The notes under the pieces were generated by a model. That model did not search any database. It was not told the origin of the DNA and saw nothing but the letters and a program-made list of their open reading frames with translations. Source: Malacoraja senta (lineage: Eukaryota). Taken from it: DNA of 64,000 bases. The translations under genes were made by a program, and so were the position numbers. The DNA lies in assembly GCA_038087875.1 (NCBI GenBank), contig JAXLNO010005446.1, positions 1-64,000 on the forward strand, written 5' to 3'. Positions 1 through 64,000 of the stretch are shown one piece after another (the stretch's first letter is position 1; each line of letters begins with the position of its first letter).

Positions 1-160
1 CTGATTATGGGTACAACGAAATGCAGTTTTGCGTCAGTCCGTAGTATAGCAATATAGAATTTTTTTAAAAAGAGGATACAGAATAATAAAAAAAATACAG
101 AATAGAAATAATAAACAATGGGGACGGAGGACCGGGAGGAATCTATCGGCGGACTCCGAG

Positions 161-960
161 TTCAGCAATGCGACGGGTGTGATTGTAGAAGCTGTTCCTC
201 ATCCTACTGGTACGAGACCTGAGGCTCCTGTACCGCCTCCCTGATGGGAAGGAGGGCAAACAGTCCATGGTTGGGGTGGGAGGGGTCTTTAATGATCTTC
301 CCAGCCCGTTTCAGACACCGTTTTCGGTGGAGGGCATCCATGGCAGGGAGCGGGGGCACCGATGATGTGCTGCGCGGTCTTCACCACCCGTTGTAGTGCC
401 TTCCTGTCCGCAACAGTGCAGCTGCTGTACCATACCGTGAAGCAGGTGGTCAGGATACTCTCGATGGTACACCGGTAGAAGTTGGTCAGGATCCGGGGGG
501 ACAGGTGGGGTTTCTTGAGCCTCCTCAGAAGTAAAGGCGCTGCTGTGCCTTTTTGATCAGCTTGGAGGTGTTGAGGGACCAGGACAAATCCTCCGAGATG
601 TGACCCCGAGGAATTTGTAGCTGGAGACGCGCTCCACCTCAGTCCCGTTTATATGGATGGGGGTATGTCTGCCCCCACTGACCTTCCTGAAGTCGACAAT
701 AATTTCCTTCGTCTTCTTGGAGTTGAGGACTAGGTTATTGTTGGCACACCAGGTTGTCAGGTGCTGGACCTCCTCTCTGTAGGCTGACTCATCGTTGTCA
801 CTGATCAGTCCTACCACCGTGGTGTCGTCAGCAAATTTAATGATGGCGTTGGATCCGTACTTAGGGATGCAGTCGTGGGTGAAGAGGGAGTAGAGGAGAG
901 GGCTGAGCACACAGCCTGTGGCACGCCGGTGTTCAGTGTTATAGTGGAGGAGGTGAGGTT
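161..960 (-). mobile_element. Rex1/Babar-like LINE, 3' part of reverse transcriptase (degenerate)
   Basis: ORF 557-910(-) LSPLLYSLFTHDC...IIKFADDTTVVGLISDNDESAYREEV...KTKEIIVDFRK, plus C-terminal PSGRRYRS...RNSFY near 190-250. Confidence 0.85.
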
Positions 961-1371
961 GTTGACCCTAACAACCTCACCTCCTCCAAATTTTGTGTCT
1001 AACTTTGCTATAAATCAGCATCTTCAGCATCTTCATGAATGAGCTGCAGTGCATTGCATTCTTTTGAATGTTGCAAGCAAAGAAGAATTTAACAATGTTT
1101 TTAAAAAAGGCATTGGCATTGCGAGCACGCTTGCAGCTTCGCCCGCCCACATTGTGCTGTGGGGAAGTAATATGTCAGGAAGGGGCGGGGATATTTGCAT
1201 TTGTTTTTCTGACGTGTGTGAGGTGCGGCCAGGGGGGCGACCATCGGCACCCGGGCGTCGAGCGAAGCCGGCGAGAGGGGGAGAAGGCGGGAAAGACGGT
1301 TGGAAGCGGCGCGCGTTTCCAACCGCCCGCCCGTTCAAACCCCGGCGGCGGTTGCCAGGGGGAGCCGCCAC

Positions 1372-1540
1372 CGCTCGGCCAATCAGCGACCACCCGGGGG
1401 GCTGTTGCTGGGTGAAAAAGCCCCCCCGCTCGGCCAATCAGCGACCCCAGGGGACAGTTAAAGCCCGCGCTCGGCCAATCAGCGACCACCCGGGGGCTGT
1501 TGCTGGGTGAAAAAGCCCCCCGCTCGGCCAATCAGCGGCC
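1372..1540. promoter_or_regulatory. Tandem promoter array: four CCAAT/Y boxes and two X1(RFX)-like boxes just upstream of the WB-1 start codon
   Basis: CTCGGCCAATCAGCG with CCAAT at 1379, 1434, 1475 and 1528; CTGTTGCTGGG (reverse complement CCCAGCAACAG) at 1402-1412 and 1497-1507; ATG at 1563. Confidence 0.65.
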
Positions 1541-1562
1541 CGGTTGAGGTCTTCCCTCCAAA

Positions 1563-1662
1563 ATGAGGGGCAATGGACGGCGGGGGAATGGCGTCGCTGC
1601 TGGAGCTGCAGCCGCCCTCTCGCTGCTCTTCAACTTCTTCATGCTCGACGCCGCGGCTCTGG
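1563..1662 (+). CDS. WB: WB-1 (MHC W-category beta chain) exon 1, signal peptide
   Basis: MRGNGRRGNGVAAGAAAALSLLFNFFMLDAAAL; A at -3 of the ATG; phase-1 donor G|GTGAGG at 1662/1663. Confidence 0.75.
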
Positions 1663-1679
1663 GTGAGGAGGCTTGGCGG

Positions 1680-4448
1680 GCGGGCGTGGGGAGGGAGGGA
1701 GGGAGGGAGGGAAGATGCGGGACGGTGGAGGTTGAGGGGGTGGAGGGAGAGGAAGGTTGAGGGGGATTAGAGGGGCGAGGGAGTGGAGGGAGGAGGGAGA
1801 GGGTTGAGAAAAAGGAGGGTTGAGGAGGTGAATGGTTGAGGGAAAGGAGGGTGGAGGGAGATGAGGGTCGAGGGAGGAGGGGGTTGAGGGAGAAGGGGGT
1901 GGAGGGGTAAGAGGGGTTGAGGGAGGAGGGGGAAGAGGGGTGGAGGGAGAGGTTGAGGGGGTGAATGGTTGAGGGAGAGGAGGGTGGAGGGAGATGAGGG
2001 TGGAGGGAGATGAGAGTGGTGGAAGATGAGGGTTGAGGGAGGAGGGGGTGGAGGGGTAAGAGGGGTTGAGGGAGGAGGGGGAAGAGGGGTGGAGGGAGAG
2101 GAGGGTTGAGGGAGAGGAGGGTGGAGGGAGATGAGGGTGGAGGGAGATGAGGGTGGAGGGAGATGAGAGTGGTGGAAGATGAGGGTTGAGGGAGATGAGG
2201 GTGGAGGGAGAAGAGGGGGTGGAAGGTTGAGGGAGATGGGGGTGTGGAAGAGGAGGTGGAGGGAGATGAGGGTGGAGGGAGATGAGGGTGGAGGAGATGA
2301 GGGTGGAGGGAGATGAGGGTGGAGGGAGATGAGGTGGAGGGAGAAGAGGGGTTGAGGGGGTGGAAGGTTGAGGGAGATGGGGGTGGAGGGAGATGAGGGT
2401 GGAGGGAGATGAGAGTGGTGGAAGATGAGGGTTGAGGGAGGAGGGGGTGGAGGGAGATGAGGGTTGAGGGAGAAGGGGGAAGAGGGGTTGAGGGAGAAGG
2501 GGGTGGAGGGAGAGGAGGGTTGAGGGAGAGGAGGGTGGAGGGAGATGAGGGTGGAGGGAGATGAGGGTGGAGGGAGATGAGGGTGGAGGGAGATGAGGGT
2601 GGAGGGAGATGAGGGTGGAGGGAGAAGAGGGGGTGGAAGGTTGAGGGAGATGGGGGTGTGGGAAGAGGAGGTGGAGGGAGGAGAGAGTTGAGGGAGAGGA
2701 GGTGGAGAGTTAAGGGAGGAGAGGATGGAGGGAGATGAGGGTGGAGGGAGGAGAGAGTTGAGGGAGAGGAGGTGGAGGGGGGTGGAGAGTTAAGGGAGGA
2801 GAGGGTGGAGGGAGAGGAGGGTTGAGGGAGAAGAGGGTGGAGGGAGATGAGGGTTGAGGAGAAGAGGGTGGAGGGAGATGAGGGTTGAGGGAGAAGGGGG
2901 TGGAGGGAGATGAGGGTTGAGGGAGAAGGGGGTGGAGGGGAAGAGGGGTTGAGGGGGTGGAAGGTTGAGGGAGATGGGGGTGGGGGGAGAGGAGGTGGAG
3001 GGAGGAGAGAGTTGAGGGAGAAGAGGGTTGAGGGGTTGAATGGTTGAGGGAGAGGAGGGTTGAGGGAGAAGAGGGTGGAGGGAGATGAGGGTTGAGGGGG
3101 ATTAGGGTTGAGGGAGAATGGTTGAGGGGGGTGGAAGGTTGAGGGAGATGGGGGTGGGGGGGAGAGGAGGTGGAGGGAGGAGAGAGTGAGGGAGAAGAGA
3201 GTGTGAGGGGGTGGAGAGTTAAGGGAGGAGAGGGTTGAGGGAGAGGAGGTGGAGGGAGAAGAGGGTCAGAGTGTGGAGGGTGGGGGGAGAGGAGGGTTTA
3301 AGGGAGGAGAGGGTGGAGGGAGAAGAGGGTTGAGGGGGTGAATGGTTGAGGGAGAGGAGGGTGAGGGAGAGGAGGGTTGAGGGAGAGGAGGGTGGAGGGA
3401 GAAAGGTGGAGGGAGAAGAGGGTGGAGGGGGATTATGGTGGAGGGGAGGGATGAGAAAGAGGATGGGGAAGAGGGTGGAGGGATGAGGGGGTGGAGGGAG
3501 AGGACGATGGAGGGTTGAGTGGGTGGAGGGATGAGGGCGAGGAGGGTGAGGGAGAGGAGGGTTGGGAGAAGAGGGTTGAGGGAGAAGAGGGTTGAGGACG
3601 GTTGAGGGAGTGGAGGGAGAAGAGGGTTGTGGGAGAAGAGGGTGGAGGGAGAGGAGTTGGAGAGAGGGAGATGAGGGTGGAGGGAGAAGGGGGTGGAGGG
3701 AGAGGAGTTTGAGGGAGAAGGGGGTGTGAGGAGGAGAGGGGGTTGAGGGGGTGGGAGGTTGGGAGAGGGGTGGAGGAGTGGAGGGGGAGGAAGAGGGGAG
3801 GAGAGGGTTGAGGGAGAAGGGGTGGAGGGAGAGGAGGGTTGAGGAGGTGAGGGTGAGGGAGGTGGAGGTGAGGGAGAGGGTTGAGGTAGGTTGAGGAGAG
3901 GGTTGAGGGAGAAGGTGAGGTAGATGAGGAGGGTGAGGGAGGGGGTTGAGGGGGGTTTAGGGTGAGGGGATTGATGGGAGAAGAGGGTGGAGGGTGAGGA
4001 GGGTTGAGGGAGAGGACAATGGAGGGTTGAGTGGGTGGAGGGATGAGGTGCGAGGAGGGGGATTGGGTTGAGGGAGCGGAAGGTTGAGGAGAGGAGAGGT
4101 TGGAGGAGGTGGAGGGTGAGAGAGGATGTGGGGTGAGGAGGGTTGAAGAATGATGTTGTGGGGTGGAGGGTGAAGAAGTGTATGGGGTGAGAGGGTGAAG
4201 GGGGTAGGGAGATGAAGAGGGTGGCAGCTGGAGGTTTGAGAGGGCGTGAGGTTGAAAATAATGGGGTGAAGGGGGTTGGGATGAAGGGGTGGGGCTGGAA
4301 GATGAGGGAGGGGGTGAAGAGGCTGTTGGTGGAGGGTGAGTAGGTGATGTGGAGGATGAGGGGGTGAATAGAGTGGATGGGGGGTTGAACAGGGGTAAAG
4401 AAATTGAAGAGGAAGGGGAGGGTGAGGCTGAATAGGGTAGGGTGGAGG
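1680..4448 (+). repeat. About 2.8-kb G/A-rich low-complexity, minisatellite-like tract in WB-1 intron 1
   Basis: Degenerate GAGGGTGGAGGGAGAT-type units; almost no C on the + strand. Confidence 0.95.
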
Positions 4449-4966
4449 TAAGGAGTGCAGAGGACGTCACGGTGGCGCAGCGGTAGAGTTGAATGAATGA
4501 ATGAATGAATAAGTTTAGCCAAGTGTTCACATACAAGGAATTTGCCTTGGTGCTCTGCCCGCAAGTGACAACATGACCTACAGTGACAGTTAAGAATGAT
4601 ACATGAACCATTAAACATCAATAATAAAACATTATTGATTAAACATGTGAATTCAATGAAATATCAGAGCAAAAGGGTTGCTGCCTTACAGCAAATGCAG
4701 CGCCAGAGACCCGGGTTCCATCCCGACTATGGGTGCAGTCTGTACAGAGTTTGTACTTCTCCCCGTGACTTTTCACCGAGATCTTCGGTTTCCTCCCACA
4801 CCCCATAGATGTACAGGGTTTGTTACGTTAATTGGCTTGGTAAATGTAAAAAATTTACTCTGGTGTGTGTAGGATGGTGTTAATGTGCGGGGATCGCTGG
4901 TCGGCGCAGACCCGGTGGGCCGAAGGGCCTGTTTCCGCGCTGTATCTCTAAACTAAACTAAACTAA
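4449..4966 (+). mobile_element. tRNA-derived V-SINE (HE1-like) interrupted by an inverted LINE 3' tail (about 4480-4676)
   Basis: Box A GTGGCGCAGCGGTAGAGTTG at about 4451-4470, continuing GTTGCTGCCTTACAG at 4677; V-domain GAGTTTGTAC.TTCTCCCCGTGAC; the insert begins with (TGAA)n and recurs at about 33545-33740. Confidence 0.8.
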
Positions 4967-5494
4967 ATGACAGTGGAACAGGGGGGAGAGTAGCACATCG
5001 TCTGGGTTTGACGGTACTGTGCCTGTACTTACTAGAGTTTAGGAGGGGAGCTTCACTGAAGCTTATGGAATAGTGAAAGGCCTGGAAAAGCAGATGTGGG
5101 GAAGATGTTTCCAATACTGGAAGAGTCTAAGACCAGTGGGCACAGCCTCAGAAAGGAATTTCTTTAGCCAGATGGTGGTGAATCTGTGGAATTCATTGCC
5201 ATAGAAAAGTGTGGAGGTCAAGTCATTGGGTATTTTTAGGCAGAGATTGACAGGTTCTTGATTAGCACGGGTGTTATGGGGTTATGGGGGTTACGGGGCG
5301 AAGGCAGGGAATGGGATTGAGAGGGAGAGATATATCAGCCAGGATTGAATGGTGGAGTAGACCTGATGGACTGAGTGGCTTAATTTTGCTCCTTATGGGT
5401 GGGTGAAGAGGGTGAGGGGTGGTGTGTGGGAGTGAAGGCTGGAGAGCAGTGGATAAAGAAAGCATCTTGTCTGGTAACATCACGATCTGACAAT

Positions 5495-5985
5495 AGGACA
5501 ATAGATGCAGGAGTAGGCCATTCGGCCCTTCGAGCCAGCACCGCCATTCAATGTGATCATGGCTGATCATCCCCAATCAGTACCCCGTTCCTGCCTTCTC
5601 TGCATATCCTATCTTTAAGAGCCCGATCCAGCTCTCTCTTGAAAGTATCCATAGAACCGGCCTCCACCGCCCTCTGAGGCAGAGAATTCCACAGACTCAC
5701 CACTCTCTGTGAGAAAAAGTGTCTCCTCGTCTCCATTCTAAATGGCTTGCTCCTTATTCTTAAACTGTGTGTGGCCCCTGGTTCTGGACTTCCCCAACAT
5801 CGGGAACATGTTTCCTGCCTCTAGCGTGTCCAAGCCCTTAACAATCTTATATGTTTCAATCAGATTCCCTCTCATCCTTCTAAACTCCAGAGTGTAGAAG
5901 CCCAGCTGCTCCATTCTCTCAGCATATGACAGTCCCGCCATCCCGGGAATTAACCGTGTAAACCTACGCTGCACTCCCTCAATAA
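5495..5985 (-). mobile_element. CR1/HER1-like LINE, 3' fragment
   Basis: ORF 5738-5974(-) [24 protein letters not shown]...GNMFPMLGKSRTRGH, with the common 3' UTR and GACAATA tail. Confidence 0.9.
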
Positions 5986-6119
5986 TCTATCTAAGGTGGG
6001 GGATGAAGATGGCAGCAGGTAAGGGGAGGAAGAGGGTAGGGTGAAGAGGGCATGTGGTGAATGGGTGTCTTTCACCCCTTGCGGTGCGTAACATCGATTA
6101 TTAATTTTCCGCTCACCAG

Positions 6120-6377
6120 GGATGCACGTGGGCCAAATGAGCTTTTCTTGCGCTGGCGAAGATTTCTCCCTGATGGTCCTGCGATTTGCATTCGACGGCA
6201 AAGAGTTCATCCGCTTCGAATACTCCTCGAACAAGTTTGTAGCCAAACACCCCCTGGCGGAGCCATACGCCGAGGGGCTGAACAAAAATGCAAGAGTTAT
6301 CAAAAATGTTGCCCGCTACATTCGTCGCGTGCCGTTGATCTCGCGCATAGTTAAAGAAGGCATCCGAGCTGAGACGG
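6120..6377 (+). CDS. WB: WB-1 exon 2, membrane-distal beta1 domain (class I alpha2-like)
   Basis: Acceptor ttttccgctcaccAG|; GMHVGQMSFSC...FAFDGKEFIRF...GIRAET aligns with class I alpha2 G91/H93/Q96/C101/A117/D119/G120; donor G|GTAAGG; 258 nt, phase 1-1. Confidence 0.9.
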
Positions 6378-6499
6378 GTAAGGTTTTGCATGGCTTCACA
6401 TCACGCTGAAGGTGGCGGAAATGTTGGAGGGCAACGTGTTCGGTACGGAGGCTGACGGAGATGATGACTTGAGTCTCTGCAAGAGGCAGGGCGGGAGGA

Positions 6500-7075
6500 G
6501 TAGTCCATTCTAGGACATCCGAGATGTCCTCTCAAGTGATATCTGGACTAAACCTACTCCCATCCAGCTTCTTGCAAAGACGCTATCTCTTAAAGGCCTG
6601 TCTCACGAGTCTGCGGTCATTGGCGGCGAAACGGGAAGAATCTGCCGCCATAGACCGCGCACTCGTGAGAACGTACAATTCCGGTGCCGTGCGGCGGTGT
6701 TCCCAACACCGCACGGTGCTAAAATAAAACCGACAATGTTGAAAACTATAATCTTACCGCACAACCTCCGCCAGTGAGGCACGTGCGCGGCACGGCCACA
6801 GGCACAGCCACCGCTACAGCGCCGCGATCAGGACGGCCGCCGCCACAGCCGCCGCTCGTGAGTCACGTGTGGCGGGCCGACGTCATCGCAGTCGGCCCGC
6901 CCTTTTTTTTTACTTACCGCAAGCACGTGGGACCCGCCGTGTTTGAATTAACTCGGTCCCCGCGCAGCATCCGTGCGGCGCTCCAGTGGATAGGCTCGGC
7001 GCTCTCGTCGTTGCCGTGCGGTCCCCGCTACCGGCGACGCCGCGCTTCACCGCCGATGACCGCAAACAGGTAAGA
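6500..7075. promoter_or_regulatory. CpG-rich promoter-like island in WB-1 intron 2 with splice signals on both strands
   Basis: High CpG content; three CACGTG; TGAGTCA; GACGTCA; + donor CAG|GTAAGA at 7069/7070; - strand donor CG|GTAAGT at 6918/6917 and - strand acceptor ttttattttAG at 6719. Confidence 0.35.
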
Positions 7076-7559
7076 CAGAGAGCCTTTACTCTCAGCTTCA
7101 CCGTCTCCCAGGATGAAGCCTGACTACGGGTGCATGTCTGTATAGAGTTCGCAACGTTCTCCCCATGACCTGCTTGGGATTTCTCCGAGATCTTCGGTTT
7201 CCTCCTACACTCCAAAGACAAGCAAAGGCTAATTGGCTTGGTGTAAATGTAAAACATTGTTCCAAGTGTGTGTAGGGTCAGTCAGTCAGTCAATCTTATT
7301 TGTATAGCACATTTAAAACAACTCACGTTGACCAAAGTGCTGTACACCAGTGTAGGTATTGGTGTTATCTACAGACCCCCAAATAATAGACGCAGGATCA
7401 TTTCATTCCAAAAAGGAAGAAAGATTCTAAGGGGAGTAGGAGGCAACTGTGGCTGACAAGAGAAGTTAGGGATAGAATAAAACTAAAAGAAAAGATGTAT
7501 AACACAGCAAAGAGTAGCCAGAAGCCAGAGGATTGGGAAACTTTCATAGAACAACAGAT

Positions 7560-8480
7560 CTATTTAACCTTATCCGCTGCCTCGAGGATATAAAGTGTTG
7601 GATGGCCCAGAAGTTCCTCCAACTAAACGAGAGTAAGTCTGAGGTCATCCTTCTCGGCCCCTCGGACTCAATCAAAATGATAGCAGGCAGCTTTGGAAGC
7701 CTTACCCCATTACTCAAACCTCACGTCAAAAACCTTGCCGTGATATTTGACTCAGCATTGAAATTTGACAAACAAGTCAATGCCGTGGGTAAAAGCTAGC
7801 TTCTTCCAGCTTCGGACGATAACTAAAATAAAACAATTCCTCCAGTTTGATGACCTCGAAAAGATCATCCACACATTTATCTCCTCCCGCCTAGATTACT
7901 GCAACTCCCTCTACACTGGCATCAGCCAATCTTCCCTGTCCCGCGTGCAACTGGTCCAAAACGCCGCAGCGAGACTCCTGACGGGCACCCGAAAAGGGAC
8001 CACATCACCCCGATCCTGGCCTCTCTCCACTGGCTCCCTGTGCGATTCCGAATAATGTCAAGATCCTCCTTTATGTCTACAAAGCCCTCAACGGGCTTTC
8101 CCCCACCTACATCAAAAGTCTTCTCACCCACCACTCCACCTCCAGGTCCCTCAGATCGGCCGACTTGGGGTTGCTGAATATCCCCGCGGTCTAGGCATAA
8201 GCTCAGGGGCGACCGGGCCTTTGTGGTTGCAGCTCCTAGACTGTGGAACAGCATCCCTCTTCCCATCAGAACTGCCCCCTCCATCGACTCCTTTAAGTCG
8301 AGACTTAAAACTCATCTTTACTCCCAAGCCTTTCTTGACGTCCTCTGAGTGAGGGCTACATGTATGTATTTATGTATGTACTTAATCTATGAACCACTGT
8401 TGTATAACATTAGTACCTCCACCAATGTAAAGCACTTTGGTCAACGAGAGTTGTTTTTTAAATGTGATATAGAAATAAAA
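7560..8480 (+). mobile_element. L2-clade LINE, 3' fragment
   Basis: [22 protein letters not shown]...SSRLDYCNSLYTG...LVQNAAARLLTG; near-identical copy at 59515-60265. Confidence 0.88.
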
Positions 8481-8676
8481 GTGACTTTTATTTAGGAAAC
8501 AAAACGGGCCAATACTAGTGTTAATGTGTGGGGAACGCTGGTCGGAACGTACTCGGTGGGCCGAAGGGCCTGTATCACTAAACTAAACCAATTTTCATAC
8601 CTTAAATCATGTTGGCATTGCTTTTCCTGACACGTCGAGCACGTTTACACTCTGTGTCTTTTCCCGTCCACTTCAG

Positions 8677-8961
8677 CGAAGCCAGCGATCACGATAAACT
8701 CAAGGCGTCCAAATGCACACGGACATCCCTTGGTCCTGACCTGCAGAGTGGATGGATTTTACCCGAGGGACATCAATGCCACCTGGCTGCGGAACGGCAA
8801 AGACATCGACCAAGAGGTGCTAAGGAGCAACATTTTGGCCAACTTTGACGGGACGTTCCAGATGCGGCTACAGCTTAGTGTTGACCCCAGCAGAATAGGT
8901 GACACCTATTCCTGCCAAATCACACACAGAAGCGTGACTGACAACCTGACTGCAGTTTGGG
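8677..8961 (+). CDS. WB: WB-1 exon 3, Ig-C1 beta2 domain (class I alpha3-like)
   Basis: Acceptor cttcAG|; AKPAITI...LVLTCRVDGFYPRDINATWLRNG...NFDGTFQMR...YSCQITHRS...AVW; donor G|GTAAGG; 285 nt, phase 1-1. Confidence 0.92.
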
Positions 8962-9326
8962 GTAAGGATCAGAATCGGGACTTCTGCGGCTGATCGGCGG
9001 GTCGAGTTTCCCCCCCCCCCCCACTCCTCTCCTTCCGGGACTCTGGAATTCCGGCCTGGCCAGAAACAACAGATCCATTCCCATCACCGTTCTTCCATGG
9101 CGGACTTTGCAGGCCGGAATCTCAGGGAGGGGGGGGGGGGCCTAACCAAAGTCATATACAGTTGCGAATATAGACACAAAATGCTGGAGTAACTCAGCGC
9201 GACAGGCAGCATCTCTGGAGAGAAGGAATGGGTGACGTTTTGGGTCGAGACCCTTCTCCCACAATATTCCTTCTGATAAAGTTGGGTTTACTGTAACATC
9301 TTCTGACTCTAGCTCTTTTTCTCCAG

Positions 9327-9431
9327 TTCCCCAGAAACAAAACGTACCAGTCTATGGATATGTGGTTGGAATAATGGCTGGATTAGTCGGTATTCTGATT
9401 GCTGTATCTGGAGGAGTCATGAAATGGAAAG
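9327..9431 (+). CDS. WB: WB-1 exon 4, connecting peptide and transmembrane helix
   Basis: Acceptor ctttttctccAG|; VPQKQNVPVYGYVVGIMAGLVGILIAVSGGVMKWK; donor G|GTAGGA; 105 nt. Confidence 0.88.
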
Positions 9432-9614
9432 GTAGGAACATTTTTGCATGTCCTCGTCAGTCTAGGAAAAGTTTTCCTTTATAATCTTGTCTCAGTCCCT
9501 TGCTAATGCCACAATTTGCATGGATGCAAGTATACTGTTGTTCACCACCATTTATGTGGTGACTCTTTGCATACCTTAGGAAAAAGGTTCTGACTATCTA
9601 CCCTATCTATTGTT

Positions 9615-10070
9615 TAAGAAGTCACTGCAGATGCACCCATCTCCTCCGCTTTCGGCTTTCCGCAGAGACCGCTCCCTCCGTAACTCCCTTGGTCCATTCG
9701 TCCCTTCCCACCCGAACCACACCCTCCCCTGGTACTTTCCCTTGCAACCGCAGGAAATGCTACACTTGTCGCTTTAACCTCCCCCCTTGACTCCATCCAA
9801 GGACCCAAGCAGTCTTTCCAGGTGCGGCAGAGGTTCGCCTGCACCTCCTCCAACCTCAGCTATTGCATCCGCTTCTCTATGTGTCAGCTGCTGTACATCG
9901 GTGAGACCAAGTGCAGGCTCGGCGATCGCTTCGCCCCAACACCTCCGCTCAGTTCGCAATAACCAACCTGATCTCCCGGTGGCTCAGCACTTCAACTCCC
10001 CCTCCTATTCCCAATCCGACCTTTCTGTCCTGGGCCTCCTCCATGGCCAGAGTGAGTCTCGTTGCACTTC
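9615..10070 (+). mobile_element. Penelope-like element fragment (GIY-YIG endonuclease region)
   Basis: LYIGETKCRLGDRFA...HLRSVRNNQPDLPVAQHFNSPS. Confidence 0.85.
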
Positions 10071-10158
10071 TCCTTTTCCTAACCTGACACCATTCATATA
10101 ATAATCTGCCTTCTTGTTCTTGCCACCAAAGTGGAAACATTTGATTATCTTTCTGCAG

Positions 10159-10175
10159 GTGAACCAGAACCGTGA
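10159..10175 (+). CDS. WB: WB-1 candidate terminal coding exon (GEPEP*); 3' structure uncertain
   Basis: Acceptor attatctttctgcAG| at 10158; phase-1 entry gives G-E-P-E-P-TGA; alternative endings exist (see findings). Confidence 0.4.
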
Positions 10176-10269
10176 CTCACAATGTGCGCCGAACCACAGT
10201 CAACCCATTACCCTTCCAGATGTGTTGGCCGCTGATATGTCTTCAGGTAAACCACCTCCTCAGCAAACG

Positions 10270-11040
10270 CAAATAGCTAGACTATTATCCGAATGGTGGC
10301 CGATTAGGAAAAGGGGAGATGCAACGAGACCTGGGTGTCATGGTACACCAGTCATTGAAAGTAGGCATGCAGGTGCAGCAGGCAGTGAAGAAAGCGAATG
10401 GTATGTTAGCATTCATAGCAAAAGGATTTGAGTATAGGAGCAGGGAGGTTCTACTGCAGTCGTACAGGGCCTTGGTGAGACCACACCTGGAGTATTGCGT
10501 ACAGTTTTGGTCTCCAAATCTGAGGAAGGACATTCTTGCCATAGAGGGAGTACAGAGAAGGTTCACCAGACTGATTCCTGGGGTGGCAGGACTTTCATAT
10601 GAAGAAAGACTGGATAGACTTGGCTTGTACTTGCTAGAATTTAGAAGATTGAGGGGGGACCTTATAGAAACGTACAAAATTCTTAAGGGGTTGGACAGGC
10701 TAGATGCAGGAAGATTGTTCCCGATGTTTGGGGAAGTCCAGAACAAGGCGTCACAGTTAAGGATAAGGAGGAAGTCTTTTAGGACCGAGATGCGAAAATC
10801 ATTTTTTACACAGAGAATGGTGAATCTGTGGAACTCTCTGCCACAGGTAGTTGAGGCCAGCTCATTGGCTCTATTTAAGAGGGAGTTAGATGTGGCCCAT
10901 GTGGCTAAAGGGATCAGGGGGTCTGGAGAGAAGGCAGGTACGGGATACTGAGTTGGATGATCAGCCATGATCATATTGAATGGCGGTGCAGGCTCGAAGG
11001 GGCCGAATGGCCTACTCCTGCACCTATTGTCTATGTTTCT
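10270..11040 (+). mobile_element. CR1/HER1-like LINE, 3' RT and UTR
   Basis: ORF 10319-10951 QRDLGVMVHQSLK...[13 protein letters not shown]...LWNSLP. Confidence 0.92.
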
Positions 11041-11266
11041 ATGCATGAATATCGCCTCTGGCCCTTAAGAAACATAGAGCAAGGTACAATACAACACATG
11101 AACAGGTCCTTCAACCCACAATGTCTGTGCGGGTACAAGAACGCCAAGTTAAACTGATCTAACCTGCCTGTACATGATTCATATCCCTCTTTTCCTGCCT
11201 CTCCATCTGCCTATCTAAAAGCCTCAAAGACACGGTCATGATTGAACCCGGGTCTCAGGCACTGTA

Positions 11267-11502
11267 AAGGGCCTGTCCCACTTGGTGATCTTTTTCGGCG
11301 ACTGCCGGCGTCATATCAGGGTCGCCAAAAGATTTTGAACATTTCAAAACCCAGCGGCGACAAAAACAACGTCGCCACGCTCGAGGAAACACCGCGCGTC
11401 AGTCAATACGTCGTCATGCCGCGATTTTTTTCGGTGACCCGATGCGTCAGTCAGTGATGCCGGCAGTCGCCGAAAAAATCGGCCAAGAGGGACAGGCCCC
11501 TT
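11267..11502. mobile_element. MITE with AAGGGCCTGTCCCACTT terminal inverted repeats
   Basis: aagggcctgtcccacttgg at 11267 and ccaagagggacaggcccctt ending at 11502; the same TIR occurs at about 35343, 41783, 42750, 47876, 58538 and 61877. Confidence 0.75.
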
Positions 11503-12513
11503 GTGGAAGCAACACTGCCGTTATGCCACAGTGCCGCCCTCATTAGCCAGAGGCAAGTGACAAGGCAGTTCAATAACAGCTTTAAAAAGAGAGAGAAACA
11601 AGGAACTGCAGATACTGGATCACACCCACTGTCTCCGCCTCTTCCTTTCTTCTTCCCACCCCCCCCACCCCCACATCAGTCTGAAGCAAAGATCCTATAG
11701 CAAGCAAGATAGATCACTCGACCAAAAAGACGTAGTTCGGTCATGGGCAGATCGTGGGTAATTTTAGGCCCCAGTCTCCGCACCAAAGATCCCGTCATAG
11801 CGGAGCAAAGATAACTAGTGCGGAGACGGAAGCCGGTTAAGTAAAAATAAAAGTTCTTTGGGAAAAATCTTCTCATTTTCAGAATTATAATTTATTAATA
11901 ATAATAATAATAATAATACATTTTATTTATGGGCACCTTTCAAAAGTCTCAAGGACACCTTACAAAGTTTAACAAATAGTAGAGACATGTAAGCGGAATG
12001 AAATAAATAGTAAAGACATCACGAGTACACAAATTAAAGAGAGAATTCAATCCCAAAACAAAAATCAAAAACACAATATGGAAGAGAGAGCAGCGGCTGC
12101 TAAAGCGAGCGCCAGCGTCCACTCTCCCTTCCGGCAGCCATCTTGGACACAAAATAAAATATCATTTACACACAAAAATCATCCCCCCACAATGATTACC
12201 ACTGTGGGGGAAGGCACAATGTCCAGTCCCCAACCCCAGTTCACCCAAAGTCAGGCCTATTGAGGCCTCCACAGTTGCCTCTACGGAGGCCCGATGTTCC
12301 TGGCCGTTTTCACCGGGTGTTGTTGCCCCGGCGTCGGGAGAGTCCTCGCAACACAAACTGTCCCCCCGCAACGTTCTTCTTTTCGTGTCTTTGAAGCTGG
12401 TTGGCTATATGACAGTTTCCCATTCCTTTACACAGCCCACGTTCCGCTCCATTGCGTACTACACGTCAGCCCATTGCATTTAGAAGGAGTGATCTATCTA
12501 TAGGATCTTTGGT

Positions 12514-12541
12514 CTGAAGAAGGGTCTCGACCCGAAACGTC
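12514..12541 (+). ncRNA. Minimal type I hammerhead-ribozyme-like core in a Penelope-derived terminal repeat
   Basis: CTGAAGA-a-GGGTC-tc-GACCC-GAAA-cg-TC; identical or similar cores at 26196-26223, 28494-28521, 51453-51480, 51739-51766 and on the - strand near 55340-55370. Confidence 0.55.
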
Positions 12542-12764
12542 AACTCCTCTTTCCTTCGCTCCATAGATACTGCCTCACCAGCTGAAGGCTGAAGGTTCTA
12601 TCCTATGAAAGACCACATTTTTTGAAGAAAGTAGGAGAAATAATATTAAATCTGTGCATTGGAGGCAGTCGAATTTTTTAAAGTGTGAAATCACTAGAAG
12701 TCAGTCAGATTGTATCTGTTAAATGTTGATAAATTATAGGAGCATTAGGGCGGGACAGTGGAGC

Positions 12765-13090
12765 AAGGATATGGTGGCCCAGCGGTAGAGTTGCTGCCTC
12801 ACAGCGCCAGAGACCCGGGTTCGATCCTGTCTACGGGTGCTGTTTGTACAGAGTTTCTACGTTCTCCCTGCGACCGCGTGGGTTTTCTCCGGGTGCTCCG
12901 GTTTCCTCCTACACTTCAAAGACGTACAGGTTTGTAGGCTAATTAGCTGTGGCAAAATTGTCCCTAGTGTGTAGAATAGTGCTAGTGTAGGAGGATAGTC
13001 CCGAGTGTGTAGAATACTGCTAGTGTAGGGTGCTAGTGGTCACTGGTTGGCGTGGGCCGAACGGCCTGTTTCCGTGCTGTATCGCTACGG
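12765..13090 (+). mobile_element. V-SINE (HE1-like)
   Basis: GGTGGCCCAGCGGTAGAG box A, GGGTTCGATCC box B, V-domain, tail GGGCCGAACGGCCTGTTTCC. Confidence 0.88.
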
Positions 13091-13789
13091 CCATTAGGCC
13101 ATTCGGCTCATCAAGTCTACCCTGCCATTCAGTCACGGCTGATCTATCTTTCCATATCAACCCCAATTCTCCTGCCTTCTCCCCATAACCCCTGACACCC
13201 GTACAAATCAAGAATCTGTCAATCTCCGCCTTCAAAATACCCAATGACCCTCCCTCCACAGGACAAAGGATAAAGGCCATTTATTGTCACACACACCAAT
13301 TGGTGCAGTGAAATTTAAGTTAGCATGCAGCACACAAATAAGATCAAGGCAACACTATAGAATTGAACATAAAACACAGCCGTCTGTGGCAAAGAATTCC
13401 ACAGATTCGCCACCCTCTGACAAAAGAAATTCCTCCTCATCTTCGTTCTGAAAGTACGTCCCAAAGATAACGGATCATAAAAGTTAACCAGAGCGCACTT
13501 TACAGACAGGAATCTAGCAAACGGGGGGAGTCTGGGGAATGTAACGCTGAGGTTTACGCAGCTAATACTGGACTGTTGCCGCCTTGTATTTGTGGCTGCA
13601 TCATCCCAGGTCTCTTCCTTTACTTCCCAGATGTCAGTGCGCCACGTGAAGACACCCACCTTTGTGAAGACGTCACATCTTTGCCGAGCCCCGTCTCTTC
13701 AAATGTGTCGGAAGTTTAAAAACGTATCGCCCATTTGTACGCCAAATAAAATCCAGCGACCAGCCTCTCGAAGACCTCGTGGGCGGAAA

Positions 13790-14275
13790 TCCTGGGGGGG
13801 GGGGGGGGGACGGGCATGTCCCGACGCTGCTTTGAGAGGTGGGAGACAATCACCCCCCCCCCCCCCCATGTTTTGTAATCCGGACTTTATATCAGCCGCT
13901 TTCCAAGGGCTGAATCGGCCTTTTCGCGGGGCCTTTCATCTCCCGGCGCGGCTTAAAATCAAACCGCAGCATCGAGGCGATCGAGGCTCCCGATGTTGAA
14001 GCCCCCGCCGGCTGATGAAAGGCCCCACGATTCGGGGCGGACGAGGCTGCTGTCGCTGGAGTTCGGAGTGGGTCACCAACCAGGTCAGCTCCCGATGTTA
14101 CCGTCCACGGGGCCCGCGGCCGAAGCCTTGCGCGTGTGTGCACGCGCGCGTGCGCGGCCGCCAAGAAATAGTGTCCCCTGCATGTTTCGATAGCGATTTC
14201 CGTGCCTGCCAACGTGGTTGATTCCCGTCGACCACTTACTGAGAGGATCCGAATGACGACACAATGTTTTTTTCA
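13790..14275 (+). repeat. Unclassified GC-rich interspersed repeat
   Basis: Copies at 63660-64000(+), and at 24780-25079 plus 25451-25800(-), the latter split by a CR1. Confidence 0.75.
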
Positions 14276-14539
14276 ACTCCTTCCCCCGCCCCACTCGCTC
14301 GGACAAATGACGAACGTTCGACGAAAATCTGAACCGCTCGCTTTGTAATTTTACAGCTGGATAGCAACTAAATTCGAATCAGAAGAATTAATCTGCAGCA
14401 TGTTTTTTTTTTTAATCAAAAAATGTTCAATTATTAAAAACTAATATTGACTCTACAATAAAACAAACCAGAACCCAGCACCATAATACAATACAGACAA
14501 ATATCCTTAATAAAGTACTATACAACTGTGTTACACTCC

Positions 14540-14860
14540 TTATCGAGGATGCATTCAACACCCCGCGGAGCCCAGCGGTCCCGGAACTCCCCCGGGGTGC
14601 CCGTGGACAGGGCGTATTCCCTTTCTAACCCCACCCGGGCACGGACGTAACCTCGGAAAAGGGGGAGGGCAGCCGGCTCGGGCAGAGCCCTCCACCGCCC
14701 GGCCCTGCGATGGCCAGCTCGGCCAGGCCCAGGAGCAACCCAACCAGGACGTCTTCAGCCCTAACCTCTCCCCTGCGCACAGGGTGTCCAAAGATGAGGA
14801 CGGTGGGTGAAAAACGCAGCCAGAAGGCAAGGAGCAGCATGTTCGGCATCACCGGCAACG
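14540..14860 (-). mobile_element. Tx1/L1-clade LINE C-terminal fragment
   Basis: FWLRFSPTVLIFGHPVRRGEVRAEDVLVGLLLGLAELAI resembles the C-terminus of Tx1-type ORF2. Confidence 0.65.
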
Positions 14861-15279
14861 GTACTGTCCGATTCTCCTCCACCTCATTACGGACATTGGA
14901 CTCTCTTGCTGGAACTGTTAACGCTGCAATGCTGACAATTATACTCTGCACACTGTCTCGTTCCCTTTGCTCAACCTACCGTTTGGCCCGTTTGTATTTA
15001 TGCATAATATTAACCCATTTGGTTGGTAAGCATGCAAAAGAAAGCTTTCACTGTACATGCCACAATAATAAACCTCAAATGTCAAAAGAGAGAGAAAAAA
15101 AACTGTGCAATTAGAAGTCATCGATTTGAAATATCCAAGCTCCTGGAATCGTTCTTGTTAAAAAAAAACTCTCCAGAGCCAGCACATTCTTCCTCAGATA
15201 AGGGGCCCACCCATAAGGTCGTAAGGAAGAGGAGTAGAATCGGGCCATTCGGACAAATCAGGTCTACTCAGCCAATCGA

Positions 15280-16370
15280 TCGTGGCTGATCTATCTCCCT
15301 CCTAACCCCATTCTCCCGCCTTCTCCCCATAACCCCGGACACCCGCACTAATCAACTATCTATCTCTGCCATAAAAATATCCACTGACGTGGCCTCCACC
15401 ACGTCTGTGACAAAGAATTCCACAGATTCGCCACGTTCCGGGCAGGGACAACCCCGCCATCCCAGGGGTCAATCTCGTGAACCTACGCTGCACTGCCTCA
15501 ATCACAAGGATGTCCTTCCTCAAATTAGGAGACCAAAACTGTACACAATACTCCAGATGTGCTCACCGGAGCCCTGTACAACTGCAGAAGAACCTCTTTT
15601 ACTCCTATACTGAAATCCTCTTGTTATGAAGGCCAACATTCCTTTAGCTTTCTTCACTGCCTGCTGTACCTGCACCTGTCCTCTCCGTTTACGCAGCGTG
15701 ACAGCGGAGGCGCTCGCCTGACTAGCAGCTGGAACAGAAGAAGAACAGGAAGAGGCCCAGTGCTGTCAAAACCAGCGTTGGTCATTCCTGGGATCGTTCT
15801 TGTAAACCTCCTCGGGACCCTCTCCAGAGCCAGCACATCCTTCCTCAGATAAGGGGCCCTCAGGAGGTAGTGACCATAACATGGTCAGGTTTAATCTACA
15901 ATTGGAGAGGGAGAAGGGTAGATCGGAGGTGTCAGTGTTACAGTTGAATAAAGGGGACTATGGAGCCATGAGGGAGGAGCTGGCCAAAACCGACTGGAAA
16001 GGGAGGGATGACAGTGGAACAACAACGGCAGGTGTTTCTAGGAATAATACAGAAGGTGCAGGCTCAGTTCATTCCTAGGAGGAAGAAAGAATCCAGGGGG
16101 AGTAAGGGGCGACCGTGGCTGACAAGGGACGTCAGGGGCAGTAAAAAAATTAAAGAAGTACAAGGTAGCAAAGATGAGCGGGAAGCAAGAGGATTGGGTA
16201 ATGTTTAAAGAACAACAGAAGATAGATAACCACAAAGACAATATGGGAAGAAAAGATCAGGTACGAAGGTAAGCTAGCCAGGAATATAAAGGTGGATGGA
16301 CAGTAAAAGCTTCTTTAGGTATGTGGAGAGAAAAAAATGAGTTAAGACCAAAGTTGGACCCTTGAAGACC
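15280..16370. mobile_element. Mosaic of CR1-like fragments in both orientations
   Basis: CR1 3' UTR(-), RT pieces, and ORF2 mid-region LQLNKGDYGAMREELAKTDWK (+). Confidence 0.7.
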
Positions 16371-16769
16371 TCAGCTCCAACTTGTTTCCACGTTGCCTCA
16401 CTTTCTTCTTGTGAGTTTTGGAAGTTCCAAAGGTGGTGAAACAGTACATCATTGAATTCCTCCTCCATATCTTGTTACTACTCCTCTGCCAGCAGTCTCT
16501 GCTGGGGAACTTTTTTAAATCCCCCAATGTGAAGCAATTCTTTGTGTTAGCAAAACCACAACTTCCTCCCCCACGGCGCGTCATATTACCACCTAGCGTT
16601 TATCGCCCTGCAGCAGCTGACTGGAAGTGGCAACATCAGTAGGTAGAGTGGTAAAGAATGCTTGGTATGCTACCCTTCTCCAATCCGGCAGGAAGTGGTG
16701 GCCACGGTGGGGCAGCCAGCGGTAGAGTTGCACCTTACAGCGCCAGACACCCAGGTTCGATCCTGACTG

Positions 16770-17550
16770 TGGTGTAAGTAAGCATGCAGGTACAGCAGGC
16801 AGTGAAGAAAGCCAATGGCATGTTGACCTTCATAACAAGAAGAGCGGGGCAAAGAGGTCCTTCTGCAGTTGTACAGGGCCCAGGTGAGACCACACCTGGA
16901 GTATTGTGTGCAGTTTGGCATGTTGGCCTTCATAACAAGAGGAGTTGAGTATAGCAGCAAGGAGGTCCTTCTGCAGTTGTACAGGGCCCTGGTGAGACCA
17001 CACCTGGAGTATTGTGTGCAGTTTTGGTCCCCTAATTTGAGGAAGGACATTCTTGCTATTGAGGGAGCCCAGCGTAGGTTCACCAGGTTAATTCCCGGGG
17101 TGGCGGGACTGTCATATGCTGAGAGAATGGAGCAGCTGGGCTTGTACACGAGTTTAGAAGGATGAGAGGCGATCTCATTGAAACATATAAGATTGTTAAG
17201 GGCTTGGACACGCTAGAGGCAGGAAACATGTTCCCGATGTTGAGGGAGTCCAGAACCAGGGGCCACAGTTTAAGAATAAGGAGTAAGCCATTTAGAACGG
17301 AGACGAGGAAACACTTTTTCTCACAGAGAGTGGCGAGTCTGTGGAATTCTCTGCCTCAGAGGGTGGTGGAGGCCGGTTCTCTGGATACTTGCAAGAGAGA
17401 GCTAGATAGGGCTCTTAAAAATAGCAGTCAGGGGATATGGGGAGAAGGCAGGAACGGGGTACTGATTGGGGATGATCAGCCATGATCACATTGAATGGCG
17501 GTGCTGGCTCGAAGGGCCGAATGGCCTTTACTCCTGCATCTATTGTCTAT
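16770..17550 (+). mobile_element. CR1/HER1-like LINE with internal duplication
   Basis: ORFs 16869-17165 and 17162-17485; the [10 protein letters not shown] segment is present twice. Confidence 0.88.
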
Positions 17551-18149
17551 TGTCTGTCTGTCCAGAGTGTGTACGATCTCCCCTTGACTGCGTGGCTTTT
17601 CTCCGGGTGTTCCGGTTTCCTGTTGCCATGCTGTACTGTTCCATGTTCTATGAACAGCAGAGCAGACTCGATGGGCCAAATGGCCTAATTCTGCTCCTAG
17701 ATCTTTATTGTCCTATGTTTAAAAGCCGCCTGGAGATGAGTTGGCGGGGTCAACGAGAAATAAATCACAGTGTAACGTGATCCATGTACATATCTTGCCG
17801 TAAGCTATGCTAATTAAAATGTGGAGCCTACAATGAATATTAAAGGCGGACGTTGAAATAAGATAGCAAGGAAGCTATTGATAAACGGCATGCTTGTATT
17901 TCAAGCACTACATGAAACAGCGTGTAACAAAATACGGGGCTGAACCGACAAGAGTTCAAGAAGGAACTGCAGATGTTGGAAAATCGAAGGTAGACAAAAG
18001 TGCTGGAGAAACTCAGCGGGTGCAGCAGCAACGTTGCCTATTTCCTTCGCTCCATAGATGCTGCCTCGCCGACAAGGAAGAGATTCCTCAGTTACAAAGA
18101 GATAGGGCAGAATTAGGCCATTCGTCCCATTAAGTACCATCACAGTTCA

Positions 18150-18680
18150 ATCAATAGACAATAGGTGCAGGAGTAGGCCATTCGGCCCTTTGAGCCAGCA
18201 CCGCCATTCAATGTGATCCTGGCTGATCATCCCCAATCAGTACCCCGTTCCTGCCTTCTCCCCATATCCCCCGAATCCGCTATTTTTAAGAGCCCTATCT
18301 AGCTCTCTTTTGAAAGCATCCAGAGAACCGGCCTCCACCGCCCTCTGAGGCAGGGAATTCCACAGACTCACCACTCTCCGTGAGAAAAAGTGTTTCCTCG
18401 TCTCTGTTCTAAATGGCTTACTCCTTATTCTTAAACTGTGTGTGGCCCCTGGTTCTGGACTCCCCCAACATCGGGAACATGTTTCCTGCCTCTAGCGTGT
18501 CCAAGCCCTTAACAATCTTATATGTTTCAATGAGATGCCCTCTCATCCTAAACTCCAGAGTGTACAAGCCCAGCCGCTCCATTCTCTCAGCATATGACAG
18601 TCCCGCCATCCCGGGAATTAACCTGGTGAACCTACGCTGCGCTCCCTCAATAGCAAGAACGTCCTTCCTCAAATTAGGAT
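18150..18680 (-). mobile_element. CR1/HER1-like LINE 3' fragment
   Basis: ORF 18418-18672(-). Confidence 0.88.
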
Positions 18681-19343
18681 AGAAAAGTGCTGGAGAAACT
18701 CAGCGGGTGAGGCAGCATCTATGGAGCGAAGGAAATAGGCAACGTTTCGGGCCGAAACCCTTCTTCAGACTGAAGCAAGGTTTCGGCCTGAAACGTTGCC
18801 TATTTCCTTCGCTCCATAGATGCTGCCTCGCCGACAAGGAAGAGATTCCTCAGTTCCAAAGAGATAGGGCAGAATTAGGCCATTCGGCCCATTAAGTACC
18901 GTCGCAGTTCAATCCCGTTGTCCTACCCTTTAAGGTGGGGGGTCAAGGAAAGGGGGTTGACGTCGCGGGCCCCGTTTCCACCAATCTTTCCACAAGAAGC
19001 GACAAGACAGGCACCATCGTATGACTGACTGAACAACTTCTAATCTTGTGTGTCGTCTCGATAAGAAGAACCCTTTAAGTTGAAGGGGAAAAGTTTTAAT
19101 AGGAATCTGAGGGGTAACGTTTTCACACAAAGGGTGGTGGGTGTATGGAACGAGCTGCCGGAGGAGGTAGTTGAGGCTGGGACTATCCCAGCGTTTAAGA
19201 AACAGTTAGACAGGTGCATGGATAGGACAGGTTTGGAGGGATATGGACCAAACGCAGGCTGGTGGGACTAGTGTAGGTAGGACATGTCGGCCATTATGGG
19301 CAAGTTGGGCTGAAGGGCCTGTTTCCACGCTGTATCTCTATGA

Positions 19344-19580
19344 CACGGTGGCGCAGCGGTAGAGTTGCTGCCTTACAGTGAATGCAGCGCCAGAGACCCG
19401 GGTTCGATCCCGACTACGGGTGCTGTCTGTACGGAGTTTGCACGTTCTCCCCGTGACCCGCGTGGGTTTTCTCCGAGATCTTCGGTTTCCTCCCACACTC
19501 CAAAGACGTACAGGTTTCTAGGTGAATTGGCGATGAATGTTTTTTTTTAATTGTCCCTAGTGGGTGTGGGATAGTGTTAG
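19344..19580 (+). mobile_element. V-SINE (HE1-like)
   Basis: ACACGGTGGCGCAGCGGTAGAG...GGGTTCGATCC...V-domain. Confidence 0.9.
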
Positions 19581-19584
19581 CGTT

Positions 19585-20165
19585 TAAGAAAGAACTGCAG
19601 ATGCTGGAAAAATCGAAGGTAGACAAAAATGCTGGAGAAACTCAGCGGGTGAGGCAGCGTCTATGGAGCGAAGGAATAGGTGACATTTCGGGTCGAGTCC
19701 CTTCTTCAGACTGATGTGGGGTGGGGGGTGGGGCGGGAAGAAGAAAGGAAGAGGCGGAGACAGTGGGCTGTGGGAGAGCTGGGAAGGGGAGGGGAAGGAG
19801 GGAGAAAGCAGGGACTACCTGAAATTGGAGAAGTCAATGTTCGTACCGCTGGGGTGTAAACTACCCAAGCGAAATATGAGGTGCTGCCCCTCCAATTTGC
19901 GCTGGGCCTCACTCTGACAATGGAGGAGGCCCAGGCCAGAAAGGTGGGATTGGGAATGGGAGGGGGAGTTGAAGCGCTGGGCCACCGGGAGATCAGGTCG
20001 GTTAATGCGAAACCAGCGGAGGTGTTGGGCGAAGCGATCGCCGAGCCTGCGCTTGGTCTCACCGATGTAGAGCAGCTGACACCTAGAGCAGCGGATGCAA
20101 TAGATGAGGTTGGAGGAGGTGAACGCAGGTGAACCTCAGCCTCACCTGGAAAGACTGCTTGGGGC
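19585..20165 (-). mobile_element. Penelope-like element 3' end with terminal repeat
   Basis: Reverse complement of the GIY-YIG C-terminal region plus the TTTAAGAAAGAACTGCAGATGCTGG...CCCTTCTTCAGACTGA terminal module. Confidence 0.85.
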
Positions 20166-20274
20166 CTTGGATAAGATAGTGTTAATGTGCGGGGATCGCT
20201 GGGCCGAAGGGCCGGTTTCCGCGCTGTATCTCTAAACTAAACCAGACACAATAAAGACACTGATCGCATTACAT

Positions 20275-20280
20275 TTTATT
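20275..20280 (-). promoter_or_regulatory. Polyadenylation signal of WA
   Basis: AATAAA on the - strand 17 nt downstream of the WA stop codon. Confidence 0.7.
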
Positions 20281-20297
20281 TACAAGAAAAACAGGTT

Positions 20298-20367
20298 CTA
20301 TTCTGCATTTTCCTGTTTCAGGCCTTCAATTTTCATAATCCTTTGAACAGGGATTTCAGCCACGTTC
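20298..20367 (-). CDS. WA: WA (MHC W-category alpha chain) exon 5, cytoplasmic tail
   Basis: Acceptor gacattttctgcAG|; phase 2 matches exon 4; (R)NVAEIPVQRIMKIEGLKQENAE-TAG. Confidence 0.85.
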
Positions 20368-20499
20368 CTGCAGAAAATGTCAAATTAAAAGAGAAAATCT
20401 GGTTAGTCACGGAGCTAAACCATCGACCCACAGTCCTATCACAAATTTTGGTAGAGTCATGGATTTTGGTAGTCGGAGTAAAGGCGTAGACTAATTTCT

Positions 20500-21300
20500 A
20501 AATAGGGGAGAGAATCCAGAAATCGGATGTGCAAAGGGAATGCTGGTGCAGGATTCCCAAAAAGGTTAATCTGCAAGTTGGGAAAAGGGGAAGTACAACG
20601 GGATCTGGGGGGTCCTTGTACATCAGTCTATGAAAGTAAGCATGCAGGTACAGCAGGCAGTGAAGAAAGCCAATGGCATGTTGGCTTTTATAACAAGAGG
20701 AATCGAATATGGGAGCAAAGAGGTCCTTCTGCAGTTGTACAGGGCCCTGGTGAGACCACACCTGGAGTATTGTGTGCAGTTTTGGTCCCCTAATTTGAGG
20801 AAGAACATTCTTGCTATTGAGGGAGCGCAGCGTAGGTTCACCAGGTTAATTCCCGGGATGGCGGGACTGTCACATGCTGAGAGAATGGAGCGGCTGGGCT
20901 TGTACACTCTGGAGTTTAGAAGGATGAGAGGGTATCTCATTGAAACATATAAGATTGTTAAGGGCTTGGACACGCTAGAGGCAGGAAACATGTTCCCGAT
21001 GTTGGGGGAGTCCAGAACCAGGGGCCACACACAGTTTAAGAATAAGGAGTAAGCCATTTAGAACGGAGACGAGGAAACACTTTTCCACCCAGAGAGTGGT
21101 GAGTCTGTGGAATTCTCTGCCTCAGAGGGCGGTGGAGGCCGGTTCTCTGGATGCTTTCAAGAGAGAGCTAGATAGGGTTCTTAAAGAGAGCGGAGTCAGG
21201 GGATATGGGGAGAAGGCAGGAGAATGGGGTTGGGAGGGAGAGATAGATCAGCCGTGATTGAATGGTGGAGTAGACTTGATGGGCCGAATGGCCTAATTCT
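20500..21300 (+). mobile_element. CR1/HER1-like LINE in WA intron 4
   Basis: ORF 20630-21052. Confidence 0.9.
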
Positions 21301-21322
21301 GCTTATGGCCTTATGACCTTAC

Positions 21323-21434
21323 CTTTTGTGAATCTCTCTGCCCAAGTACAAGGTTACCAGTAGCCCAAGAACTCCCACAATAACTCCGACCACACAGACC
21401 GTGATCCCCGAGATGGGAGTTGGAGTCGACCGAT
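21323..21434 (-). CDS. WA: WA exon 4, connecting peptide and transmembrane helix
   Basis: Acceptor tttattctgcAG|; DRSTPTPISGITVCVVGVIVGVLGLLVTLYLGREIHK with the class II alpha C-x2-G-x3-G-x2-G pattern; donor AG|GTAAGG; 112 nt. Confidence 0.92.
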
Positions 21435-21669
21435 CTGCAGAATAAATCAAGGCGGCAAGTTAATTCCTTATTACTTGCGGTCTACATACCATTCGTCACA
21501 TGCAGTGCCATCCCTCAGGCCCAGCCCACTACGCCTTAGAGTCCTATCACAAATTTTGGTGGAGTTGTGGATTTTGGCAGTCGGGGTAAAGGCATAGACT
21601 ATTTTCTAAATGGGGAGAGAATCCAGAAATCGGATGTGCAAAGGGAATGCTGGTGCAGGATTAGGCCAT

Positions 21670-22290
21670 TCGTTTCCTCGTCTCCGTTCTAAATGGCCGA
21701 CCCCTTATTCTTAAACTGTGTGTGGCCCCTGGTTCTGGACTCCCCCAACGTCGGGAACATGTTTCCTGCCTCTAGCGTGTCCAAACCCTTAATAATCTTA
21801 AAAAGGATTTCGGCCCGAAACGTTGCCTATTTCCTTCGCTCCATAGATGTTGCTGCACCCGCTGAATTTCTCCAGCATTTTTTGTGTACCTTAATAATCT
21901 TATATGTTTCAATAGGATGCCCTCTCATCCTTCTAAACTCCAGAGTGTACAAGCCCAGCCGCTCCATTCTTTCAACATATGACAGACCCGCCATCCCGGG
22001 AATTAACCTGGTGAACCTACGCTGGGCTCCCTCAATAGCAAGAATGTCCTTCCTCAAATTAGGGGACCAAAACTGCACACAATACTCCAGGTGTGGTCTC
22101 ACTAGGGCCCTGTACAACTGCAGAAGGACCTCTTTGCTCCTATATTCGACTCCTCTTGTTATAAAGGCCAACATGCCATTGGCTTTCTTCACTGCCTGCT
22201 GTACCTGCATGCTTACTTTCATAGACTGATGTACAAGGACCCCCAGATCCCGTTGTACTTCCCCTTTTCCCAACTTGGCGCCATTTAGAT
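21670..22290 (-). mobile_element. CR1/HER1-like LINE with an inserted Penelope-derived mini element
   Basis: ORF 21827-22378(-); the insert at about 21800-21890 is flanked by duplicated cttaataatctta. Confidence 0.85.
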
Positions 22291-22534
22291 AGTAAATTGT
22301 GTCTGTCTTTTGTGTCTGCGGTATAACCAGCATCTGCAGTTTGTTTGTACAGACTTGATCGGATGTTGTTGGCTTCACCTTGTACTAAACGTTGCTCCCT
22401 TGTCATGTATCTCTGCACTGTAAACGGCTCGATTGTAATCGTGTATAGTCTTTCCGCCGGCTGGTTAGCACGCAACAAAAAGCTTTTCGCTGTACCTCGG
22501 TACACGTGACCACAAACCAAACCCAACCACTTAC

Positions 22535-22816
22535 CAAGCGAGAGGGTCAGGGCTTCATCGAGGCTGACGTGAGCCACGAGGCAGCTGAAGGTGTCCCCGC
22601 GTTGGGGCTCGACCCGGATGTACTTCAGGATGTTGAAGGTCCAGTCTGTCTCGACCAGCAGTGCGGACGAGTGGACGGGGCCGGCGAAAGGTTGGCCGTT
22701 GACCAGGAACTGGAGCTCAATCTCGAAAGGGTAGAACCTCTCGGCAAAACAGTACAGGTTGATGGGTCTCTGTAGGGCGTGGTCCTCTTCCGTGTAGATG
22801 TGGACGATGGGTTTCT
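22535..22816 (-). CDS. WA: WA exon 3, Ig-C1 alpha2 domain (beta2-microglobulin-like)
   Basis: Acceptor cttgttgcAG|; KPIVHIYTEEDHALQRPINLYCFAERFYPFEIELQFLVNG...ALLVETDWTFNILKY...GDTFSCLVAHVSLDEALTLSL; donor G|GTAAGT; 282 nt, phase 1-1. Confidence 0.93.
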
Positions 22817-22849
22817 CTGCAACAAGAGGTAAGACTTTAACACCGTGAA

Positions 22850-22990
22850 TATGGTGGAGATATTACACCTCGAGGAAATGAGACTCGTCCTAGCAGGAAA
22901 ACAAGAACAATTCCTAAAAATATGGTCACCTTTTAATGATTGGTTACAAGTATAATATGGTGCAGCATAATCCTAGAAAGTTATTGTTTT
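22850..22990 (+). mobile_element. L1-clade LINE extreme 3' fragment
   Basis: EILHLEEMRLVLAGKQEQFLKIWSPF; related copies at about 24430-24490 and 49380-49640(-). Confidence 0.55.
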
Positions 22991-23254
22991 ACAACCAGGT
23001 GATGGGTGTGAATTAGGCTTCGAATTCCCTTTCTTTTTTGTTTAGCTCTACCTTTGGATTTTTTACTTATTTCCTTTCCCTTCTCAAGGCCCTCTTCTCT
23101 TTTTTTGTGATATAACTTTTTATTAGAAGCAAACATATTACAATGTAGAGTAACATATTATAATAGAAGAAAAAACTTTTCATATACATCAATCATCCAT
23201 ACATTATTAAATTTGTCAATTGTCAGTTAATGCTGCTCAGTTAAAATTGTCAAA

Positions 23255-24160
23255 TATGCAGACGACACGACAATAATTGGCCTCATCTCAGACAACAATG
23301 AATCACAATACCATCAAACAGTGGACAGCGCAGTCAAATGGTGTGCAGAAAACAACCTCCAGCTTAACACCTCAAAAACCTTAGAAACCATCATAGATTT
23401 CAGACGCAAACAAAACCTCAAACCCCCGGTCCATGTCAACTCCCATCCCATAACCTCCATGAACTTATTTAAGTTTCTGGGCACCTATATCTGCAACAAT
23501 CTAAAATGGCACATCAATGCTGACCACATCATTAAGAAAGGACAACAACGCCTATACTTCCTCAGACAGCTCAAGTAGTTCAGAGTCCACAAACACCTCC
23601 TGGTCCGCTTCTATCAATCCATCATTGAAAGCATCATCACCTCCTCAATCACAGTCTGGTACGGAAACACTGACAGTCACTCACTACACAGAATACAGCG
23701 CATTGTCTCCAAGGGCCTCTAGGATCATCAACTCTCCCCCTCCCCTCAATCCATTCCATTTACCTCCAACGTACCTCAAAACGGGCAACAAAGAATCATC
23801 TCGGACCCCCTCCCATCCAGCAAACCACCTTTTCCAGTCTCTCCCTTCAGGGAGGCGCCTTAGGTCACTTGCTACAAAATCCACCCGTTTTAAAAACAGT
23901 TTCTTCCCCTCAGCAATAAGAACACTTAATTCCCTCCAATAACATTTTGACTTTGATGTATACAGTGTCTTGTCTATGGGTTTTTGTCTGTTCTTTTGCA
24001 CTATGTATTGTTGGTGAGATTTGTGATTTGTGATGTGTTTTATTATTATTGTTATTAGTGTCAATGTGCTAAAGCCGTGTACCATCATGTACCGAACCCA
24101 ATTACCACCAACCCTGGTCGTGCGTGTGGCAAATAACGTTTCTATTCTATTCTATTCTTC
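23255..24160 (+). mobile_element. Rex1/Babar-like LINE 3' portion
   Basis: YADDTTIIGLISDN...KTLETIIDFRRK...KGQQRLYFLRQL...PSGRRLRSL...RFKNSFFP, with a (TTCTA)n tail. Confidence 0.88.
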
Positions 24161-25079
24161 TAGTGTTTTTTTTTAATATAGATAGAAAAAGAAAAATAGA
24201 GAGAAAGAAGAGAGAAGAAAGAAGAATTTCAATATCAAAAAAGAAAAAAAGGTGGAATGAATAACTTATAATACGTCATAGGAGATAAGTTCGTAGGTTA
24301 TGAAATATAATTACATCTAATGCTGAGTTCAAGCTTCAGTCGGGCTTTCACGCTGGGCCCACTCTATCCCTTCAAATAGGCAATGAATGGAGCCCATATT
24401 TTAACAAAAAGTTCTTGCTTGTCCATTAAGAAATGTCGGAGACCCTACATCTAGAAAGAATTAGACTCGTCTTAATGGACAAGGCCCTCTTGTCTTTGGG
24501 GCCTGTTTTCTTTTTTCTTTTTTCTTTTTCTTTTTTTTCACATTCTCAAGCACGCAGTCTACTTAACCATCATCGTTCATTTAACGCCAACTACTGCGGT
24601 CTACACTTCACTACTATCCTCATTCTTCTCTTCTTTCTCTTTTCTCTTTTTCTATTACAGGTTAAAGTTTTTTAAAAAAGAGAAGTTGTATGTACACGAA
24701 ACGTATTATGTTGCATATCATGATTAAGATGTATGTACAATGCTTCTAATTTAAAAAAAAAAAAAATACACTGTGAAGCCCGCGGTCTCCGGTAAGAAGA
24801 GGCCGACTCGGGAGCTCCAGTGTTCCGATCCGTCCCGACGCCGGAGTTTCCATCATCCCGACGAGAGGGTTTGGACAGCGGATCTCGTTCACAGGCACGG
24901 AAGTCGCTATCAAAACATGGGGTGGGACACAATTTCTCGGCGGCCGCGCATGCGCACACACACACGCCCACTCACGCGCGTGCGCACACACGTGAGGCTT
25001 CGGCCGTGGGCCCTGTGGACGGTAACATTGGGAGCTGACCTGGTTGGTGACTGACTCCGAACTCCAGCAACAGCAGCTT

Positions 25080-25450
25080 ATGGACAATAGACAATAGGTG
25101 CAGGGGTAGAGGCCATTCGGCCCTTCGAGCCAGCACCGCCATTCAATGTGATCATGGCTGATCATCCCCAATCAGTACCCCGTTCCTGCCTTCTCCCCAT
25201 ATCCCCTGACTCCGCTATCTTTAACAGCCCTATCTAGCTCTCTCTTGAAAGCATCCAGAGAACCGGCCTCCACCGCCCTCTGAGGCAGAGAATTCCACAG
25301 GCTCACCACTCTCTGTGAGAAAAAGTGTTTCCTCGTCTCCGTTCTAAATGGCCGACCCCTCATTCTTAAACTGTGTGTGTGGCCCCTGGTTCTGGACTCC
25401 CCAACATCGGGAACATGTTTCCTGCCTCTAGCGTGTCCAAACCATTAACA
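25080..25450 (-). mobile_element. CR1 3' fragment inserted into the GC-rich repeat
   Basis: ORF 25172-25363(-); AGCTT duplicated at 25075-25079 and 25451-25455. Confidence 0.85.
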
Positions 25451-25894
25451 AGCTTCGTCCGCCCCGAATCGTGGGGCTTGAATGGGCCCGTTCGCGGGGG
25501 GGGGCTTTCATCGGCCGGCGGGGGCTTCAACATCGGGAGCCTCGATCGCCTCGATGCAGCGGTTTGATTTTAAGCCGCGCCGGGCGATGAAAGGCCCCGC
25601 GAACTGGGCCGATTCAGCCCTTAGAAAGCGGCTGATAAAATCCGGATTACAAAACATGGGGGGGATTGTCCCCCACCTCTCAAAGCAGGGAGGGGAAGAG
25701 TCCCCCCCCGTCCCCCCCAGGATATCCGCCCCTGGGACTGCTCAAAAGACCCGACCACCAGGGGTGAACAAAGGAGGAGGATGACTGGACTTTATTGCCT
25801 GCCGTCAGTGAGGAATGAATGTGGTGGATGTTTCTGTTAAATTTCTTGTGTATTAAGATGTTTTTACTAGTATGGTAAGTCAAATATCACTGTA

Positions 25895-26325
25895 GAAATA
25901 AAATGCTGGAGAAACTCAGCGGATGAGGCAGCACTATGGAGCGAAGGAATAGGTGACGTTTCGGGTCGAGACATCCTCTATTGTCAGAGTGAGGCCCAGC
26001 GCAAATTGGAGGGGCAGCACCTCATATTTCACTTGGGTAGTTTACACCCCAGCGGTACGAACATTGACTTCTCCAATTTCAGGTAGTCCCTGCTTTCTCC
26101 CTCCTTCCCCTCCCCTTGCCAGCTCTCCCACAGCCCACTGTCTCCGCCTCATCCTTTCTTCTTCCTGCCCCCCCCCCCACCCTCCCCACATCAGTCTGAA
26201 GAAGGGTCTCGACCCGAAACGTCACCTATTCCTTCGCTTCATAGATGCTGCCTCACCCGCTGAGTTTCTCCAGCATTTTTGTCTATCTTCGATTTTTCCA
26301 GCATCTGCAGTTCTTCCTTAAACAA
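25895..26325 (+). mobile_element. Penelope-like element 3' end with inverted terminal module
   Basis: GQHLIFHLGSLHPSGTNIDFSNFR, then CTGAAGAAGGGTCTCGACCCGAAACGTC. Confidence 0.82.
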
Positions 26326-26409
26326 ATATCACTGTATTGGACAATAATGCTATCCTACACACTAGGGACAATTTTACAACTATACCAGGCCAATTAACCT
26401 CTGAGCCTG

Positions 26410-27200
26410 TACGTGCAGCGTAGGTTCACGAGGTTAATTCCCGGGATGGCGGGATTGTCATATGTTGAGAGAATGGAGCGGCTGTGCTTGTATACTCTGG
26501 CGTTTAGAAGGACGACAGGGAATCTTATTGAAACTTATAAGATTATTAAAGGTTTGGACACGCTAAAGGCAGGAAACATGTTCCCGATGTTGGGGGAGCC
26601 CAGAACCAGGGGCCACACACAGTTTAAGAATAAGGGGTCGGCCTTATTCAGGCTTCAGGTAGTCCTTACTTTCTCCCCTTCTTAGCTCTCCCTCAGACCA
26701 CTGGCTCCACCTCTTCCTTTCTCCTTATTCTTAAAGTGTGGCCCCTGGTTCTGGACTCCCCCAACATCGGGAACATGTTTCCTGCCTCTAGCGTGTCCAA
26801 GCCCTTAACAATCTTACATGTTTCAATGAGATATCCTCTCATCCTTCTAAACTCCAGAGTATACAAGCCCAGCCGCTCCATTCTCTCAGCATATGACAGT
26901 CCCGCCATCCCGAGAATTAACCTTGTAAACCTACGCTGGGCTCCCTCAATAGCAAGAATGTCCTTCCTCAAATTTGGGGACCAAAACTGCACACAATACT
27001 CCAGGTGTGGTCTCACTAGGGCCCTGTACAACTGCAGAAGGACCACTTTGCTCCTATATTCGATTCCTCTCGTTATGAAGGCCAACAGGCCATTGGCTTT
27101 CTTCACTGCCTGCTGCACCTGCATGCTTACTTTCATAGACTGATGTACAAGGACCCCCAGATCCCGTTGTACTTCCCCTTTTCCCATCTTGACGCCATTT
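26410..27200. mobile_element. Two CR1 fragments in opposite orientation
   Basis: ORFs 26413-26685(+) and 26693-27187(-). Confidence 0.88.
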
Positions 27201-27328
27201 AGATAGATGCTGCCTCACCCGCCGAGTTTCTCCAGCACGTTTTGTCTACATTCCTTTGGTTTATTTATGATTCATTCGCAAGAAGAGGAAGAAGTAGCAT
27301 CCTCCGCTTTCCTCGCACGCCGACTTAC

Positions 27329-27604
27329 TGCTGGCGATGGGTTGGTTGTTGTTGCCGGCCGTCAGTTCGCTCATGTCACCCCGGGTCTGGGTCTGAAACC
27401 CCTCGGCCCTCTGCGCGAAAGAGGTCACCTCCGCCTCGCCCAGCTCCTCCCTCCCGTCGGTGGCCATGCCGTTGACGTAGAAGGCGCGCGCCTCGTGGTC
27501 GTAGGCGAGGAAGGGCACGGAGTTCACGCTGAGGATGTCCAGAGTCTTCTCCGAGCCCGACGAGCCCCGGCCGTAGACGAAATGCTCGGACAACGTCTCG
27601 ATCT
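27329..27604 (-). CDS. WA: WA exon 2, membrane-distal alpha1 domain
   Basis: Acceptor tctctcgccccaccAG|; IETLSEHFVYGRGSSGSEKTLDILSVNSVPFLAYDHEARAFYVNG...NNNQPIAS; donor A|GTAAGT; 276 nt, phase 1-1; LSVNSVPFLAYD resembles class I alpha1 YVDDTQFVRFD. Confidence 0.9.
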
Positions 27605-27719
27605 CTGGTGGGGCGAGAGAACGACGGAGAAGAGAATCAAGTCAAGCAAGTCAAAAGTGCTGGAGAAACTCAGCGGGTGAGGCAGCATCTATGGAGCAAA
27701 GGAAATTTTGGTCCCTTCA

Positions 27720-28450
27720 TTTGAGGAAGGACATTCTTGCTATTGAGGGAGCCCAGCGTAGGTTTTACAAGGTTAATTCCCGGGATGGCGGGACTGTCAT
27801 ATGCTGAGAGAATGGAGCGGCTGGGCTTGTGCACTCTGGAGTTTAGAAGGATGAGAGGGTATCTCATTGAATCATATAAGATTATTCAGGGTTTGGACAA
27901 GCTAGAGGCAGGAAACATGTTCCTGATGTTGGGGGAGTCCAGAACCAGGGGCCACACACACAGTTGAAGAATAAGGGGTAGGCCATTTATAACGGAGACG
28001 AGGAAACACTTTTTCTCACAGAGAGTGGTGAGTCTGTGGAATTCTCTGCCTCAGAGGGCGGTGGAGGCCGGTTCTCTGGATGCTTTCGAGAGAGAGCTAG
28101 ATAGGGCTCTTAAAGTTAGTGGAGGCAGGGGATATGGGGAGAAGGCAGGAGCAGGGTACCGATTGGCCATCAGCATGTTCCCGATGTTGGGGGAGTCCAG
28201 AACCAGGGGCCACACACAGTTTAGGAGTAAGGGGAGGTCGGCCATTTTGAACGGAGACGAGGAGAAACATTTCCATCCAGAGAGTTGTGAATCTGTGGCC
28301 ATTTAGGACTGAGATGAGGAGAAACTTTTCCACCCAGAGAATTGTAAATCTGTGGAATTCTCTGCCTCAGAGGGCGGTGGATGATCAGCCATGATCGCAT
28401 TGAACGGCGGTGCTGGCTCGAAGGGCCGAATGGCCTGCTCCTGCACCTTT
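27720..28450 (+). mobile_element. CR1 fragments in WA intron 1
   Basis: ORFs 27737-27967 and 28025-28306. Confidence 0.85.
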
Positions 28451-28613
28451 TGTCTATTGTCTATACCATTAACCCGCTGAGACAAAAGTATGTCTGAAGA
28501 AGGGTCCCGACCCGAAACGTCACCCATTCCTTCTCTCCAGAGGTGCTGCCTATCCCCGCTGAGTTACTCCAGCATTTTTTTGCGCCTGCCTTTGGAATAA
28601 ACTTCCTACTCAC

Positions 28614-28674
28614 CAATCGTTACCACGGCTGCAGCCAGAGACAGCAGGACCATTAGCAAGCCTCCGAGACCCAT
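28614..28674 (-). CDS. WA: WA exon 1, signal peptide
   Basis: MGLGGLLMVLLSLAAAVVTI; A at -3; donor G|GTGAGT; 61 nt, phase 1. Confidence 0.88.
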
Positions 28675-28789
28675 GTTCCAGAACAATCTATCTCCCCGGA
28701 GACTTGTACAGAGGAGATCCTGTTAACGAAGTGCAGGCACAACCCACTAACCCCCAGAGAAATTGAGCCGATTTATGTTCCATGCATTT

Positions 28790-28892
28790 CACAACCAATG
28801 TTAATTACTAGGGTGAGTGCCAAACCTAAATTGGCTCAGGTTCAAAATGATCAGCCACTGCCTTCGGGAAGTTCCCCAGAATGTACGTCACT
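28790..28892. promoter_or_regulatory. WA proximal promoter motifs
   Basis: CCAAT 28795-28799; ATTGG 28830-28834; kappaB-like GGGAAGTTCC 28866-28875; CRE-like TACGTCA 28884-28890. Confidence 0.5.
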
Positions 28893-29036
28893 TTTTTTTA
28901 TGAAGAGGGCATTGTGGTCTTTTGAAAACCATTGCCTATTGTCATTTGCACTCCCTCATGTCTCCATTCCTTCACTCCAACTGCTTGTCACGGGCTGTTT
29001 GCATTCACCTCAGTGAGCGACTGGCTTTGTCACGGG

Positions 29037-29234
29037 CAGGGCCGGATTTAGATGAAGAGAGGCCCTAGGCTATTCCACTTGTGAGGCCCCTCCCAGTCCG
29101 CTATGCAAGGCCCCTCCCAATCAGCCTATGAAGCCTATAGGTAAATCTGGCCCTGCCGAGGCCCCCCTAGATCTCGAGGCCCTAAGCTTAAGGCCTTACG
29201 TAAATTCTGAAGCTTATACGTAAATCCTGCCCTG
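29037..29234. mobile_element. hAT-type MITE, 198 bp
   Basis: TIRs CAGGGCCGGATTTA / TAAATCCTGCCCTG; exact 8-bp target duplication GTCACGGG at 29029-29036 and 29235-29242. Confidence 0.88.
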
Positions 29235-29279
29235 GTCACGGGCATATTGTGAGAAAAAAATGCTTCTCCGTGTTGCTTT

Positions 29280-30240
29280 GGGTTTGGACACGCTAGAGGC
29301 AGGAAGCATGTTCCCGATGTTGGGGGAGTCCAGAACCGGGGGGCCACACACAGTTTAGGAATAAGGGGGGTCGGCCATTTTGAACGGAGACGAGGAAATA
29401 CTTTTTTCACCTGGAGAGTTGTGAATCTGTGGCCATTTAGGACTGAGATGAGGAGAAACTTTCCCACCCAGAGAGTTGCGAGTCTGTGGAATTCTGTTCC
29501 ACATTCCACATCTGTTCCAGATGTTGGGGGAGCCCAGAACCAGGGGCCACAGTTTAAGAATAAGGGGTAAGCCATTTAGAACGGAGACGATGAAACACTT
29601 TTTCTCACAGAGAGTGGTGAGTCTGTGGCCGTTTAGGACTGAGACGAGAAGAAACTTTTCCACCCAGAGAGTTGTGAGTCTGTGGAATTCTCTGCCTCAG
29701 AGGGCGGTGGAGGCCGGTTCCCTGGATGCTTTCAAGTGTAAAGAATCTATAACGAGGCATCGTTACTTTACTATCTTTATTCATACTGGAGCATTACATT
29801 TTGCACTAGCTGTACGTGGTCTGTCACAGGAACTAGAGAGTGATCTGTGGGTGGGGAGGTTGTAGTTATACTTGTGATATGGGGAGTGGTTAGTAGGTAT
29901 GAGGTCACTATGTTAAAGGCACATGCATATATCATCTACATCAAGGGAGAGCTAGATAGGGCTCTTAAAGATAGCGGAGTCAGGAGATATGGGGAGAAGG
30001 CAGGAACGGGGTACTAATTGGGGATGATCAGCCATGAGATGAGGAAGAACTTCTTCACCCAGAGGGTGGTTAATTTATGGAATTCACTGCCCCAGGGAGC
30101 AGTGGAAGCAGAAAATTAAATATATTTAAGTCTAAAATAGATGTTTTTTTAGCTGCCAAGGGGATAAGGGGCTACGGGGAGAGGGCAGGGATATGGACCT
30201 AGGTATGGTTAGTATAGTAAGACCTGAGTGATCTCCTGGA
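29280..30240 (+). mobile_element. Scrambled CR1 3' fragments in the WA-WB intergenic region
   Basis: Repeated GNMFPMLGE / TETRKHFFSQRVV segments. Confidence 0.8.
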
Positions 30241-30689
30241 CAAGTGTCGATCGCCTGGATTGGGGTCGGAGAGGAATTTCCCGGATTTTTTTCCCGAATT
30301 GGACCTGGGTTTTTATCCGGTTTTTTGCCTCCCCCAGGAGATCACGCGGTTCTTGGGGTGGAGAGGGGTGATAGCGATATAAAGGGGAGGGTAGTGTCTT
30401 GTGTTCTGTGTCTTGTGTCTACTGTTTGTGGGTAAGGGTGTCTGTTTAGTGTTCAGCCATGAGCGAATGGCGGTGCGGGCTCGATGGGCCTGGTGGTCTA
30501 CTCTCGCACCTACTTTCTATGTTTCTATGTTTCTATGATCGCATCGAATGGCGGTGCTGGCTCGAAGGGCCGAATGGCCTCTACTCCTGCACCTATTGTC
30601 TATTGTCTATTTAATATCACAGTGAAATTATTTTCTTATGTGCTGTAAAGTATTGCCAAATTGAAGCACAATCCCCGATTAGCAACAAG

Positions 30690-30930
30690 AGCTGGCTGCC
30701 AAAGTCCCCGGTTCAATCCTGGCCACTGCTGTCTGTACGCAGTTTGTACGTTCTCCCCGTGACCACGTGGCTTTTTCTCCGGGTGCCCCCGGTTTCCTCC
30801 CACACCCCAAATGACGCACCGGTTTGCAGGCTAATTGGTGTTGTGAAATTTGTAAATTGCCCACCTGGCGTGCGTGGGATAGTGTCAGCGGGCTGGTCGG
30901 CAAGGACCCGGTTGGAAGAAAGTCCTGTTT
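30690..30930 (+). mobile_element. Degenerate V-SINE
   Basis: CCCGGTTCAATCC box B and V-domain. Confidence 0.7.
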
Positions 30931-31105
30931 CTGCGCTCCCGCCCCACCCACAGGGAGGGGCACAACTTTTCCGTCACAGATCAATTGCCAAACGACCGGG
31001 TGTCTGTTTCCAGTGGGTGGAGTCGGATAGGTTGCTTGTGTTTGAACCTCCCGTCTCAGTTCGTTCACTCTCCCAGTCGATTCAGGCTGATCGAGAATCC
31101 TGAAG

Positions 31106-31178
31106 ATGAGAGTGACTTTGGTGGCCATTTTTCATGCGTTTGTTTCAGTCGTGGGTGGGCTAGCCAGCGACCAAAGTG
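31106..31178 (+). CDS. WB: WB-2 (MHC W-category beta chain) exon 1, signal peptide
   Basis: MRVTLVAIFHAFVSVVGGLASDQS; A at -3; donor G|GTAAGT; 73 nt, phase 1. Confidence 0.85.
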
Positions 31179-31235
31179 GTAAGTTGCTTATTTATTTGCT
31201 AATGTACCCTGTGGGCCATCTACCCTTCCAGAGCG

Positions 31236-31440
31236 GCACGGTGGCACTGCGGTAGAGTCACTGCCTCACAGCGCCAGACGCGCCCTGGGTTCGATCCTGA
31301 CCACGGGTGCTGTCTGCACGGGAGTTTGCACGTTCTCCCCACTGCCGCGTGGGTTTACTCCAGGTGCTCCGGTTTCCTCCCACACTGCAAAGACGAACAG
31401 ATTTGCAGGATAATTGGCTTCTCACACTGCATGTAGACGT
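31236..31440 (+). mobile_element. V-SINE (HE1-like)
   Basis: GCACGGTGGCACTGCGGTAGAG...GGGTTCGATCC...V-domain. Confidence 0.85.
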
Positions 31441-31444
31441 GGAA

Positions 31445-34370
31445 CATAGAAAACATAGAAAATAGGTGCAGGAGTAGAGGCCATTGGGCCCTTCGAGCCA
31501 GCACCGCCATTCAATGTGATCATGGCTGATCGTCCCCAATCAGTACCCCGTTCCTGCCTTCTCCCCATATCCCCTGACTCCGCTATCTTTAAGAGCCCTA
31601 TCTAGCTCTCTCTTGAAAGTATCCAGAGAACCTGCCTCCACCGCCCTCTGAGGCAGAGAATTCCACAGACTCACAACTCTCTGTGAGAAAAAGTGTTTCC
31701 TCGTCTACGTTCTAAATGGCCGACCCCTTATTCTTAAACTGTGGCCCCTGGTTCTGGACTCCCCCAACATCGGGAACATGTTTCCTGCCTCTAGCGTGTC
31801 CAAGCCCTTAACGATCTTATATGTTTCAATGAGATGCCCTTTCATCCTTCTAAACTCCAGAGTGTACAAGCCCAGCTGCTCCATTCTCTCAGCATATGAC
31901 AGTCCCGCCATCCTAGGAATTAACCTTGTAAACCTACGCTGCACTCCCTCAATAGCAAGAATACCAAACCCTTAGCAATCTTATATGTTTCATTGTGAGT
32001 TGTGAATTTGAAAGTTGTGAATTTGTGGAATTCCCTGCCACAGATGGCAGTGGAGGCCAAATCACTGGATGGATTTACGAGAGAGTCAGATAGAGCTCTA
32101 GGGGCTAGTGGAATCATGGGATATGGGGAGAAGGCAGGAACGGGGTACTGATTGGGGATGATCAGCCATGATCACAATGCATGGCCAAATGGCCTCCTCC
32201 TGCACCTATTTTCTGTGTATCTATGTACTTACTGGGAAGGCCAGCGCGGGACAGGATCTCGCCGTTGGATACTGTCTATGCAATCAACTCCAACTCAAGT
32301 ACAGTAGAGATAGCAAAAGTAAATATCTGATATCTGATGTATAGCACCATATTATCTGCACAGAATGCAAAAAAAAGTTTTCGCTTGTGTATCGTGAAAA
32401 TACAAACCATTACCACTTTTTGTATGAGAGAGAATGGGTGACACTTCTTCCCTCTCCCATTGGGAAGATCATTCTTGCCATTGAGGGAGCCCAGCGTAGG
32501 TTCACCAGGTTAATTCCCAGGATGGCGGGACTGTCATATGCTGAGAGAATGGAGCGGCTGGGCTTGTACACTCTGGAGTTTAGAAGGATGACAGGTTATC
32601 TTATTGAAACATATCAGATTATTAAGGTAGACAAAAATGTTGGAGAAACTCAGCGGGTGAGGCAGCATCTATGGAGCAAAGGAATAGGTGACTCTTCTTG
32701 AGGGTTTCGGCCCGAAACGTTGCCTATTTCCTTCGCTCCATAGATGCTGCCTCACCCGCTGAGTTTCTCCAGCATTTTTGTCTACCTTCGATTTTCTAGC
32801 ACCTGCAGTTCCTTCTTAAAGATAAGATTATTAAGGGTTTGGACACGATAGAGGCAGGAAACATGTTCCCGATGTTCGGGGAGTCCAGAGTCCAGGGGCC
32901 ACACAGTTTAAGAATAAGGGGTCGGCCATTTAGAACGGAGATGAGGAAAAACTTTTTCATCCAGAGAGTTGTGAGTCTGTGGAATTCTCTGCCGGTTCTC
33001 TGGATGCTTTCAAGAGAGAGCTAGATAGGGCTCTTAAAGATAGTGGAGTCAGGGGATATGGGGAGAGAGGGTGGGTGAGAGAGGGAGAGAGAGAGGGGAT
33101 ATGGGGAGAAGGCAGGAACGGGAATCTGATTGGGGATGATCAGCCGTGATCACATTGAATGGCGGTGCTGGCTCAAAGGGCCGAATGGCCTCTACTCCTG
33201 AACCTATTGTCTATTGTCTATTGTTTTGGGTCGAGACCCTTCTTCAGACTGGAGTAAGGTCTCGACCCAAAACGTCACCCATTCCTTCTCTTCAGAGACG
33301 CTGCCTGTCCCGCTGAGTTACTCCAGCACTTTGTGTCTTATCTCCGGTGCAAACCAGCATCCTTCTGACCCCACGTTTTCTTTAACCTACATTCTCCTGG
33401 CTGTTGTGTCAAAGTTTTGCACCTCATCTTGTAGGCATAGCAACAAGAATTAAAACAAACATCAGTCCACCTGGACTTACCTGATCTCCCGGTTGCCAAA
33501 CACTTAAATTTCCCTGGAGAACGGAATCATAATCATAATCATAATGAATGAATAAATGCATAAGTTTATTGGCCAAGTATTCACATACAAGGAATTTGCC
33601 TTGGTGCTCCGCCCACAAGTGACAACATGACATACAGTGATAGGAATGACACATTAAACATTAATAATAAAACATTATTGATTAAACATGTGAATTAAAT
33701 AAAATACCAGAGCAGAAGGAGGCTACAGATTTTTGGTTATTGAGTAGAGCTATGACTCAATAGACAATAGACAACAGGTGCAGGAGTAGAGGCCATTCGG
33801 CCCTTCGAGCCAGCACCGCCATTCAATGTGATCATGGCTGATCATCCCCAATCAGTACCCCGTTCCTGCCTTCTCCCCATATCCCCTGACTCTGCTATTT
33901 TAAGAGTCCTATCTAGTTCTCTCTTGAAAGCATCCAGAGAACCGGCCTCCACCGCCCTCTGAGGCAGAGAATTCCACAGACTCACAACTCTCTGTGAGAA
34001 AAAGTGTTTCCTCGTCTCCGTTCTAAATGGCTTACTCCTTATTCTTAAACTGTGTGTGTGGCCCCTGGTTCTGGACTCCCCCAACATGGGGAACATGTTT
34101 CCTGCCTCTAGTGTGTCCAAGCCCTTAACAATCTTATATGTTTCAATGAGATTGCCTCTCATCCTTCTAAACTCCAGAGTGTACAAGCCCAGCTGCTCCA
34201 TTCTCTCAGCATATGACAGTCCTGCCATCCCGGGAATTAACCTGGTGAACCTACGCTGGGCTACCTCAATAGCAAGAATGTCCTTCCTCAAATTAGGGGA
34301 CCAAAACTGCACACAATACTCCAGGTGCGGTCTCACCAGGGCCCTGTACAACTGCAGAAGGAATTTTAAC
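31445..34370. mobile_element. Cluster of CR1 fragments and Penelope-derived mini elements in WB-2 intron 1
   Basis: ORFs 31705-31944(-), 32387-32701(+), 32839-33024(+), 33842-34435(-); palindromic mini element at about 32625-32820. Confidence 0.82.
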
Positions 34371-34724
34371 ATGAACATCCACCACAGTGACTCCTCCACA
34401 TTCCTCACTGTGATGGAAGGCGAAAAAAAGTTCAATCTCTCCCTTCTTTGTCCTCCAGCGGTCGGGGGCCTCTAACCTTCCGTGGACGGGATGATCTTAC
34501 TCCTGTAGCCGGCCGAATGGCCTATTCCTGCACCTATTGTCTATTGTCGCCCATTCCGTCTCTCGCGAGATGCTGCCTGACCCGCTGAGTAACTCCAGTA
34601 TTTTGTGTCAAACGATTTGTTAACTGCCACTGTTAGCACTTGTTAACAGCCAGTAGTTAACAGTAGTTATACCTTCGATTTTACCAGCATCTGCGGTTCT
34701 TTCTTACGCATCTTACGAGCTCGT

Positions 34725-35362
34725 GAACTAAGTGTCCTTGGCATGCAAATTATGCGACCTCATGGTCGCGTTGAGCCACAACGGTCCCGCGAAGGCCGGG
34801 CTCGATTACATGCGTACGCACAGCCGTCTGGAGCGCGTGACGTCATTTGAAGATGGACACAAAGCTGGAGTAACTCAGCGGGACCGGCAGCATCTCTGGA
34901 GAGAAGGCATGGGTGACGTTACGGGTCGAGACTCTTCTTCAGTCCGAAAAGAAGGGTCTTGACCCGAAACGTCACCCATTCCTTCTCACCAGAGATGCTG
35001 CCGGTCCCGCTGAGTTACTCCAGCATTTTGTGTCCATCTTCAATTTTCTTGGCCCCGCTCTGGGAGTAGAAGTGGGGGGCGGATCCGGACCGCAACGGCC
35101 GTGAGCCCCAGGCCGAGCTCGGCGATCGTTTGCCTGCTTCTGCTGCCGGTCCCACTTTGGCCGTCAGTTCCGCGACAGGCCGTTGGCGCGCGAAGATTTG
35201 GTTCGCTACAAATATTTCGGCGCCCCGCGCGATGTCGCGCACAACTCCGCGCTTCTCAGTGGGACCGGCCCCGCGCGGCCACACGATGCCCGTGCGCCTC
35301 AACGCGACCACGAGGTCGAGCAATTTGCCTGCCTAGGACACGTAAGTGGGACAGGCCCTTAA
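34725..35362. mobile_element. GC-rich MITE of the AAGGGCCTGTCCCAC family with a nested palindromic Penelope mini element (34855-35035)
   Basis: Right TIR gtaagtgggacaggcccttaa at about 35343-35362; interior homologous to 42510-42768 and 58538-58680. Confidence 0.65.
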
Positions 35363-35386
35363 GATAGCGTTGTGTTTCCTCCGCAG

Positions 35387-35656
35387 GCCTGCATGTGATG
35401 CACCAGTTATGTGGCTGCAGCCAGCGCGGTCGGCAAATGGTCGTGTCTTGGGTGGACGGCTACGACGGAGAAACCGTCCTGTACTACCAGCTGGGCAACA
35501 AGTCGTTCGTCGCCACCCGGCCTCACGCCCAGTCGCTGGTGAACGGCCGCAACGCCAACCTCCAGTTCGTGGAGGCCGTCCCCATACTGGTGTCCAACCT
35601 CTGCGACAAAATCAAACGCCTCGCTGCCCTCGTCAACGTCACCCAGGAAAGGAGAG
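35387..35656 (+). CDS. WB: WB-2 exon 2, membrane-distal beta1 domain (class I alpha2-like)
   Basis: Acceptor gtttcctccgcAG|; GLHVMHQLCGCSQRG...DGYDGETVLYY...VSNLCDKIKRLAALVNVTQERR, with a C101/C164-equivalent pair; donor G|GTCAGT; 270 nt. Confidence 0.92.
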
Positions 35657-35739
35657 GTCAGTGTCCTCAGGTCCACCAGGTCATCATTGATCGGAGCAGA
35701 AATAGACCATTCGGCCCATCAAGTCTGTATCCTTGTGAT

Positions 35740-36660
35740 TGAGGCAGTGCAGCGTAGATTCATAGCAAAAGGATTTGAGTATAGGAGCAGGGAGGTTCTA
35801 CTGCAGTTGTACAGGGTCTCGGTGAGACCACACCTGGAGTATTGCGTACAGTTCTGATCTCCTAATCTGAGGAAGGACATTCTTGCCATAGAGGGAGTAC
35901 AGAGAAGGTTCACCAGATTGATCCCTGGGATGGCGGGACTGTCATATGAGGAAAGATTGAAAAGGCTAGGCTTGTATTCACCGGAGTTTAGAAGGATGAG
36001 GGGGGGGTTCTTATAGAAACATCTAAAATTGTAAAAGGACTGGACAAGCTAGATGCAGGAAAAATGTTCCCAATGTTGGGCGAGTCCAGAACCAGGGGCC
36101 ACACAGTCTTAGAATAAAGGGGAGGCCATTTAAGACTGAGGTGAGAAAAAACGTTTCCACCCAGAGAGTTGTGAATCTGTGGAATTCCCTGCCACAGAGG
36201 GCAGTGGAGGCCAAATCACTGGATGGATTTAAGATGGAGAGTTAGATAGAGCTCTAGGGGCTAGTGGAGTCTTAAAGATAGCGGAGTCAAGGGATATGGG
36301 GAGAAGGCAGGCACGGGTTATTGATTGGGGATGATCAGCCATGATCACAATGAATGGCGGTGCTGGCTCGAAGGGCCAAATGGCCTCTACTCCTGCACCC
36401 ATTGTCTATTGTCTATTGATATGGGGAGAAGGCAGGAACGGGGTACTGATTGGGGATGATCAGCCATGGATCAGATTGAATGGCGGTGCTGGCTCGAAGG
36501 GCCGAATGGCCTACTCCTGCACCTATTGTCTATTGTCTATTGAATGGCGGGGCTGGCTCGAAGGGCCGAATGGCCTACTCCTGCACCTATTGTCTATCGT
36601 CTATTTGAATGGCGGTGCTGGCTCGAAGGGCCGAATGGCATCCTCCTGCACCTATTGTCT
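35740..36660 (+). mobile_element. CR1/HER1-like LINE with triplicated 3' UTR ends
   Basis: RT 3' region followed by repeated AATGGCGGTGCTGGCTCGAAGGGCCG...GTCTATT units. Confidence 0.88.
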
Positions 36661-36729
36661 ATGTTTCTCTGTGTTTCTCTAATCCAAGCTGCTTTCAACC
36701 TGTGCCTCGTTCCCCTGATGTTTGTGCAG

Positions 36730-36999
36730 CTCCCACCTACACCAGGGCTTACACCCAGAGGAGGCTGGCACAAGACTACCTGGTGTGCCAGGCGAGCGGG
36801 TTCTTCCCCCGCCACGTCAACGTGAGCTGGGTCAGAGACGGAGAGGTGGTGGAGAGGGGGCAGGAGACGGTCGACGTGGTCCCTCAAAGCGACGGGACCT
36901 TCCAAGTCAGGAGCGTGCGCCCGCTAAACGGCGACGGCGGGACGTACGTCTGTCAAGTGGAACATGAAGCCGTCAAGGGGAAGCTGTTCATACCTCTGG
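36730..36999 (+). CDS. WB: WB-2 exon 3, Ig-C1 beta2 domain (class I alpha3-like)
   Basis: Acceptor tttgtgcAG|; APTYTRAYTQRRLAQDYLVCQASGFFPRHVNVSWVRDG...VVPQSDGTFQVRS...YVCQVEHEAVKGKLFIPL; donor G|GTAAGG; 270 nt. Confidence 0.93.
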
Positions 37000-37569
37000 G
37001 TAAGGGATACATATACAATACAATACCGTTTATTGTCAAATGAAGTTCAAACGAAATTTGGTTTCTGCAGTCATACAACAAGAAAAAAACCAAGACACAC
37101 ACTTAACACAATTTACACAAACATCCATCACAGTGAGGAGGAATCTCCTCACTGTGATGGAAGGCAAAGTCTTGTCTCTCCCCTGCTCTCCATTCTTCTC
37201 CCGATGTCAAAGTCCCCGGCGGGCGATGGCAAGACCCGTGGCCGTTAACGTCGCACCGGGCGATGTCAAGGCCCCCACTCCGGGTCTTAATGTTGGAGCC
37301 CCCGGCAGGCGTTGGCAAGTCCCGCGGCCGTTTAAGCTGCGCCGGGCGATGTAAGGCCCCACTCCGGGTCAATTTCAAACCCGCAACTCGGGCGGGAGAA
37401 GACGATAGACAATAGGTGCAGGAGTAGGCCATTCAGTGAGATCCCTCCCCCACAACCAAGTCGCACCAGCTTCTCGTTCACACCTAGCAATCGGCTAACA
37501 ATGGCCTGTTTCCTTCATCATCGTTAGTTTTTTGCACATCATTCATTCATTTGTTCTATATCTCTCCAC

Positions 37570-38010
37570 ATCTCTGGATAGACTCGGCTTGTACTCGCTA
37601 GAATTTAGAAGTTTGAGGGGGGAATTTATAGAAACGTACAAAATTCTTAAGGGGTTGGGACAGGCTAGATGCAGGAAGATTGTGCCCGATGTTGGGGAAG
37701 TCCAGAACAAGGGGCCACACAGTTTAAGGATAAGGGGGAAGTCTTTTAGGACCGAGATGAGAAAAACATTTTTTACACACAGAGTGGTGAATCTGTGGAA
37801 TTCTCTGCCACAGAAGGTAGTTGAGGCCAGTTCATTGGCTATATTTAAGAGGGAGTTAGATGTGGCCCTTGTGGCTAAAGGGATCAGGGGGTATCGAGAG
37901 AAAGCAGGTACAGGATACTGAGTTGGATGATCAGCCATGATCATATTGAATGGCGGTGCAGGCTCGAAGGGCCGATTGGCCTACTCCTGCACCTATTTTC
38001 TATGTTTCTA
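37570..38010 (+). mobile_element. CR1 3' fragment
   Basis: ORF 37532-37921. Confidence 0.88.
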
Positions 38011-38259
38011 TCTCCACAAGGTAAGGGTTAGGTTAGGTAAAGAGGAGGTGCAGCGAGGTGCAGCGAGACCTGGGCGTCCTTGTACCAACTGAAAGTTGGC
38101 GTGCGGGTACAATACTCGGACTGAAGAAGGCCAATGTGCCAGACGTCTCTGCCCAACCTATCTACATTGTGGGCCGAATTGAAGGCCGTATTTCCCTTGC
38201 TGGATCTCGAAACTCTAAATGAATAGTTACCTGGACTTCACAAAGTGTCTTCTCTGCAG

Positions 38260-38373
38260 AACGCAACCTGGCAGTGTCGAATGAAGCTTTGATCATCATC
38301 GGGAGTGTGATGGGAATATTGGGAATCTCGGCAGCGGTGGTGGCCACAGTGATTCATTGCTGGCTCTTGCATG
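38260..38373 (+). CDS. WB: WB-2 exon 4, connecting peptide and transmembrane helix
   Basis: Acceptor gtcttctctgcAG|; ERNLAVSNEALIIIGSVMGILGISAAVVATVIHCWLLH; donor G|GTAAGT; 114 nt. Confidence 0.92.
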
Positions 38374-38384
38374 GTAAGTTAAGT

Positions 38385-39070
38385 CTACTATCTAAATGGC
38401 GTCAAGTTGGGAAAAGAGGAAGTACAACGGGATCTGGGGGTCCTTGTACATCAGTCTATGAAAGTAAGCATGCAGGTACAGCAGGCAGTGAAGAAAGCCA
38501 ATGGCACGTTGGCCTTTATAACAAGAGGAATCGAATATAGGAGCAAAGAGGTCCTTCTGCAGTTGTACAGGGCCCTGGTGAGACCACACCTGGCGTATTG
38601 TGTGCAGTTTTGGCCTGTTTGCCTTCATAACAAGAGGAGTTGAGTACAGGAGCAAAGAGGTCCTTCTGCAGTTGTACAGGGCCCTGGTTCTGGACTCCCC
38701 CAACATCTAGAACATGTTTCCTGCCTCTAGCGTGTCCGAACCCTTAATAATCTTATATGTTTCAATAAGATTGCCTCTCATCCTTCTAAACTCCAGAGTA
38801 TACAAGCCCAGCCGCTCCATTCTAACAACATATGACAGTCCCGCCATCCCGGGAATTAACCTGGTGAACCTACGCTGGGCTCCCTCAATAGCGAGAATGT
38901 TCATCCTCAAATTAGGGGACCAAAACCGCACACAATACTCCAGGTGTGGTCTCTCCAGGGCCCTGTACAACTGCAGAAGGACCTCTTTGCTCCAATACTC
39001 GACTCCTCTTGTTATGAAGGCCAACAGGCCATTCGCTCTCTTCACTGCCTGCTGTACCTGCATGCTTACT
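38385..39070. mobile_element. Head-to-head CR1 fragments
   Basis: ORFs 38407-38643(+) and 38707-39063(-). Confidence 0.85.
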
Positions 39071-39268
39071 TGATGTGGAGTGAATTTATGGAGGTGTATA
39101 AGCTCATGAGATCGGGTAGACGCACAGTTCTTTTGCCCAGAGTAGGGGAATTAAGATCTAGATGGCATACTGTAGGTTTAACGTGAGGAGGGAAAGATTT
39201 AATAGGAACTTGAGGAGCTTGTTTCAATATGGATGCGAAACATGTAATGTCTCTATTTCTATGTACAG

Positions 39269-39298
39269 GTGGAAAGAAGTCAGGTGTTACTCCAACAG
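39269..39298 (+). CDS. WB: WB-2 exon 5, 30-nt cytoplasmic mini-exon
   Basis: Acceptor ctctatttctatgtacAG|; GGKKSGVTPT; donor CAG|GTGAGC; phase 1-1. Confidence 0.7.
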
Positions 39299-39369
39299 GT
39301 GAGCCAAACGTCTCAATAGCTTTTGTACAATATAGATGTAAGCATTATATACCTCCCCCTCTTCCATCA

Positions 39370-41580
39370 GAAACATAGAAACATAGAAAATAGGTGCAGG
39401 AGGATGCCATTCGGCCCTTCAAGCCAGCACCTTTCATGAAAATAGGTGCAGGAGGAGGCCATTCGGCCCTTCAAGCCAGCACCGCCATTCATTGTGATCA
39501 TGGCTGATCGTCCCCTATCAATAACCCGTGCCTGCCTTCTCCCCATATCCCTTGATTCCACCAGCCCCCGAGAGCTCTATCTAACTCTCTCTAAAATCCA
39601 TCCAGTGATTTGGCCTCCACTGCCCTCTGCCCTAATTCCACAAATTAGACAATAGACAATAGGTGCAGGAGTAGAGGCCATTTGGCCCTTCGACCAGCAC
39701 CGCCATTCAATGTGATCATGGTTGATCATCCCCAATCAGTACCCCGTTCCTGCCTTCTCCCCATATCCCCTGACTCCGCTATTTTTAAGAGCCCTATCTA
39801 TCTCTCTCTTGAAAGCATCCAGAGAACCTGCCTCCACCGCCCTCTGAGGCAGAGAATTCCACAGACTCACCACTCTCTGTGAGAAAAAGTGTTTCCTCGT
39901 CTCCGTTCTAAATGGCTTACCCCTTATTCTTAAACTGTGGCCCCTGGTTCTCGACTCCCCCAACATCGGGAACATGTTTCCTGCCTCTAGCGTGTCCAAG
40001 CCCTTAACAATTCACAACTCTCTGGGTGAAAAAGTTTTTTTCTCACCTCAGTCTTAAATGGCCTCCCGTTTATTCTAAGACCGTGTGGCCCCTGGTTCTG
40101 GACTCGCCCAACATTGGGAACATTTTTCCTGCATCTAGCTTGTCCAGTCCTTTTATAATTTTATATGTTTCTATAAGATCCCCCCCCCCCTCCCCCTCAT
40201 CCTTCTAAACTCCAGTGAATACAAGCCTAGTCTTTTCAATCTTTCCTCATATGACAGTCCCGCCATCCCAGGGATTAATGTCGTGAACCTACGCTGCACT
40301 GCCTCAATCACAAGGATGTCCTTCCTCAAATTAAGAGACCAAAACTGTACACAATACTCCAGATGTGGTCTCACCAGAGCCCTATACAACTGCAGAAGAA
40401 CCTCTTTACTCCTATACTGAAATCCTCTTGTTATGAAGGCAAACATTCCATTAGCTTTTTTCACTGCCTGCTGTACCTGCACGCCAACTTTCAGTGACTG
40501 GTGTACAAGGACACCCAGGTCTCGCTGTACCCCCCCCCCCCCCTTACCTAACCTAACCCCAATGAGATAATAATCTGCCCCCTTGTTTTTGCCACCAAAG
40601 TGGATAACCTCACATTTATCTATATTATACTGCATCTGCCACGCATCTGCCCACTCACTCAACCTGTCCAGGTCACCCTGCAACCTCCTAACATCCTCCT
40701 CAAGGCTGCAAGGTGACTTGGATAGGTTGGGTGAGTGGGCAAATGTTTGGCAGATGCAGTATAATGTGGATAAATGTGAGGTTATCCACTTTGGTGCAAG
40801 AACAGGAAAGTAGACTATTATCTGAATGGTGGCCGATTAGGAAAAGGGGAGATGCAATGAGACCTGGGTGTCATGGTACACCAGTCATTGAAAGTAGGCA
40901 TGCAGGTGCAGCAGGCAGTGAAGAAAGCGAATGGTATGTTAGCATTCATAGCAAAAGGATTTGAGTATAGAAGCAGGGAGGTTCTACTGCAGTTGTACAG
41001 GGTCTTGGTGAGACCACACCTGGAGTATTGCGTACAGTTTTGGTCTCCTAATCTGAGGAAAGACATTCTTGCCATAGAGGGAGTACAGAGAAGGTTCACC
41101 AGACTGATTCCTGGGATGACAGGACTTTCATATGAAGAAAGACTGGATAGACTCGGCTTGTACTCGATAGAATTTAGAAGATTGAGGGGGGATCTTATAG
41201 AAACTTACAAAATTCTTAAGGGGTTGGACAGGCTAGATGCAGGAAGATTGTTCCCGATGTTGGGGAAGTCCAGAACAAGGGGTCACAGTTTAACGATAAG
41301 GGGGAAGTCTTTTAGGACCGAGATGAGAATTTGTTTTTCCACACAGAGAGTGGTGAATCTGTGGAATTCTCTGCCACAGAAGGTAGTTGAGGCCAGTTCA
41401 TTGGCTATATTTAAGAGGGAGTTAGATGTGGCCCTTGTGGCTAAAGGGATCAGGGGGTATGGAGAGAAGGCAGGTACGGGATACTGAGTTGGATGATCAG
41501 CCATGATCATATCGAATGGCGGTGCAGGCTTGAAGGGCCGAATGGCCTTCTCCTGCACCTATTGTCTATGTTTCTATGAC
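39370..41580. mobile_element. Cluster of CR1/HER1-like LINEs, tail-to-tail
   Basis: ORFs 39736-39999(-), 40171-40683(-), 40873-41487(+). Confidence 0.9.
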
Positions 41581-41626
41581 AGTAATAAATTAAATGCAAT
41601 ACAATGTGACTCTGCTCTTTCCACAG

Positions 41627-41725
41627 TGGGCTTCAACAAGGAGACAGGGTTATGCCGAACCTACACTTGTGGTGGGAGTGTTCACTCCAACACATCCAAC
41701 AGCTCAAATTCCAGCGGAGATTCAG
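41627..41725 (+). CDS. WB: WB-2 exon 6, cytoplasmic
   Basis: Acceptor ctctgctctttccacAG|; VGFNKETGLCRTYTCGGSVHSNTSNSSNSSGDS; donor CAG|GTAATA; 99 nt, phase 1-1; unique sequence among repeats. Confidence 0.72.
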
Positions 41726-41782
41726 GTAATACGAGACACAGGAATAGAATTAGGTCCGAATATAGACACAAAAAGCTGGAGT

Positions 41783-42768
41783 AAGGGGCCTGTCCCACTT
41801 GCATGCGATTGCGTGCGTTTGGCGCGACCAACGGAGGTCGCGCACAGTTCGCGCTAAAGTTCGCGCATGACGTCATTTAAGTCATGCTTACAAATCAGCT
41901 GGGCAGGAGGCGGGCCGACTGAATTTGGGCGTCGGGTAGTGACGTCATCGCGCAACGCCACGCCGGGCGGTGATGTCATCGCGCAACACCACGCGTTAGG
42001 CGTACATAGATACACAGATACATAGACAATAGGTGCAGGAGTAGGCCATTCGGCCCTTCGAGCCTGCACCGCCATTCAATATGATCATGGCTGATCATCC
42101 AACTCAATATCCCGTACCTGCCTTCTCTCCATACCCCCTGATCCCTTTAGCCACAAGGGCCACATCTAACTCCCTCTTAAATATAGCCAATGAACTGGCC
42201 TCAACTACCTTCTGTGGCAGAGAGTTCCAGAGATTCACCACTCTCTGTGTGAAAAAGTTTTCCTCATCTCGGTTTTAAAGGATTTCCCCTTTATCCTTAA
42301 GCTGTGACCCCTTGTCCTGGACTTCCCCAACATCGGGAACAATCTTCCTGCATCTAGCCTGTCCAACCCCATAAGAATTTTGTACGTTTCTATAAGATCC
42401 CCCCTCAATCTTCTAAATTCTAGCGAGTACAAGCCAAGTCTATCCAGTCTTTCTTCATATGAAAGTCCTGACATCCCAGGAATCAGTCTGGTGAACTTCT
42501 CTGTACTCCCTCAAGACGCTGCGCACGACCGCAATGCGCCTGCGTGCGTACGCGGGCCGGCAGGCCGTTGGCGAGCGAAGATTCCGGCCACCGCAGGAAT
42601 TTCAGAGCCCCGCGCGATGTCGCGACCAGCCCCCGCACAACTCCATACCCCTCCGCGCCTCTAAGTGGGACCGGCCCCGCGCGGCCACACGGTGCCCGTA
42701 CGCCCCAAGCGACCACCAGGTGGCGTAATTTGCGAGCCGGGGTAGCGTAAGTGGGACAGGACCTTTAG
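41783..42768. mobile_element. MITE (AAGGGCCTGTCCCAC TIRs) split by a CR1 insertion (about 42010-42505, -)
   Basis: Left TIR aaggggcctgtcccacttg at about 41783; right TIR taagtgggacaggacctt at about 42748-42768. Confidence 0.7.
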
Positions 42769-43829
42769 GTTCGAATATCGACACAAAAAGCTGGAGTAAC
42801 TCAGCGGGACAGGACTGCAGCATCTCTGGAGAAAATGGTATAGGTGACTGTTTCGGGTCGAGACCCTTCTTCAGACCCGAAACGTCGCCTATTTCCTTCG
42901 CTCCATAGATTAGATTAGATTAGATTATATTTCTTGTCATTTGAACCTCAAAGAGGCTCAAACGAAACTCCGTTTCCACAGCCATACAAACAAAACAATT
43001 CCTACACGACACATAAACAATTCAATTTACAGAAAAACATCCATCACAGTGAATCTCCTCCTCACTGTGATGGAAGGCAAAGTCTTTTTCTCTCCCTGCA
43101 CCATTTTTCTCCCGATGTTGAAGCCCCAGGCGGGTAATGTTAAGTCCCACGGCCGTTGAGGCCGCGCCGGGCGGTGTACGGCCTCGCTCCGGGCCCAAAA
43201 GTCACAAAGTTGGAGCCCCCGTCGGGCGCTGGAATGTCCCGCGGCCATTAAAGCCGCGCAGGGCGGTGTACGGCCCCGCTCCGGGTCGTTCCATCCCCGC
43301 GACATGGGCGGGAGAAGTTGCGTTGTGGGAGCTCCGGAAAGCGGTCTCTCACCCGGACCCGCGAGCTCCCGATATCATAGTCCACGGGTCTGCAGCTGCA
43401 GCTGGAGCTCCGGATTCGGGCCGCAGCAGCGAGCCACCACCGCTCCCCCACGCTCCGAGGGCGGCCAGCCCCACCCACGATGGTAAGTCCGCAGCTCCAC
43501 AGGCTCCGCGACTGGAGCCCCCAAGTCGTCCCGGTCGGAGGCCGCTCGCTCCACGGAGCTAGGCCCCAACGACAACGGAGACCCGACAGGGAAAAGGTCG
43601 GGTCTCCCGTGCAGAGAAGCGTTTTTTTTTAAGTTTCCCCCTCCCCGCGCCCCCCACATATACACAGTTAAAAACAGTATAAAAAAAACACAAACAACTA
43701 CATTTAACTAAACAAAAATTTTTAAAAAAGACAGACAGGCTGTAGGGGCCGCTGCAGTAATCCGCGACGCAGCACTTGATGCTGCCTCATCCGCTGAGTT
43801 TCCCCAGCATTTTTGTCTGGAGCGGCCGG

Positions 43830-45240
43830 GCTTCCTCTGAGGCACAGAATTCCACAGACTCACCACTCTCTGTGAGAAAAAGTGTTTCCTCGTCTCCGTT
43901 CTAAATGGCCGTCCCCTTATTCTTAAACTGTGTGTGTGTGGCCCCTGGTTCTGGACTCCCCCAACATCGGGAACATGTTTCCTGCCTCTAGCGTGTCCAA
44001 ACCCTTTACAATCTTATATGTTTCAATAAGATGCCCTCTCATCCTTCCAAACTCCAGAGTGTACAAGCCCAGCCGCTCCATTCCCTCAGCCGATGACAGT
44101 CCCGCCATCCCGGGAATTAACCTTGTAAACCTACGCTGCACTCCCTCAATAGCAAGAATGTCCTTCCTCAAATTAGGGGAGCAAAACTGCACACAATACT
44201 CCAGGTGTGGTCTCACAAGGGCCCTGTACAACTGCAGAAGGACCTCTTTGCTCCTGTACTCAACTCCTCTTGTTATGAAGGCCAACAGGCCAAAACTGCA
44301 CACAGTACTCCAGGTGTGGTCTCACCAGGGCCCTGTACAACTGCAGAAGGACCTCTTTGCTCCTGTACTCAACTCCTCTTGTTATGAAGGCCAACAGGCC
44401 ATTTGCTTTCTTCACTGCCTTGCACTAAACATTATTCCCTTATCATGTATCTATACACTGTAAAATGGCTCGATTGTAATCATGTATTGTCTTTCCGCTG
44501 ACTGGTTAGCACGCAACAAAAGCTTTTCACTGTACCTCGCTACACGTGACAATAAACTAAACTAAACTGAACTTGCACTTTATGGTTTTTTTGCAGCTGA
44601 TGGGTTGACTAAATCTTCGGCATAAGGTACGTTCGGTCAGTTTTATTCTTGCTATTGAGGGAGCCCAGCGTAGGTTCACCAGGTTAATTCCTGGGATGGC
44701 GGGACTGTCATATGCTGAGAGAATGGAGCGGCTGGGCTTGTACACTCTGGAATTTAGAAGGATGAGAGGGAATTCTTATTGAAACATATAAGATTATTAA
44801 GGGTTTAGACTAGGCTTGTATTCACTGGAGTTTAGAAGGATGGGGGGGGGGGGATCTTATAGAAACATATAAAATTATAAAAGGACTGGACAAGCTTGGT
44901 GCAGGAAAAATTTCCCCAATGTTGGGCGAGTCCAGAACCAGGGGCCACACACAGTCTTAGAATAAAGGGAGGTCATTTAAGACTGAGGTGAGAACAAACT
45001 TTTCACCCAGAGAGTTGTGAATTTGTGGAATTCCCTGCCACAGAGGGCAGTGGAGGCCAAGTCACTGGATGGATTTAAGAGAGAGTTAGATAGAGCTCTA
45101 GGGGCTAGTGGAATCAAGGGATATGGAGAGAAGGCAGGCACGGGTTATTGATTGGGGGACGATCAGCCATGATCACAATGAATGGCGGTGCTGGCTCAAA
45201 GGGCCGAATGGCCTCCTTCTGCACCTATTTTCTATGTTTC
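43830..45240. mobile_element. CR1 fragments
   Basis: ORFs 43923-44303(-) and 44557-44745 region(+); includes the 109-nt duplication junction at about 44275-44305. Confidence 0.85.
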
Positions 45241-45480
45241 TTTCAATTTCAGGATAGTGTTAGTGATAGCGGGGATCGCTGGTCGGCCCGGACTCGGTGG
45301 GCCGAAGGCCCTGTTTCCGCTCTGTATCTCTAAAGCCTAAATCGGGTCTGAACCGAGCTGAAAACTCGAAAACATTTCACGATATGTTCATTCGATAAGA
45401 TGCGCGATCGGTTTGGACTTTAGACTTTTCAACTGCAGCGATTTAAGAGCAATCCAAAGCATTTGACTCTCTCTTCACAG

Positions 45481-45557
45481 ACCACACAGTTGGACTCAGG
45501 ACCCTCTCTCTGCTCCCCTTCTACATCGACGAGACCAATCGTGGACTGGGCGAATAA
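45481..45557 (+). CDS. WB: WB-2 candidate terminal coding exon 7
   Basis: Acceptor tttgactctctcttcacAG|; phase-1 entry gives DHTVGLRTLSLLPFYIDETNRGLGE-TAA; unique sequence; AATAAA at 46396-46401 in a downstream AT-rich unique stretch. Confidence 0.6.
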
Positions 45558-45569
45558 TTGACGAATGAC

Positions 45570-47860
45570 AATAGGTGCAGGAGTGGAGGCCATTCGGCCC
45601 TTCCAGCCAGCACCGCCATTCAATGTGATCACGGCTGATCATCCCCAATCAGTACCCCGTTCCTGCCTTCTCCCATATCCCCTGACTCCGCTATCTTTAA
45701 GAGCCCTATCTAGCTCTCTCTTGAAAGCATCCAGAGAACCGGCCTCCACCGCCCTCTGAGGCAGAGAATCCCACAGATTCACAACTCTCTGGGTAGAAAA
45801 AGTGTTTCCTCGTCTCCGTTCTAAATGGCCGACCCCTTATTCTTAAACTGTGTGTGTGTGGCCCCTGGTTCTGGACCCCCAACATCGGGGAACATATTTC
45901 CTGCCTCTATGGTGGGACTGTCATATGAGAGAATGGAGCGGCTGGGCTTGTACACTCTGGAGTTTAGAAGGATGAGAGGGTATCTCATTGAAACATATAA
46001 GGTTGTTAAGGGTTTGGACACGCTAGAGGCAGGAAAACATGCTCACATTGAATGGCGGTGCTGGCTCGAAGGGCCGATTGGCCTTCTCCTGCACCTATTG
46101 TCTATAGCGGTCAGGGGATATGGGGAGAAGGCAGGAAAGGGGTACTGATTGGGGATAATCAGCCATGATCACATTGAATGGCGGTGCTGGCTCGAAGGGC
46201 CGAATGGCCTGCACCTATTATCTATTGCCTATTTCCACGGAACTCTTGTTACTTACTGCTCTAGTTACCTTTGTTTTCCCTCATTGTGACTTGTTTCGTG
46301 AGATTTCCACTGCCGTGAATATCATTCACACACATTTTGCGCTGTATAATTTCGTTACATTCCAGGAAAATCTAAGAGATTATTATTATCACAACAATAA
46401 AATAATATTATCTAATATATATTTTGTCTGTGGTCATCTTTTAAATGGTGAATTCCCTGTAAATGCGATTGCCGGAAGGGCTCCAGTAAATGGTGGCTTT
46501 AGAGGAGGGCACCCTAAATGGGTGGCCAGGGGAGGCCGCAGCCTGCATAGCAGTTGTACAGGGCCTTGGTGAGACCACACCTGGAGTATGTGTCCAGTTT
46601 TGGTCCCCTAATCTGAGGAAAGACATTCTTGCCATAGAGGAAGTACAGAGAAGGTTCACCAGACTGATTCCTGGGATGACAGGACTTTCATATGAAGAAA
46701 GACTGGATAGACTCGGCTTGTACTCGCTAGAATTTAGAAGATTGAGGGGGGATCTTATAGAAACTTACAAAATTCTTAAGGGGTTAAACAGGCTAGATGC
46801 AGGAAGATGGTTCCCGATGTTGGGGAAGTCCAGAACAAGGGGTCACAGCTTAAGGATAAGGGGGAAGTTTTAGGACCGAGATGAGAAAAACATTTTTCAC
46901 ACAGAGAGTGGTGAATCTGTGGAACTCTCTGCCACAGAAAGTAGTTGAGGCCAGTTCGTTGGCTATATTTAAGAGGGAGTTAGATGTAGCCCTTGTGGCT
47001 AAAGGGATCAGGGGGTATGGAGAGAAGGCAGGTACAGGATACTGAGTTGGATGATCAGCCATGATCATATTGAATGGCGGTGCAGGCTCGAAGGGCCGAA
47101 TGGCCTCTACTCCTGCACCTATGTCTATGTTTCTATGTTTCTGTACGTGGTTAGGAAGTAACAATAGACAATAGGTGCAGGAGTAGAGGCCATTCGGCCC
47201 TTTGAGCCAGCACCGCCATTCAATGTGATCATCCCCAATCAGTACCCCGTTCCTGCCTTCTCCCCATATCCCCTGACTCCGCTATCTTTAAGAGCCCTAC
47301 TAGCTCTCTCTTGAAAGCATCCAGAGAACCGGCCTCCACCGCCCTCTGAGGTAGAGAATTCCACAGCCTCACAACTCTCTGGGTGAAAAAGTGTTTCCTC
47401 ATCCCGTTCTACATGGCCGACTCCTTATTCTCAAGGTGGACAAAATGCTGGAGAAACTCAGCGGCATCTATGGAGCGAAAGAAATAGTCAAAGTTTGGGC
47501 AGAAACCCTTATTCTTCAACTGCGGCCCCTGGTATGGACTCCCCCCCCCAACATCGGGAACATGTTTCCTGCCTCTAGCGTGTCCAAACCCTTACAATCT
47601 TATATGTTTCAATAAGGCATCCTCTCATCCTTCTAAACTCCAGAGTGTACAAGCCCAGCCGCTCCATTCTCTCAGCATATGACAGTCCCGCCATCCCGGG
47701 AATTAACCTGGTGAACCTACGCCTGGGCTCCCTCAATAGCAAGAATGTCCTTCCTCAAATTTGGAGACCAAAACTGCACACAATACTCCAGGTGTGGTCT
47801 CACCAGGGCCCTGTACAACTGCAGAAGGACCTCTTTGCTCCTGTACTCGACTCCTCTTGA
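45570..47860. mobile_element. CR1 fragments flanking a short unique AT-rich stretch (46230-46500)
   Basis: ORFs 45821-46021(-), 46490-46873(+), 47645-47860 region. Confidence 0.82.
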
Positions 47861-48231
47861 TGGGAGGTGGGAGTAAAGGGCCTGTCCCACTTAGGCGATT
47901 TTTAAGCGACTGCCAGCGACTGCCACAGTTGTAGCAGGTCGCCGAAAAACTGGCGACCTGGACCCTCCCCCACGACAATGTCTACAACAACCTACCACCT
48001 GGTCGACGGCCACCTACCGACACCGCCAACCCATTAGGACGTCCACCAATGACCACACCTGCGTCCACCCGCGACAAGCTACGACAAGGTAAGGTAATTC
48101 AGTCGCCCGTGACGTAGGTAGTCGCCCGTGGAATTCACCAAAGTCAGCATCGGCGACAACCTTCGTCATCCTGGCGACAACCTACGACAGCACCTACGTC
48201 AGGAGAAGTCAAGATACGCTCGTGGCGTCAA

Positions 48232-48972
48232 GGTCAGCTTGGGGGAGAAAGGGAATGGGAGGTAGCCAGCTTGGGGGAGTAAGGGAATGGGAGATAGCCA
48301 GCTTGGGGGAGTAAGGGGAATGGGAGGTAGGTCAGCTTGGGGGAGAAGGGATGGAGGTAGCCAGCTTGGGGGAGTAAGGGGAATGGGAGATAGCCAGCTT
48401 GGGGAGTAACGGATGGGAGGTAGCCAGCTTGGGGGAGTAAGGGGAATGGGAGGTAGCCAACTTGGGGGAAAAGGGGAATGGGAGGTAGCCAACTTGGGGG
48501 AGTAAAGGGGAATGGGAGGTAGCCAACTTGGGGGAAAAAGGGGACTGGGAGGTAGCCAACTTGGGGGGAAAGGGGAATGGGTGGTAGCCAGCTTGGGGGA
48601 GTAAGGGAATGGAGGTAGCCAACTTGGGGAGTAAGGTGAATGGGAGGTAGCCAGCTTGGATTAAGGGGAATGGGAGGTAGCCAGCTTGGGGGATTAAGGG
48701 GAATGGGAGGTAGCCAGCTTGGGGGAGTAAGGTGAATGGGAGGTAGCCAGCTTGGGGGGAAAAGGGGAATGGGGAGTAGCCAGCTTGGGGGAGTAAGGGG
48801 AATGGGAGGTAGCCAGCTTGGATAAAGGGAATGGGAGGAAGCCAGCTTGAGGGAAATGGGGAATGGGAGGAAGCCAGCTTGGGGGGAAATGGGGAATGGG
48901 AGGTAGCCAGCTTGGATTAAAGGGAATGGGAGTAGCCAGCTTGGGGGAGTAATGAGAAAGGGAGGTAGCCAT
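48232..48972 (+). repeat. Minisatellite with about 31-33-nt unit
   Basis: About 23 degenerate copies of GCCAGCTTGGGGGAGTAAGGGGAATGGGAGGTA. Confidence 0.92.
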
Positions 48973-49696
48973 CAAATTCCTCAAATATCCACACCACATG
49001 AGAATGCTGTCATCCATTCCACTAAATAACAGACCAACTCACCTAATATTCTTTCTTTTTTTAAAATTCTTTTAAAGTATTTATTACATTTTAGTGTGTA
49101 ATATTCTCCCAGTGCAATGTCCCACCTGGGTGTGATAAATATAATGTATCTACTATTTTAAGCAGATAAATAACGTATTGGATGTGTCTTTGTCTCGTTT
49201 GGACTTGTTTTGGTAGCTCTCCTAATTTCGTTGTATTTCTTTTGTTTTAAATAAATATTTTTATTAGAAACCATGCACAATAGTATAAACCAAGAATAAC
49301 ATAATACATTTCGTGTACAACTTCTTGTTTTAAAAGTTAATGATAGAAAAGTAGCAGAAGCAAGAAAAAGCGGGAAAGAGATAGAAATAAAATAAAAATA
49401 AAAATAGAAAATAAAGGGGAAATTTATACCTGCTTCGTATCTTTACGCTCCCTTCACCCGGTTCTGAAACAGTTAATTTCCTGGGTGATGTTGCACCATA
49501 TGCTTGCAATAAGTCGATAAAGGGAGACCAGATCTTTGAGAATTGGTCTGATTTGCCTGCTAGGACGAATCTCATATCTTCGAGGTGTAACATTTCAGAC
49601 ATGTTTTGAAATCCACATTTTAAGCGTTGGTGCAGGAGTATTTTTCCAGAATTTTAATATTTCATTGTATTTCTAAGTACAATGGCAATAAAGGCA

Positions 49697-49699
<3 letters not shown>

Positions 49700-49745
<46 letters not shown>

Positions 49746-49820
49746 TAATATTATTATTATTAATATCATTATTATTTTATATAATTTTATTATTATATAT
49801 ATTATTATATTTTTATTATT
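49700..49820 (+). repeat. (TTA)n / AT-rich simple repeat abutting the gap
   Basis: ttattattatt... run. Confidence 0.9.
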
Positions 49821-49821
49821 C

Positions 49822-50021
49822 NNNNNNNNNNNNNNNNNNNNNNNNNNNNNNNNNNNNNNNNNNNNNNNNNNNNNNNNNNNNNNNNNNNNNNNNNNNNNNN
49901 NNNNNNNNNNNNNNNNNNNNNNNNNNNNNNNNNNNNNNNNNNNNNNNNNNNNNNNNNNNNNNNNNNNNNNNNNNNNNNNNNNNNNNNNNNNNNNNNNNNN
50001 NNNNNNNNNNNNNNNNNNNNN
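49822..50021. other. Assembly gap, 200 N
   Basis: Run of exactly 200 N, typical of a placeholder gap of unknown size. Confidence 0.99.
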
Positions 50022-50239
50022 CTGTAGGGCAGCAACTCTACCGCTGCGCCACCGTGCCTATTTCCTTCGCTCCATAGATGCTGCTGCACCCGCTGAGTTT
50101 CTCCAGCATTTTTGTGTACCTATATATTTACTGTTCCATTATTCTATGTTCGCTCTTCTGGGTGAGATGCTAACTACATTTCATTGTCTCTGTACTTGTA
50201 CACTGCACAATGACAATTAAAGATTGAATCTGAATCTGA

Positions 50240-50710
50240 ATCTGCAGGAGTAGGCCATTTGGCCCTTCGAGCCAGCACCGCCATTCAATGTGATCATGGC
50301 TGATCATCCCCAATCAGTACCCCGTTCCTGCCTTCTCCCCATATCCCCTGACTCCGCTATCTTTAAGAGCCCTATCTAGCTCTCTCTTGAAAGCATCCAG
50401 AGAACCGGCCTCCACCGCCCTCTGAGGCAGAGGATTCCACACTCACCACTCTCTGTGAGAAAAAGTGTTTCCTCGTCTCCGTTCTAAATGGCTACCTCCT
50501 TATTCTTAAACTGTGTGTGTGTGGCCCCTGGTTCTGGACTCCCCCAACATCGGGAACATGTTTCCTGCCTCTAGTGTATCCAAGGCCTTAACAATCTTAT
50601 ATGTTTCAATGAGATATCCTCTCATCCTTCTAAACTCCAGAGTGTACAAGCCCAGCTGCTCCATTCTCTCAGCATATGACAGTCCCGCCATCCTGGGAAT
50701 TAATCTTGTT
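50240..50710 (-). mobile_element. CR1 3' fragment
   Basis: ORF 50506-50691(-). Confidence 0.88.
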
Positions 50711-51113
50711 ACATGTCAGACATGTCAATTGGTAGCAACATTATGGACTCTTACATGGGTATGACCGCACATAAAAAACGAAAACATTTTCAGCAAAATG
50801 GCACAGCGTGAAAATACTGATTTCCTCAGCAAAATTTCCTCAGGTACTAGAATACTGAAATACTCCAACAAAACTTGGCAGCTCTGCAGTTATAGACCAG
50901 ACTAGTGAGCATCTCGATGGGGTCCTAGGGTCTTCACAGGAATCCTTGCTTACCCTAGGACCCCATCAAGACCCTTCTTCAGACCCGAAACGTCACCCAT
51001 TCCTTTTCTCCAGAGAAGCTGCCTGTCCCGCTAAGTTACTCCAGCATTTTGTGTCTATCGTTGGTGTGAACCGGCATCTGCAGTCGCCGCCTGCACAAAC
51101 ACATCTCACTTAC

Positions 51114-51194
51114 CGAGCAGGAAGAGCGATGGCCCATAATACTCTGCATTGCTGATGATGTGTTTCAGTGAGGTAGGCAAGGAACCATCCATGA
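51114..51194 (-). CDS. HUWE1: HUWE1 exon (last one visible before the gap)
   Basis: ttgcctttcAG| [27 protein letters not shown](A) |GTAAGT; 81 nt; matches the HUWE1 N-terminal region. Confidence 0.93.
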
Positions 51195-51289
51195 CTGAAA
51201 GGCAACAGGCCAGAATTAAATTGGGTTACATTGGGAACAGCAATCAAGTGCTAACAAGTCTAGGATCTAGGAGTACAGGTGCATGGTTC

Positions 51290-52420
51290 CTTGAAGGTCG
51301 AGTCGCAGGTAGATAAGGTGGTCAAAAAAGCTTTTGGCCTTCATCAGCCAGAGTATTGAGTATAGAAGGTACACAAAAATGCTGGAGAACCTCAGCGGGT
51401 GCAGCAGCATCTATGGAGCGAAGGAGATAGGCAACGTTTTGGGCCGAAACCCCTGAAGAAGGGTTTCGGCCCGAAACGTTGCCTATTTCCTTCGCTCCAT
51501 AGATGCTGCTGCACACGCTGAGTTTCTCCAGCATTTTGTGTACCTTCGATTTTCCAGCATCTGCAGTTCCTTCTTAAACATATTGAGTATAGAAGTTGGG
51601 AGGCCATGTTGCAGTTGTATAAGACGTTGGTGAGACCGCATTTAGAATATTGTGGGGACACAAAAAGGCTGGAGAAACTCAGCGGGTGAGGAAGCATCTA
51701 TGGAGCGAAGGAATAGGTGATGTTTGGGGTCGAGAAGTCTGAAGAAGGGTCTCGACCCGAAACGTCACCGATTCCTTCGCTCCATAGATGCTGCCTCACC
51801 CGCTGAGTTTCTCAAGCATTTTTGTCTACCTTTGATTTTTCCAGCATCTGCAGTTCTTTCTTAAACATTTAGAATATTGTGTTCAGTTCTGGGCAACGTG
51901 TTATAGGAAATATATTGTCAAGCTTGAAAGGGTTCAGAGAAGATTTACGAGGATGGTGCCAGGACTCTAGGCTGTGAGCTACAGGGAGAGGTTGAGCAGG
52001 CTGGGTCTCTATTCCTTTGAGCGCAGGAAGATGAGGGGAGATCTTATAGAGGTGTACAAAATCATGAGAGGAATAGATCGGGTAGACACACAGAGTCTCT
52101 TGCCCAGAGTAGAGGAATCGAGGACCAGAGGACATAGGTTCAAGGTGAAGGGGTAAAGATTTAATAGGAATCTGAGGGGTAACTTTTTCACACAAAGGGT
52201 GGTGGGTGTATGGAACGAGCTGCCAGAGGAGGTAGTTGAGGCTGGGACCATCCCAACGTTTAAGAAACAGTTAGACAGGTACATGGATAGGACAGGTTTG
52301 GAGGGATATGGACCAAACGCTGGCAGGTGGGGACTGGTGTAGCTGGGACATGTTGGCTGGTATGGGCAAGTTGGGCCGAAGGGCCTGTTTCCACACTGTA
52401 TCACTCTGTGACTCTAAGTC
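51290..52420 (+). mobile_element. CR1 copy carrying two palindromic Penelope-derived mini elements
   Basis: Inserts 51369-51580 (flanking duplication tattgagtatagaag) and 51655-51865 (flanking duplication catttagaatattgtg). Confidence 0.85.
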
Positions 52421-52845
52421 ACGGCAGTATTCCCGGCACCCACTTTCCAATCTTTTTTTAAAAGACATTTTGAGATACAGCGTGGAAACATACAGGTTTG
52501 ATTAGTACTGATGTACAAGGACCCCCAGATCCCGTTGTACTTCCACTTTTCCCAACTTGACCCATTTAGATCCCTTGATTCCGTCAGCCCTAAGAGCTAA
52601 ATCTCTCTTGAAAACATCCAGTGAATTGGCCTCCACTGCCTTCTGAGGCAGAGAATTCCAGAGTTAGATTGTTGATTAGTGCGGGTGTCAGAGGTTATGG
52701 GGAGAAGGCAGGAGAATGGGGTTAGGAGGGATAGATAGATCGGCCGTGATTGAATGGTGGAGTGGACTCGATGGGCCGAATGGCCTAATTCTGCTCCTAT
52801 CACATGATCACAAAGCGACAGAGAGAGAGAAAGAGAATACGTTAC

Positions 52846-52947
52846 CATGTCGAATGCTGTCCGAGAAGGCTGGATCTTGAATGGCCTTCTTCAGGAAGTT
52901 CAGCATAGATTTCAAGAGCGCTGCGCGCTGAGGAATGCACTGGACCC
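52846..52947 (-). CDS. HUWE1: HUWE1 exon
   Basis: cttcctcctcAG| [34 protein letters not shown] |GTAACG; 102 nt. Confidence 0.95.
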
Positions 52948-54053
52948 CTGAGGAGGAAGAAAGGAGGCGTTGTTCAATCAGGTCTCCCAGCACGTCAACC
53001 CACCCCAAAGCCTTGTGTGGACTCCTGTATATCGGCGAGACCAAGCGATCGCTTCCTAGGTGGACTGCCTTCCCAGGCTGACGAGTCCCATCTGCCCGAG
53101 ACTCGTGGGGGCGGGAGCGTCTACCTTCCCGTGCAGGTCTATAGCACCTGCCCACTGCCCTAATACTAGATATACGAATACTAGAGACACTATAGGACCA
53201 CCAGGAGGCGCCTGGGAGATGGCAGCCCTGCCGGCAGTCTGTTTGTTTTATCATCTTTTTGTTATTTTTAGCGTTTGTTAAAAGTTTTTTAAATGTTCTT
53301 CTATTTGTTTTATGTGCGGGGAGGGGGGGGTCGGGGCTAACTTTTTTTCAAGTTCTTACCTTCCCGGAGATGTGATCCATCTGCGGCCTACCATCGCTGG
53401 AGCTGGGGCTCAGACTGTCGTGAGCCCCACCGCGGGGCGCGGACTTGACATCGGAGCGGATCCCTTGCCTGGGATCGCTCCCACCGCGGCCTGCGGACTT
53501 ACCATCAAGGGCTCGCCGTCTCGGAAGAGGCAAGTCGGGAGCTCCAGCACCGCGGAATGTTCGACCAGCCCCGAGGCGAGGTTCGATCGCCCGGCGCAGG
53601 GGGAGCTGACATCCCCCCGATGCACGAGCTGAACGCCGCGACGTGGAGGGCCCAAACGCCGCCGGCTACGGGAGTCAAGACCATCCCGTCACCGTAAATT
53701 GGAGGAGCAGCACCTCTTATTTCGCTTGGGCAGTTTACACCCCAGCGGTATGAACATTGACGTCTCCAATTTCAGGTAGTCCCTGCTTTCTCCCTCCTTC
53801 CCCTTCCCTTCGAGGCCCCCGAACCGAGGAAGAACAAAAGGAAAGACAAACTTTATTTTGCCTTCCATCACAGTGACGAATGTGGAGGAGTCACTGTGGT
53901 GGATGTTCATGTTAAAATGTGTTTTTGAAGAGATCTGTTGCTTTTAATTGTATGACTGACCTGGCCTTTGAAATTCCTCCTATGTTGCAAAACATACTTG
54001 GCGAATAAAGTTTGATTCTGATTCTGATTCTGACGAACACTGGCCAGTCTTAC

Positions 54054-54164
54054 CGGTTCTTGGCGGGTAACTCATGACAGTATTTGGTCCTCGTGATTCG
54101 CCTCCGTCGGGCCTGGGTTCACTGGTTGAAGTAGACGGACCGGGACTGCTCTCCATTGCAATGT
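54054..54164 (-). CDS. HUWE1: HUWE1 symmetric (phase 1-1) cassette-type exon
   Basis: ctgtagtttcAG| DIAMESSPGPSTSTSEPRPDGGESRGPNTVMSYPPRT |GTAAGA; 111 nt, in frame between flanking exons. Confidence 0.75.
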
Positions 54165-54229
54165 CTGAAACTACAGGACAAGAGTGGTGAGTGCGGAACA
54201 GTGAGCAATTGTGTAGAGTTGATTACAAT

Positions 54230-54910
54230 CTAAATGGCGTCAAGTTGGGAAAAGGGGAAGTACAACGGGATCTGGGGGTCCTTGTACATCAGTCTATGAA
54301 AGTACAGCAGGCAGTGAAGAAAGCGAATGGCATGTTGGCCTTTATAACAAGAGGAGTTGAGTATAGGAGCAAAGAGATCCTTCTGCAGTTGTACAGGGCC
54401 CTAGTGAGACCACACCTGGAGTATTGTGTGCAGTTTTGGCCTGTTGGCCTTTATAACAAGAGGAGTTGAGTATAGGAGCAAAGAGGTCCTTCTGCAGTTG
54501 AAGAGTCCTAGTGAGACAACACCTGGAGTATTGTGTGCAGTTTTGGTCTCCTAATTTGAGGAAGGACATTCTTGCTATTGAGGGAGTGCAGCGTAGGTTC
54601 ACAAGGTTAATTCAGGGATGGCGGGGACTGTCATATGCTGAGAGAATGGAGCGGCTGGGCTTGTACACTCTGGAGTTTAGACGGATGAGAGGCTATCTCA
54701 TTGAAACATATAAGATTGTTAAGGGCTTGCACACGCTAGAGGCAGGAAACATGTTCCCGATGTTGGGGGAGTCCAGAACCAGAGGCCACAGTTTAAGAAT
54801 AAGGAGTGAGCCATTTAGAACGGAGACGAGGAAACACTTTTTCTCACAGAGAGTGGTGAGTCTGTGGAATTCTCTGCCTCAGAGGGCGGTGGAGGCCGGT
54901 TCTCTGGATG
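54230..54910 (+). mobile_element. CR1/HER1-like LINE with internal duplication
   Basis: ORFs 54191-54469 and 54511-54996. Confidence 0.88.
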
Positions 54911-55264
54911 CTTATAAGATCACCCCTCATCCTCCTGCGCTCCATGGTGTAGAGACCCAGCCTACTCAACCTCTCCCTGTAGCTCACACCCTCTAGTCCT
55001 GGCAACATCCTCGTAAATCTTCTCTGAACCCTTTCAAGCTTTTTGGCCGCATTTGGAGCATGGCGAACAATGCTGGGCGCAATATCCGAGGAAGGATGTG
55101 CCGGCTCTGGAGAGGGTCCAGAGGAGGTTTATGAGAACGATCCCAGGAATGAGTGGGTTAGCGTACGATGAGCGTTTGACGGCCCTGGGCCTGTACTCGC
55201 TGGAGTTTAGAAGAACGAGCGGGGGACCTCATTGAAACGTACCAAATAGTGAAAGATAGAGTGG

Positions 55265-55625
55265 ATGTGGAGAGTCGACAAAAATGCTGGAGAAACTCAG
55301 CGGGTGAGGCAGCATCTATGGAGCGAAGGAAATAGGCAACGTTTCGGGTCGAGAACCCTTCTTCAGACTGATGTGAGGAGTGGCGGGAAGAAGAAAGGAA
55401 GAGGCGGTGACAGTGGACTGTGGGGGAGCTGGGAAGGGGAGGGGAAGGAGGGAGAAAGCCGGGACTACCTGAAATTGGAGAAGTCAATGTTCATACCGCT
55501 GGGGTGTAAACTGCCCAAGCGAAATATGAGGTGCTGCTCCTCCAATTTGCAGTGGGACTCACTCTGGCCAATGGAGGAGGCCCAGGACAGAAAGGTCGGA
55601 TTGGGACTGGGAATGGGAGGGGGAG
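55265..55625 (-). mobile_element. Penelope-like 3' end nested in a CR1
   Basis: ORF 55465-55653(-) QSESHCKLEEQHLIFRLGSLHPSGMNIDFSNFR, plus terminal module. Confidence 0.85.
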
Positions 55626-56306
55626 TTGATGTGGAGAGGATGTTTCCACTCATGGGAGACTCTCGGAACAGAGGGCACAGCCTCTTTAAGGAAGGAGATG
55701 AGGAGGAATTTCTTTAGTCAGAGGGGGATGAATCTGTGAATTAATTGCCACAGACGGCGGTGGAGGCCACAAGTCAGTGGATACTTTTACAGCAGAGATA
55801 GATAGATTCTATCAGTGCGGGTATCAGGGGTTATGGGGAGAAGGCAGGAGAAAGGGGTTGAAAGGGAGAGATAGATCAGCCATGATTGAATGGCGGAAGA
55901 AGGGTTTCGGCCCGAAACGTTGCCTTTTTCCTTCGCTCCATAGATGCTGCTGCACCCGCTGAGTTTCTCCAGCAATTTTTTCTACCCACAATCAAAATAT
56001 TTTCTTGAGGTAAACCAAATTCATTGCTCAAGCATCTATTTTGGACAGGCTGGTGAAATTCTGACTTCTATTGCCTGCTATTATGGGCTGATGACTCAAT
56101 TCTCAAGGTCATGGAGTCAAAGAGTCACAAAGTGTAGAAACAGGCCCTTCGGCCCAACTTGACCACACTGACCAACATGCCCATCTACACTAGTCCTGAG
56201 TTTCTCCAGCACTTTTGTCTCCCATTGAATGGAGGAAGCCTAGTTCTATCATTTATGAGGCGGGAGGGGCGAGGGGTAGGGGAGAGTGCGGGCAAGGAGC
56301 AGGTAC

Positions 56307-56412
56307 CTTCGGAGTCGGTCTCCATCTCCTCTCCCTCCTGGGCTACGCTGGAGCGCTGGATCTTTGGCTTGATGACAAAAGGGCACTCTTTCCTGCAAAT
56401 GTCCACTTCGTG
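56307..56412 (-). CDS. HUWE1: HUWE1 exon
   Basis: ctttctttccctcAG| [35 protein letters not shown] |GTACCT; 106 nt, phase 0-1. Confidence 0.93.
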
Positions 56413-56599
56413 CTGAGGGAAAGAAAGCGAAGATTAAAGGCAGATTTATTAGCGGAAAACAGAGCAAACCAACAGGGAGACGACCCCCCGCCTCACCCCC
56501 CTCTGTACCAGGTGACAATAGACAATATTGCCTGTTTCCTTTGCTCCATAGATGCTGCTGCACTTGCTGAGTTTCTCCAGCACTTTTGTCTCCCAATAG

Positions 56600-57360
56600 A
56601 CAATAGGTGCAGGAGTAGGCCATTCGGCCCTTCGAGCCAGCACCGCCATTCAATGTGATCATGCCTGATCATCCTCAATCAGTACCCCGTTCTTGCCTTC
56701 TCCCCATATCCCCTGACTCTGCTATCTTTAAGAGCCTTATCTAGCTCTCTCTTGAAAGTATCCAGAAAACCGGCCTCTGAGGGAGAGAATTCCACAGACT
56801 CACAACTCTCTGGGTGGAAAAGTGTTTCCTCGTCTCCTTTCTAAATGGCAGACCCCTTATTCTTAAACTGTGTGTGGCCCCTGGTTCTGGACTCCCCCAA
56901 CATCGGGAACATGTTTCCTGCCTCTAGCGTGTCCAAACCCTTAATAATCTTATACGTTTCAATAAGATTCCCTCTCATCCTTCTAAACACTACAAGCCCA
57001 GCTGCTCCATTCTCTCAGCATATGACAGTCCCGCCATCCCGGGAATTAACCTGGTGAACCTACGCTGGGCTCCCTCAATAGCAAGAATGTCCTTCCTCAA
57101 ATTAGGAGACCAAAAACTGCACACAATACTCCAGGTGTGGTCTCACTAGGGCCCTGTACAACTGCAGAAGGACATCTTTGATCCTAGACTCAACCTCTTG
57201 TTATGAAGGCCAACAGGCTAAAACTGCACACAATACTCCAGGTGTGGTCTCACCAGGGCCCTGTACAACTGGAACGGGGGTACTGATTGGGGATGATCGG
57301 CCATGATCACATTGAATGGCGCTGCTGGCTCGAAGGGCCGAATGGCCTACTCCTGCACCT
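56600..57360 (-). mobile_element. CR1/HER1-like LINE
   Basis: Reverse complement of RT 3' end and UTR. Confidence 0.85.
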
Positions 57361-57489
57361 TTTGTCTACTGTCGAGACCCTTCTTCAGACTTTATGAAGT
57401 CTACCTTAGCCAGGAGACAGGAGTATTCGTTTAGTTTTGTTCTGAGATACAGTGTGGAAACTGGCCTTTCAGCCCACCGAGTAGGTGCT

Positions 57490-57625
57490 AGTTACGTGGG
57501 AGGGAAGCTGGGAGATCCGGAGAAAACCCAAGGCAGGTCACGGGGAGCACTTGCAAACTGGCACCCGAGGCCGGGATGGGACCCGGGTCTCCGGCGCAGT
57601 GAGGCAGCGACTCTACCGCCGCGCC
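57490..57625 (-). mobile_element. Degenerate V-SINE
   Basis: Reverse complement of the tRNA-like head and V-domain. Confidence 0.7.
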
Positions 57626-57740
57626 GCCCGATGTCCTCCGGAGATGCGGCCTGGCCCGCCGAGTTACTCCAGCACTTTGTATCTTTGCGTTTGGTAAAGG
57701 AAAGCCTGCAGTTCCGCGTGCCCGCTGGCTCCCCACCTAC

Positions 57741-57880
57741 CTCCAGCCGGTGATGAAGACAGCCAGTCCGCTGTGCGACTGGAAAGCGGCCATGTCCAGG
57801 TTGGTGATGAGGTCGACCACTCGGACAGCCCTGGTCACAAAGGTGATCTGGTCCTGCTCATCTCCGAGATACTTGATTAC
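57741..57880 (-). CDS. HUWE1: HUWE1 exon with apparent 1-nt deletion
   Basis: ctcttttccaAG| [43 protein letters not shown]-ac-CGG CTG GAG |GTAGGT; 140 nt between phase-0 junctions, where 141 is needed. Confidence 0.9.
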
Positions 57881-57954
57881 CTTGGAAAAGAGGAGAGAAA
57901 GCCAGTAGGACGAGCTCGGCACTGAATAGAAGCATAGACAATAGGTGCAATAGG

Positions 57955-58480
57955 TCCAGGTGCGACAGAGGTTCACCTGCACCTCCTCCAACCTCATCTA
58001 TTGCATCCGCTGCTCCAGTGTCAGCTGATCTACATCGATGAGACCAAGCGCAGGCTCGGCGATCGCTTCGCCCAACACCCCCGCTCGGTCCGCATTAACC
58101 AACCTGATCTCCTGGTGGCTCAGCACTTCAACTCCCCCTCCCATTCCCAATCCGACCTTTCTGTCCTGGGCCTCCTCCATTGCCAGAGTGAACACCACTG
58201 GAAATTGGAGGAGCAGCACCTCATATTTCGCTTGGGCAGTCTGCACCCCAGCGGCATAAACATTGACATCTCCAATTTCCGGTAGCCCTTGCCGTCTCCT
58301 CCCCTTCTCAGCTCTCCCTCAACCCTCTGGCTCCTCCTCTTCCTTTCTTCTTCCTGCCCCCCCCCCCCCCCCCCACCCTGCATCAGTCTGAAGAAGGGTT
58401 TCGGCCCGATACGTTGCCTATCTCCTTCGCTCCATAGATGCTGCCTCACTCGCTGAGTTTCTCCAGCAATTTTGTCTACA
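57955..58480 (+). mobile_element. Penelope-like element, GIY-YIG region and terminal module
   Basis: ORF 58001-58285 IYIDETKRRLGDRFAQHPRSVR...KLEEQHLIFRLGSLHPSGINIDISNFR. Confidence 0.88.
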
Positions 58481-58679
58481 ATAGGTGCAGTCGGAGGCCA
58501 TTTGGACCTCCGAGCCAGCACCGCCATTCAATATGATTTAAGGGCCTGTCCCACTTACGTGTCCTTGGCACGCAAATTACGCGACCTCGTGGTCGCGTTG
58601 AGGCACACGGGCATCGTGTGGCCGGTCCCACTGAGAAGCGCGGTGGGGTATGTAGTTGTGCGCTGTATGACTCTACGAG

Positions 58680-59220
58680 TGTAGACAATAGACAATAGGT
58701 GGAGTAGGCCATTCGGCCCTTCGAGCCAGCACCGCCATTCAATATGATCATGGCTGATCATCCCAATCAGTACCCCGTTCCTGCCTTCTCCCCATATCCC
58801 CTGACTCCGCTATCTTTAAGAGCCCTATCTAGCTCTCTCTTGAAAGCATCCAGAGAACCGGCCTCCACCGCCCTCTGAGGCAGAGAATTCCACAGACTCA
58901 CAACTCTCTGTGTGAAAAAGTGTTTCCTCATCTCCGTTCTCAATGGCTTACCCCTTATTCTTAAACTGTGGCCCCTGGTTCTGGACTCCCCCAACATCGG
59001 GAACATGTTTCCTGCCTCTAGCGTGTCCAAACCCTGAACAATCTTATATGTTTCAATGAGATATCCTCTCTAAACTCCAGAGTGTACAAGCCCAGCCGCT
59101 CCATTCTCAGGTAGTTGAGGCTGGGACTCAGGAAGTTGAAGCATCCAGAGAACCAGCCTCCACCGCCCTCTGAGGCAGAGAATTCCACAGACTCACCACT
59201 CTCTGAGAGAAAAAAAGTGT
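58680..59220 (-). mobile_element. CR1 3' fragments
   Basis: ORF 58767-59030(-). Confidence 0.88.
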
Positions 59221-59244
59221 TTTGTGGGAAAGTGGGAGAAATAC

Positions 59245-59372
59245 CTTGAGCAAAGCTTCCATCATTCCGCAGGAGACCAAGGCTTCTCCGCCCGCGTCGT
59301 AGCTGGCCAGGTGGTAGAGGAAGGAGAAGAGTGCCGTGGCAAACTGGTGAGGGTACGGCTCCATGGATGGAT
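59245..59372 (-). CDS. HUWE1: HUWE1 exon
   Basis: gtttatctcAG| [43 protein letters not shown] |GTATTT; 128 nt. Confidence 0.95.
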
Positions 59373-59514
59373 CTGAGATAAACACGAGACGCAGACGATT
59401 AGCATCGAGAAAGCCCAGCGACTAACACACTGCCGCTAATTGCTCTTTGTTGGGCGATCGATAAGCGATAGGAGCAGAATTAGGCCGTTCGGCCCATCAA
59501 GTCAATAGACAATT

Positions 59515-60265
59515 GATATGATATTTGACTCAGCATTGAAATATGACAAACTAGTCAATGCCATGGCAAAAGCTAGCTTCTTCCAGCTTCGGACGATAGC
59601 TAAAAGAAAACAATTCCTCCAGTTTGATGACCTCGAAAAGATCATCCACACATTTATCTCCTCCCGCCTAGATTACTGCAACTCCCTCTACACTGGCATC
59701 AGACAATCTTCCCTGTCCCGCCTGCAACTGGTCCAAAACGCCGCAGCGAGACTCCTGACGGGCACCCGAAAAAGGGACCACATCACCCCGATCCTGGCCT
59801 CTCTCCACTGGCTCCCTGTGCGGTTCCGAATAAATTTCAAGATCCTACTTTATGTCTACAAAGCCCTTAACGGGCTTGCCCCCACCTACATCAAAAGTCT
59901 GCTTACCCACCACTCCACCTCCAGGTCCCTCAGATCGGCCGACTTGGGGTTACTGAACATCCCGCGGTCTAGGCATAAGCTCAGGGGCGACCCCGCCTTT
60001 GCGGTTGCAGCTCCTAGACTGTGGAACAGCATCCACTTCCTATCAGAACTGCCCCCTCCATCGACTCCTTTAAGTCGAGGCTTAAAACTCATCTTTACTC
60101 TCAAGCCTTTCTTGACATCCTCTGAGGGAGGGCTATATGTATGTAGTGATGTATGTATTTAATCTATGAACCACTGTTGTATAACGTTAGTACCTCCACC
60201 AATGTAAAGCACTTTGGCCAACGAGATTTGTTTTTTAAATGTGCTATAGAAATAAAAGTGACTTG
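59515..60265 (+). mobile_element. L2-clade LINE 3' fragment
   Basis: ORF 59518-60162 SSRLDYCNSLYTG...HWLPVRFRINFKILL...FAVAAPRLWNS; sister copy at 7560-8480. Confidence 0.9.
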
Positions 60266-60599
60266 ACAATAGACAATAGGAGCAGAATTAGGCCATTCAG
60301 CCCATCAAGTCTATTCCGCCATGGCTATATCATCATGGCTAATCTATCTTTCCCTCTAAACCCCATTCTCCCGCCTTCTCCCGACATCCGTACTAATCAA
60401 CCTGATCTCCCAGTGGCTCAGCACTTCAACTCCCCCTCCCATTCCGAATCCGACATTTCTGTCCTGGGCCTCCTCCATGGCCAGAGTGAGGACCACCGTA
60501 AATTTGAGGAACGCCACCTCATATTCCGTAGAGACCGCTCCCTCCATAACTCCCTGGTCAATTCGTCCCTTCCCACCCAAACCACCCCCTCTCCCCCTA

Positions 60600-61860
60600 C
60601 CCCGTTCCTGCCTTCACCCCATATCCCTTGACTCTGCTATGTTTAAGAGCCCTATCCAGCTCTCTCTTGAAAGTATCCAGAGAACTGGCCTCCACCGCCC
60701 TCTGAGGCAGAGAATCCCACAGACTCACCACTCTCTGTGAGGAAAAGTGTTTCCTCGTCTCCGTTCTAAATGGCCGACCCCTTATTCTTAAACTGTGTGT
60801 GGCCCCTGGTTCTGGACTCCCCCAACATCGGGAACATGTTTCCTGCCTCTAGTGTGTCCAAACCCTTAATAATCTTATATGTTTCAATGAGATCCCCTCT
60901 AATCATTCTAAACTCCAGAGTATACAAACCCAGCCGCTCCATTCTCTCAGCATATGACAGTCCTGCCATCCTTTGACCTGAGCAGTAGAGTCCCCTCGAC
61001 CCGAGTAGTAGCAGTCAAATACGGGACAAGGGCGGACCCGTACGGGACAAACCAATTTAGCCCAATGTACGGGTAGCCCCGGCTAATACGGGACAGTTGG
61101 CGACCTCTGGACTTGTACACTCTGGAGTTTAGAAGGGTGAGAGGATATCTTTGAAACATGTTAAGGGCTTGGACACGCTAGAGGCAGGAAACATGTTCCC
61201 GATGTTGGGGGAGTCCAGAACCAGGGGCCACACACACTTTAAGAATAAGGGGTCGGCCATTTAGAACGGAGACGAGGAAACACTTTCACTTCCTCTATTT
61301 TCTCAATTTCAACCTTTTTTTAATAGCTTTCAAAAATGAAGGGGTACATTAAATGTAATAAGATATACGTGGTGTGTATTAATGTAATTGATTGTAATTT
61401 ACTTCTAATAAATAATTTTTTTTTTAAAAAGAGAAAAAAAGAATGTCGGCCATTTAGAACGGAGACGAGGAAACACTTTTTCTCACAGAGAGTTGTGAGT
61501 CTGTGGAATTCTCTGCCTCAGAGGGCGGTGGAGGCAGGTTCTCTGGATGCTTTCAAGAGAGAGCTAGATTGGGCTCTTAAGGATAGCGGAGTCAGGTGAT
61601 ATGGGGAGAAGGCAGGAACTGGGTACTGATTGGGGATGATCAGCCATGATCACATTGAATGGCGGTGCTGGCTCGAAGGGCCGAATCGCCTACTCCTGCA
61701 CCTATTGTCTATTGGCTATCAGCCATGATCATATTGGATGGCGGTGCTGGCTCGAAGGGCAGAATGGCCTACTCCTGCACCTATTGTCTATTGTCTATCA
61801 GCCATGATCACATTGAATGGCGGTGCTGGCTCGAAGGGCCGAATGGCCTACTCCTGCACC
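60600..61860. mobile_element. CR1 fragments in both orientations
   Basis: ORFs 60766-60969(-) and 61336-61599(+); repeated 3' UTR ends. Confidence 0.82.
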
Positions 61861-62122
61861 TATTGTCTATTGTCTATGTCCCACTTAGGCTATTTTTTAA
61901 GCGACTACAGGCGACTAGGCTGTCGCCACATGGTCGCCGGGGTGTCGCCTGTATGGCCGTGAGTCGTCACCTAAAGAGTCGTAGCGTCTTTCTGGTCGCC
62001 GCTGGAGTTTAAAATTTTTTATAGCTTTTCGGCGGCAGTGGGCTTGACGCCAACGAGCGTAGCACGCGTGGCAATGATCATCTAAACTAACGGGCACTCC
62101 CGCCCGCCCGCGGCACACTCAC

Positions 62123-62273
62123 CGATCATGGCCTGGATGCAGTTTCGCACCAAGACAGGCAGGAAACCGTGGTAGGATGCCGTCCCGGTGCAGTCTATGA
62201 TGCTGCTCAGCTTGGGGGTCCGCTCCAGGTGAACGATCGACGTCAACGTCCGCAACGATGCGGCTTTAATGTC
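62123..62273 (-). CDS. HUWE1: HUWE1 exon
   Basis: ttctgtttgaaAG| [50 protein letters not shown] |GTGAGT; 151 nt. Confidence 0.95.
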
Positions 62274-62312
62274 CTTTCAAACAGAAACACAGAGCCGGTG
62301 AAGCAAAGGGAT

Positions 62313-63260
62313 TTGGCCTTCATAACAAGATGAGTTGAGTACAGGAGCAAAGAGGTCCTTCTGCAGTTGTACAGGGCCCTGGTGAGACCACACCTGGAGT
62401 ATTGTGTGCAGTTTTGGCCTGTTGGCCTTCATAACAAGATGAGTTGAGTACAGGAGCAAAGAGGTCCTTCTGCAGTTGTACAGTGCCCTGGTGAGACCAC
62501 ACCTGGAGTATTGTGTGCAGTTTTGGCCTGTTGGCCTTCATAACAAGAGGACTTGAGTATAGGAGCAAAGAGGCCCTTCTGCAGTTGTACAGGGCACTGG
62601 TGAGACCACACCTGGAGTATTGTGTGCAGTTTTAGCCTGTTGGCCTTCATAACAAGAGGAGTTGAGTAGAGGAGCAAAGAGGTCCTTCTGCAGTTGTACA
62701 GGGCCCTAGTGAGACCACACCTGGAGTATTGTGTGCAGTTTTGGTCCCCAAATTTGAGGAAGGACATTCTTGCTATTGAGGGAGTGCAGCGTAGGTTCAC
62801 CAGGTTAATTCCCAGGATGGCGGGACTGTCATATGTTGAAAGAATAGAGCGGCTGGGCTTGTATACTCTGGAGTTTAGAAGGATGAGAGGGAATCTTATA
62901 GAAACATATAAGATTATAAAGGGTTTGGACACGCTAGAGGCAGGAAGCATGTTCCCGATGTTGGGGGAGTCCTGAACCAGGGGCCACAGTTTAAGAATAA
63001 GGGGTAAGCCGTTTAGAACGGAGACGAGGAAACACTTTTTCTCACAGAGAGGGGTGAGTCTGTGGAATTCTCTGCCTCAGAAGGCGGTGGAGGCCGGTTC
63101 TCTGGATGCTTTCAAGAGAGAGTTAGATAGGGCTCTTAAAGATAGCAGAGTCAGGGGATATGGGGAGAAGGCAGGAACGGGGTACTGATTGGGGATGATC
63201 AGCCATGATCACATTGAATGGCCGAATGGCCTACTCCTGCACCTATTGGCTATTAACAGA
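62313..63260 (+). mobile_element. CR1 copy beginning with four tandem 109-nt units
   Basis: ttggccttcataacaag... starts at 62313, 62422, 62531 and 62640; the last unit runs into an intact RT 3' end (ORF 62694-62975). Confidence 0.9.
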
Positions 63261-63407
63261 TTGTTGATTAGTGTGGGTGTGAGGCGTTATGGGGAGAAGG
63301 CAGGAAAATGAGGATGAGAGGGAAAGATTAATCAGCCATGATTGAACGGCGGAGTGGACTCGATGGTCCGAATAGCCAAATTCTGCTCCTGTCACCTCTG
63401 GACTCAC

Positions 63408-63508
63408 CATGAGCTGCTTGTCGGGAATCTGTAGGACGTCCACAAGCTCCTCGATCAATCCGTTGTACAGGATGCTGTTGGCAGATTCCTGGAGTGCGTT
63501 GGAGTAGA
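63408..63508 (-). CDS. HUWE1: HUWE1 exon (most 5' in the window)
   Basis: ttctctccccccAG| [34 protein letters not shown] |GTGAGT; 101 nt. Confidence 0.95.
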
Positions 63509-64000
63509 CTGGGGGGAGAGAAGTCGGCGCGCGTGGTCATTGCGAGGATCGGCAGGCCGGGGATTGGCACGGAGCGGCGGAAGGGCCTGGGATCGCCCGG
63601 ACCGGGAGCAGCAGCGCCGGCCCAGTGCTGCCACCAGGGCAGAATCGACCGGGTGGTCACGGTGCCCCCCCCCCCCCCCCGGGCTTTGTGAGGTGGGGGA
63701 CAATCGCCCCCCCCCCCCCCATGTTTTGTAATCCGGACTTTAACAGACGCTTTCTAAGGGCTGAATCGGCCCGTTCGCGGGGCCTTTCATCTCCCGGCGC
63801 GGCTTAAAATCAAACCGCTGCATCGAGGCGATCGAGGCTCCCGATGTTGAAGCCCCCGCCGGCCGATGAAAGGCCCCCCGTGAATGGGCCGATTCAAGCC
63901 CCACGATTCAGGGCGGACGAAGCTGCTGTGGCTGGAGTTCGGAGTCGTTCACCAACCAGGTCAGCTCCCGATGTTACCGTCCACAGGGCCCACGGCCGAA

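Follow-up and report, generated by a model that had tools for sequence, protein, structure and literature searches.

The locus WB-1, on the forward strand of a 64,000-nucleotide stretch of Malacoraja senta DNA (the window), is best explained as a whole as the skate orthologue of WB_DS1, a W-category MHC beta chain, and we hold this reading with high confidence. WB_DS1 is one of three old lineages of such chains in elasmobranchs (Okamura et al. 2021, PMC8713811). The initial annotation listed the sequence features correctly, all of them being present in an intact gene, but it presented a new divergent WB, and this lineage was already published; the 3' end and the ligand or dimerisation reading also have to be revised. 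As an intact skate copy of a published gene, WB-1 is therefore a species record and not a discovery. It raises no new question: descriptions of the family, of how the cluster is laid out and of the alternative exon are all in print. What it adds is a complete skate WB_DS1 gene. PMC8713811 had only a partial little skate WB_DS1-like beta1 that begins just after the Cys, and therefore does not contain the complete skate beta1.

The spliced product of WB-1 is 85% identical to the protein of a skate transcript (P0026, from L001) and 79% identical to the RefSeq proteins of Amblyraja radiata (isoforms P0025 and P0027) and Rhinoraja longicauda (P0024). Identity falls to 58% with Pristis, about 52% with Mobula and 45% with great white shark WB_DS1L (P0009, XP_041035565.1). 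P0009 and P0003 both match the row “great white shark WB DS1L” in Dataset S1 of PMC8713811, and the partial little skate rows of that paper are a near match to WB-1. Identities and Datasets S1-S3 place WB-1 closest to published WB_DS1, and not to WB_DS3 or WB_Nds5L, in an assignment made from identities, dataset rows and motifs. In the same comparison with the datasets, WB-1 has neither the insertion nor the additional Cys that are specific to WB_DS3, nor the C-x-C motif of Nds5L. The LN motif of the WB_DS1 beta1 helix is present as G-L-N. WB-1 shares 23% identity in beta1 and 34% in beta2 with WB-2, the other WB gene of the window. The proposal that the two are old lineages was right: they correspond to published WB_DS1 and WB_Nds5L, both found in sharks and skates.

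The residues that define the W category point the same way, numbered after PMC8713811. Beta2 carries Gly61, in the motif F-D-G-T-F-Q, and not the Trp61 of class II. Beta1 has class I alpha2-type residues, with H3 and Q6 from G-M-H-V-G-Q, and A32, G35 and K36 from A-F-D-G-K-E, where Glu replaces Asp at 37. The TM pattern G-Y-V-x-G-I-x-x-G-x-x-G-I-x-I-A-x-x-G-G agrees with the WB_DS1 rows published in Dataset S3 (PMC8713811). One W-category residue is missing: beta2 position 57 is Ala in WB-1 (codon 8838-8840) and Pro in all 17 aligned orthologues, a single private substitution rather than a lineage feature. Pro57 of W-category beta2 contacts Tyr8 of the alpha2 domain (PMC8713811). The classical peptide-backbone binders are also absent, with Leu at beta1 Trp61 in an ungapped alignment to chicken BLB2; extending this alignment, the equivalents of His81 and Asn82 would be Ile and Ser.

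The predicted leader, beta1, beta2 and TM layout was confirmed by the exon model, Pfam and orthologue transcripts (Table 1). The product stays open over 278 codons in five exons, with canonical GT/AG sites and phase-1 exons. Pfam assigns MHC_II_beta (E 2.2e-5) and C1-set (E 3e-18). From a related skate, a spliced transcript contig of 818 nt (X5) falls exactly on exons 2-4, and with L001 orthologue transcripts are known in two different skates. In the source species, the search of RNA runs found none carrying WB-1 exons, only DNA-like contigs; the beta1 exon has 0 differences in two DNA-like runs that are probably of this species. In the AlphaFold2 model of the Amblyraja orthologue, of moderate confidence (mean pLDDT 64.5) and without coordinates to place the Cys, four strands and a helix are followed by an Ig domain, with residues 82-110 forming one helix. 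The 50 best structural matches of this model in the PDB are without exception class II beta chains. Exon model, Pfam, transcripts and structural matches thus agree on a class II beta-type architecture.

Table 1. Features of the WB-1 locus, in window coordinates.
Feature	Position	Strand	Evidence or remarks
Promoter-proximal block, four exact CCAAT/Y-box GGCCAATCAGCG copies	1377..1537	+	copies at 1377, 1432, 1473, 1526
Exon 1, start codon and signal peptide	1563..1662	+	phase-1 donor GT at 1663; aligns with leaders of P0026 and P0027
G-rich minisatellite, non-coding, intron 1	1720..4118	+	16/32-bp unit, ~75-135 copies
Exon 2, beta1 membrane-distal domain, single Cys, AFDGKE	6120..6377	+	Pfam; contig 6119-6375; ortholog alignment
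Arg/Lys-rich part of beta1 helix, protein residues 89-113	6284..6358	+	residue count; no second Cys
Exon 3, beta2 C1-set Ig domain	8677..8961	+	Pfam; transcript contig 8676-8960
Exon 4, connecting peptide and TM helix	9327..9431	+	transcript contig 9326-9431; published WB_DS1 TM rows
Optional penultimate cytoplasmic exon	10159..10246	+	homologous to exon in Amblyraja isoform X2 and long shark isoforms
Last coding exon, tail ending SEV, stop 13717-19	13631..13719	+	acceptor AG 13629-30; L001 match

The Y-box sequence has 4 matches against 0.26 expected, and none elsewhere in the window. Two X1-like boxes, CTGTTGCTGGG at 1402 and 1497 (reverse complement CCCAGCAACAG), lie between the Y boxes, and L001 has preserved the proximal box in its 5'UTR. 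Such a repetition of X1-like and Y boxes suggests that WB-1 has a promoter of the MHC type (RFX/NF-Y).

At the other end, the gene had been thought to stop at 10175, while the conserved stop is at 13719. The tail and the 3'UTR match L001, and a poly(A) signal (AATAAA, 13745-13750) follows the last coding exon. The earlier stop belongs to the optional exon, 88 nt long, which with its sole AG acceptor (10157-58) is out of frame and encodes GEPEP before stopping at 10173-75. In houndshark WB_DS1 cDNAs the penultimate CP/TM/CY exon is alternatively skipped (Okamura et al. 2021, PMC8713811).

Could this copy be drifting towards a pseudogene, with promoter and frame intact and constraint relaxed? 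The Ala at a site invariant in 17 other sequences, the out-of-frame optional exon and the missing RNA support in the source species would fit. So would the dN/dS of beta1 against L001, at 0.98 (1.3 in the helix), but the counts are small, with 20 non-synonymous and 6 synonymous differences, and a value near 1 fits diversifying or relaxed selection alike. Most of this beta1 change lies on the branch of the other skate. Beta2 has a dN/dS of 0.33, the overall value being 0.71, and WB-1 carries 6 private changes against 10, 11 and 26 in the other three skates. Only one of them is at an invariant site, where other species range from 0 to 4, and the orthologues leave the optional exon out of their main isoform. 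With the 278-codon frame open over five exons with all GT/AG sites, and with the poly(A) signal and Y boxes conserved, we regard decay as improbable.

Beta1 of WB-1 has a single Cys (codon 6149-6151, motif SFSC) and its helix has none, as the initial annotation had seen. The first Cys of the classical class II beta Cys15-Cys79 disulfide is therefore present without the second, whose canonical position holds Pro (ungapped alignment to chicken class II beta) or Ala (alignment to WB-2). Classical class II beta chains of cartilaginous fish have both beta1 cysteines (PMC8010645). The comparison of orthologues that had been proposed, done here with 18 sequences plus Dataset S1 (PMC8713811), shows the second Cys missing in 17 of 17 aligned sharks, rays and skates, which makes the loss of the disulfide an old trait of the lineage. 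All four aligned skates, the bullhead shark (Heterodontus) and the spiny dogfish have retained the first Cys. It is replaced by Gly in rays and sawfish, and by Ile, Phe, Tyr or Val in most sharks, so the lineage's function does not depend on it.

As for the Arg/Lys-rich helix, it is a real property of WB-1 but is not conserved among skates. Its 25 residues contain 8 Lys/Arg and 1 Glu, with a net charge of +6, and the beta1 domain has a pI of 9.7. The net charge in the three other skates is +4, 0 and -1, and in rays and sharks it ranges from -3 to +3. Five of the 8 basic residues sit on the face opposite the hydrophobic, sheet-packing face, and because of this they may be solvent-exposed rather than groove-lining.

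These observations bear on the earlier suggestion that a basic groove wall and a free Cys adapt WB-1 to an acidic or non-peptide ligand, or allow covalent dimerisation through the Cys. The excess of basic residues, the one extracellular unpaired Cys kept in the four skates, Heterodontus and spiny dogfish, and the lack of classical peptide-holding residues all speak for it. However, four skates span charges between -1 and +6, one of them has other residues in place of three Arg, and most of the basic residues may belong to the outer or top surface and not to a groove wall. The Cys is replaced in much of the lineage and, going by the MHC fold, at the canonical floor position it would be covered by the helix. 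With the charge unconserved and the Cys mostly replaced, we consider this adaptation very unlikely.

That WB-1 is instead a class I-type gene, with an alpha1 exon hidden in its 4.4-kb first intron, is practically out of the question: the class I alpha2-like residues of beta1, a weak Pfam MHC_I match (E 0.017) and the Gly61 of beta2, as in class I alpha3, recall class I, but such residues are a published hallmark of W-category beta chains (PMC8713811), L001 joins the leader directly to beta1, and X5 has only 169 nt upstream of beta1, too short for an extra domain exon. The exon, which between 1663 and 6119 would have refuted the initial annotation, was not found; class I and class II queries matched no MHC-like exon in the WB-1 introns (all E > 0.6) while the known exons were hit. 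Most of the first intron is the minisatellite, with a GC skew of 0.99 over 2001-4000.

The window contains only three C1-set exons, those of WB-1, a minus-strand WA and WB-2, and therefore WB-1 lies tail-to-tail to WA and lacks an alpha partner within the window, in line with what had been described. The adjacent WA gene has its match in WA_DS5-like of the little skate, and the C-x-C and TM motifs of WB-2 are those of Nds5L; together, the genes reproduce the published cluster order. In sharks this order consists of the head-to-head tandem pairs WA_Nds3L/WB_DS3L, WA_DS10L/WB_DS1L and WA_DS5L/WB_Nds5L (PMC8713811), in agreement with the tandem array of WA/WB pairs that had been postulated. No minus-strand leader was recognised in 1-1562. 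A WA_DS10-like partner is likely to lie left of the window, head-to-head with WB-1, given the published shark pairs and the catshark, where WB_DS1L has a minus-strand, head-to-head C1-set gene that ends 273 bp upstream of it.

The product encoded by WB-1 is a 278-residue type I membrane protein, with a signal peptide, a beta1 half-groove, a C1-set beta2, a TM helix and a short tail. A form that includes the optional exon would end prematurely in this genome. By homology, its partner in the ER would be an alpha chain of the W category, which shark synteny suggests to be the WA_DS10-like neighbour, head-to-head and immediately left of the window. The two chains would then move to the cell surface as a heterodimer of class II shape, with class I-type inter-domain contacts (H3, Q6, A32, G35, K36 and E37 in beta1, Gly61 in beta2). 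A WA/WB heterodimer at the cell surface has been shown for salamander only, in transfected cells (PMC8713811).

The helix-to-floor disulfide of beta1 was lost in the WB_DS1 stem, before the split of sharks and batoids, after which the helix is held by its hydrophobic face alone. The first Cys is left over as an orphan, which skates, bullhead shark and dogfish retain and the other groups have replaced. Together with the public shark and ray proteins, WB-1 shows that a disulfide almost universal in MHC folds has been dispensable in WB_DS1 since before sharks and rays diverged, with its orphan Cys repeatedly lost afterwards. This pattern is a useful constraint for modelling or expressing WB_DS1/WA_DS10. 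The helix changes rapidly in evolution and beta2 is under purifying selection, and the strongly basic helix surface is a trait of Malacoraja senta and part of the skates.

Because the residues that hold peptide in classical class I and II are absent, a nonclassical role is expected from the sequence, with a non-peptide ligand, no ligand, or a receptor contact. It is also conceivable, although we give it very little credence, that WB_DS1/WA_DS10, its helix untethered for more than ~280 million years, is a ligand-free or small-molecule-sensing surface receptor whose helix, changing fast and flipping its charge, contacts a co-evolving receptor, and that the floor Cys of skates, bullhead sharks and dogfish is a reactive thiol and captures a ligand covalently, comparable to the groove lysine of MR1.

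Among known systems, the WB_DS1 and WB_DS1-like genes of sharks (banded houndshark, great white) share with WB-1 the exon plan, the LN motif, the class I-type beta1 residues, the beta2 Gly61, the TM glycine pattern and the optional penultimate cytoplasmic exon. They also lack the second beta1 Cys and adjoin the WA_DS5L/WB_Nds5L pair. Unlike WB-1, the great white, houndshark and catshark genes have lost the first Cys as well, keep Pro57 and have a less basic helix (+1 to +3). The skate WB_DS1-type sequences, 79-85% identical, have the same single Cys (S-C-A/T-G) and the tail ending in SEV, and three of four skates share the helix core VARY..RR.PLIS; they differ in helix charge, and Ala57 is found in WB-1 only.

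WB_Nds5L, represented by WB-2, is a W-category beta chain of the same cluster with a Pro57/Gly61-type beta2. In contrast to WB-1, it has both cysteines in beta1 and a further one (C-x-C), and its head-to-head partner is WA_DS5L. Finally, classical class II beta chains (chicken BLB2, HLA-DR beta) share domain order and fold with WB-1 and are its best PDB sequence matches (E 1e-4). WB-1 departs from them in having no beta1 disulfide, Gly for the invariant beta2 Trp61, Leu at the peptide-binding beta1 Trp61, and inter-domain residues of class I type.

The sequence comparisons place WB-1, the plus-strand gene starting at 1563, as a new species member of an already published lineage, the W-category MHC beta chain WB_DS1, and the gene is real and apparently functional. 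When 1.8 billion representative proteins were scanned in full by HMMER with its membrane-distal beta1 domain, only six matched, the best being a Mobula protein. The WB_DS1-type family was gathered by word-based searches from the Mobula and great white shark matches. The spliced WB-1 product is 85% identical to P0026, the transcript-encoded protein of another skate, 79% to the RefSeq proteins of Amblyraja radiata and Rhinoraja longicauda, 58% to Pristis, about 52% to Mobula and 45% to the great white shark protein P0009. Among the Dataset S1 alignment rows (Okamura et al. 2021, PMC8713811), “great white shark WB DS1L” is the sequence carried by P0009 and P0003, and the partial “little skate WB DS1 like” rows are a near match to WB-1.

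Following the residue numbering of PMC8713811, WB-1 has H3, Q6, A32, G35 and K36 in beta1, with Glu instead of Asp at position 37. Its beta2 carries Gly61 in place of the class II Trp, and the transmembrane (TM) segment has the WB_DS1 glycine pattern. One W-category hallmark, Pro57 of beta2, is missing: position 57 is Ala (codon 8838-8840), with Pro in 17/17 aligned orthologues. This is the sole WB-1 change at sites invariant in the others, where each other species has 0-4 such private changes, and the X20 contig, probably from the source species, is identical to the window at this codon.

In mantas, several WB_DS1-type paralogues are present: P0001, P0014, P0017 and P0020 on one contig of Mobula hypostoma, and P0015 in Mobula birostris. 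In some of them the floor Cys is missing and two neighbouring cysteines stand in the beta1 helix (V-T-C-C-V); in one sub-group, a deletion removes six residues of the beta1 sheet. In P0003 (Carcharodon carcharias, “uncharacterized protein”), a WB_DS1L beta1 follows an unrelated Ser-rich N-terminus and leads directly into connecting peptide, TM and tail, the Ig domain being absent; mis-annotation of an isoform, or a second locus, is the probable explanation.

The main WB-1 product has 278 residues, and its introns are all phase-1 with canonical GT/AG borders. The second exon matches MHC_II_beta (E 2.2e-5, passing the curated cut-off), with an additional weaker MHC_I alpha2 match, and the third matches C1-set (E 3e-18). 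Among solved structures, chicken class II beta chains are the closest in sequence (~1e-4).

Positions of the WB-1 exons and of the neighbouring W-category domains in the window
Feature	Position	Strand	Basis
WB-1 leader exon	1563-1662	+	GT/AG model
WB-1 beta1 exon	6120-6377	+	Pfam MHC_II_beta
WB-1 C1-set beta2 exon	8677-8961	+	Pfam C1-set
WB-1 connecting peptide and TM exon	9327-9431	+	GT/AG model
WB-1 optional penultimate cytoplasmic exon	10159-10246 (AG from 10157)	+	Homology to Amblyraja isoform X2 exon
WB-1 conserved tail exon	13631-13719	+	tblastn with skate orthologue tails
WA alpha2	near 22535-22816	-	C1-set
WB-2 beta1	near 35388	+	
WB-2 beta2	near 36700	+	C1-set

The initial annotation had ended the gene at 10175 (G-E-P-E-P, stop). 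Skate orthologues have a conserved tail after the TM segment, and in the window this tail is found instead in a further exon downstream, preceded by a pyrimidine tract and an AG at 13629-30 and followed by AATAAA at 13745-50. Both tail and 3'UTR match the orthologous transcript L001. A homologue of the optional exon is present in Amblyraja isoform X2 and the long shark isoforms, and absent from Amblyraja X3, P0026 and the short shark isoforms; houndshark WB_DS1 cDNAs lacking the penultimate CP/TM/CY exon are among those reported in PMC8713811. Its in-frame reading (V-N-Q-N-R-D-S-Q...) is homologous to the Amblyraja X2 exon. With its sole AG acceptor, the window copy measures 88 nt, one base over the in-frame length, and is therefore out of frame; including it would yield the shortened tail first proposed. 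The tail ends in S-E-V (13705-13719) in 3/4 skates, with the Rhinoraja model diverging and most rays having T-E-A or S-E-A. This ending looks like a class I PDZ-binding motif.

A class I gene with an alpha1 exon in intron 1, between 1663 and 6119, is refuted by leader-beta1 transcripts, introns free of MHC matches and the minisatellite filling most of intron 1. L001 (SRR11241647), the skate transcript encoding P0026, has its leader spliced straight to beta1. In X5, a run of a related skate, an 818-nt contig covers 6119-6375, 8676-8960 and 9326-9431 at 93-95% identity with the intervening sequence absent, and its 169 nt upstream of beta1 fit a 5'UTR plus leader, being too short for another domain exon. 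The differences of L001 from the window show L001 and X5 to come from different species. Class I and class II protein queries against the WB-1 introns and flanks gave only noise (E above 0.6) while matching the known exons. A 2.4-kb minisatellite (1720-4118, 16/32-bp unit) makes up most of intron 1; it is G-rich on the coding strand, with a GC skew of about 0.99, and gives rise to long minus-strand ORFs, rich in Pro/Ser, that are spurious.

Absence of transcripts would have counted against the gene in the initial annotation; spliced ones are present in two other skates. No source-species RNA run with WB-1 exons was found, the runs with full beta1 being DNA-like and contiguous through introns, and one small run of the same study had no WB-1 sequence. 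Two DNA-like runs, probably of the source species, carry 6000-6612 with 0 differences.

The Amblyraja orthologue is modelled by AlphaFold2 (mean pLDDT 64.5, from an alignment of 17 sequences) with four strands, the first at low confidence, a short helix and a long helix passing through a Pro, then the Ig domain. All top 50 PDB matches of the model (50/50) are class II beta chains, DO beta included.

The WB-1 promoter suggests, by its boxes, MHC-type regulation. Four exact CCAAT/Y boxes GGCCAATCAGCG lie at 1377-1537, spaced 41-55 bp apart, against 0.26 expected, and the rest of the window has none. Between these Y boxes there are two X1-like boxes (reverse complement CCCAGCAACAG), with an octamer ATTTGCAT (1193-1200) and a CRE-like TGACGT (1210-1215) further upstream. 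The proximal Y box is kept in the L001 5'UTR. In the minus-strand direction X1 comes before Y, an order that faces the presumed head-to-head partner.

Only three C1-set exons are found in the window, those of WB-1, the minus-strand WA and the plus-strand WB-2; WB-1 is therefore tail-to-tail with WA and lacks an alpha partner there, as first noted. The low similarity of WB-1 and WB-2 also holds (23% identity in beta1, 34% in beta2). The WA next to WB-1 is a match to “little skate WA DS5 like” of the PMC8713811 dataset, and the C-x-C and TM motifs typical of WB_Nds5L recur in WB-2. Three pairs are described for sharks in PMC8713811, namely WA_Nds3L/WB_DS3L, WA_DS10L/WB_DS1L and WA_DS5L/WB_Nds5L; the third is therefore fully present in the window, and the second is represented by its right half. 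The cloudy catshark has a C1-set gene of 244 residues on the minus strand whose end is 273 bp upstream of WB_DS1L. Because of this catshark gene and the published pairs, the earlier proposal of a WA partner just left of position 1, outside the window, is well founded. A partner leader exon was sought in 1-1562, where the minus strand showed no recognisable ORF resembling a signal peptide; a reverse-transcriptase fragment and promoter repeats lie there.

In P0024 (Rhinoraja longicauda RefSeq isoform X2), the WB_DS1 TM exon is followed by sequence matching the WB_Nds5L beta1 exon (G-L-H-V-M-H-Q-F-C-G-C...). This model has been read through, or wrongly joined, across the WA gene, and it shows the same gene order in Rhinoraja. 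One retroelement ORF family recurs at 557-910 (-), 10319-10951 (+) and in many copies between 21 and 34 kb; these are reverse-transcriptase and 3'-end pieces (motif ...ADDTT...) that fill cluster introns and intergenic DNA.

The beta1 helix of WB-1 is, as initially described, rich in Arg and Lys, with eight such residues against one Glu in a 25-residue stretch. The net charge of this segment is +6 in the window copy, +4 in Amblyraja, 0 in Rhinoraja, -1 in the skate of P0026, -3 to +3 in rays and -1 to +3 in sharks, and beta1 pI spans 5.0 to 9.8. A core V-A-R-Y-x-R-R-x-P-L-I-S is common to 3/4 skates, with three Arg replaced in the fourth. On a helical wheel, 5/8 of the WB-1 basic residues fall on the side across from the hydrophobic one; the hydrophobic moment is unremarkable (reached by 593/5000 shuffles), so the argument for a basic stripe is purely geometric. 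Against the single orthologue L001, and with small counts, dN/dS is 0.98 in beta1 (helix part 1.3, sheet part 0.73) and 0.33 in beta2. By charge variation, wheel and dN/dS, the charged helix surface evolves fast and may be solvent-exposed, and a conserved groove wall it is not.

The proposed non-peptide or acidic ligand, or covalent dimerisation, is thus not borne out, the basic helix not being conserved and the first Cys being replaced in many lineages. The initial reading of the cysteines is confirmed: WB-1 beta1 contains one, within S-F-S-C, and its helix contains none. The loss of the second Cys is conserved: in 0/18 aligned WB_DS1-type sequences does a Cys occupy the canonical helix position or its vicinity, apart from two vicinal cysteines one and two residues off it in one Mobula paralogue. 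The first position is Cys in the four skates (window copy, P0026, Amblyraja, Rhinoraja), in Heterodontus and, in the Dataset S1 rows, in zebra bullhead shark and spiny dogfish; it is Gly in sawfish and stingrays/mantas, Ile in Lamniform sharks and Heptranchias, Phe in houndshark and blue shark, Tyr in catshark and Val in zebra shark. The site of its former partner is either Pro, by ungapped alignment with chicken class II, or Ala, four residues earlier, by alignment with WB-2.

In the simplest, two-step history, the helix Cys would have been lost once, on the stem of the WB_DS1 lineage, and the orphaned floor Cys would then have decayed independently in several orders. On the species tree, gains and losses of the first Cys are equally parsimonious, and what favours retention is solely that this site corresponds to the ancestral MHC Cys. 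In both cases the lineage does without this Cys, which speaks against an indispensable covalent function. The accessible parts of the 2021 paper's text and appendix (PMC8713811) hold no discussion of a missing WB_DS1 disulfide, just conserved-cysteine shading legends. Judging from public sequences, where it is visible, the missing disulfide is an old, lineage-wide trait. WB-2, in contrast to WB-1, keeps both beta1 cysteines, and both are kept in classical cartilaginous-fish class II beta chains (PMC8010645).

Follow-up and report, generated by a model that had tools for sequence, protein, structure and literature searches.

The window analysed here, a stretch of 64,000 nucleotides from the skate Malacoraja senta, carries two divergently transcribed genes standing head to head: WA, whose ATG lies at 28674 on the minus strand, and WB-2, whose ATG lies at 31106 on the plus strand. 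The region between the two ATGs (28675-31105) measures 2,431 bp, in agreement with the approximately 2.4 kb given by an earlier sequence-only reading of the same DNA, which had assigned both genes to the W-category of MHC, a group proposed to stand between MHC class II and class I. In the spliced models of both genes every intron has GT-AG borders and the exons join in phase throughout; the junctions are based on orthologous RefSeq models together with the sequence itself. As had also been stated in that reading, each chain contains one membrane-distal domain, one C1-set domain and one transmembrane (TM) helix, which the spliced models, Pfam (C1-set E 6.6e-16 for WA alpha2 and 2.8e-16 for WB beta2) and the TM helices bear out.

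WA comprises five exons with 801 nt and 266 aa, exactly as predicted. Exon 1 (28614-28674, minus strand, as are all WA exons; 61 nt) starts with the ATG, encodes the signal peptide, ends in phase 1 and is connected in phase to exon 2 via a GT donor; it corresponds to an 85% identical block in Amblyraja radiata. Exon 2 (27329-27604; 276 nt), bordered by AG and GT sites, encodes the membrane-distal alpha1 domain, which gave no match to Pfam and is 84% identical to a WA DS5-like protein of little skate. The alpha2 C1-set domain with Y8, F37 (no Ig Trp), L55 and W61 is encoded by exon 3 (22535-22816; 282 nt), the connecting peptide, the TM helix CVVGVIVGVLG and the start of the tail by exon 4 (21323-21434; 112 nt), and the cytoplasmic tail up to the TAG stop by exon 5 (20298-20367; 70 nt). 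The tail (RNVAEIPV...KIEGLK) is common to L. erinacea P0001, and the AATAAA of WA is located at 20280-20275. Starting at C220, the TM helix carries C-x2-G-x3-G-x2-G, the class II alpha pattern that had been recognised from the sequence; a CxxGxxxGxxG string has been described for the TM domains of class II alpha and WA (PMC13399432). In the three skate WA sequences with a TM exon (window, P0001 and P0002), the last (fourth) Gly of the longer string CxxGxxxGxxGxxxG is Thr, in which they differ from the shark pair. No N-glycosylation sequon is present in WA of the window, whereas salamander WA is glycosylated.

WB-2 consists of seven exons as well in the sequence-only reading as in our models, and the first four are as implied there; however, the models give 885 nt and 294 aa instead of 933 nt and 310 aa. 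Exon 1 (31106-31178, plus strand, as are all WB-2 exons; 73 nt) contains the ATG and the signal peptide (counterpart in the A. radiata locus L001:10001-10073). Exon 2 (35387-35656; 270 nt) encodes the membrane-distal beta1 domain, which begins with GLHV and contains CGC, YDG, NKS and a second Cys in the helix, and is 90-91% identical to A. radiata; exon 3 (36730-36999; 270 nt) encodes the beta2 C1-set domain, in which the Ig Trp is kept and P57 and G61 are found. Exon 4 (38260-38373; 114 nt) provides the connecting peptide and the TM helix GSVMGILG with a single GxxxG, which is near to the TM row of zebra bullhead shark WB Nds5L in the dataset of PMC8713811. The tail is distributed over three further exons: a cytoplasmic mini-exon of 30 nt (exon 5, 39269-39298; GGKKSGVTPT, with AG and GT sites), located via the orthologue P0005 and 97% identical to its A. 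radiata counterpart (L001:18280-18309), exon 6 (41627-41725; 99 nt) with the two tail Cys residues, C262 and C267, and the greater part of a series of Ser residues spaced by three, and exon 7 (44597-44625; counterpart L001:21955-21983) with the last nine codons, ADGLTKSSA, and the TAA stop (44623-44625). The gene thus ends at 44625, and position 46401, previously taken as the end of the interval, is only the end of a distant AATAAA 1.8 kb beyond the stop; a nearer AATAAA is found at 44961.

Class I genes have 3' ends with short cytoplasmic exons, which the three short cytoplasmic exons of WB-2 resemble. Together with GLHV and YDG in beta1, P57 and G61 in beta2 and the name 'class I ... alpha chain 11/11-like' of the A. 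radiata orthologue, this resemblance speaks for WB-2 being a class I heavy chain gene with a missed alpha1 exon, next to WA as a beta2-microglobulin (beta2m)-like gene. Profile scans of the whole window in six frames, however, revealed only one alpha1-type and two beta1-type exons and no extra distal-domain exon in the WB-2 introns; WB-2 is therefore not a three-domain class I gene, and the W-category reading, which a missed alpha1 exon was to refute, stands. Furthermore, exon 1 of WB-2 joins beta1 in phase, the six full-length WB orthologues (293-303 aa) have a single distal domain each, and WA possesses its own distal domain and its own TM, so that it is not a free beta2m. We regard the class I explanation as extremely improbable.

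Diagnostic residues and domain folds

The diagnostic residues of WA alpha2 are Y8 (KKPIVHIY), F37 (LQFLVNG), L55 (six residues before W61) and W61 (ETDWTF). Across 15 WA_DS5-like sequences they vary little or not at all, W61 being invariant and position 37 being occupied by F, L or I. Position 57 is V, not F/Y, and V is also found in all 14 aligned WA_DS5-like orthologues; V57 is typical of the lineage and does not mark this gene as defective. In WB beta2 (VVPQSDGTFQ), P57 is invariant, and position 61 is G in eight of ten sequences, R in two and W in none. The motifs GLHV, YDG and PQSDGTFQ, with Gly at the position of the class II beta2 Trp, had been listed from the sequence and are indeed present. 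The statement that WB-2 looks like class I alpha2 plus alpha3 nevertheless holds for the motifs only: in beta1, the class I alpha2 residues Q6, A32 and D37 are replaced by H6, G32 and T37 (G35 of YDG is present), and the AF2 model of this domain is closest to class II beta1. Most WB chains, like class I, have Q6, A32 and D37 in the distal domain, whereas the WB_Nds5L lineage has H6, G32 and T37 (PMC8713811); in the dataset of that paper, the row for WB Nds5L of great white shark likewise reads H, G, G, T, and the lineage is accepted as W-category.

Neither the exons of the two chains nor their full-length orthologues matched Pfam MHC_II_alpha, MHC_II_beta or MHC_I. Both distal domains were modelled by AF2 as four strands and a long helix. 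For WA alpha1 (pLDDT 74) the top Foldseek matches are all MHC or MHC-like chains; for WB beta1 (pLDDT 87) the best 50 are class II beta chains (TM 0.73-0.77), with HLA-DO beta as the best match. The family profile of WB beta1 gave weak matches, nearly all of MHC fold (ULBP alpha2, chicken class II beta1, chicken class I alpha2). Compared with PDB, WA alpha2 matches beta2m at E 1e-18 to 1e-19, but its HMMER family profile scores 69.5 bits for free beta2m and 75 bits for HLA-DP beta; by HMMER score its affinity to beta2m is not unique, beta2m and class II beta2 scoring about alike and class II alpha2 falling below the best 60 matches. The beta2m-heavy chain fusion chains ranked at the top owe their rank partly to two-domain sums. 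The matches of WB beta2 include class I alpha3, CD1 and MR1, interspersed with Ig heavy chains, and its best 60 in PDB contain no class II beta.

Could the two genes be an ordinary MHC class II A/B pair, classical or DM/DO-like, which has been over-interpreted? Their architecture, head-to-head layout and TM glycine motifs are class II-like, the closeness of the beta1 model to class II beta chains, HLA-DO beta first, points in the same direction, and several orthologues are named 'class II ... chain-like' by NCBI. Yet the absence of Pfam MHC_II_alpha and MHC_II_beta matches in either chain and in the full-length orthologues, as well as that of class II alpha chains from the best 60 PDB matches of WA alpha2, argue against it. 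By the criteria of PMC8713811, so do F37 in place of the Ig Trp together with W61 in WA alpha2, and G61 in WB beta2, where conventional class II has an invariant W. Moreover, both chains are orthologous to sequences that the authors of Okamura 2021 assigned to the W-category, and in the published domain trees the orthologues of both are placed, with support, outside the conventional class II clades (PMC8713811). A conventional class II pair is in our view very unlikely.

Orthology, conserved pairing and selection

WA is 84% identical over 266 aa to P0001 of little skate (L. erinacea), which agrees, over the stretches shown in the PMC8713811 datasets, with two rows there, 'little skate DS5 like' and 'little skate WA DS5 like 01'; houndshark P0004 and P0023 ('MHC class II alpha chain like protein') share 49-50% with WA at full length and 66% in alpha2. 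WB-2 is 88% identical, ungapped and collinear with the 294-aa A. radiata RefSeq protein P0005, and groups with P0012, which matches the row 'cloudy catshark WB Nds5L 159K' over the stretch shown (PMC8713811). The A. radiata gene neighbouring the WB orthologue also gives 266 aa, and every exon aligns without gaps to an A. radiata exon that equals it in length and splice sites; the gene models are therefore not a product of chance. In a tree of the C1 domains, built within the W lineages, both chains fall within skate, then batoid, then shark clades of their own lineage. Orthology to the rows of Okamura 2021 and the diagnostic residues hence bear out the W-category assignment, and support its refinement to WA_DS5-like with WB_Nds5L. 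Based on these data, the M. senta interval very probably contains an intact W-category MHC pair, the skate orthologues WA_DS5-like and WB_Nds5L of the published pair.

Divergent WA/WB neighbours also occur in thorny skate (A. radiata), sawfish (P. pectinata) and horn shark (H. francisci), and a head-to-head arrangement of the same pair is reported for great white shark, with 1,790 bp, and for catshark, with 3,059 and 4,185 bp (PMC8713811 SI). Among species the intergenic region, mostly repeats, varies from 1.8 to 7.3 kb. In the window, unique conserved blocks adjoin WA (28675-29304) and WB (30999-31105), the remainder being interspersed repeats: in blastn against the A. radiata locus only these two blocks are single-copy and collinear, while the remainder matches dozens of places. 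A shared regulation of the two genes from this region may be envisaged.

Since the locus is full of LINE/SINE fragments, the intergenic length varies widely among species and duplicated, divergent pairs have been noted in catshark (PMC8713811), WA and WB-2 might, despite their intact appearance, be silent or decaying members of a duplicated W cluster. We give this little credence: both genes have a complete reading frame, canonical splice sites and polyA signals, the exon lengths equal those of the A. radiata RefSeq models, and dN/dS of WB versus A. radiata is 0.24 overall (dS 0.24). By part, dN/dS amounts to 0.20 in beta1, 0.35 in beta2 and 0.10 in the connecting peptide, TM and tail; on these values, WB is evidently under purifying selection.

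The tail of WB, about 55 residues over three mini-exons, lies in the part of the protein under the strongest constraint (dN/dS 0.10). In nine WB_Nds5L sequences it contains two invariant Cys at a distance of five residues, a strictly spaced series of six invariant Ser (one every three residues) and an invariant LTK close to the C terminus, features kept from skates to horn shark. The Ser spacing resembles a pattern typical of hierarchical CK1-type phosphorylation. This cytoplasmic module is mentioned neither in the main text nor in the SI of the W-category paper (PMC8713811). As a tentative and rather doubtful proposal, the tail may represent a phospho-regulated sorting or signalling device, and the DS5/Nds5L heterodimer a regulated endosomal or signalling MHC-like receptor; if so, it would not be a constitutive surface presenter.

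A putative W-category heterodimer and its relatives

WA and WB each encode a type I membrane protein with signal peptide, distal domain of MHC fold, C1-set Ig domain, glycine-zipper TM helix and cytoplasmic tail. The following mechanism is inferred from the class II-like build of the skate pair and from the co-expression experiments with salamander WA and WB in Okamura 2021 (PMC8713811). Most likely, the two chains would assemble in the ER as a class II-type heterodimer, in which alpha1 and beta1 may form an eight-stranded sheet under two helices, W61 of WA alpha2 would be tucked beneath this platform as in beta2-microglobulin, and the GxxxG motifs of both TMs could pack together. It should be noted that association of the chains and their arrival at the surface only together were shown only for tiger salamander in the W-category paper (PMC8713811). 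For the skate pair, dimerisation, surface expression and the binding of any ligand are thus presumed. The pair behaves as would be expected of a conserved, non-classical MHC molecule and not of a polymorphic presenter of peptides.

Since this gene pair has been described before in sharks and, in part, in little skate, we report a new species and not a discovery. The picture of MHC evolution does not change. What is gained is a complete and linked WA_DS5-like/WB_Nds5L pair from a skate, where the original paper had batoid exon fragments only; taken with the loci of thorny skate, sawfish and horn shark it documents that pair, exon plan and orientation are kept in batoids and sharks, and it offers clean batoid constructs for co-expression and ligand studies. 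The pair is also helpful for annotation, because RefSeq labels vary at random between class I, class II, MR1-like and beta2m-like (NCBI names of orthologues include 'class I alpha chain 11/11-like', 'class II A beta chain-like', 'MR1-like' and 'beta-2-microglobulin-like'). The expected automated mislabelling therefore applies to the inconsistent names, whereas the exon models in the NCBI annotation of the sister species are right.

With the shark WA_DS5-like/WB_Nds5L pair (PMC8713811), the skate pair has in common the lineages, the head-to-head pairing, the exon and domain plan, the residues Y8, F37, L55 and W61 in WA alpha2 and P57 and G61 in WB beta2, and even the departures V57 in WA alpha2 and H6, G32 and T37 in WB beta1; its ATG-ATG distance of 2.4 kb is inside the published 1.8-4.2 kb. 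Little skate, the batoid of that study, is represented by separate alpha1 and alpha2 contigs of WA_DS5-like and a 328-bp partial beta2 of WB_Nds5L, whereas here both genes are complete and linked. Conventional class II (HLA-DR, DQ, DO) likewise has one distal and one C1 domain per chain, TM glycine motifs, a conserved Cys in the alpha-chain TM and divergent gene pairing, and its beta1 superposes on the predicted WB beta1 fold (TM 0.73-0.77). It differs in that the skate pair has W61 in alpha2, where the Ig Trp is missing, but not in beta2, that no Pfam MHC_II match is obtained, and the skate beta chain has a tail of about 55 residues over three extra exons. Class I with beta2m, finally, shares interdomain residues with the skate pair, namely W61, L55 and Y8 in the beta2m-like domain and P57 and G61 in the alpha3-like one, as well as the YDG motif and the PDB match of WA alpha2 to beta2m (E 1e-18 to 1e-19); in contrast to its three-domain heavy chain and soluble light chain, both absent from the skate pair, the latter consists of two membrane-anchored chains with one distal domain each.

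Gene models and orthologues

The window holds repeat-rich vertebrate DNA, and its six-frame ORF list is full of LINE- and SINE-derived ORFs. Scanning for the signature of Ig C1 domains marked two C1 exons within the interval, at 22569-22751 (-) and 36786-36965 (+), whose flanks were read and whose exons were joined by hand. The alpha-chain gene WA consists of exons at 28674-28614, 27604-27329, 22816-22535, 21434-21323 and 20367-20298 (-), with all introns GT-AG and all joins in phase; spliced by hand from the window, they give a coding total of 801 nt and 266 aa, exactly the size stated in the sequence-only reading. On the 3' side of WA, an AATAAA at 20280-20275 corresponds to the start coordinate of that reading. 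For the beta-chain gene WB-2, exons 1-4 (31106-31178, 35387-35656, 36730-36999 and 38260-38373, +) are evident from the sequence alone, and an orthologue served to locate exon 5 (39269-39298, +, 30 nt), exon 6 (41627-41725, +, 99 nt) and the final exon 7 (44597-44625, +). These seven exons amount to 885 nt and 294 aa. The earlier count of seven exons is retained in this orthologue-guided model, but its length (933 nt, 310 aa) and its 3' end at 46401 are not: what ends at this position is an AATAAA, 1.8 kb past the stop, and no exon there matches any orthologue. A run of 200 N occupies 49822-50021.

All seven WB-2 exons have ungapped counterparts of identical length and with the same splice dinucleotides at the thorny skate (Amblyraja radiata) locus L001, which translates to the RefSeq protein P0005; identity to P0005 is 88% across all 294 residues. 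WA shares 84% of its 266 residues with P0001, the WA of the little skate Leucoraja erinacea, and the A. radiata gene adjoining WB also gives 266 aa. The Nei-Gojobori dN/dS between WB-2 and the A. radiata WB is 0.24 (dS 0.24), with regional values of 0.20 for beta1, 0.35 for beta2 and 0.10 for CP/TM/tail. Exon counterparts, identities and dN/dS together therefore indicate that the genes are intact and constrained, beyond what chance would give. The low beta1 value argues, as far as a two-species comparison allows, against classical diversifying selection. Near the ATGs, non-coding blocks of the window and A. radiata share 82-85% identity. The window comes from a skate distinct from both A. radiata and L. 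erinacea. Automated annotation had been expected to mislabel such genes, which holds for their names (inconsistently class I, class II, MR1 or beta2m-like) but not for the RefSeq exons of the sister species, which are correct.

Assignment to the W category

In Pfam, C1-set alone matches both chains and their full-length orthologues, none of which matched MHC_I, MHC_II_alpha or MHC_II_beta. The distal exons matched no MHC family in Pfam either, and a sub-threshold RelE match on them was taken as chance. The pair was identified from the published W-category study and its supplementary datasets (Okamura et al. 2021, PMC8713811). Over the stretches shown there, P0001 agrees with the rows "little skate DS5 like" and "little skate WA DS5 like 01". 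P0012, a protein obtained by an exhaustive beta1 search, likewise agrees with the row "cloudy catshark WBNds5L 159K", the beta1 domain of the window (LHVMHQLCGC...SWVDGYDGETVLYY) is close to the great white shark WB Nds5L row, and the TM segment of WB-2 nearly matches that of the zebra bullhead shark WB Nds5L. It follows from these row agreements that the pair is WA_DS5-like with WB_Nds5L. Two banded houndshark matches (P0004, P0023) are 66% identical to the window WA in alpha2. In a C1-domain tree, WA is nested in a skate clade, then in a batoid clade and then among shark WA_DS5-like sequences; WB-2 is likewise nested in WB_Nds5L, with starred support at the skate and batoid nodes. The exhaustive HMMER search with beta1 returned six W-category proteins (P0005-P0008, P0010, P0012) and four others, of which a Pfam scan showed three to be unrelated, carrying domains of bacterial type (cadherin-like, FG-GAP, dockerin), and left one without a Pfam match; class I or class II sequences for comparison did not come out of it.

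Applying the residue criteria of the same study (PMC8713811), we found Y8, L55 and W61 in WA alpha2, together with Phe in place of the canonical Ig Trp at position 37, all conserved in 15 WA_DS5-like sequences; position 57 is Val, not Phe or Tyr, throughout this lineage. In WB beta2, the Ig Trp is retained, P57 is invariant, and position 61 is Gly in eight of ten sequences and Trp in none. Of the class I-type set, WB-2 beta1 has G35 alone: H6, G32 and T37 stand where Q6, A32 and D37 are found in class I and in the majority of WB chains, and the WB Nds5L row of great white shark agrees with the window in this respect. The TM segment of WA follows the pattern C-x2-G-x3-G-x2-G, described for WA and class II alpha chains (PMC13399432); the fourth Gly of the longer string CxxGxxxGxxGxxxG is Thr in the three skate WA sequences with a TM exon. 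The TM segment of WB-2 has one GxxxG only. The W-category assignment of the sequence-only reading is thus upheld by dataset rows, the WA alpha2 and WB beta2 residues and the C1 tree.

One alternative was that an exon of WB-2 had been overlooked, which would make it an ordinary class I gene. Six-frame profile scans of the whole window found only three distal-domain exons (WA alpha1, WB-2 beta1 and a beta1 at 6092-6406) and only three C1 exons (WA alpha2, WB-2 beta2 and one at 8631-8990), with no extra distal-domain exon that could complete WB-2 as a class I gene; this reading was therefore rejected in favour of a two-domain WB chain. The exons at 6092-6406 and 8631-8990 belong to a third W-category gene on the plus strand (~6.1-9.0 kb), which lies further upstream in the window and is convergent with WA. 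Its beta1-type exon matches the WB_Nds5L beta1 profile with E 4e-8, and the translation of its C1 exon closely tracks the row "little skate WB DS1 like 01" (PMC8713811). A WA_DS10-like partner of this gene would lie to the left of the window.

Fold and class affinity of the domains

A profile built from the beta1 domains of ten WB_Nds5L sequences gave weak matches (E 1e-3 to ~1), nearly all to MHC-fold chains, namely ULBP6/RAET1L alpha2, chicken class II beta1, chicken class I alpha2 and ZAG, without clear class preference. The alpha1 family profile found nothing relevant in the PDB, so the MHC fold of alpha1 rests on the AlphaFold2 model and weak Foldseek matches. AlphaFold2, run on the window's own distal exons with family alignments, returned for both alpha1 (pLDDT 74) and beta1 (pLDDT 87) four strands and then a long helix, the arrangement of an MHC half-platform. 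Every top Foldseek match listed for alpha1 is a chain of class I, MIC/ULBP, MR1 or class II, at a weak E of ~0.02. The best 50 for beta1 are all class II beta chains, HLA-DO beta first (TM 0.73-0.77, rmsd 2.2-2.7 Å); the earlier description of beta1 as class I alpha2-like is therefore confined to motifs (GLHV, YDG) and does not extend to overall shape.

Searching the PDB with the single WA alpha2 sequence brought up beta2m-containing chains first (E 8e-19) and class II beta next, with class II alpha absent from the top 60 matches. The order was unchanged with the family profile, but the leaders are beta2m-heavy chain fusions scoring on two domains, and free beta2m (69.5 bits) stands about level with HLA-DP beta (75 bits); a best PDB match to beta2m was accordingly discarded as a test of class. 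What can safely be stated from such comparisons is that WA alpha2 is clearly not a conventional class II alpha2 and is about equally close to beta2m and class II beta2. WB beta2 retrieved class I alpha3, CD1 and MR1 amid many Ig heavy chains, and class II beta was absent from its top 60 PDB matches.

Divergent arrangement, cytoplasmic tail and putative heterodimer

Head-to-head WA_DS5-like/WB_Nds5L genes are described in great white shark (1,790 bp ATG to ATG) and cloudy catshark (3,059 and 4,185 bp; PMC8713811 SI), and we found divergent WA/WB neighbours also in A. radiata (7,313 bp), the sawfish Pristis pectinata (3,898 bp) and the horn shark Heterodontus francisci. The horn shark distance of 4,980 bp was left unused because the annotated WA start is LINE-derived (MPGVQELSYEERLDR...) and unreliable. 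Unique sequence collinear with A. radiata is confined to 28675-29304 on the WA side and 30999-31105 on the WB side, and the 1.7 kb between these blocks are interspersed repeats. The arrangement looks like two proximal promoters kept near each other rather than one compact bidirectional promoter, and co-regulation of WA and WB-2 is plausible. No convincing S-X-Y-type class II promoter module was found in the intergenic region. Upstream of the WA ATG (window 28792-28890, -), a CCAAT box at about -150 occurs in both skates, and sawfish has a CCAAT at the corresponding alignment position. An inverted ATTGG (-117), a kappaB-like GGGAACTTCC (-192) and a CRE-like TGACGTA (-207) are common to at most the window and A. 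radiata, ATTGG differing there by one base, and their conservation is uninformative because the two skates are ~85% identical overall. Upstream of the WB_Nds5L ATG by 82-124 bp, the 12-nt motif AGTGGGTGGRGT, which is GT/CACCC-box-like, occurs in four of four species (two skates, sawfish, horn shark), namely at window 31011-31024 (+), its single occurrence there, L001:9896, L002:9865 and, at a further locus, L003:9866.

Two RefSeq models, P0021 (Cetorhinus maximus, 439 aa) and P0025 (Carcharodon carcharias, 391 aa), each combine a WA_DS5-like chain with the distal and C1 portion of a WA_DS10-like one. They probably stem from read-through or from merging of neighbouring genes, echoing the read-through transcripts described in spiny dogfish (PMC8713811), and they suggest an order of pairs in shark clusters unlike that of the skate window. 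At the sawfish locus, a 296-aa gene with a weak MHC_II_beta match and a C1-set (L002:31824-36263, -) lies ~5.5 kb downstream of WB_Nds5L; it may represent a further WB lineage or, linked to the W pair, a genuine class II beta gene.

The WB_Nds5L tail (window 41627-41725 and 44597-44625, +) shows strong conservation between skates and species as distant as horn shark. Invariant in an alignment of nine tails from skates, sawfish and sharks are a C-x4-C, six Ser in strict three-residue spacing (S270 to S285 in WB-2) and an A-x2-LTK near the C terminus, and the Ser pattern resembles hierarchical Ser phosphorylation sites. The main text and SI of PMC8713811 do not discuss this tail, and the words "cytoplasmic" and "phosphorylation" are absent from the SI text examined.

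Given the architecture, the TM motifs and the salamander co-expression data (PMC8713811), WA and WB-2 most likely form a conserved, non-classical heterodimer of class II type, in which W61 of WA alpha2 would support the platform as beta2m does. The skate WA_DS5-like chain of the window (266 aa) has zero N-x-S/T sequons, whereas three lie in the extracellular part of WB-2 (N62, N108, N145); the WA of salamander is described as glycosylated (PMC8713811). Skate material in that study comprises fragments only, namely separate alpha1 and alpha2 contigs of WA_DS5-like and a 328-bp partial beta2 of WB_Nds5L. The window pair is a real W-category pair and, with the 3' end of WB-2 corrected, a new species-level member of the published lineage pair.
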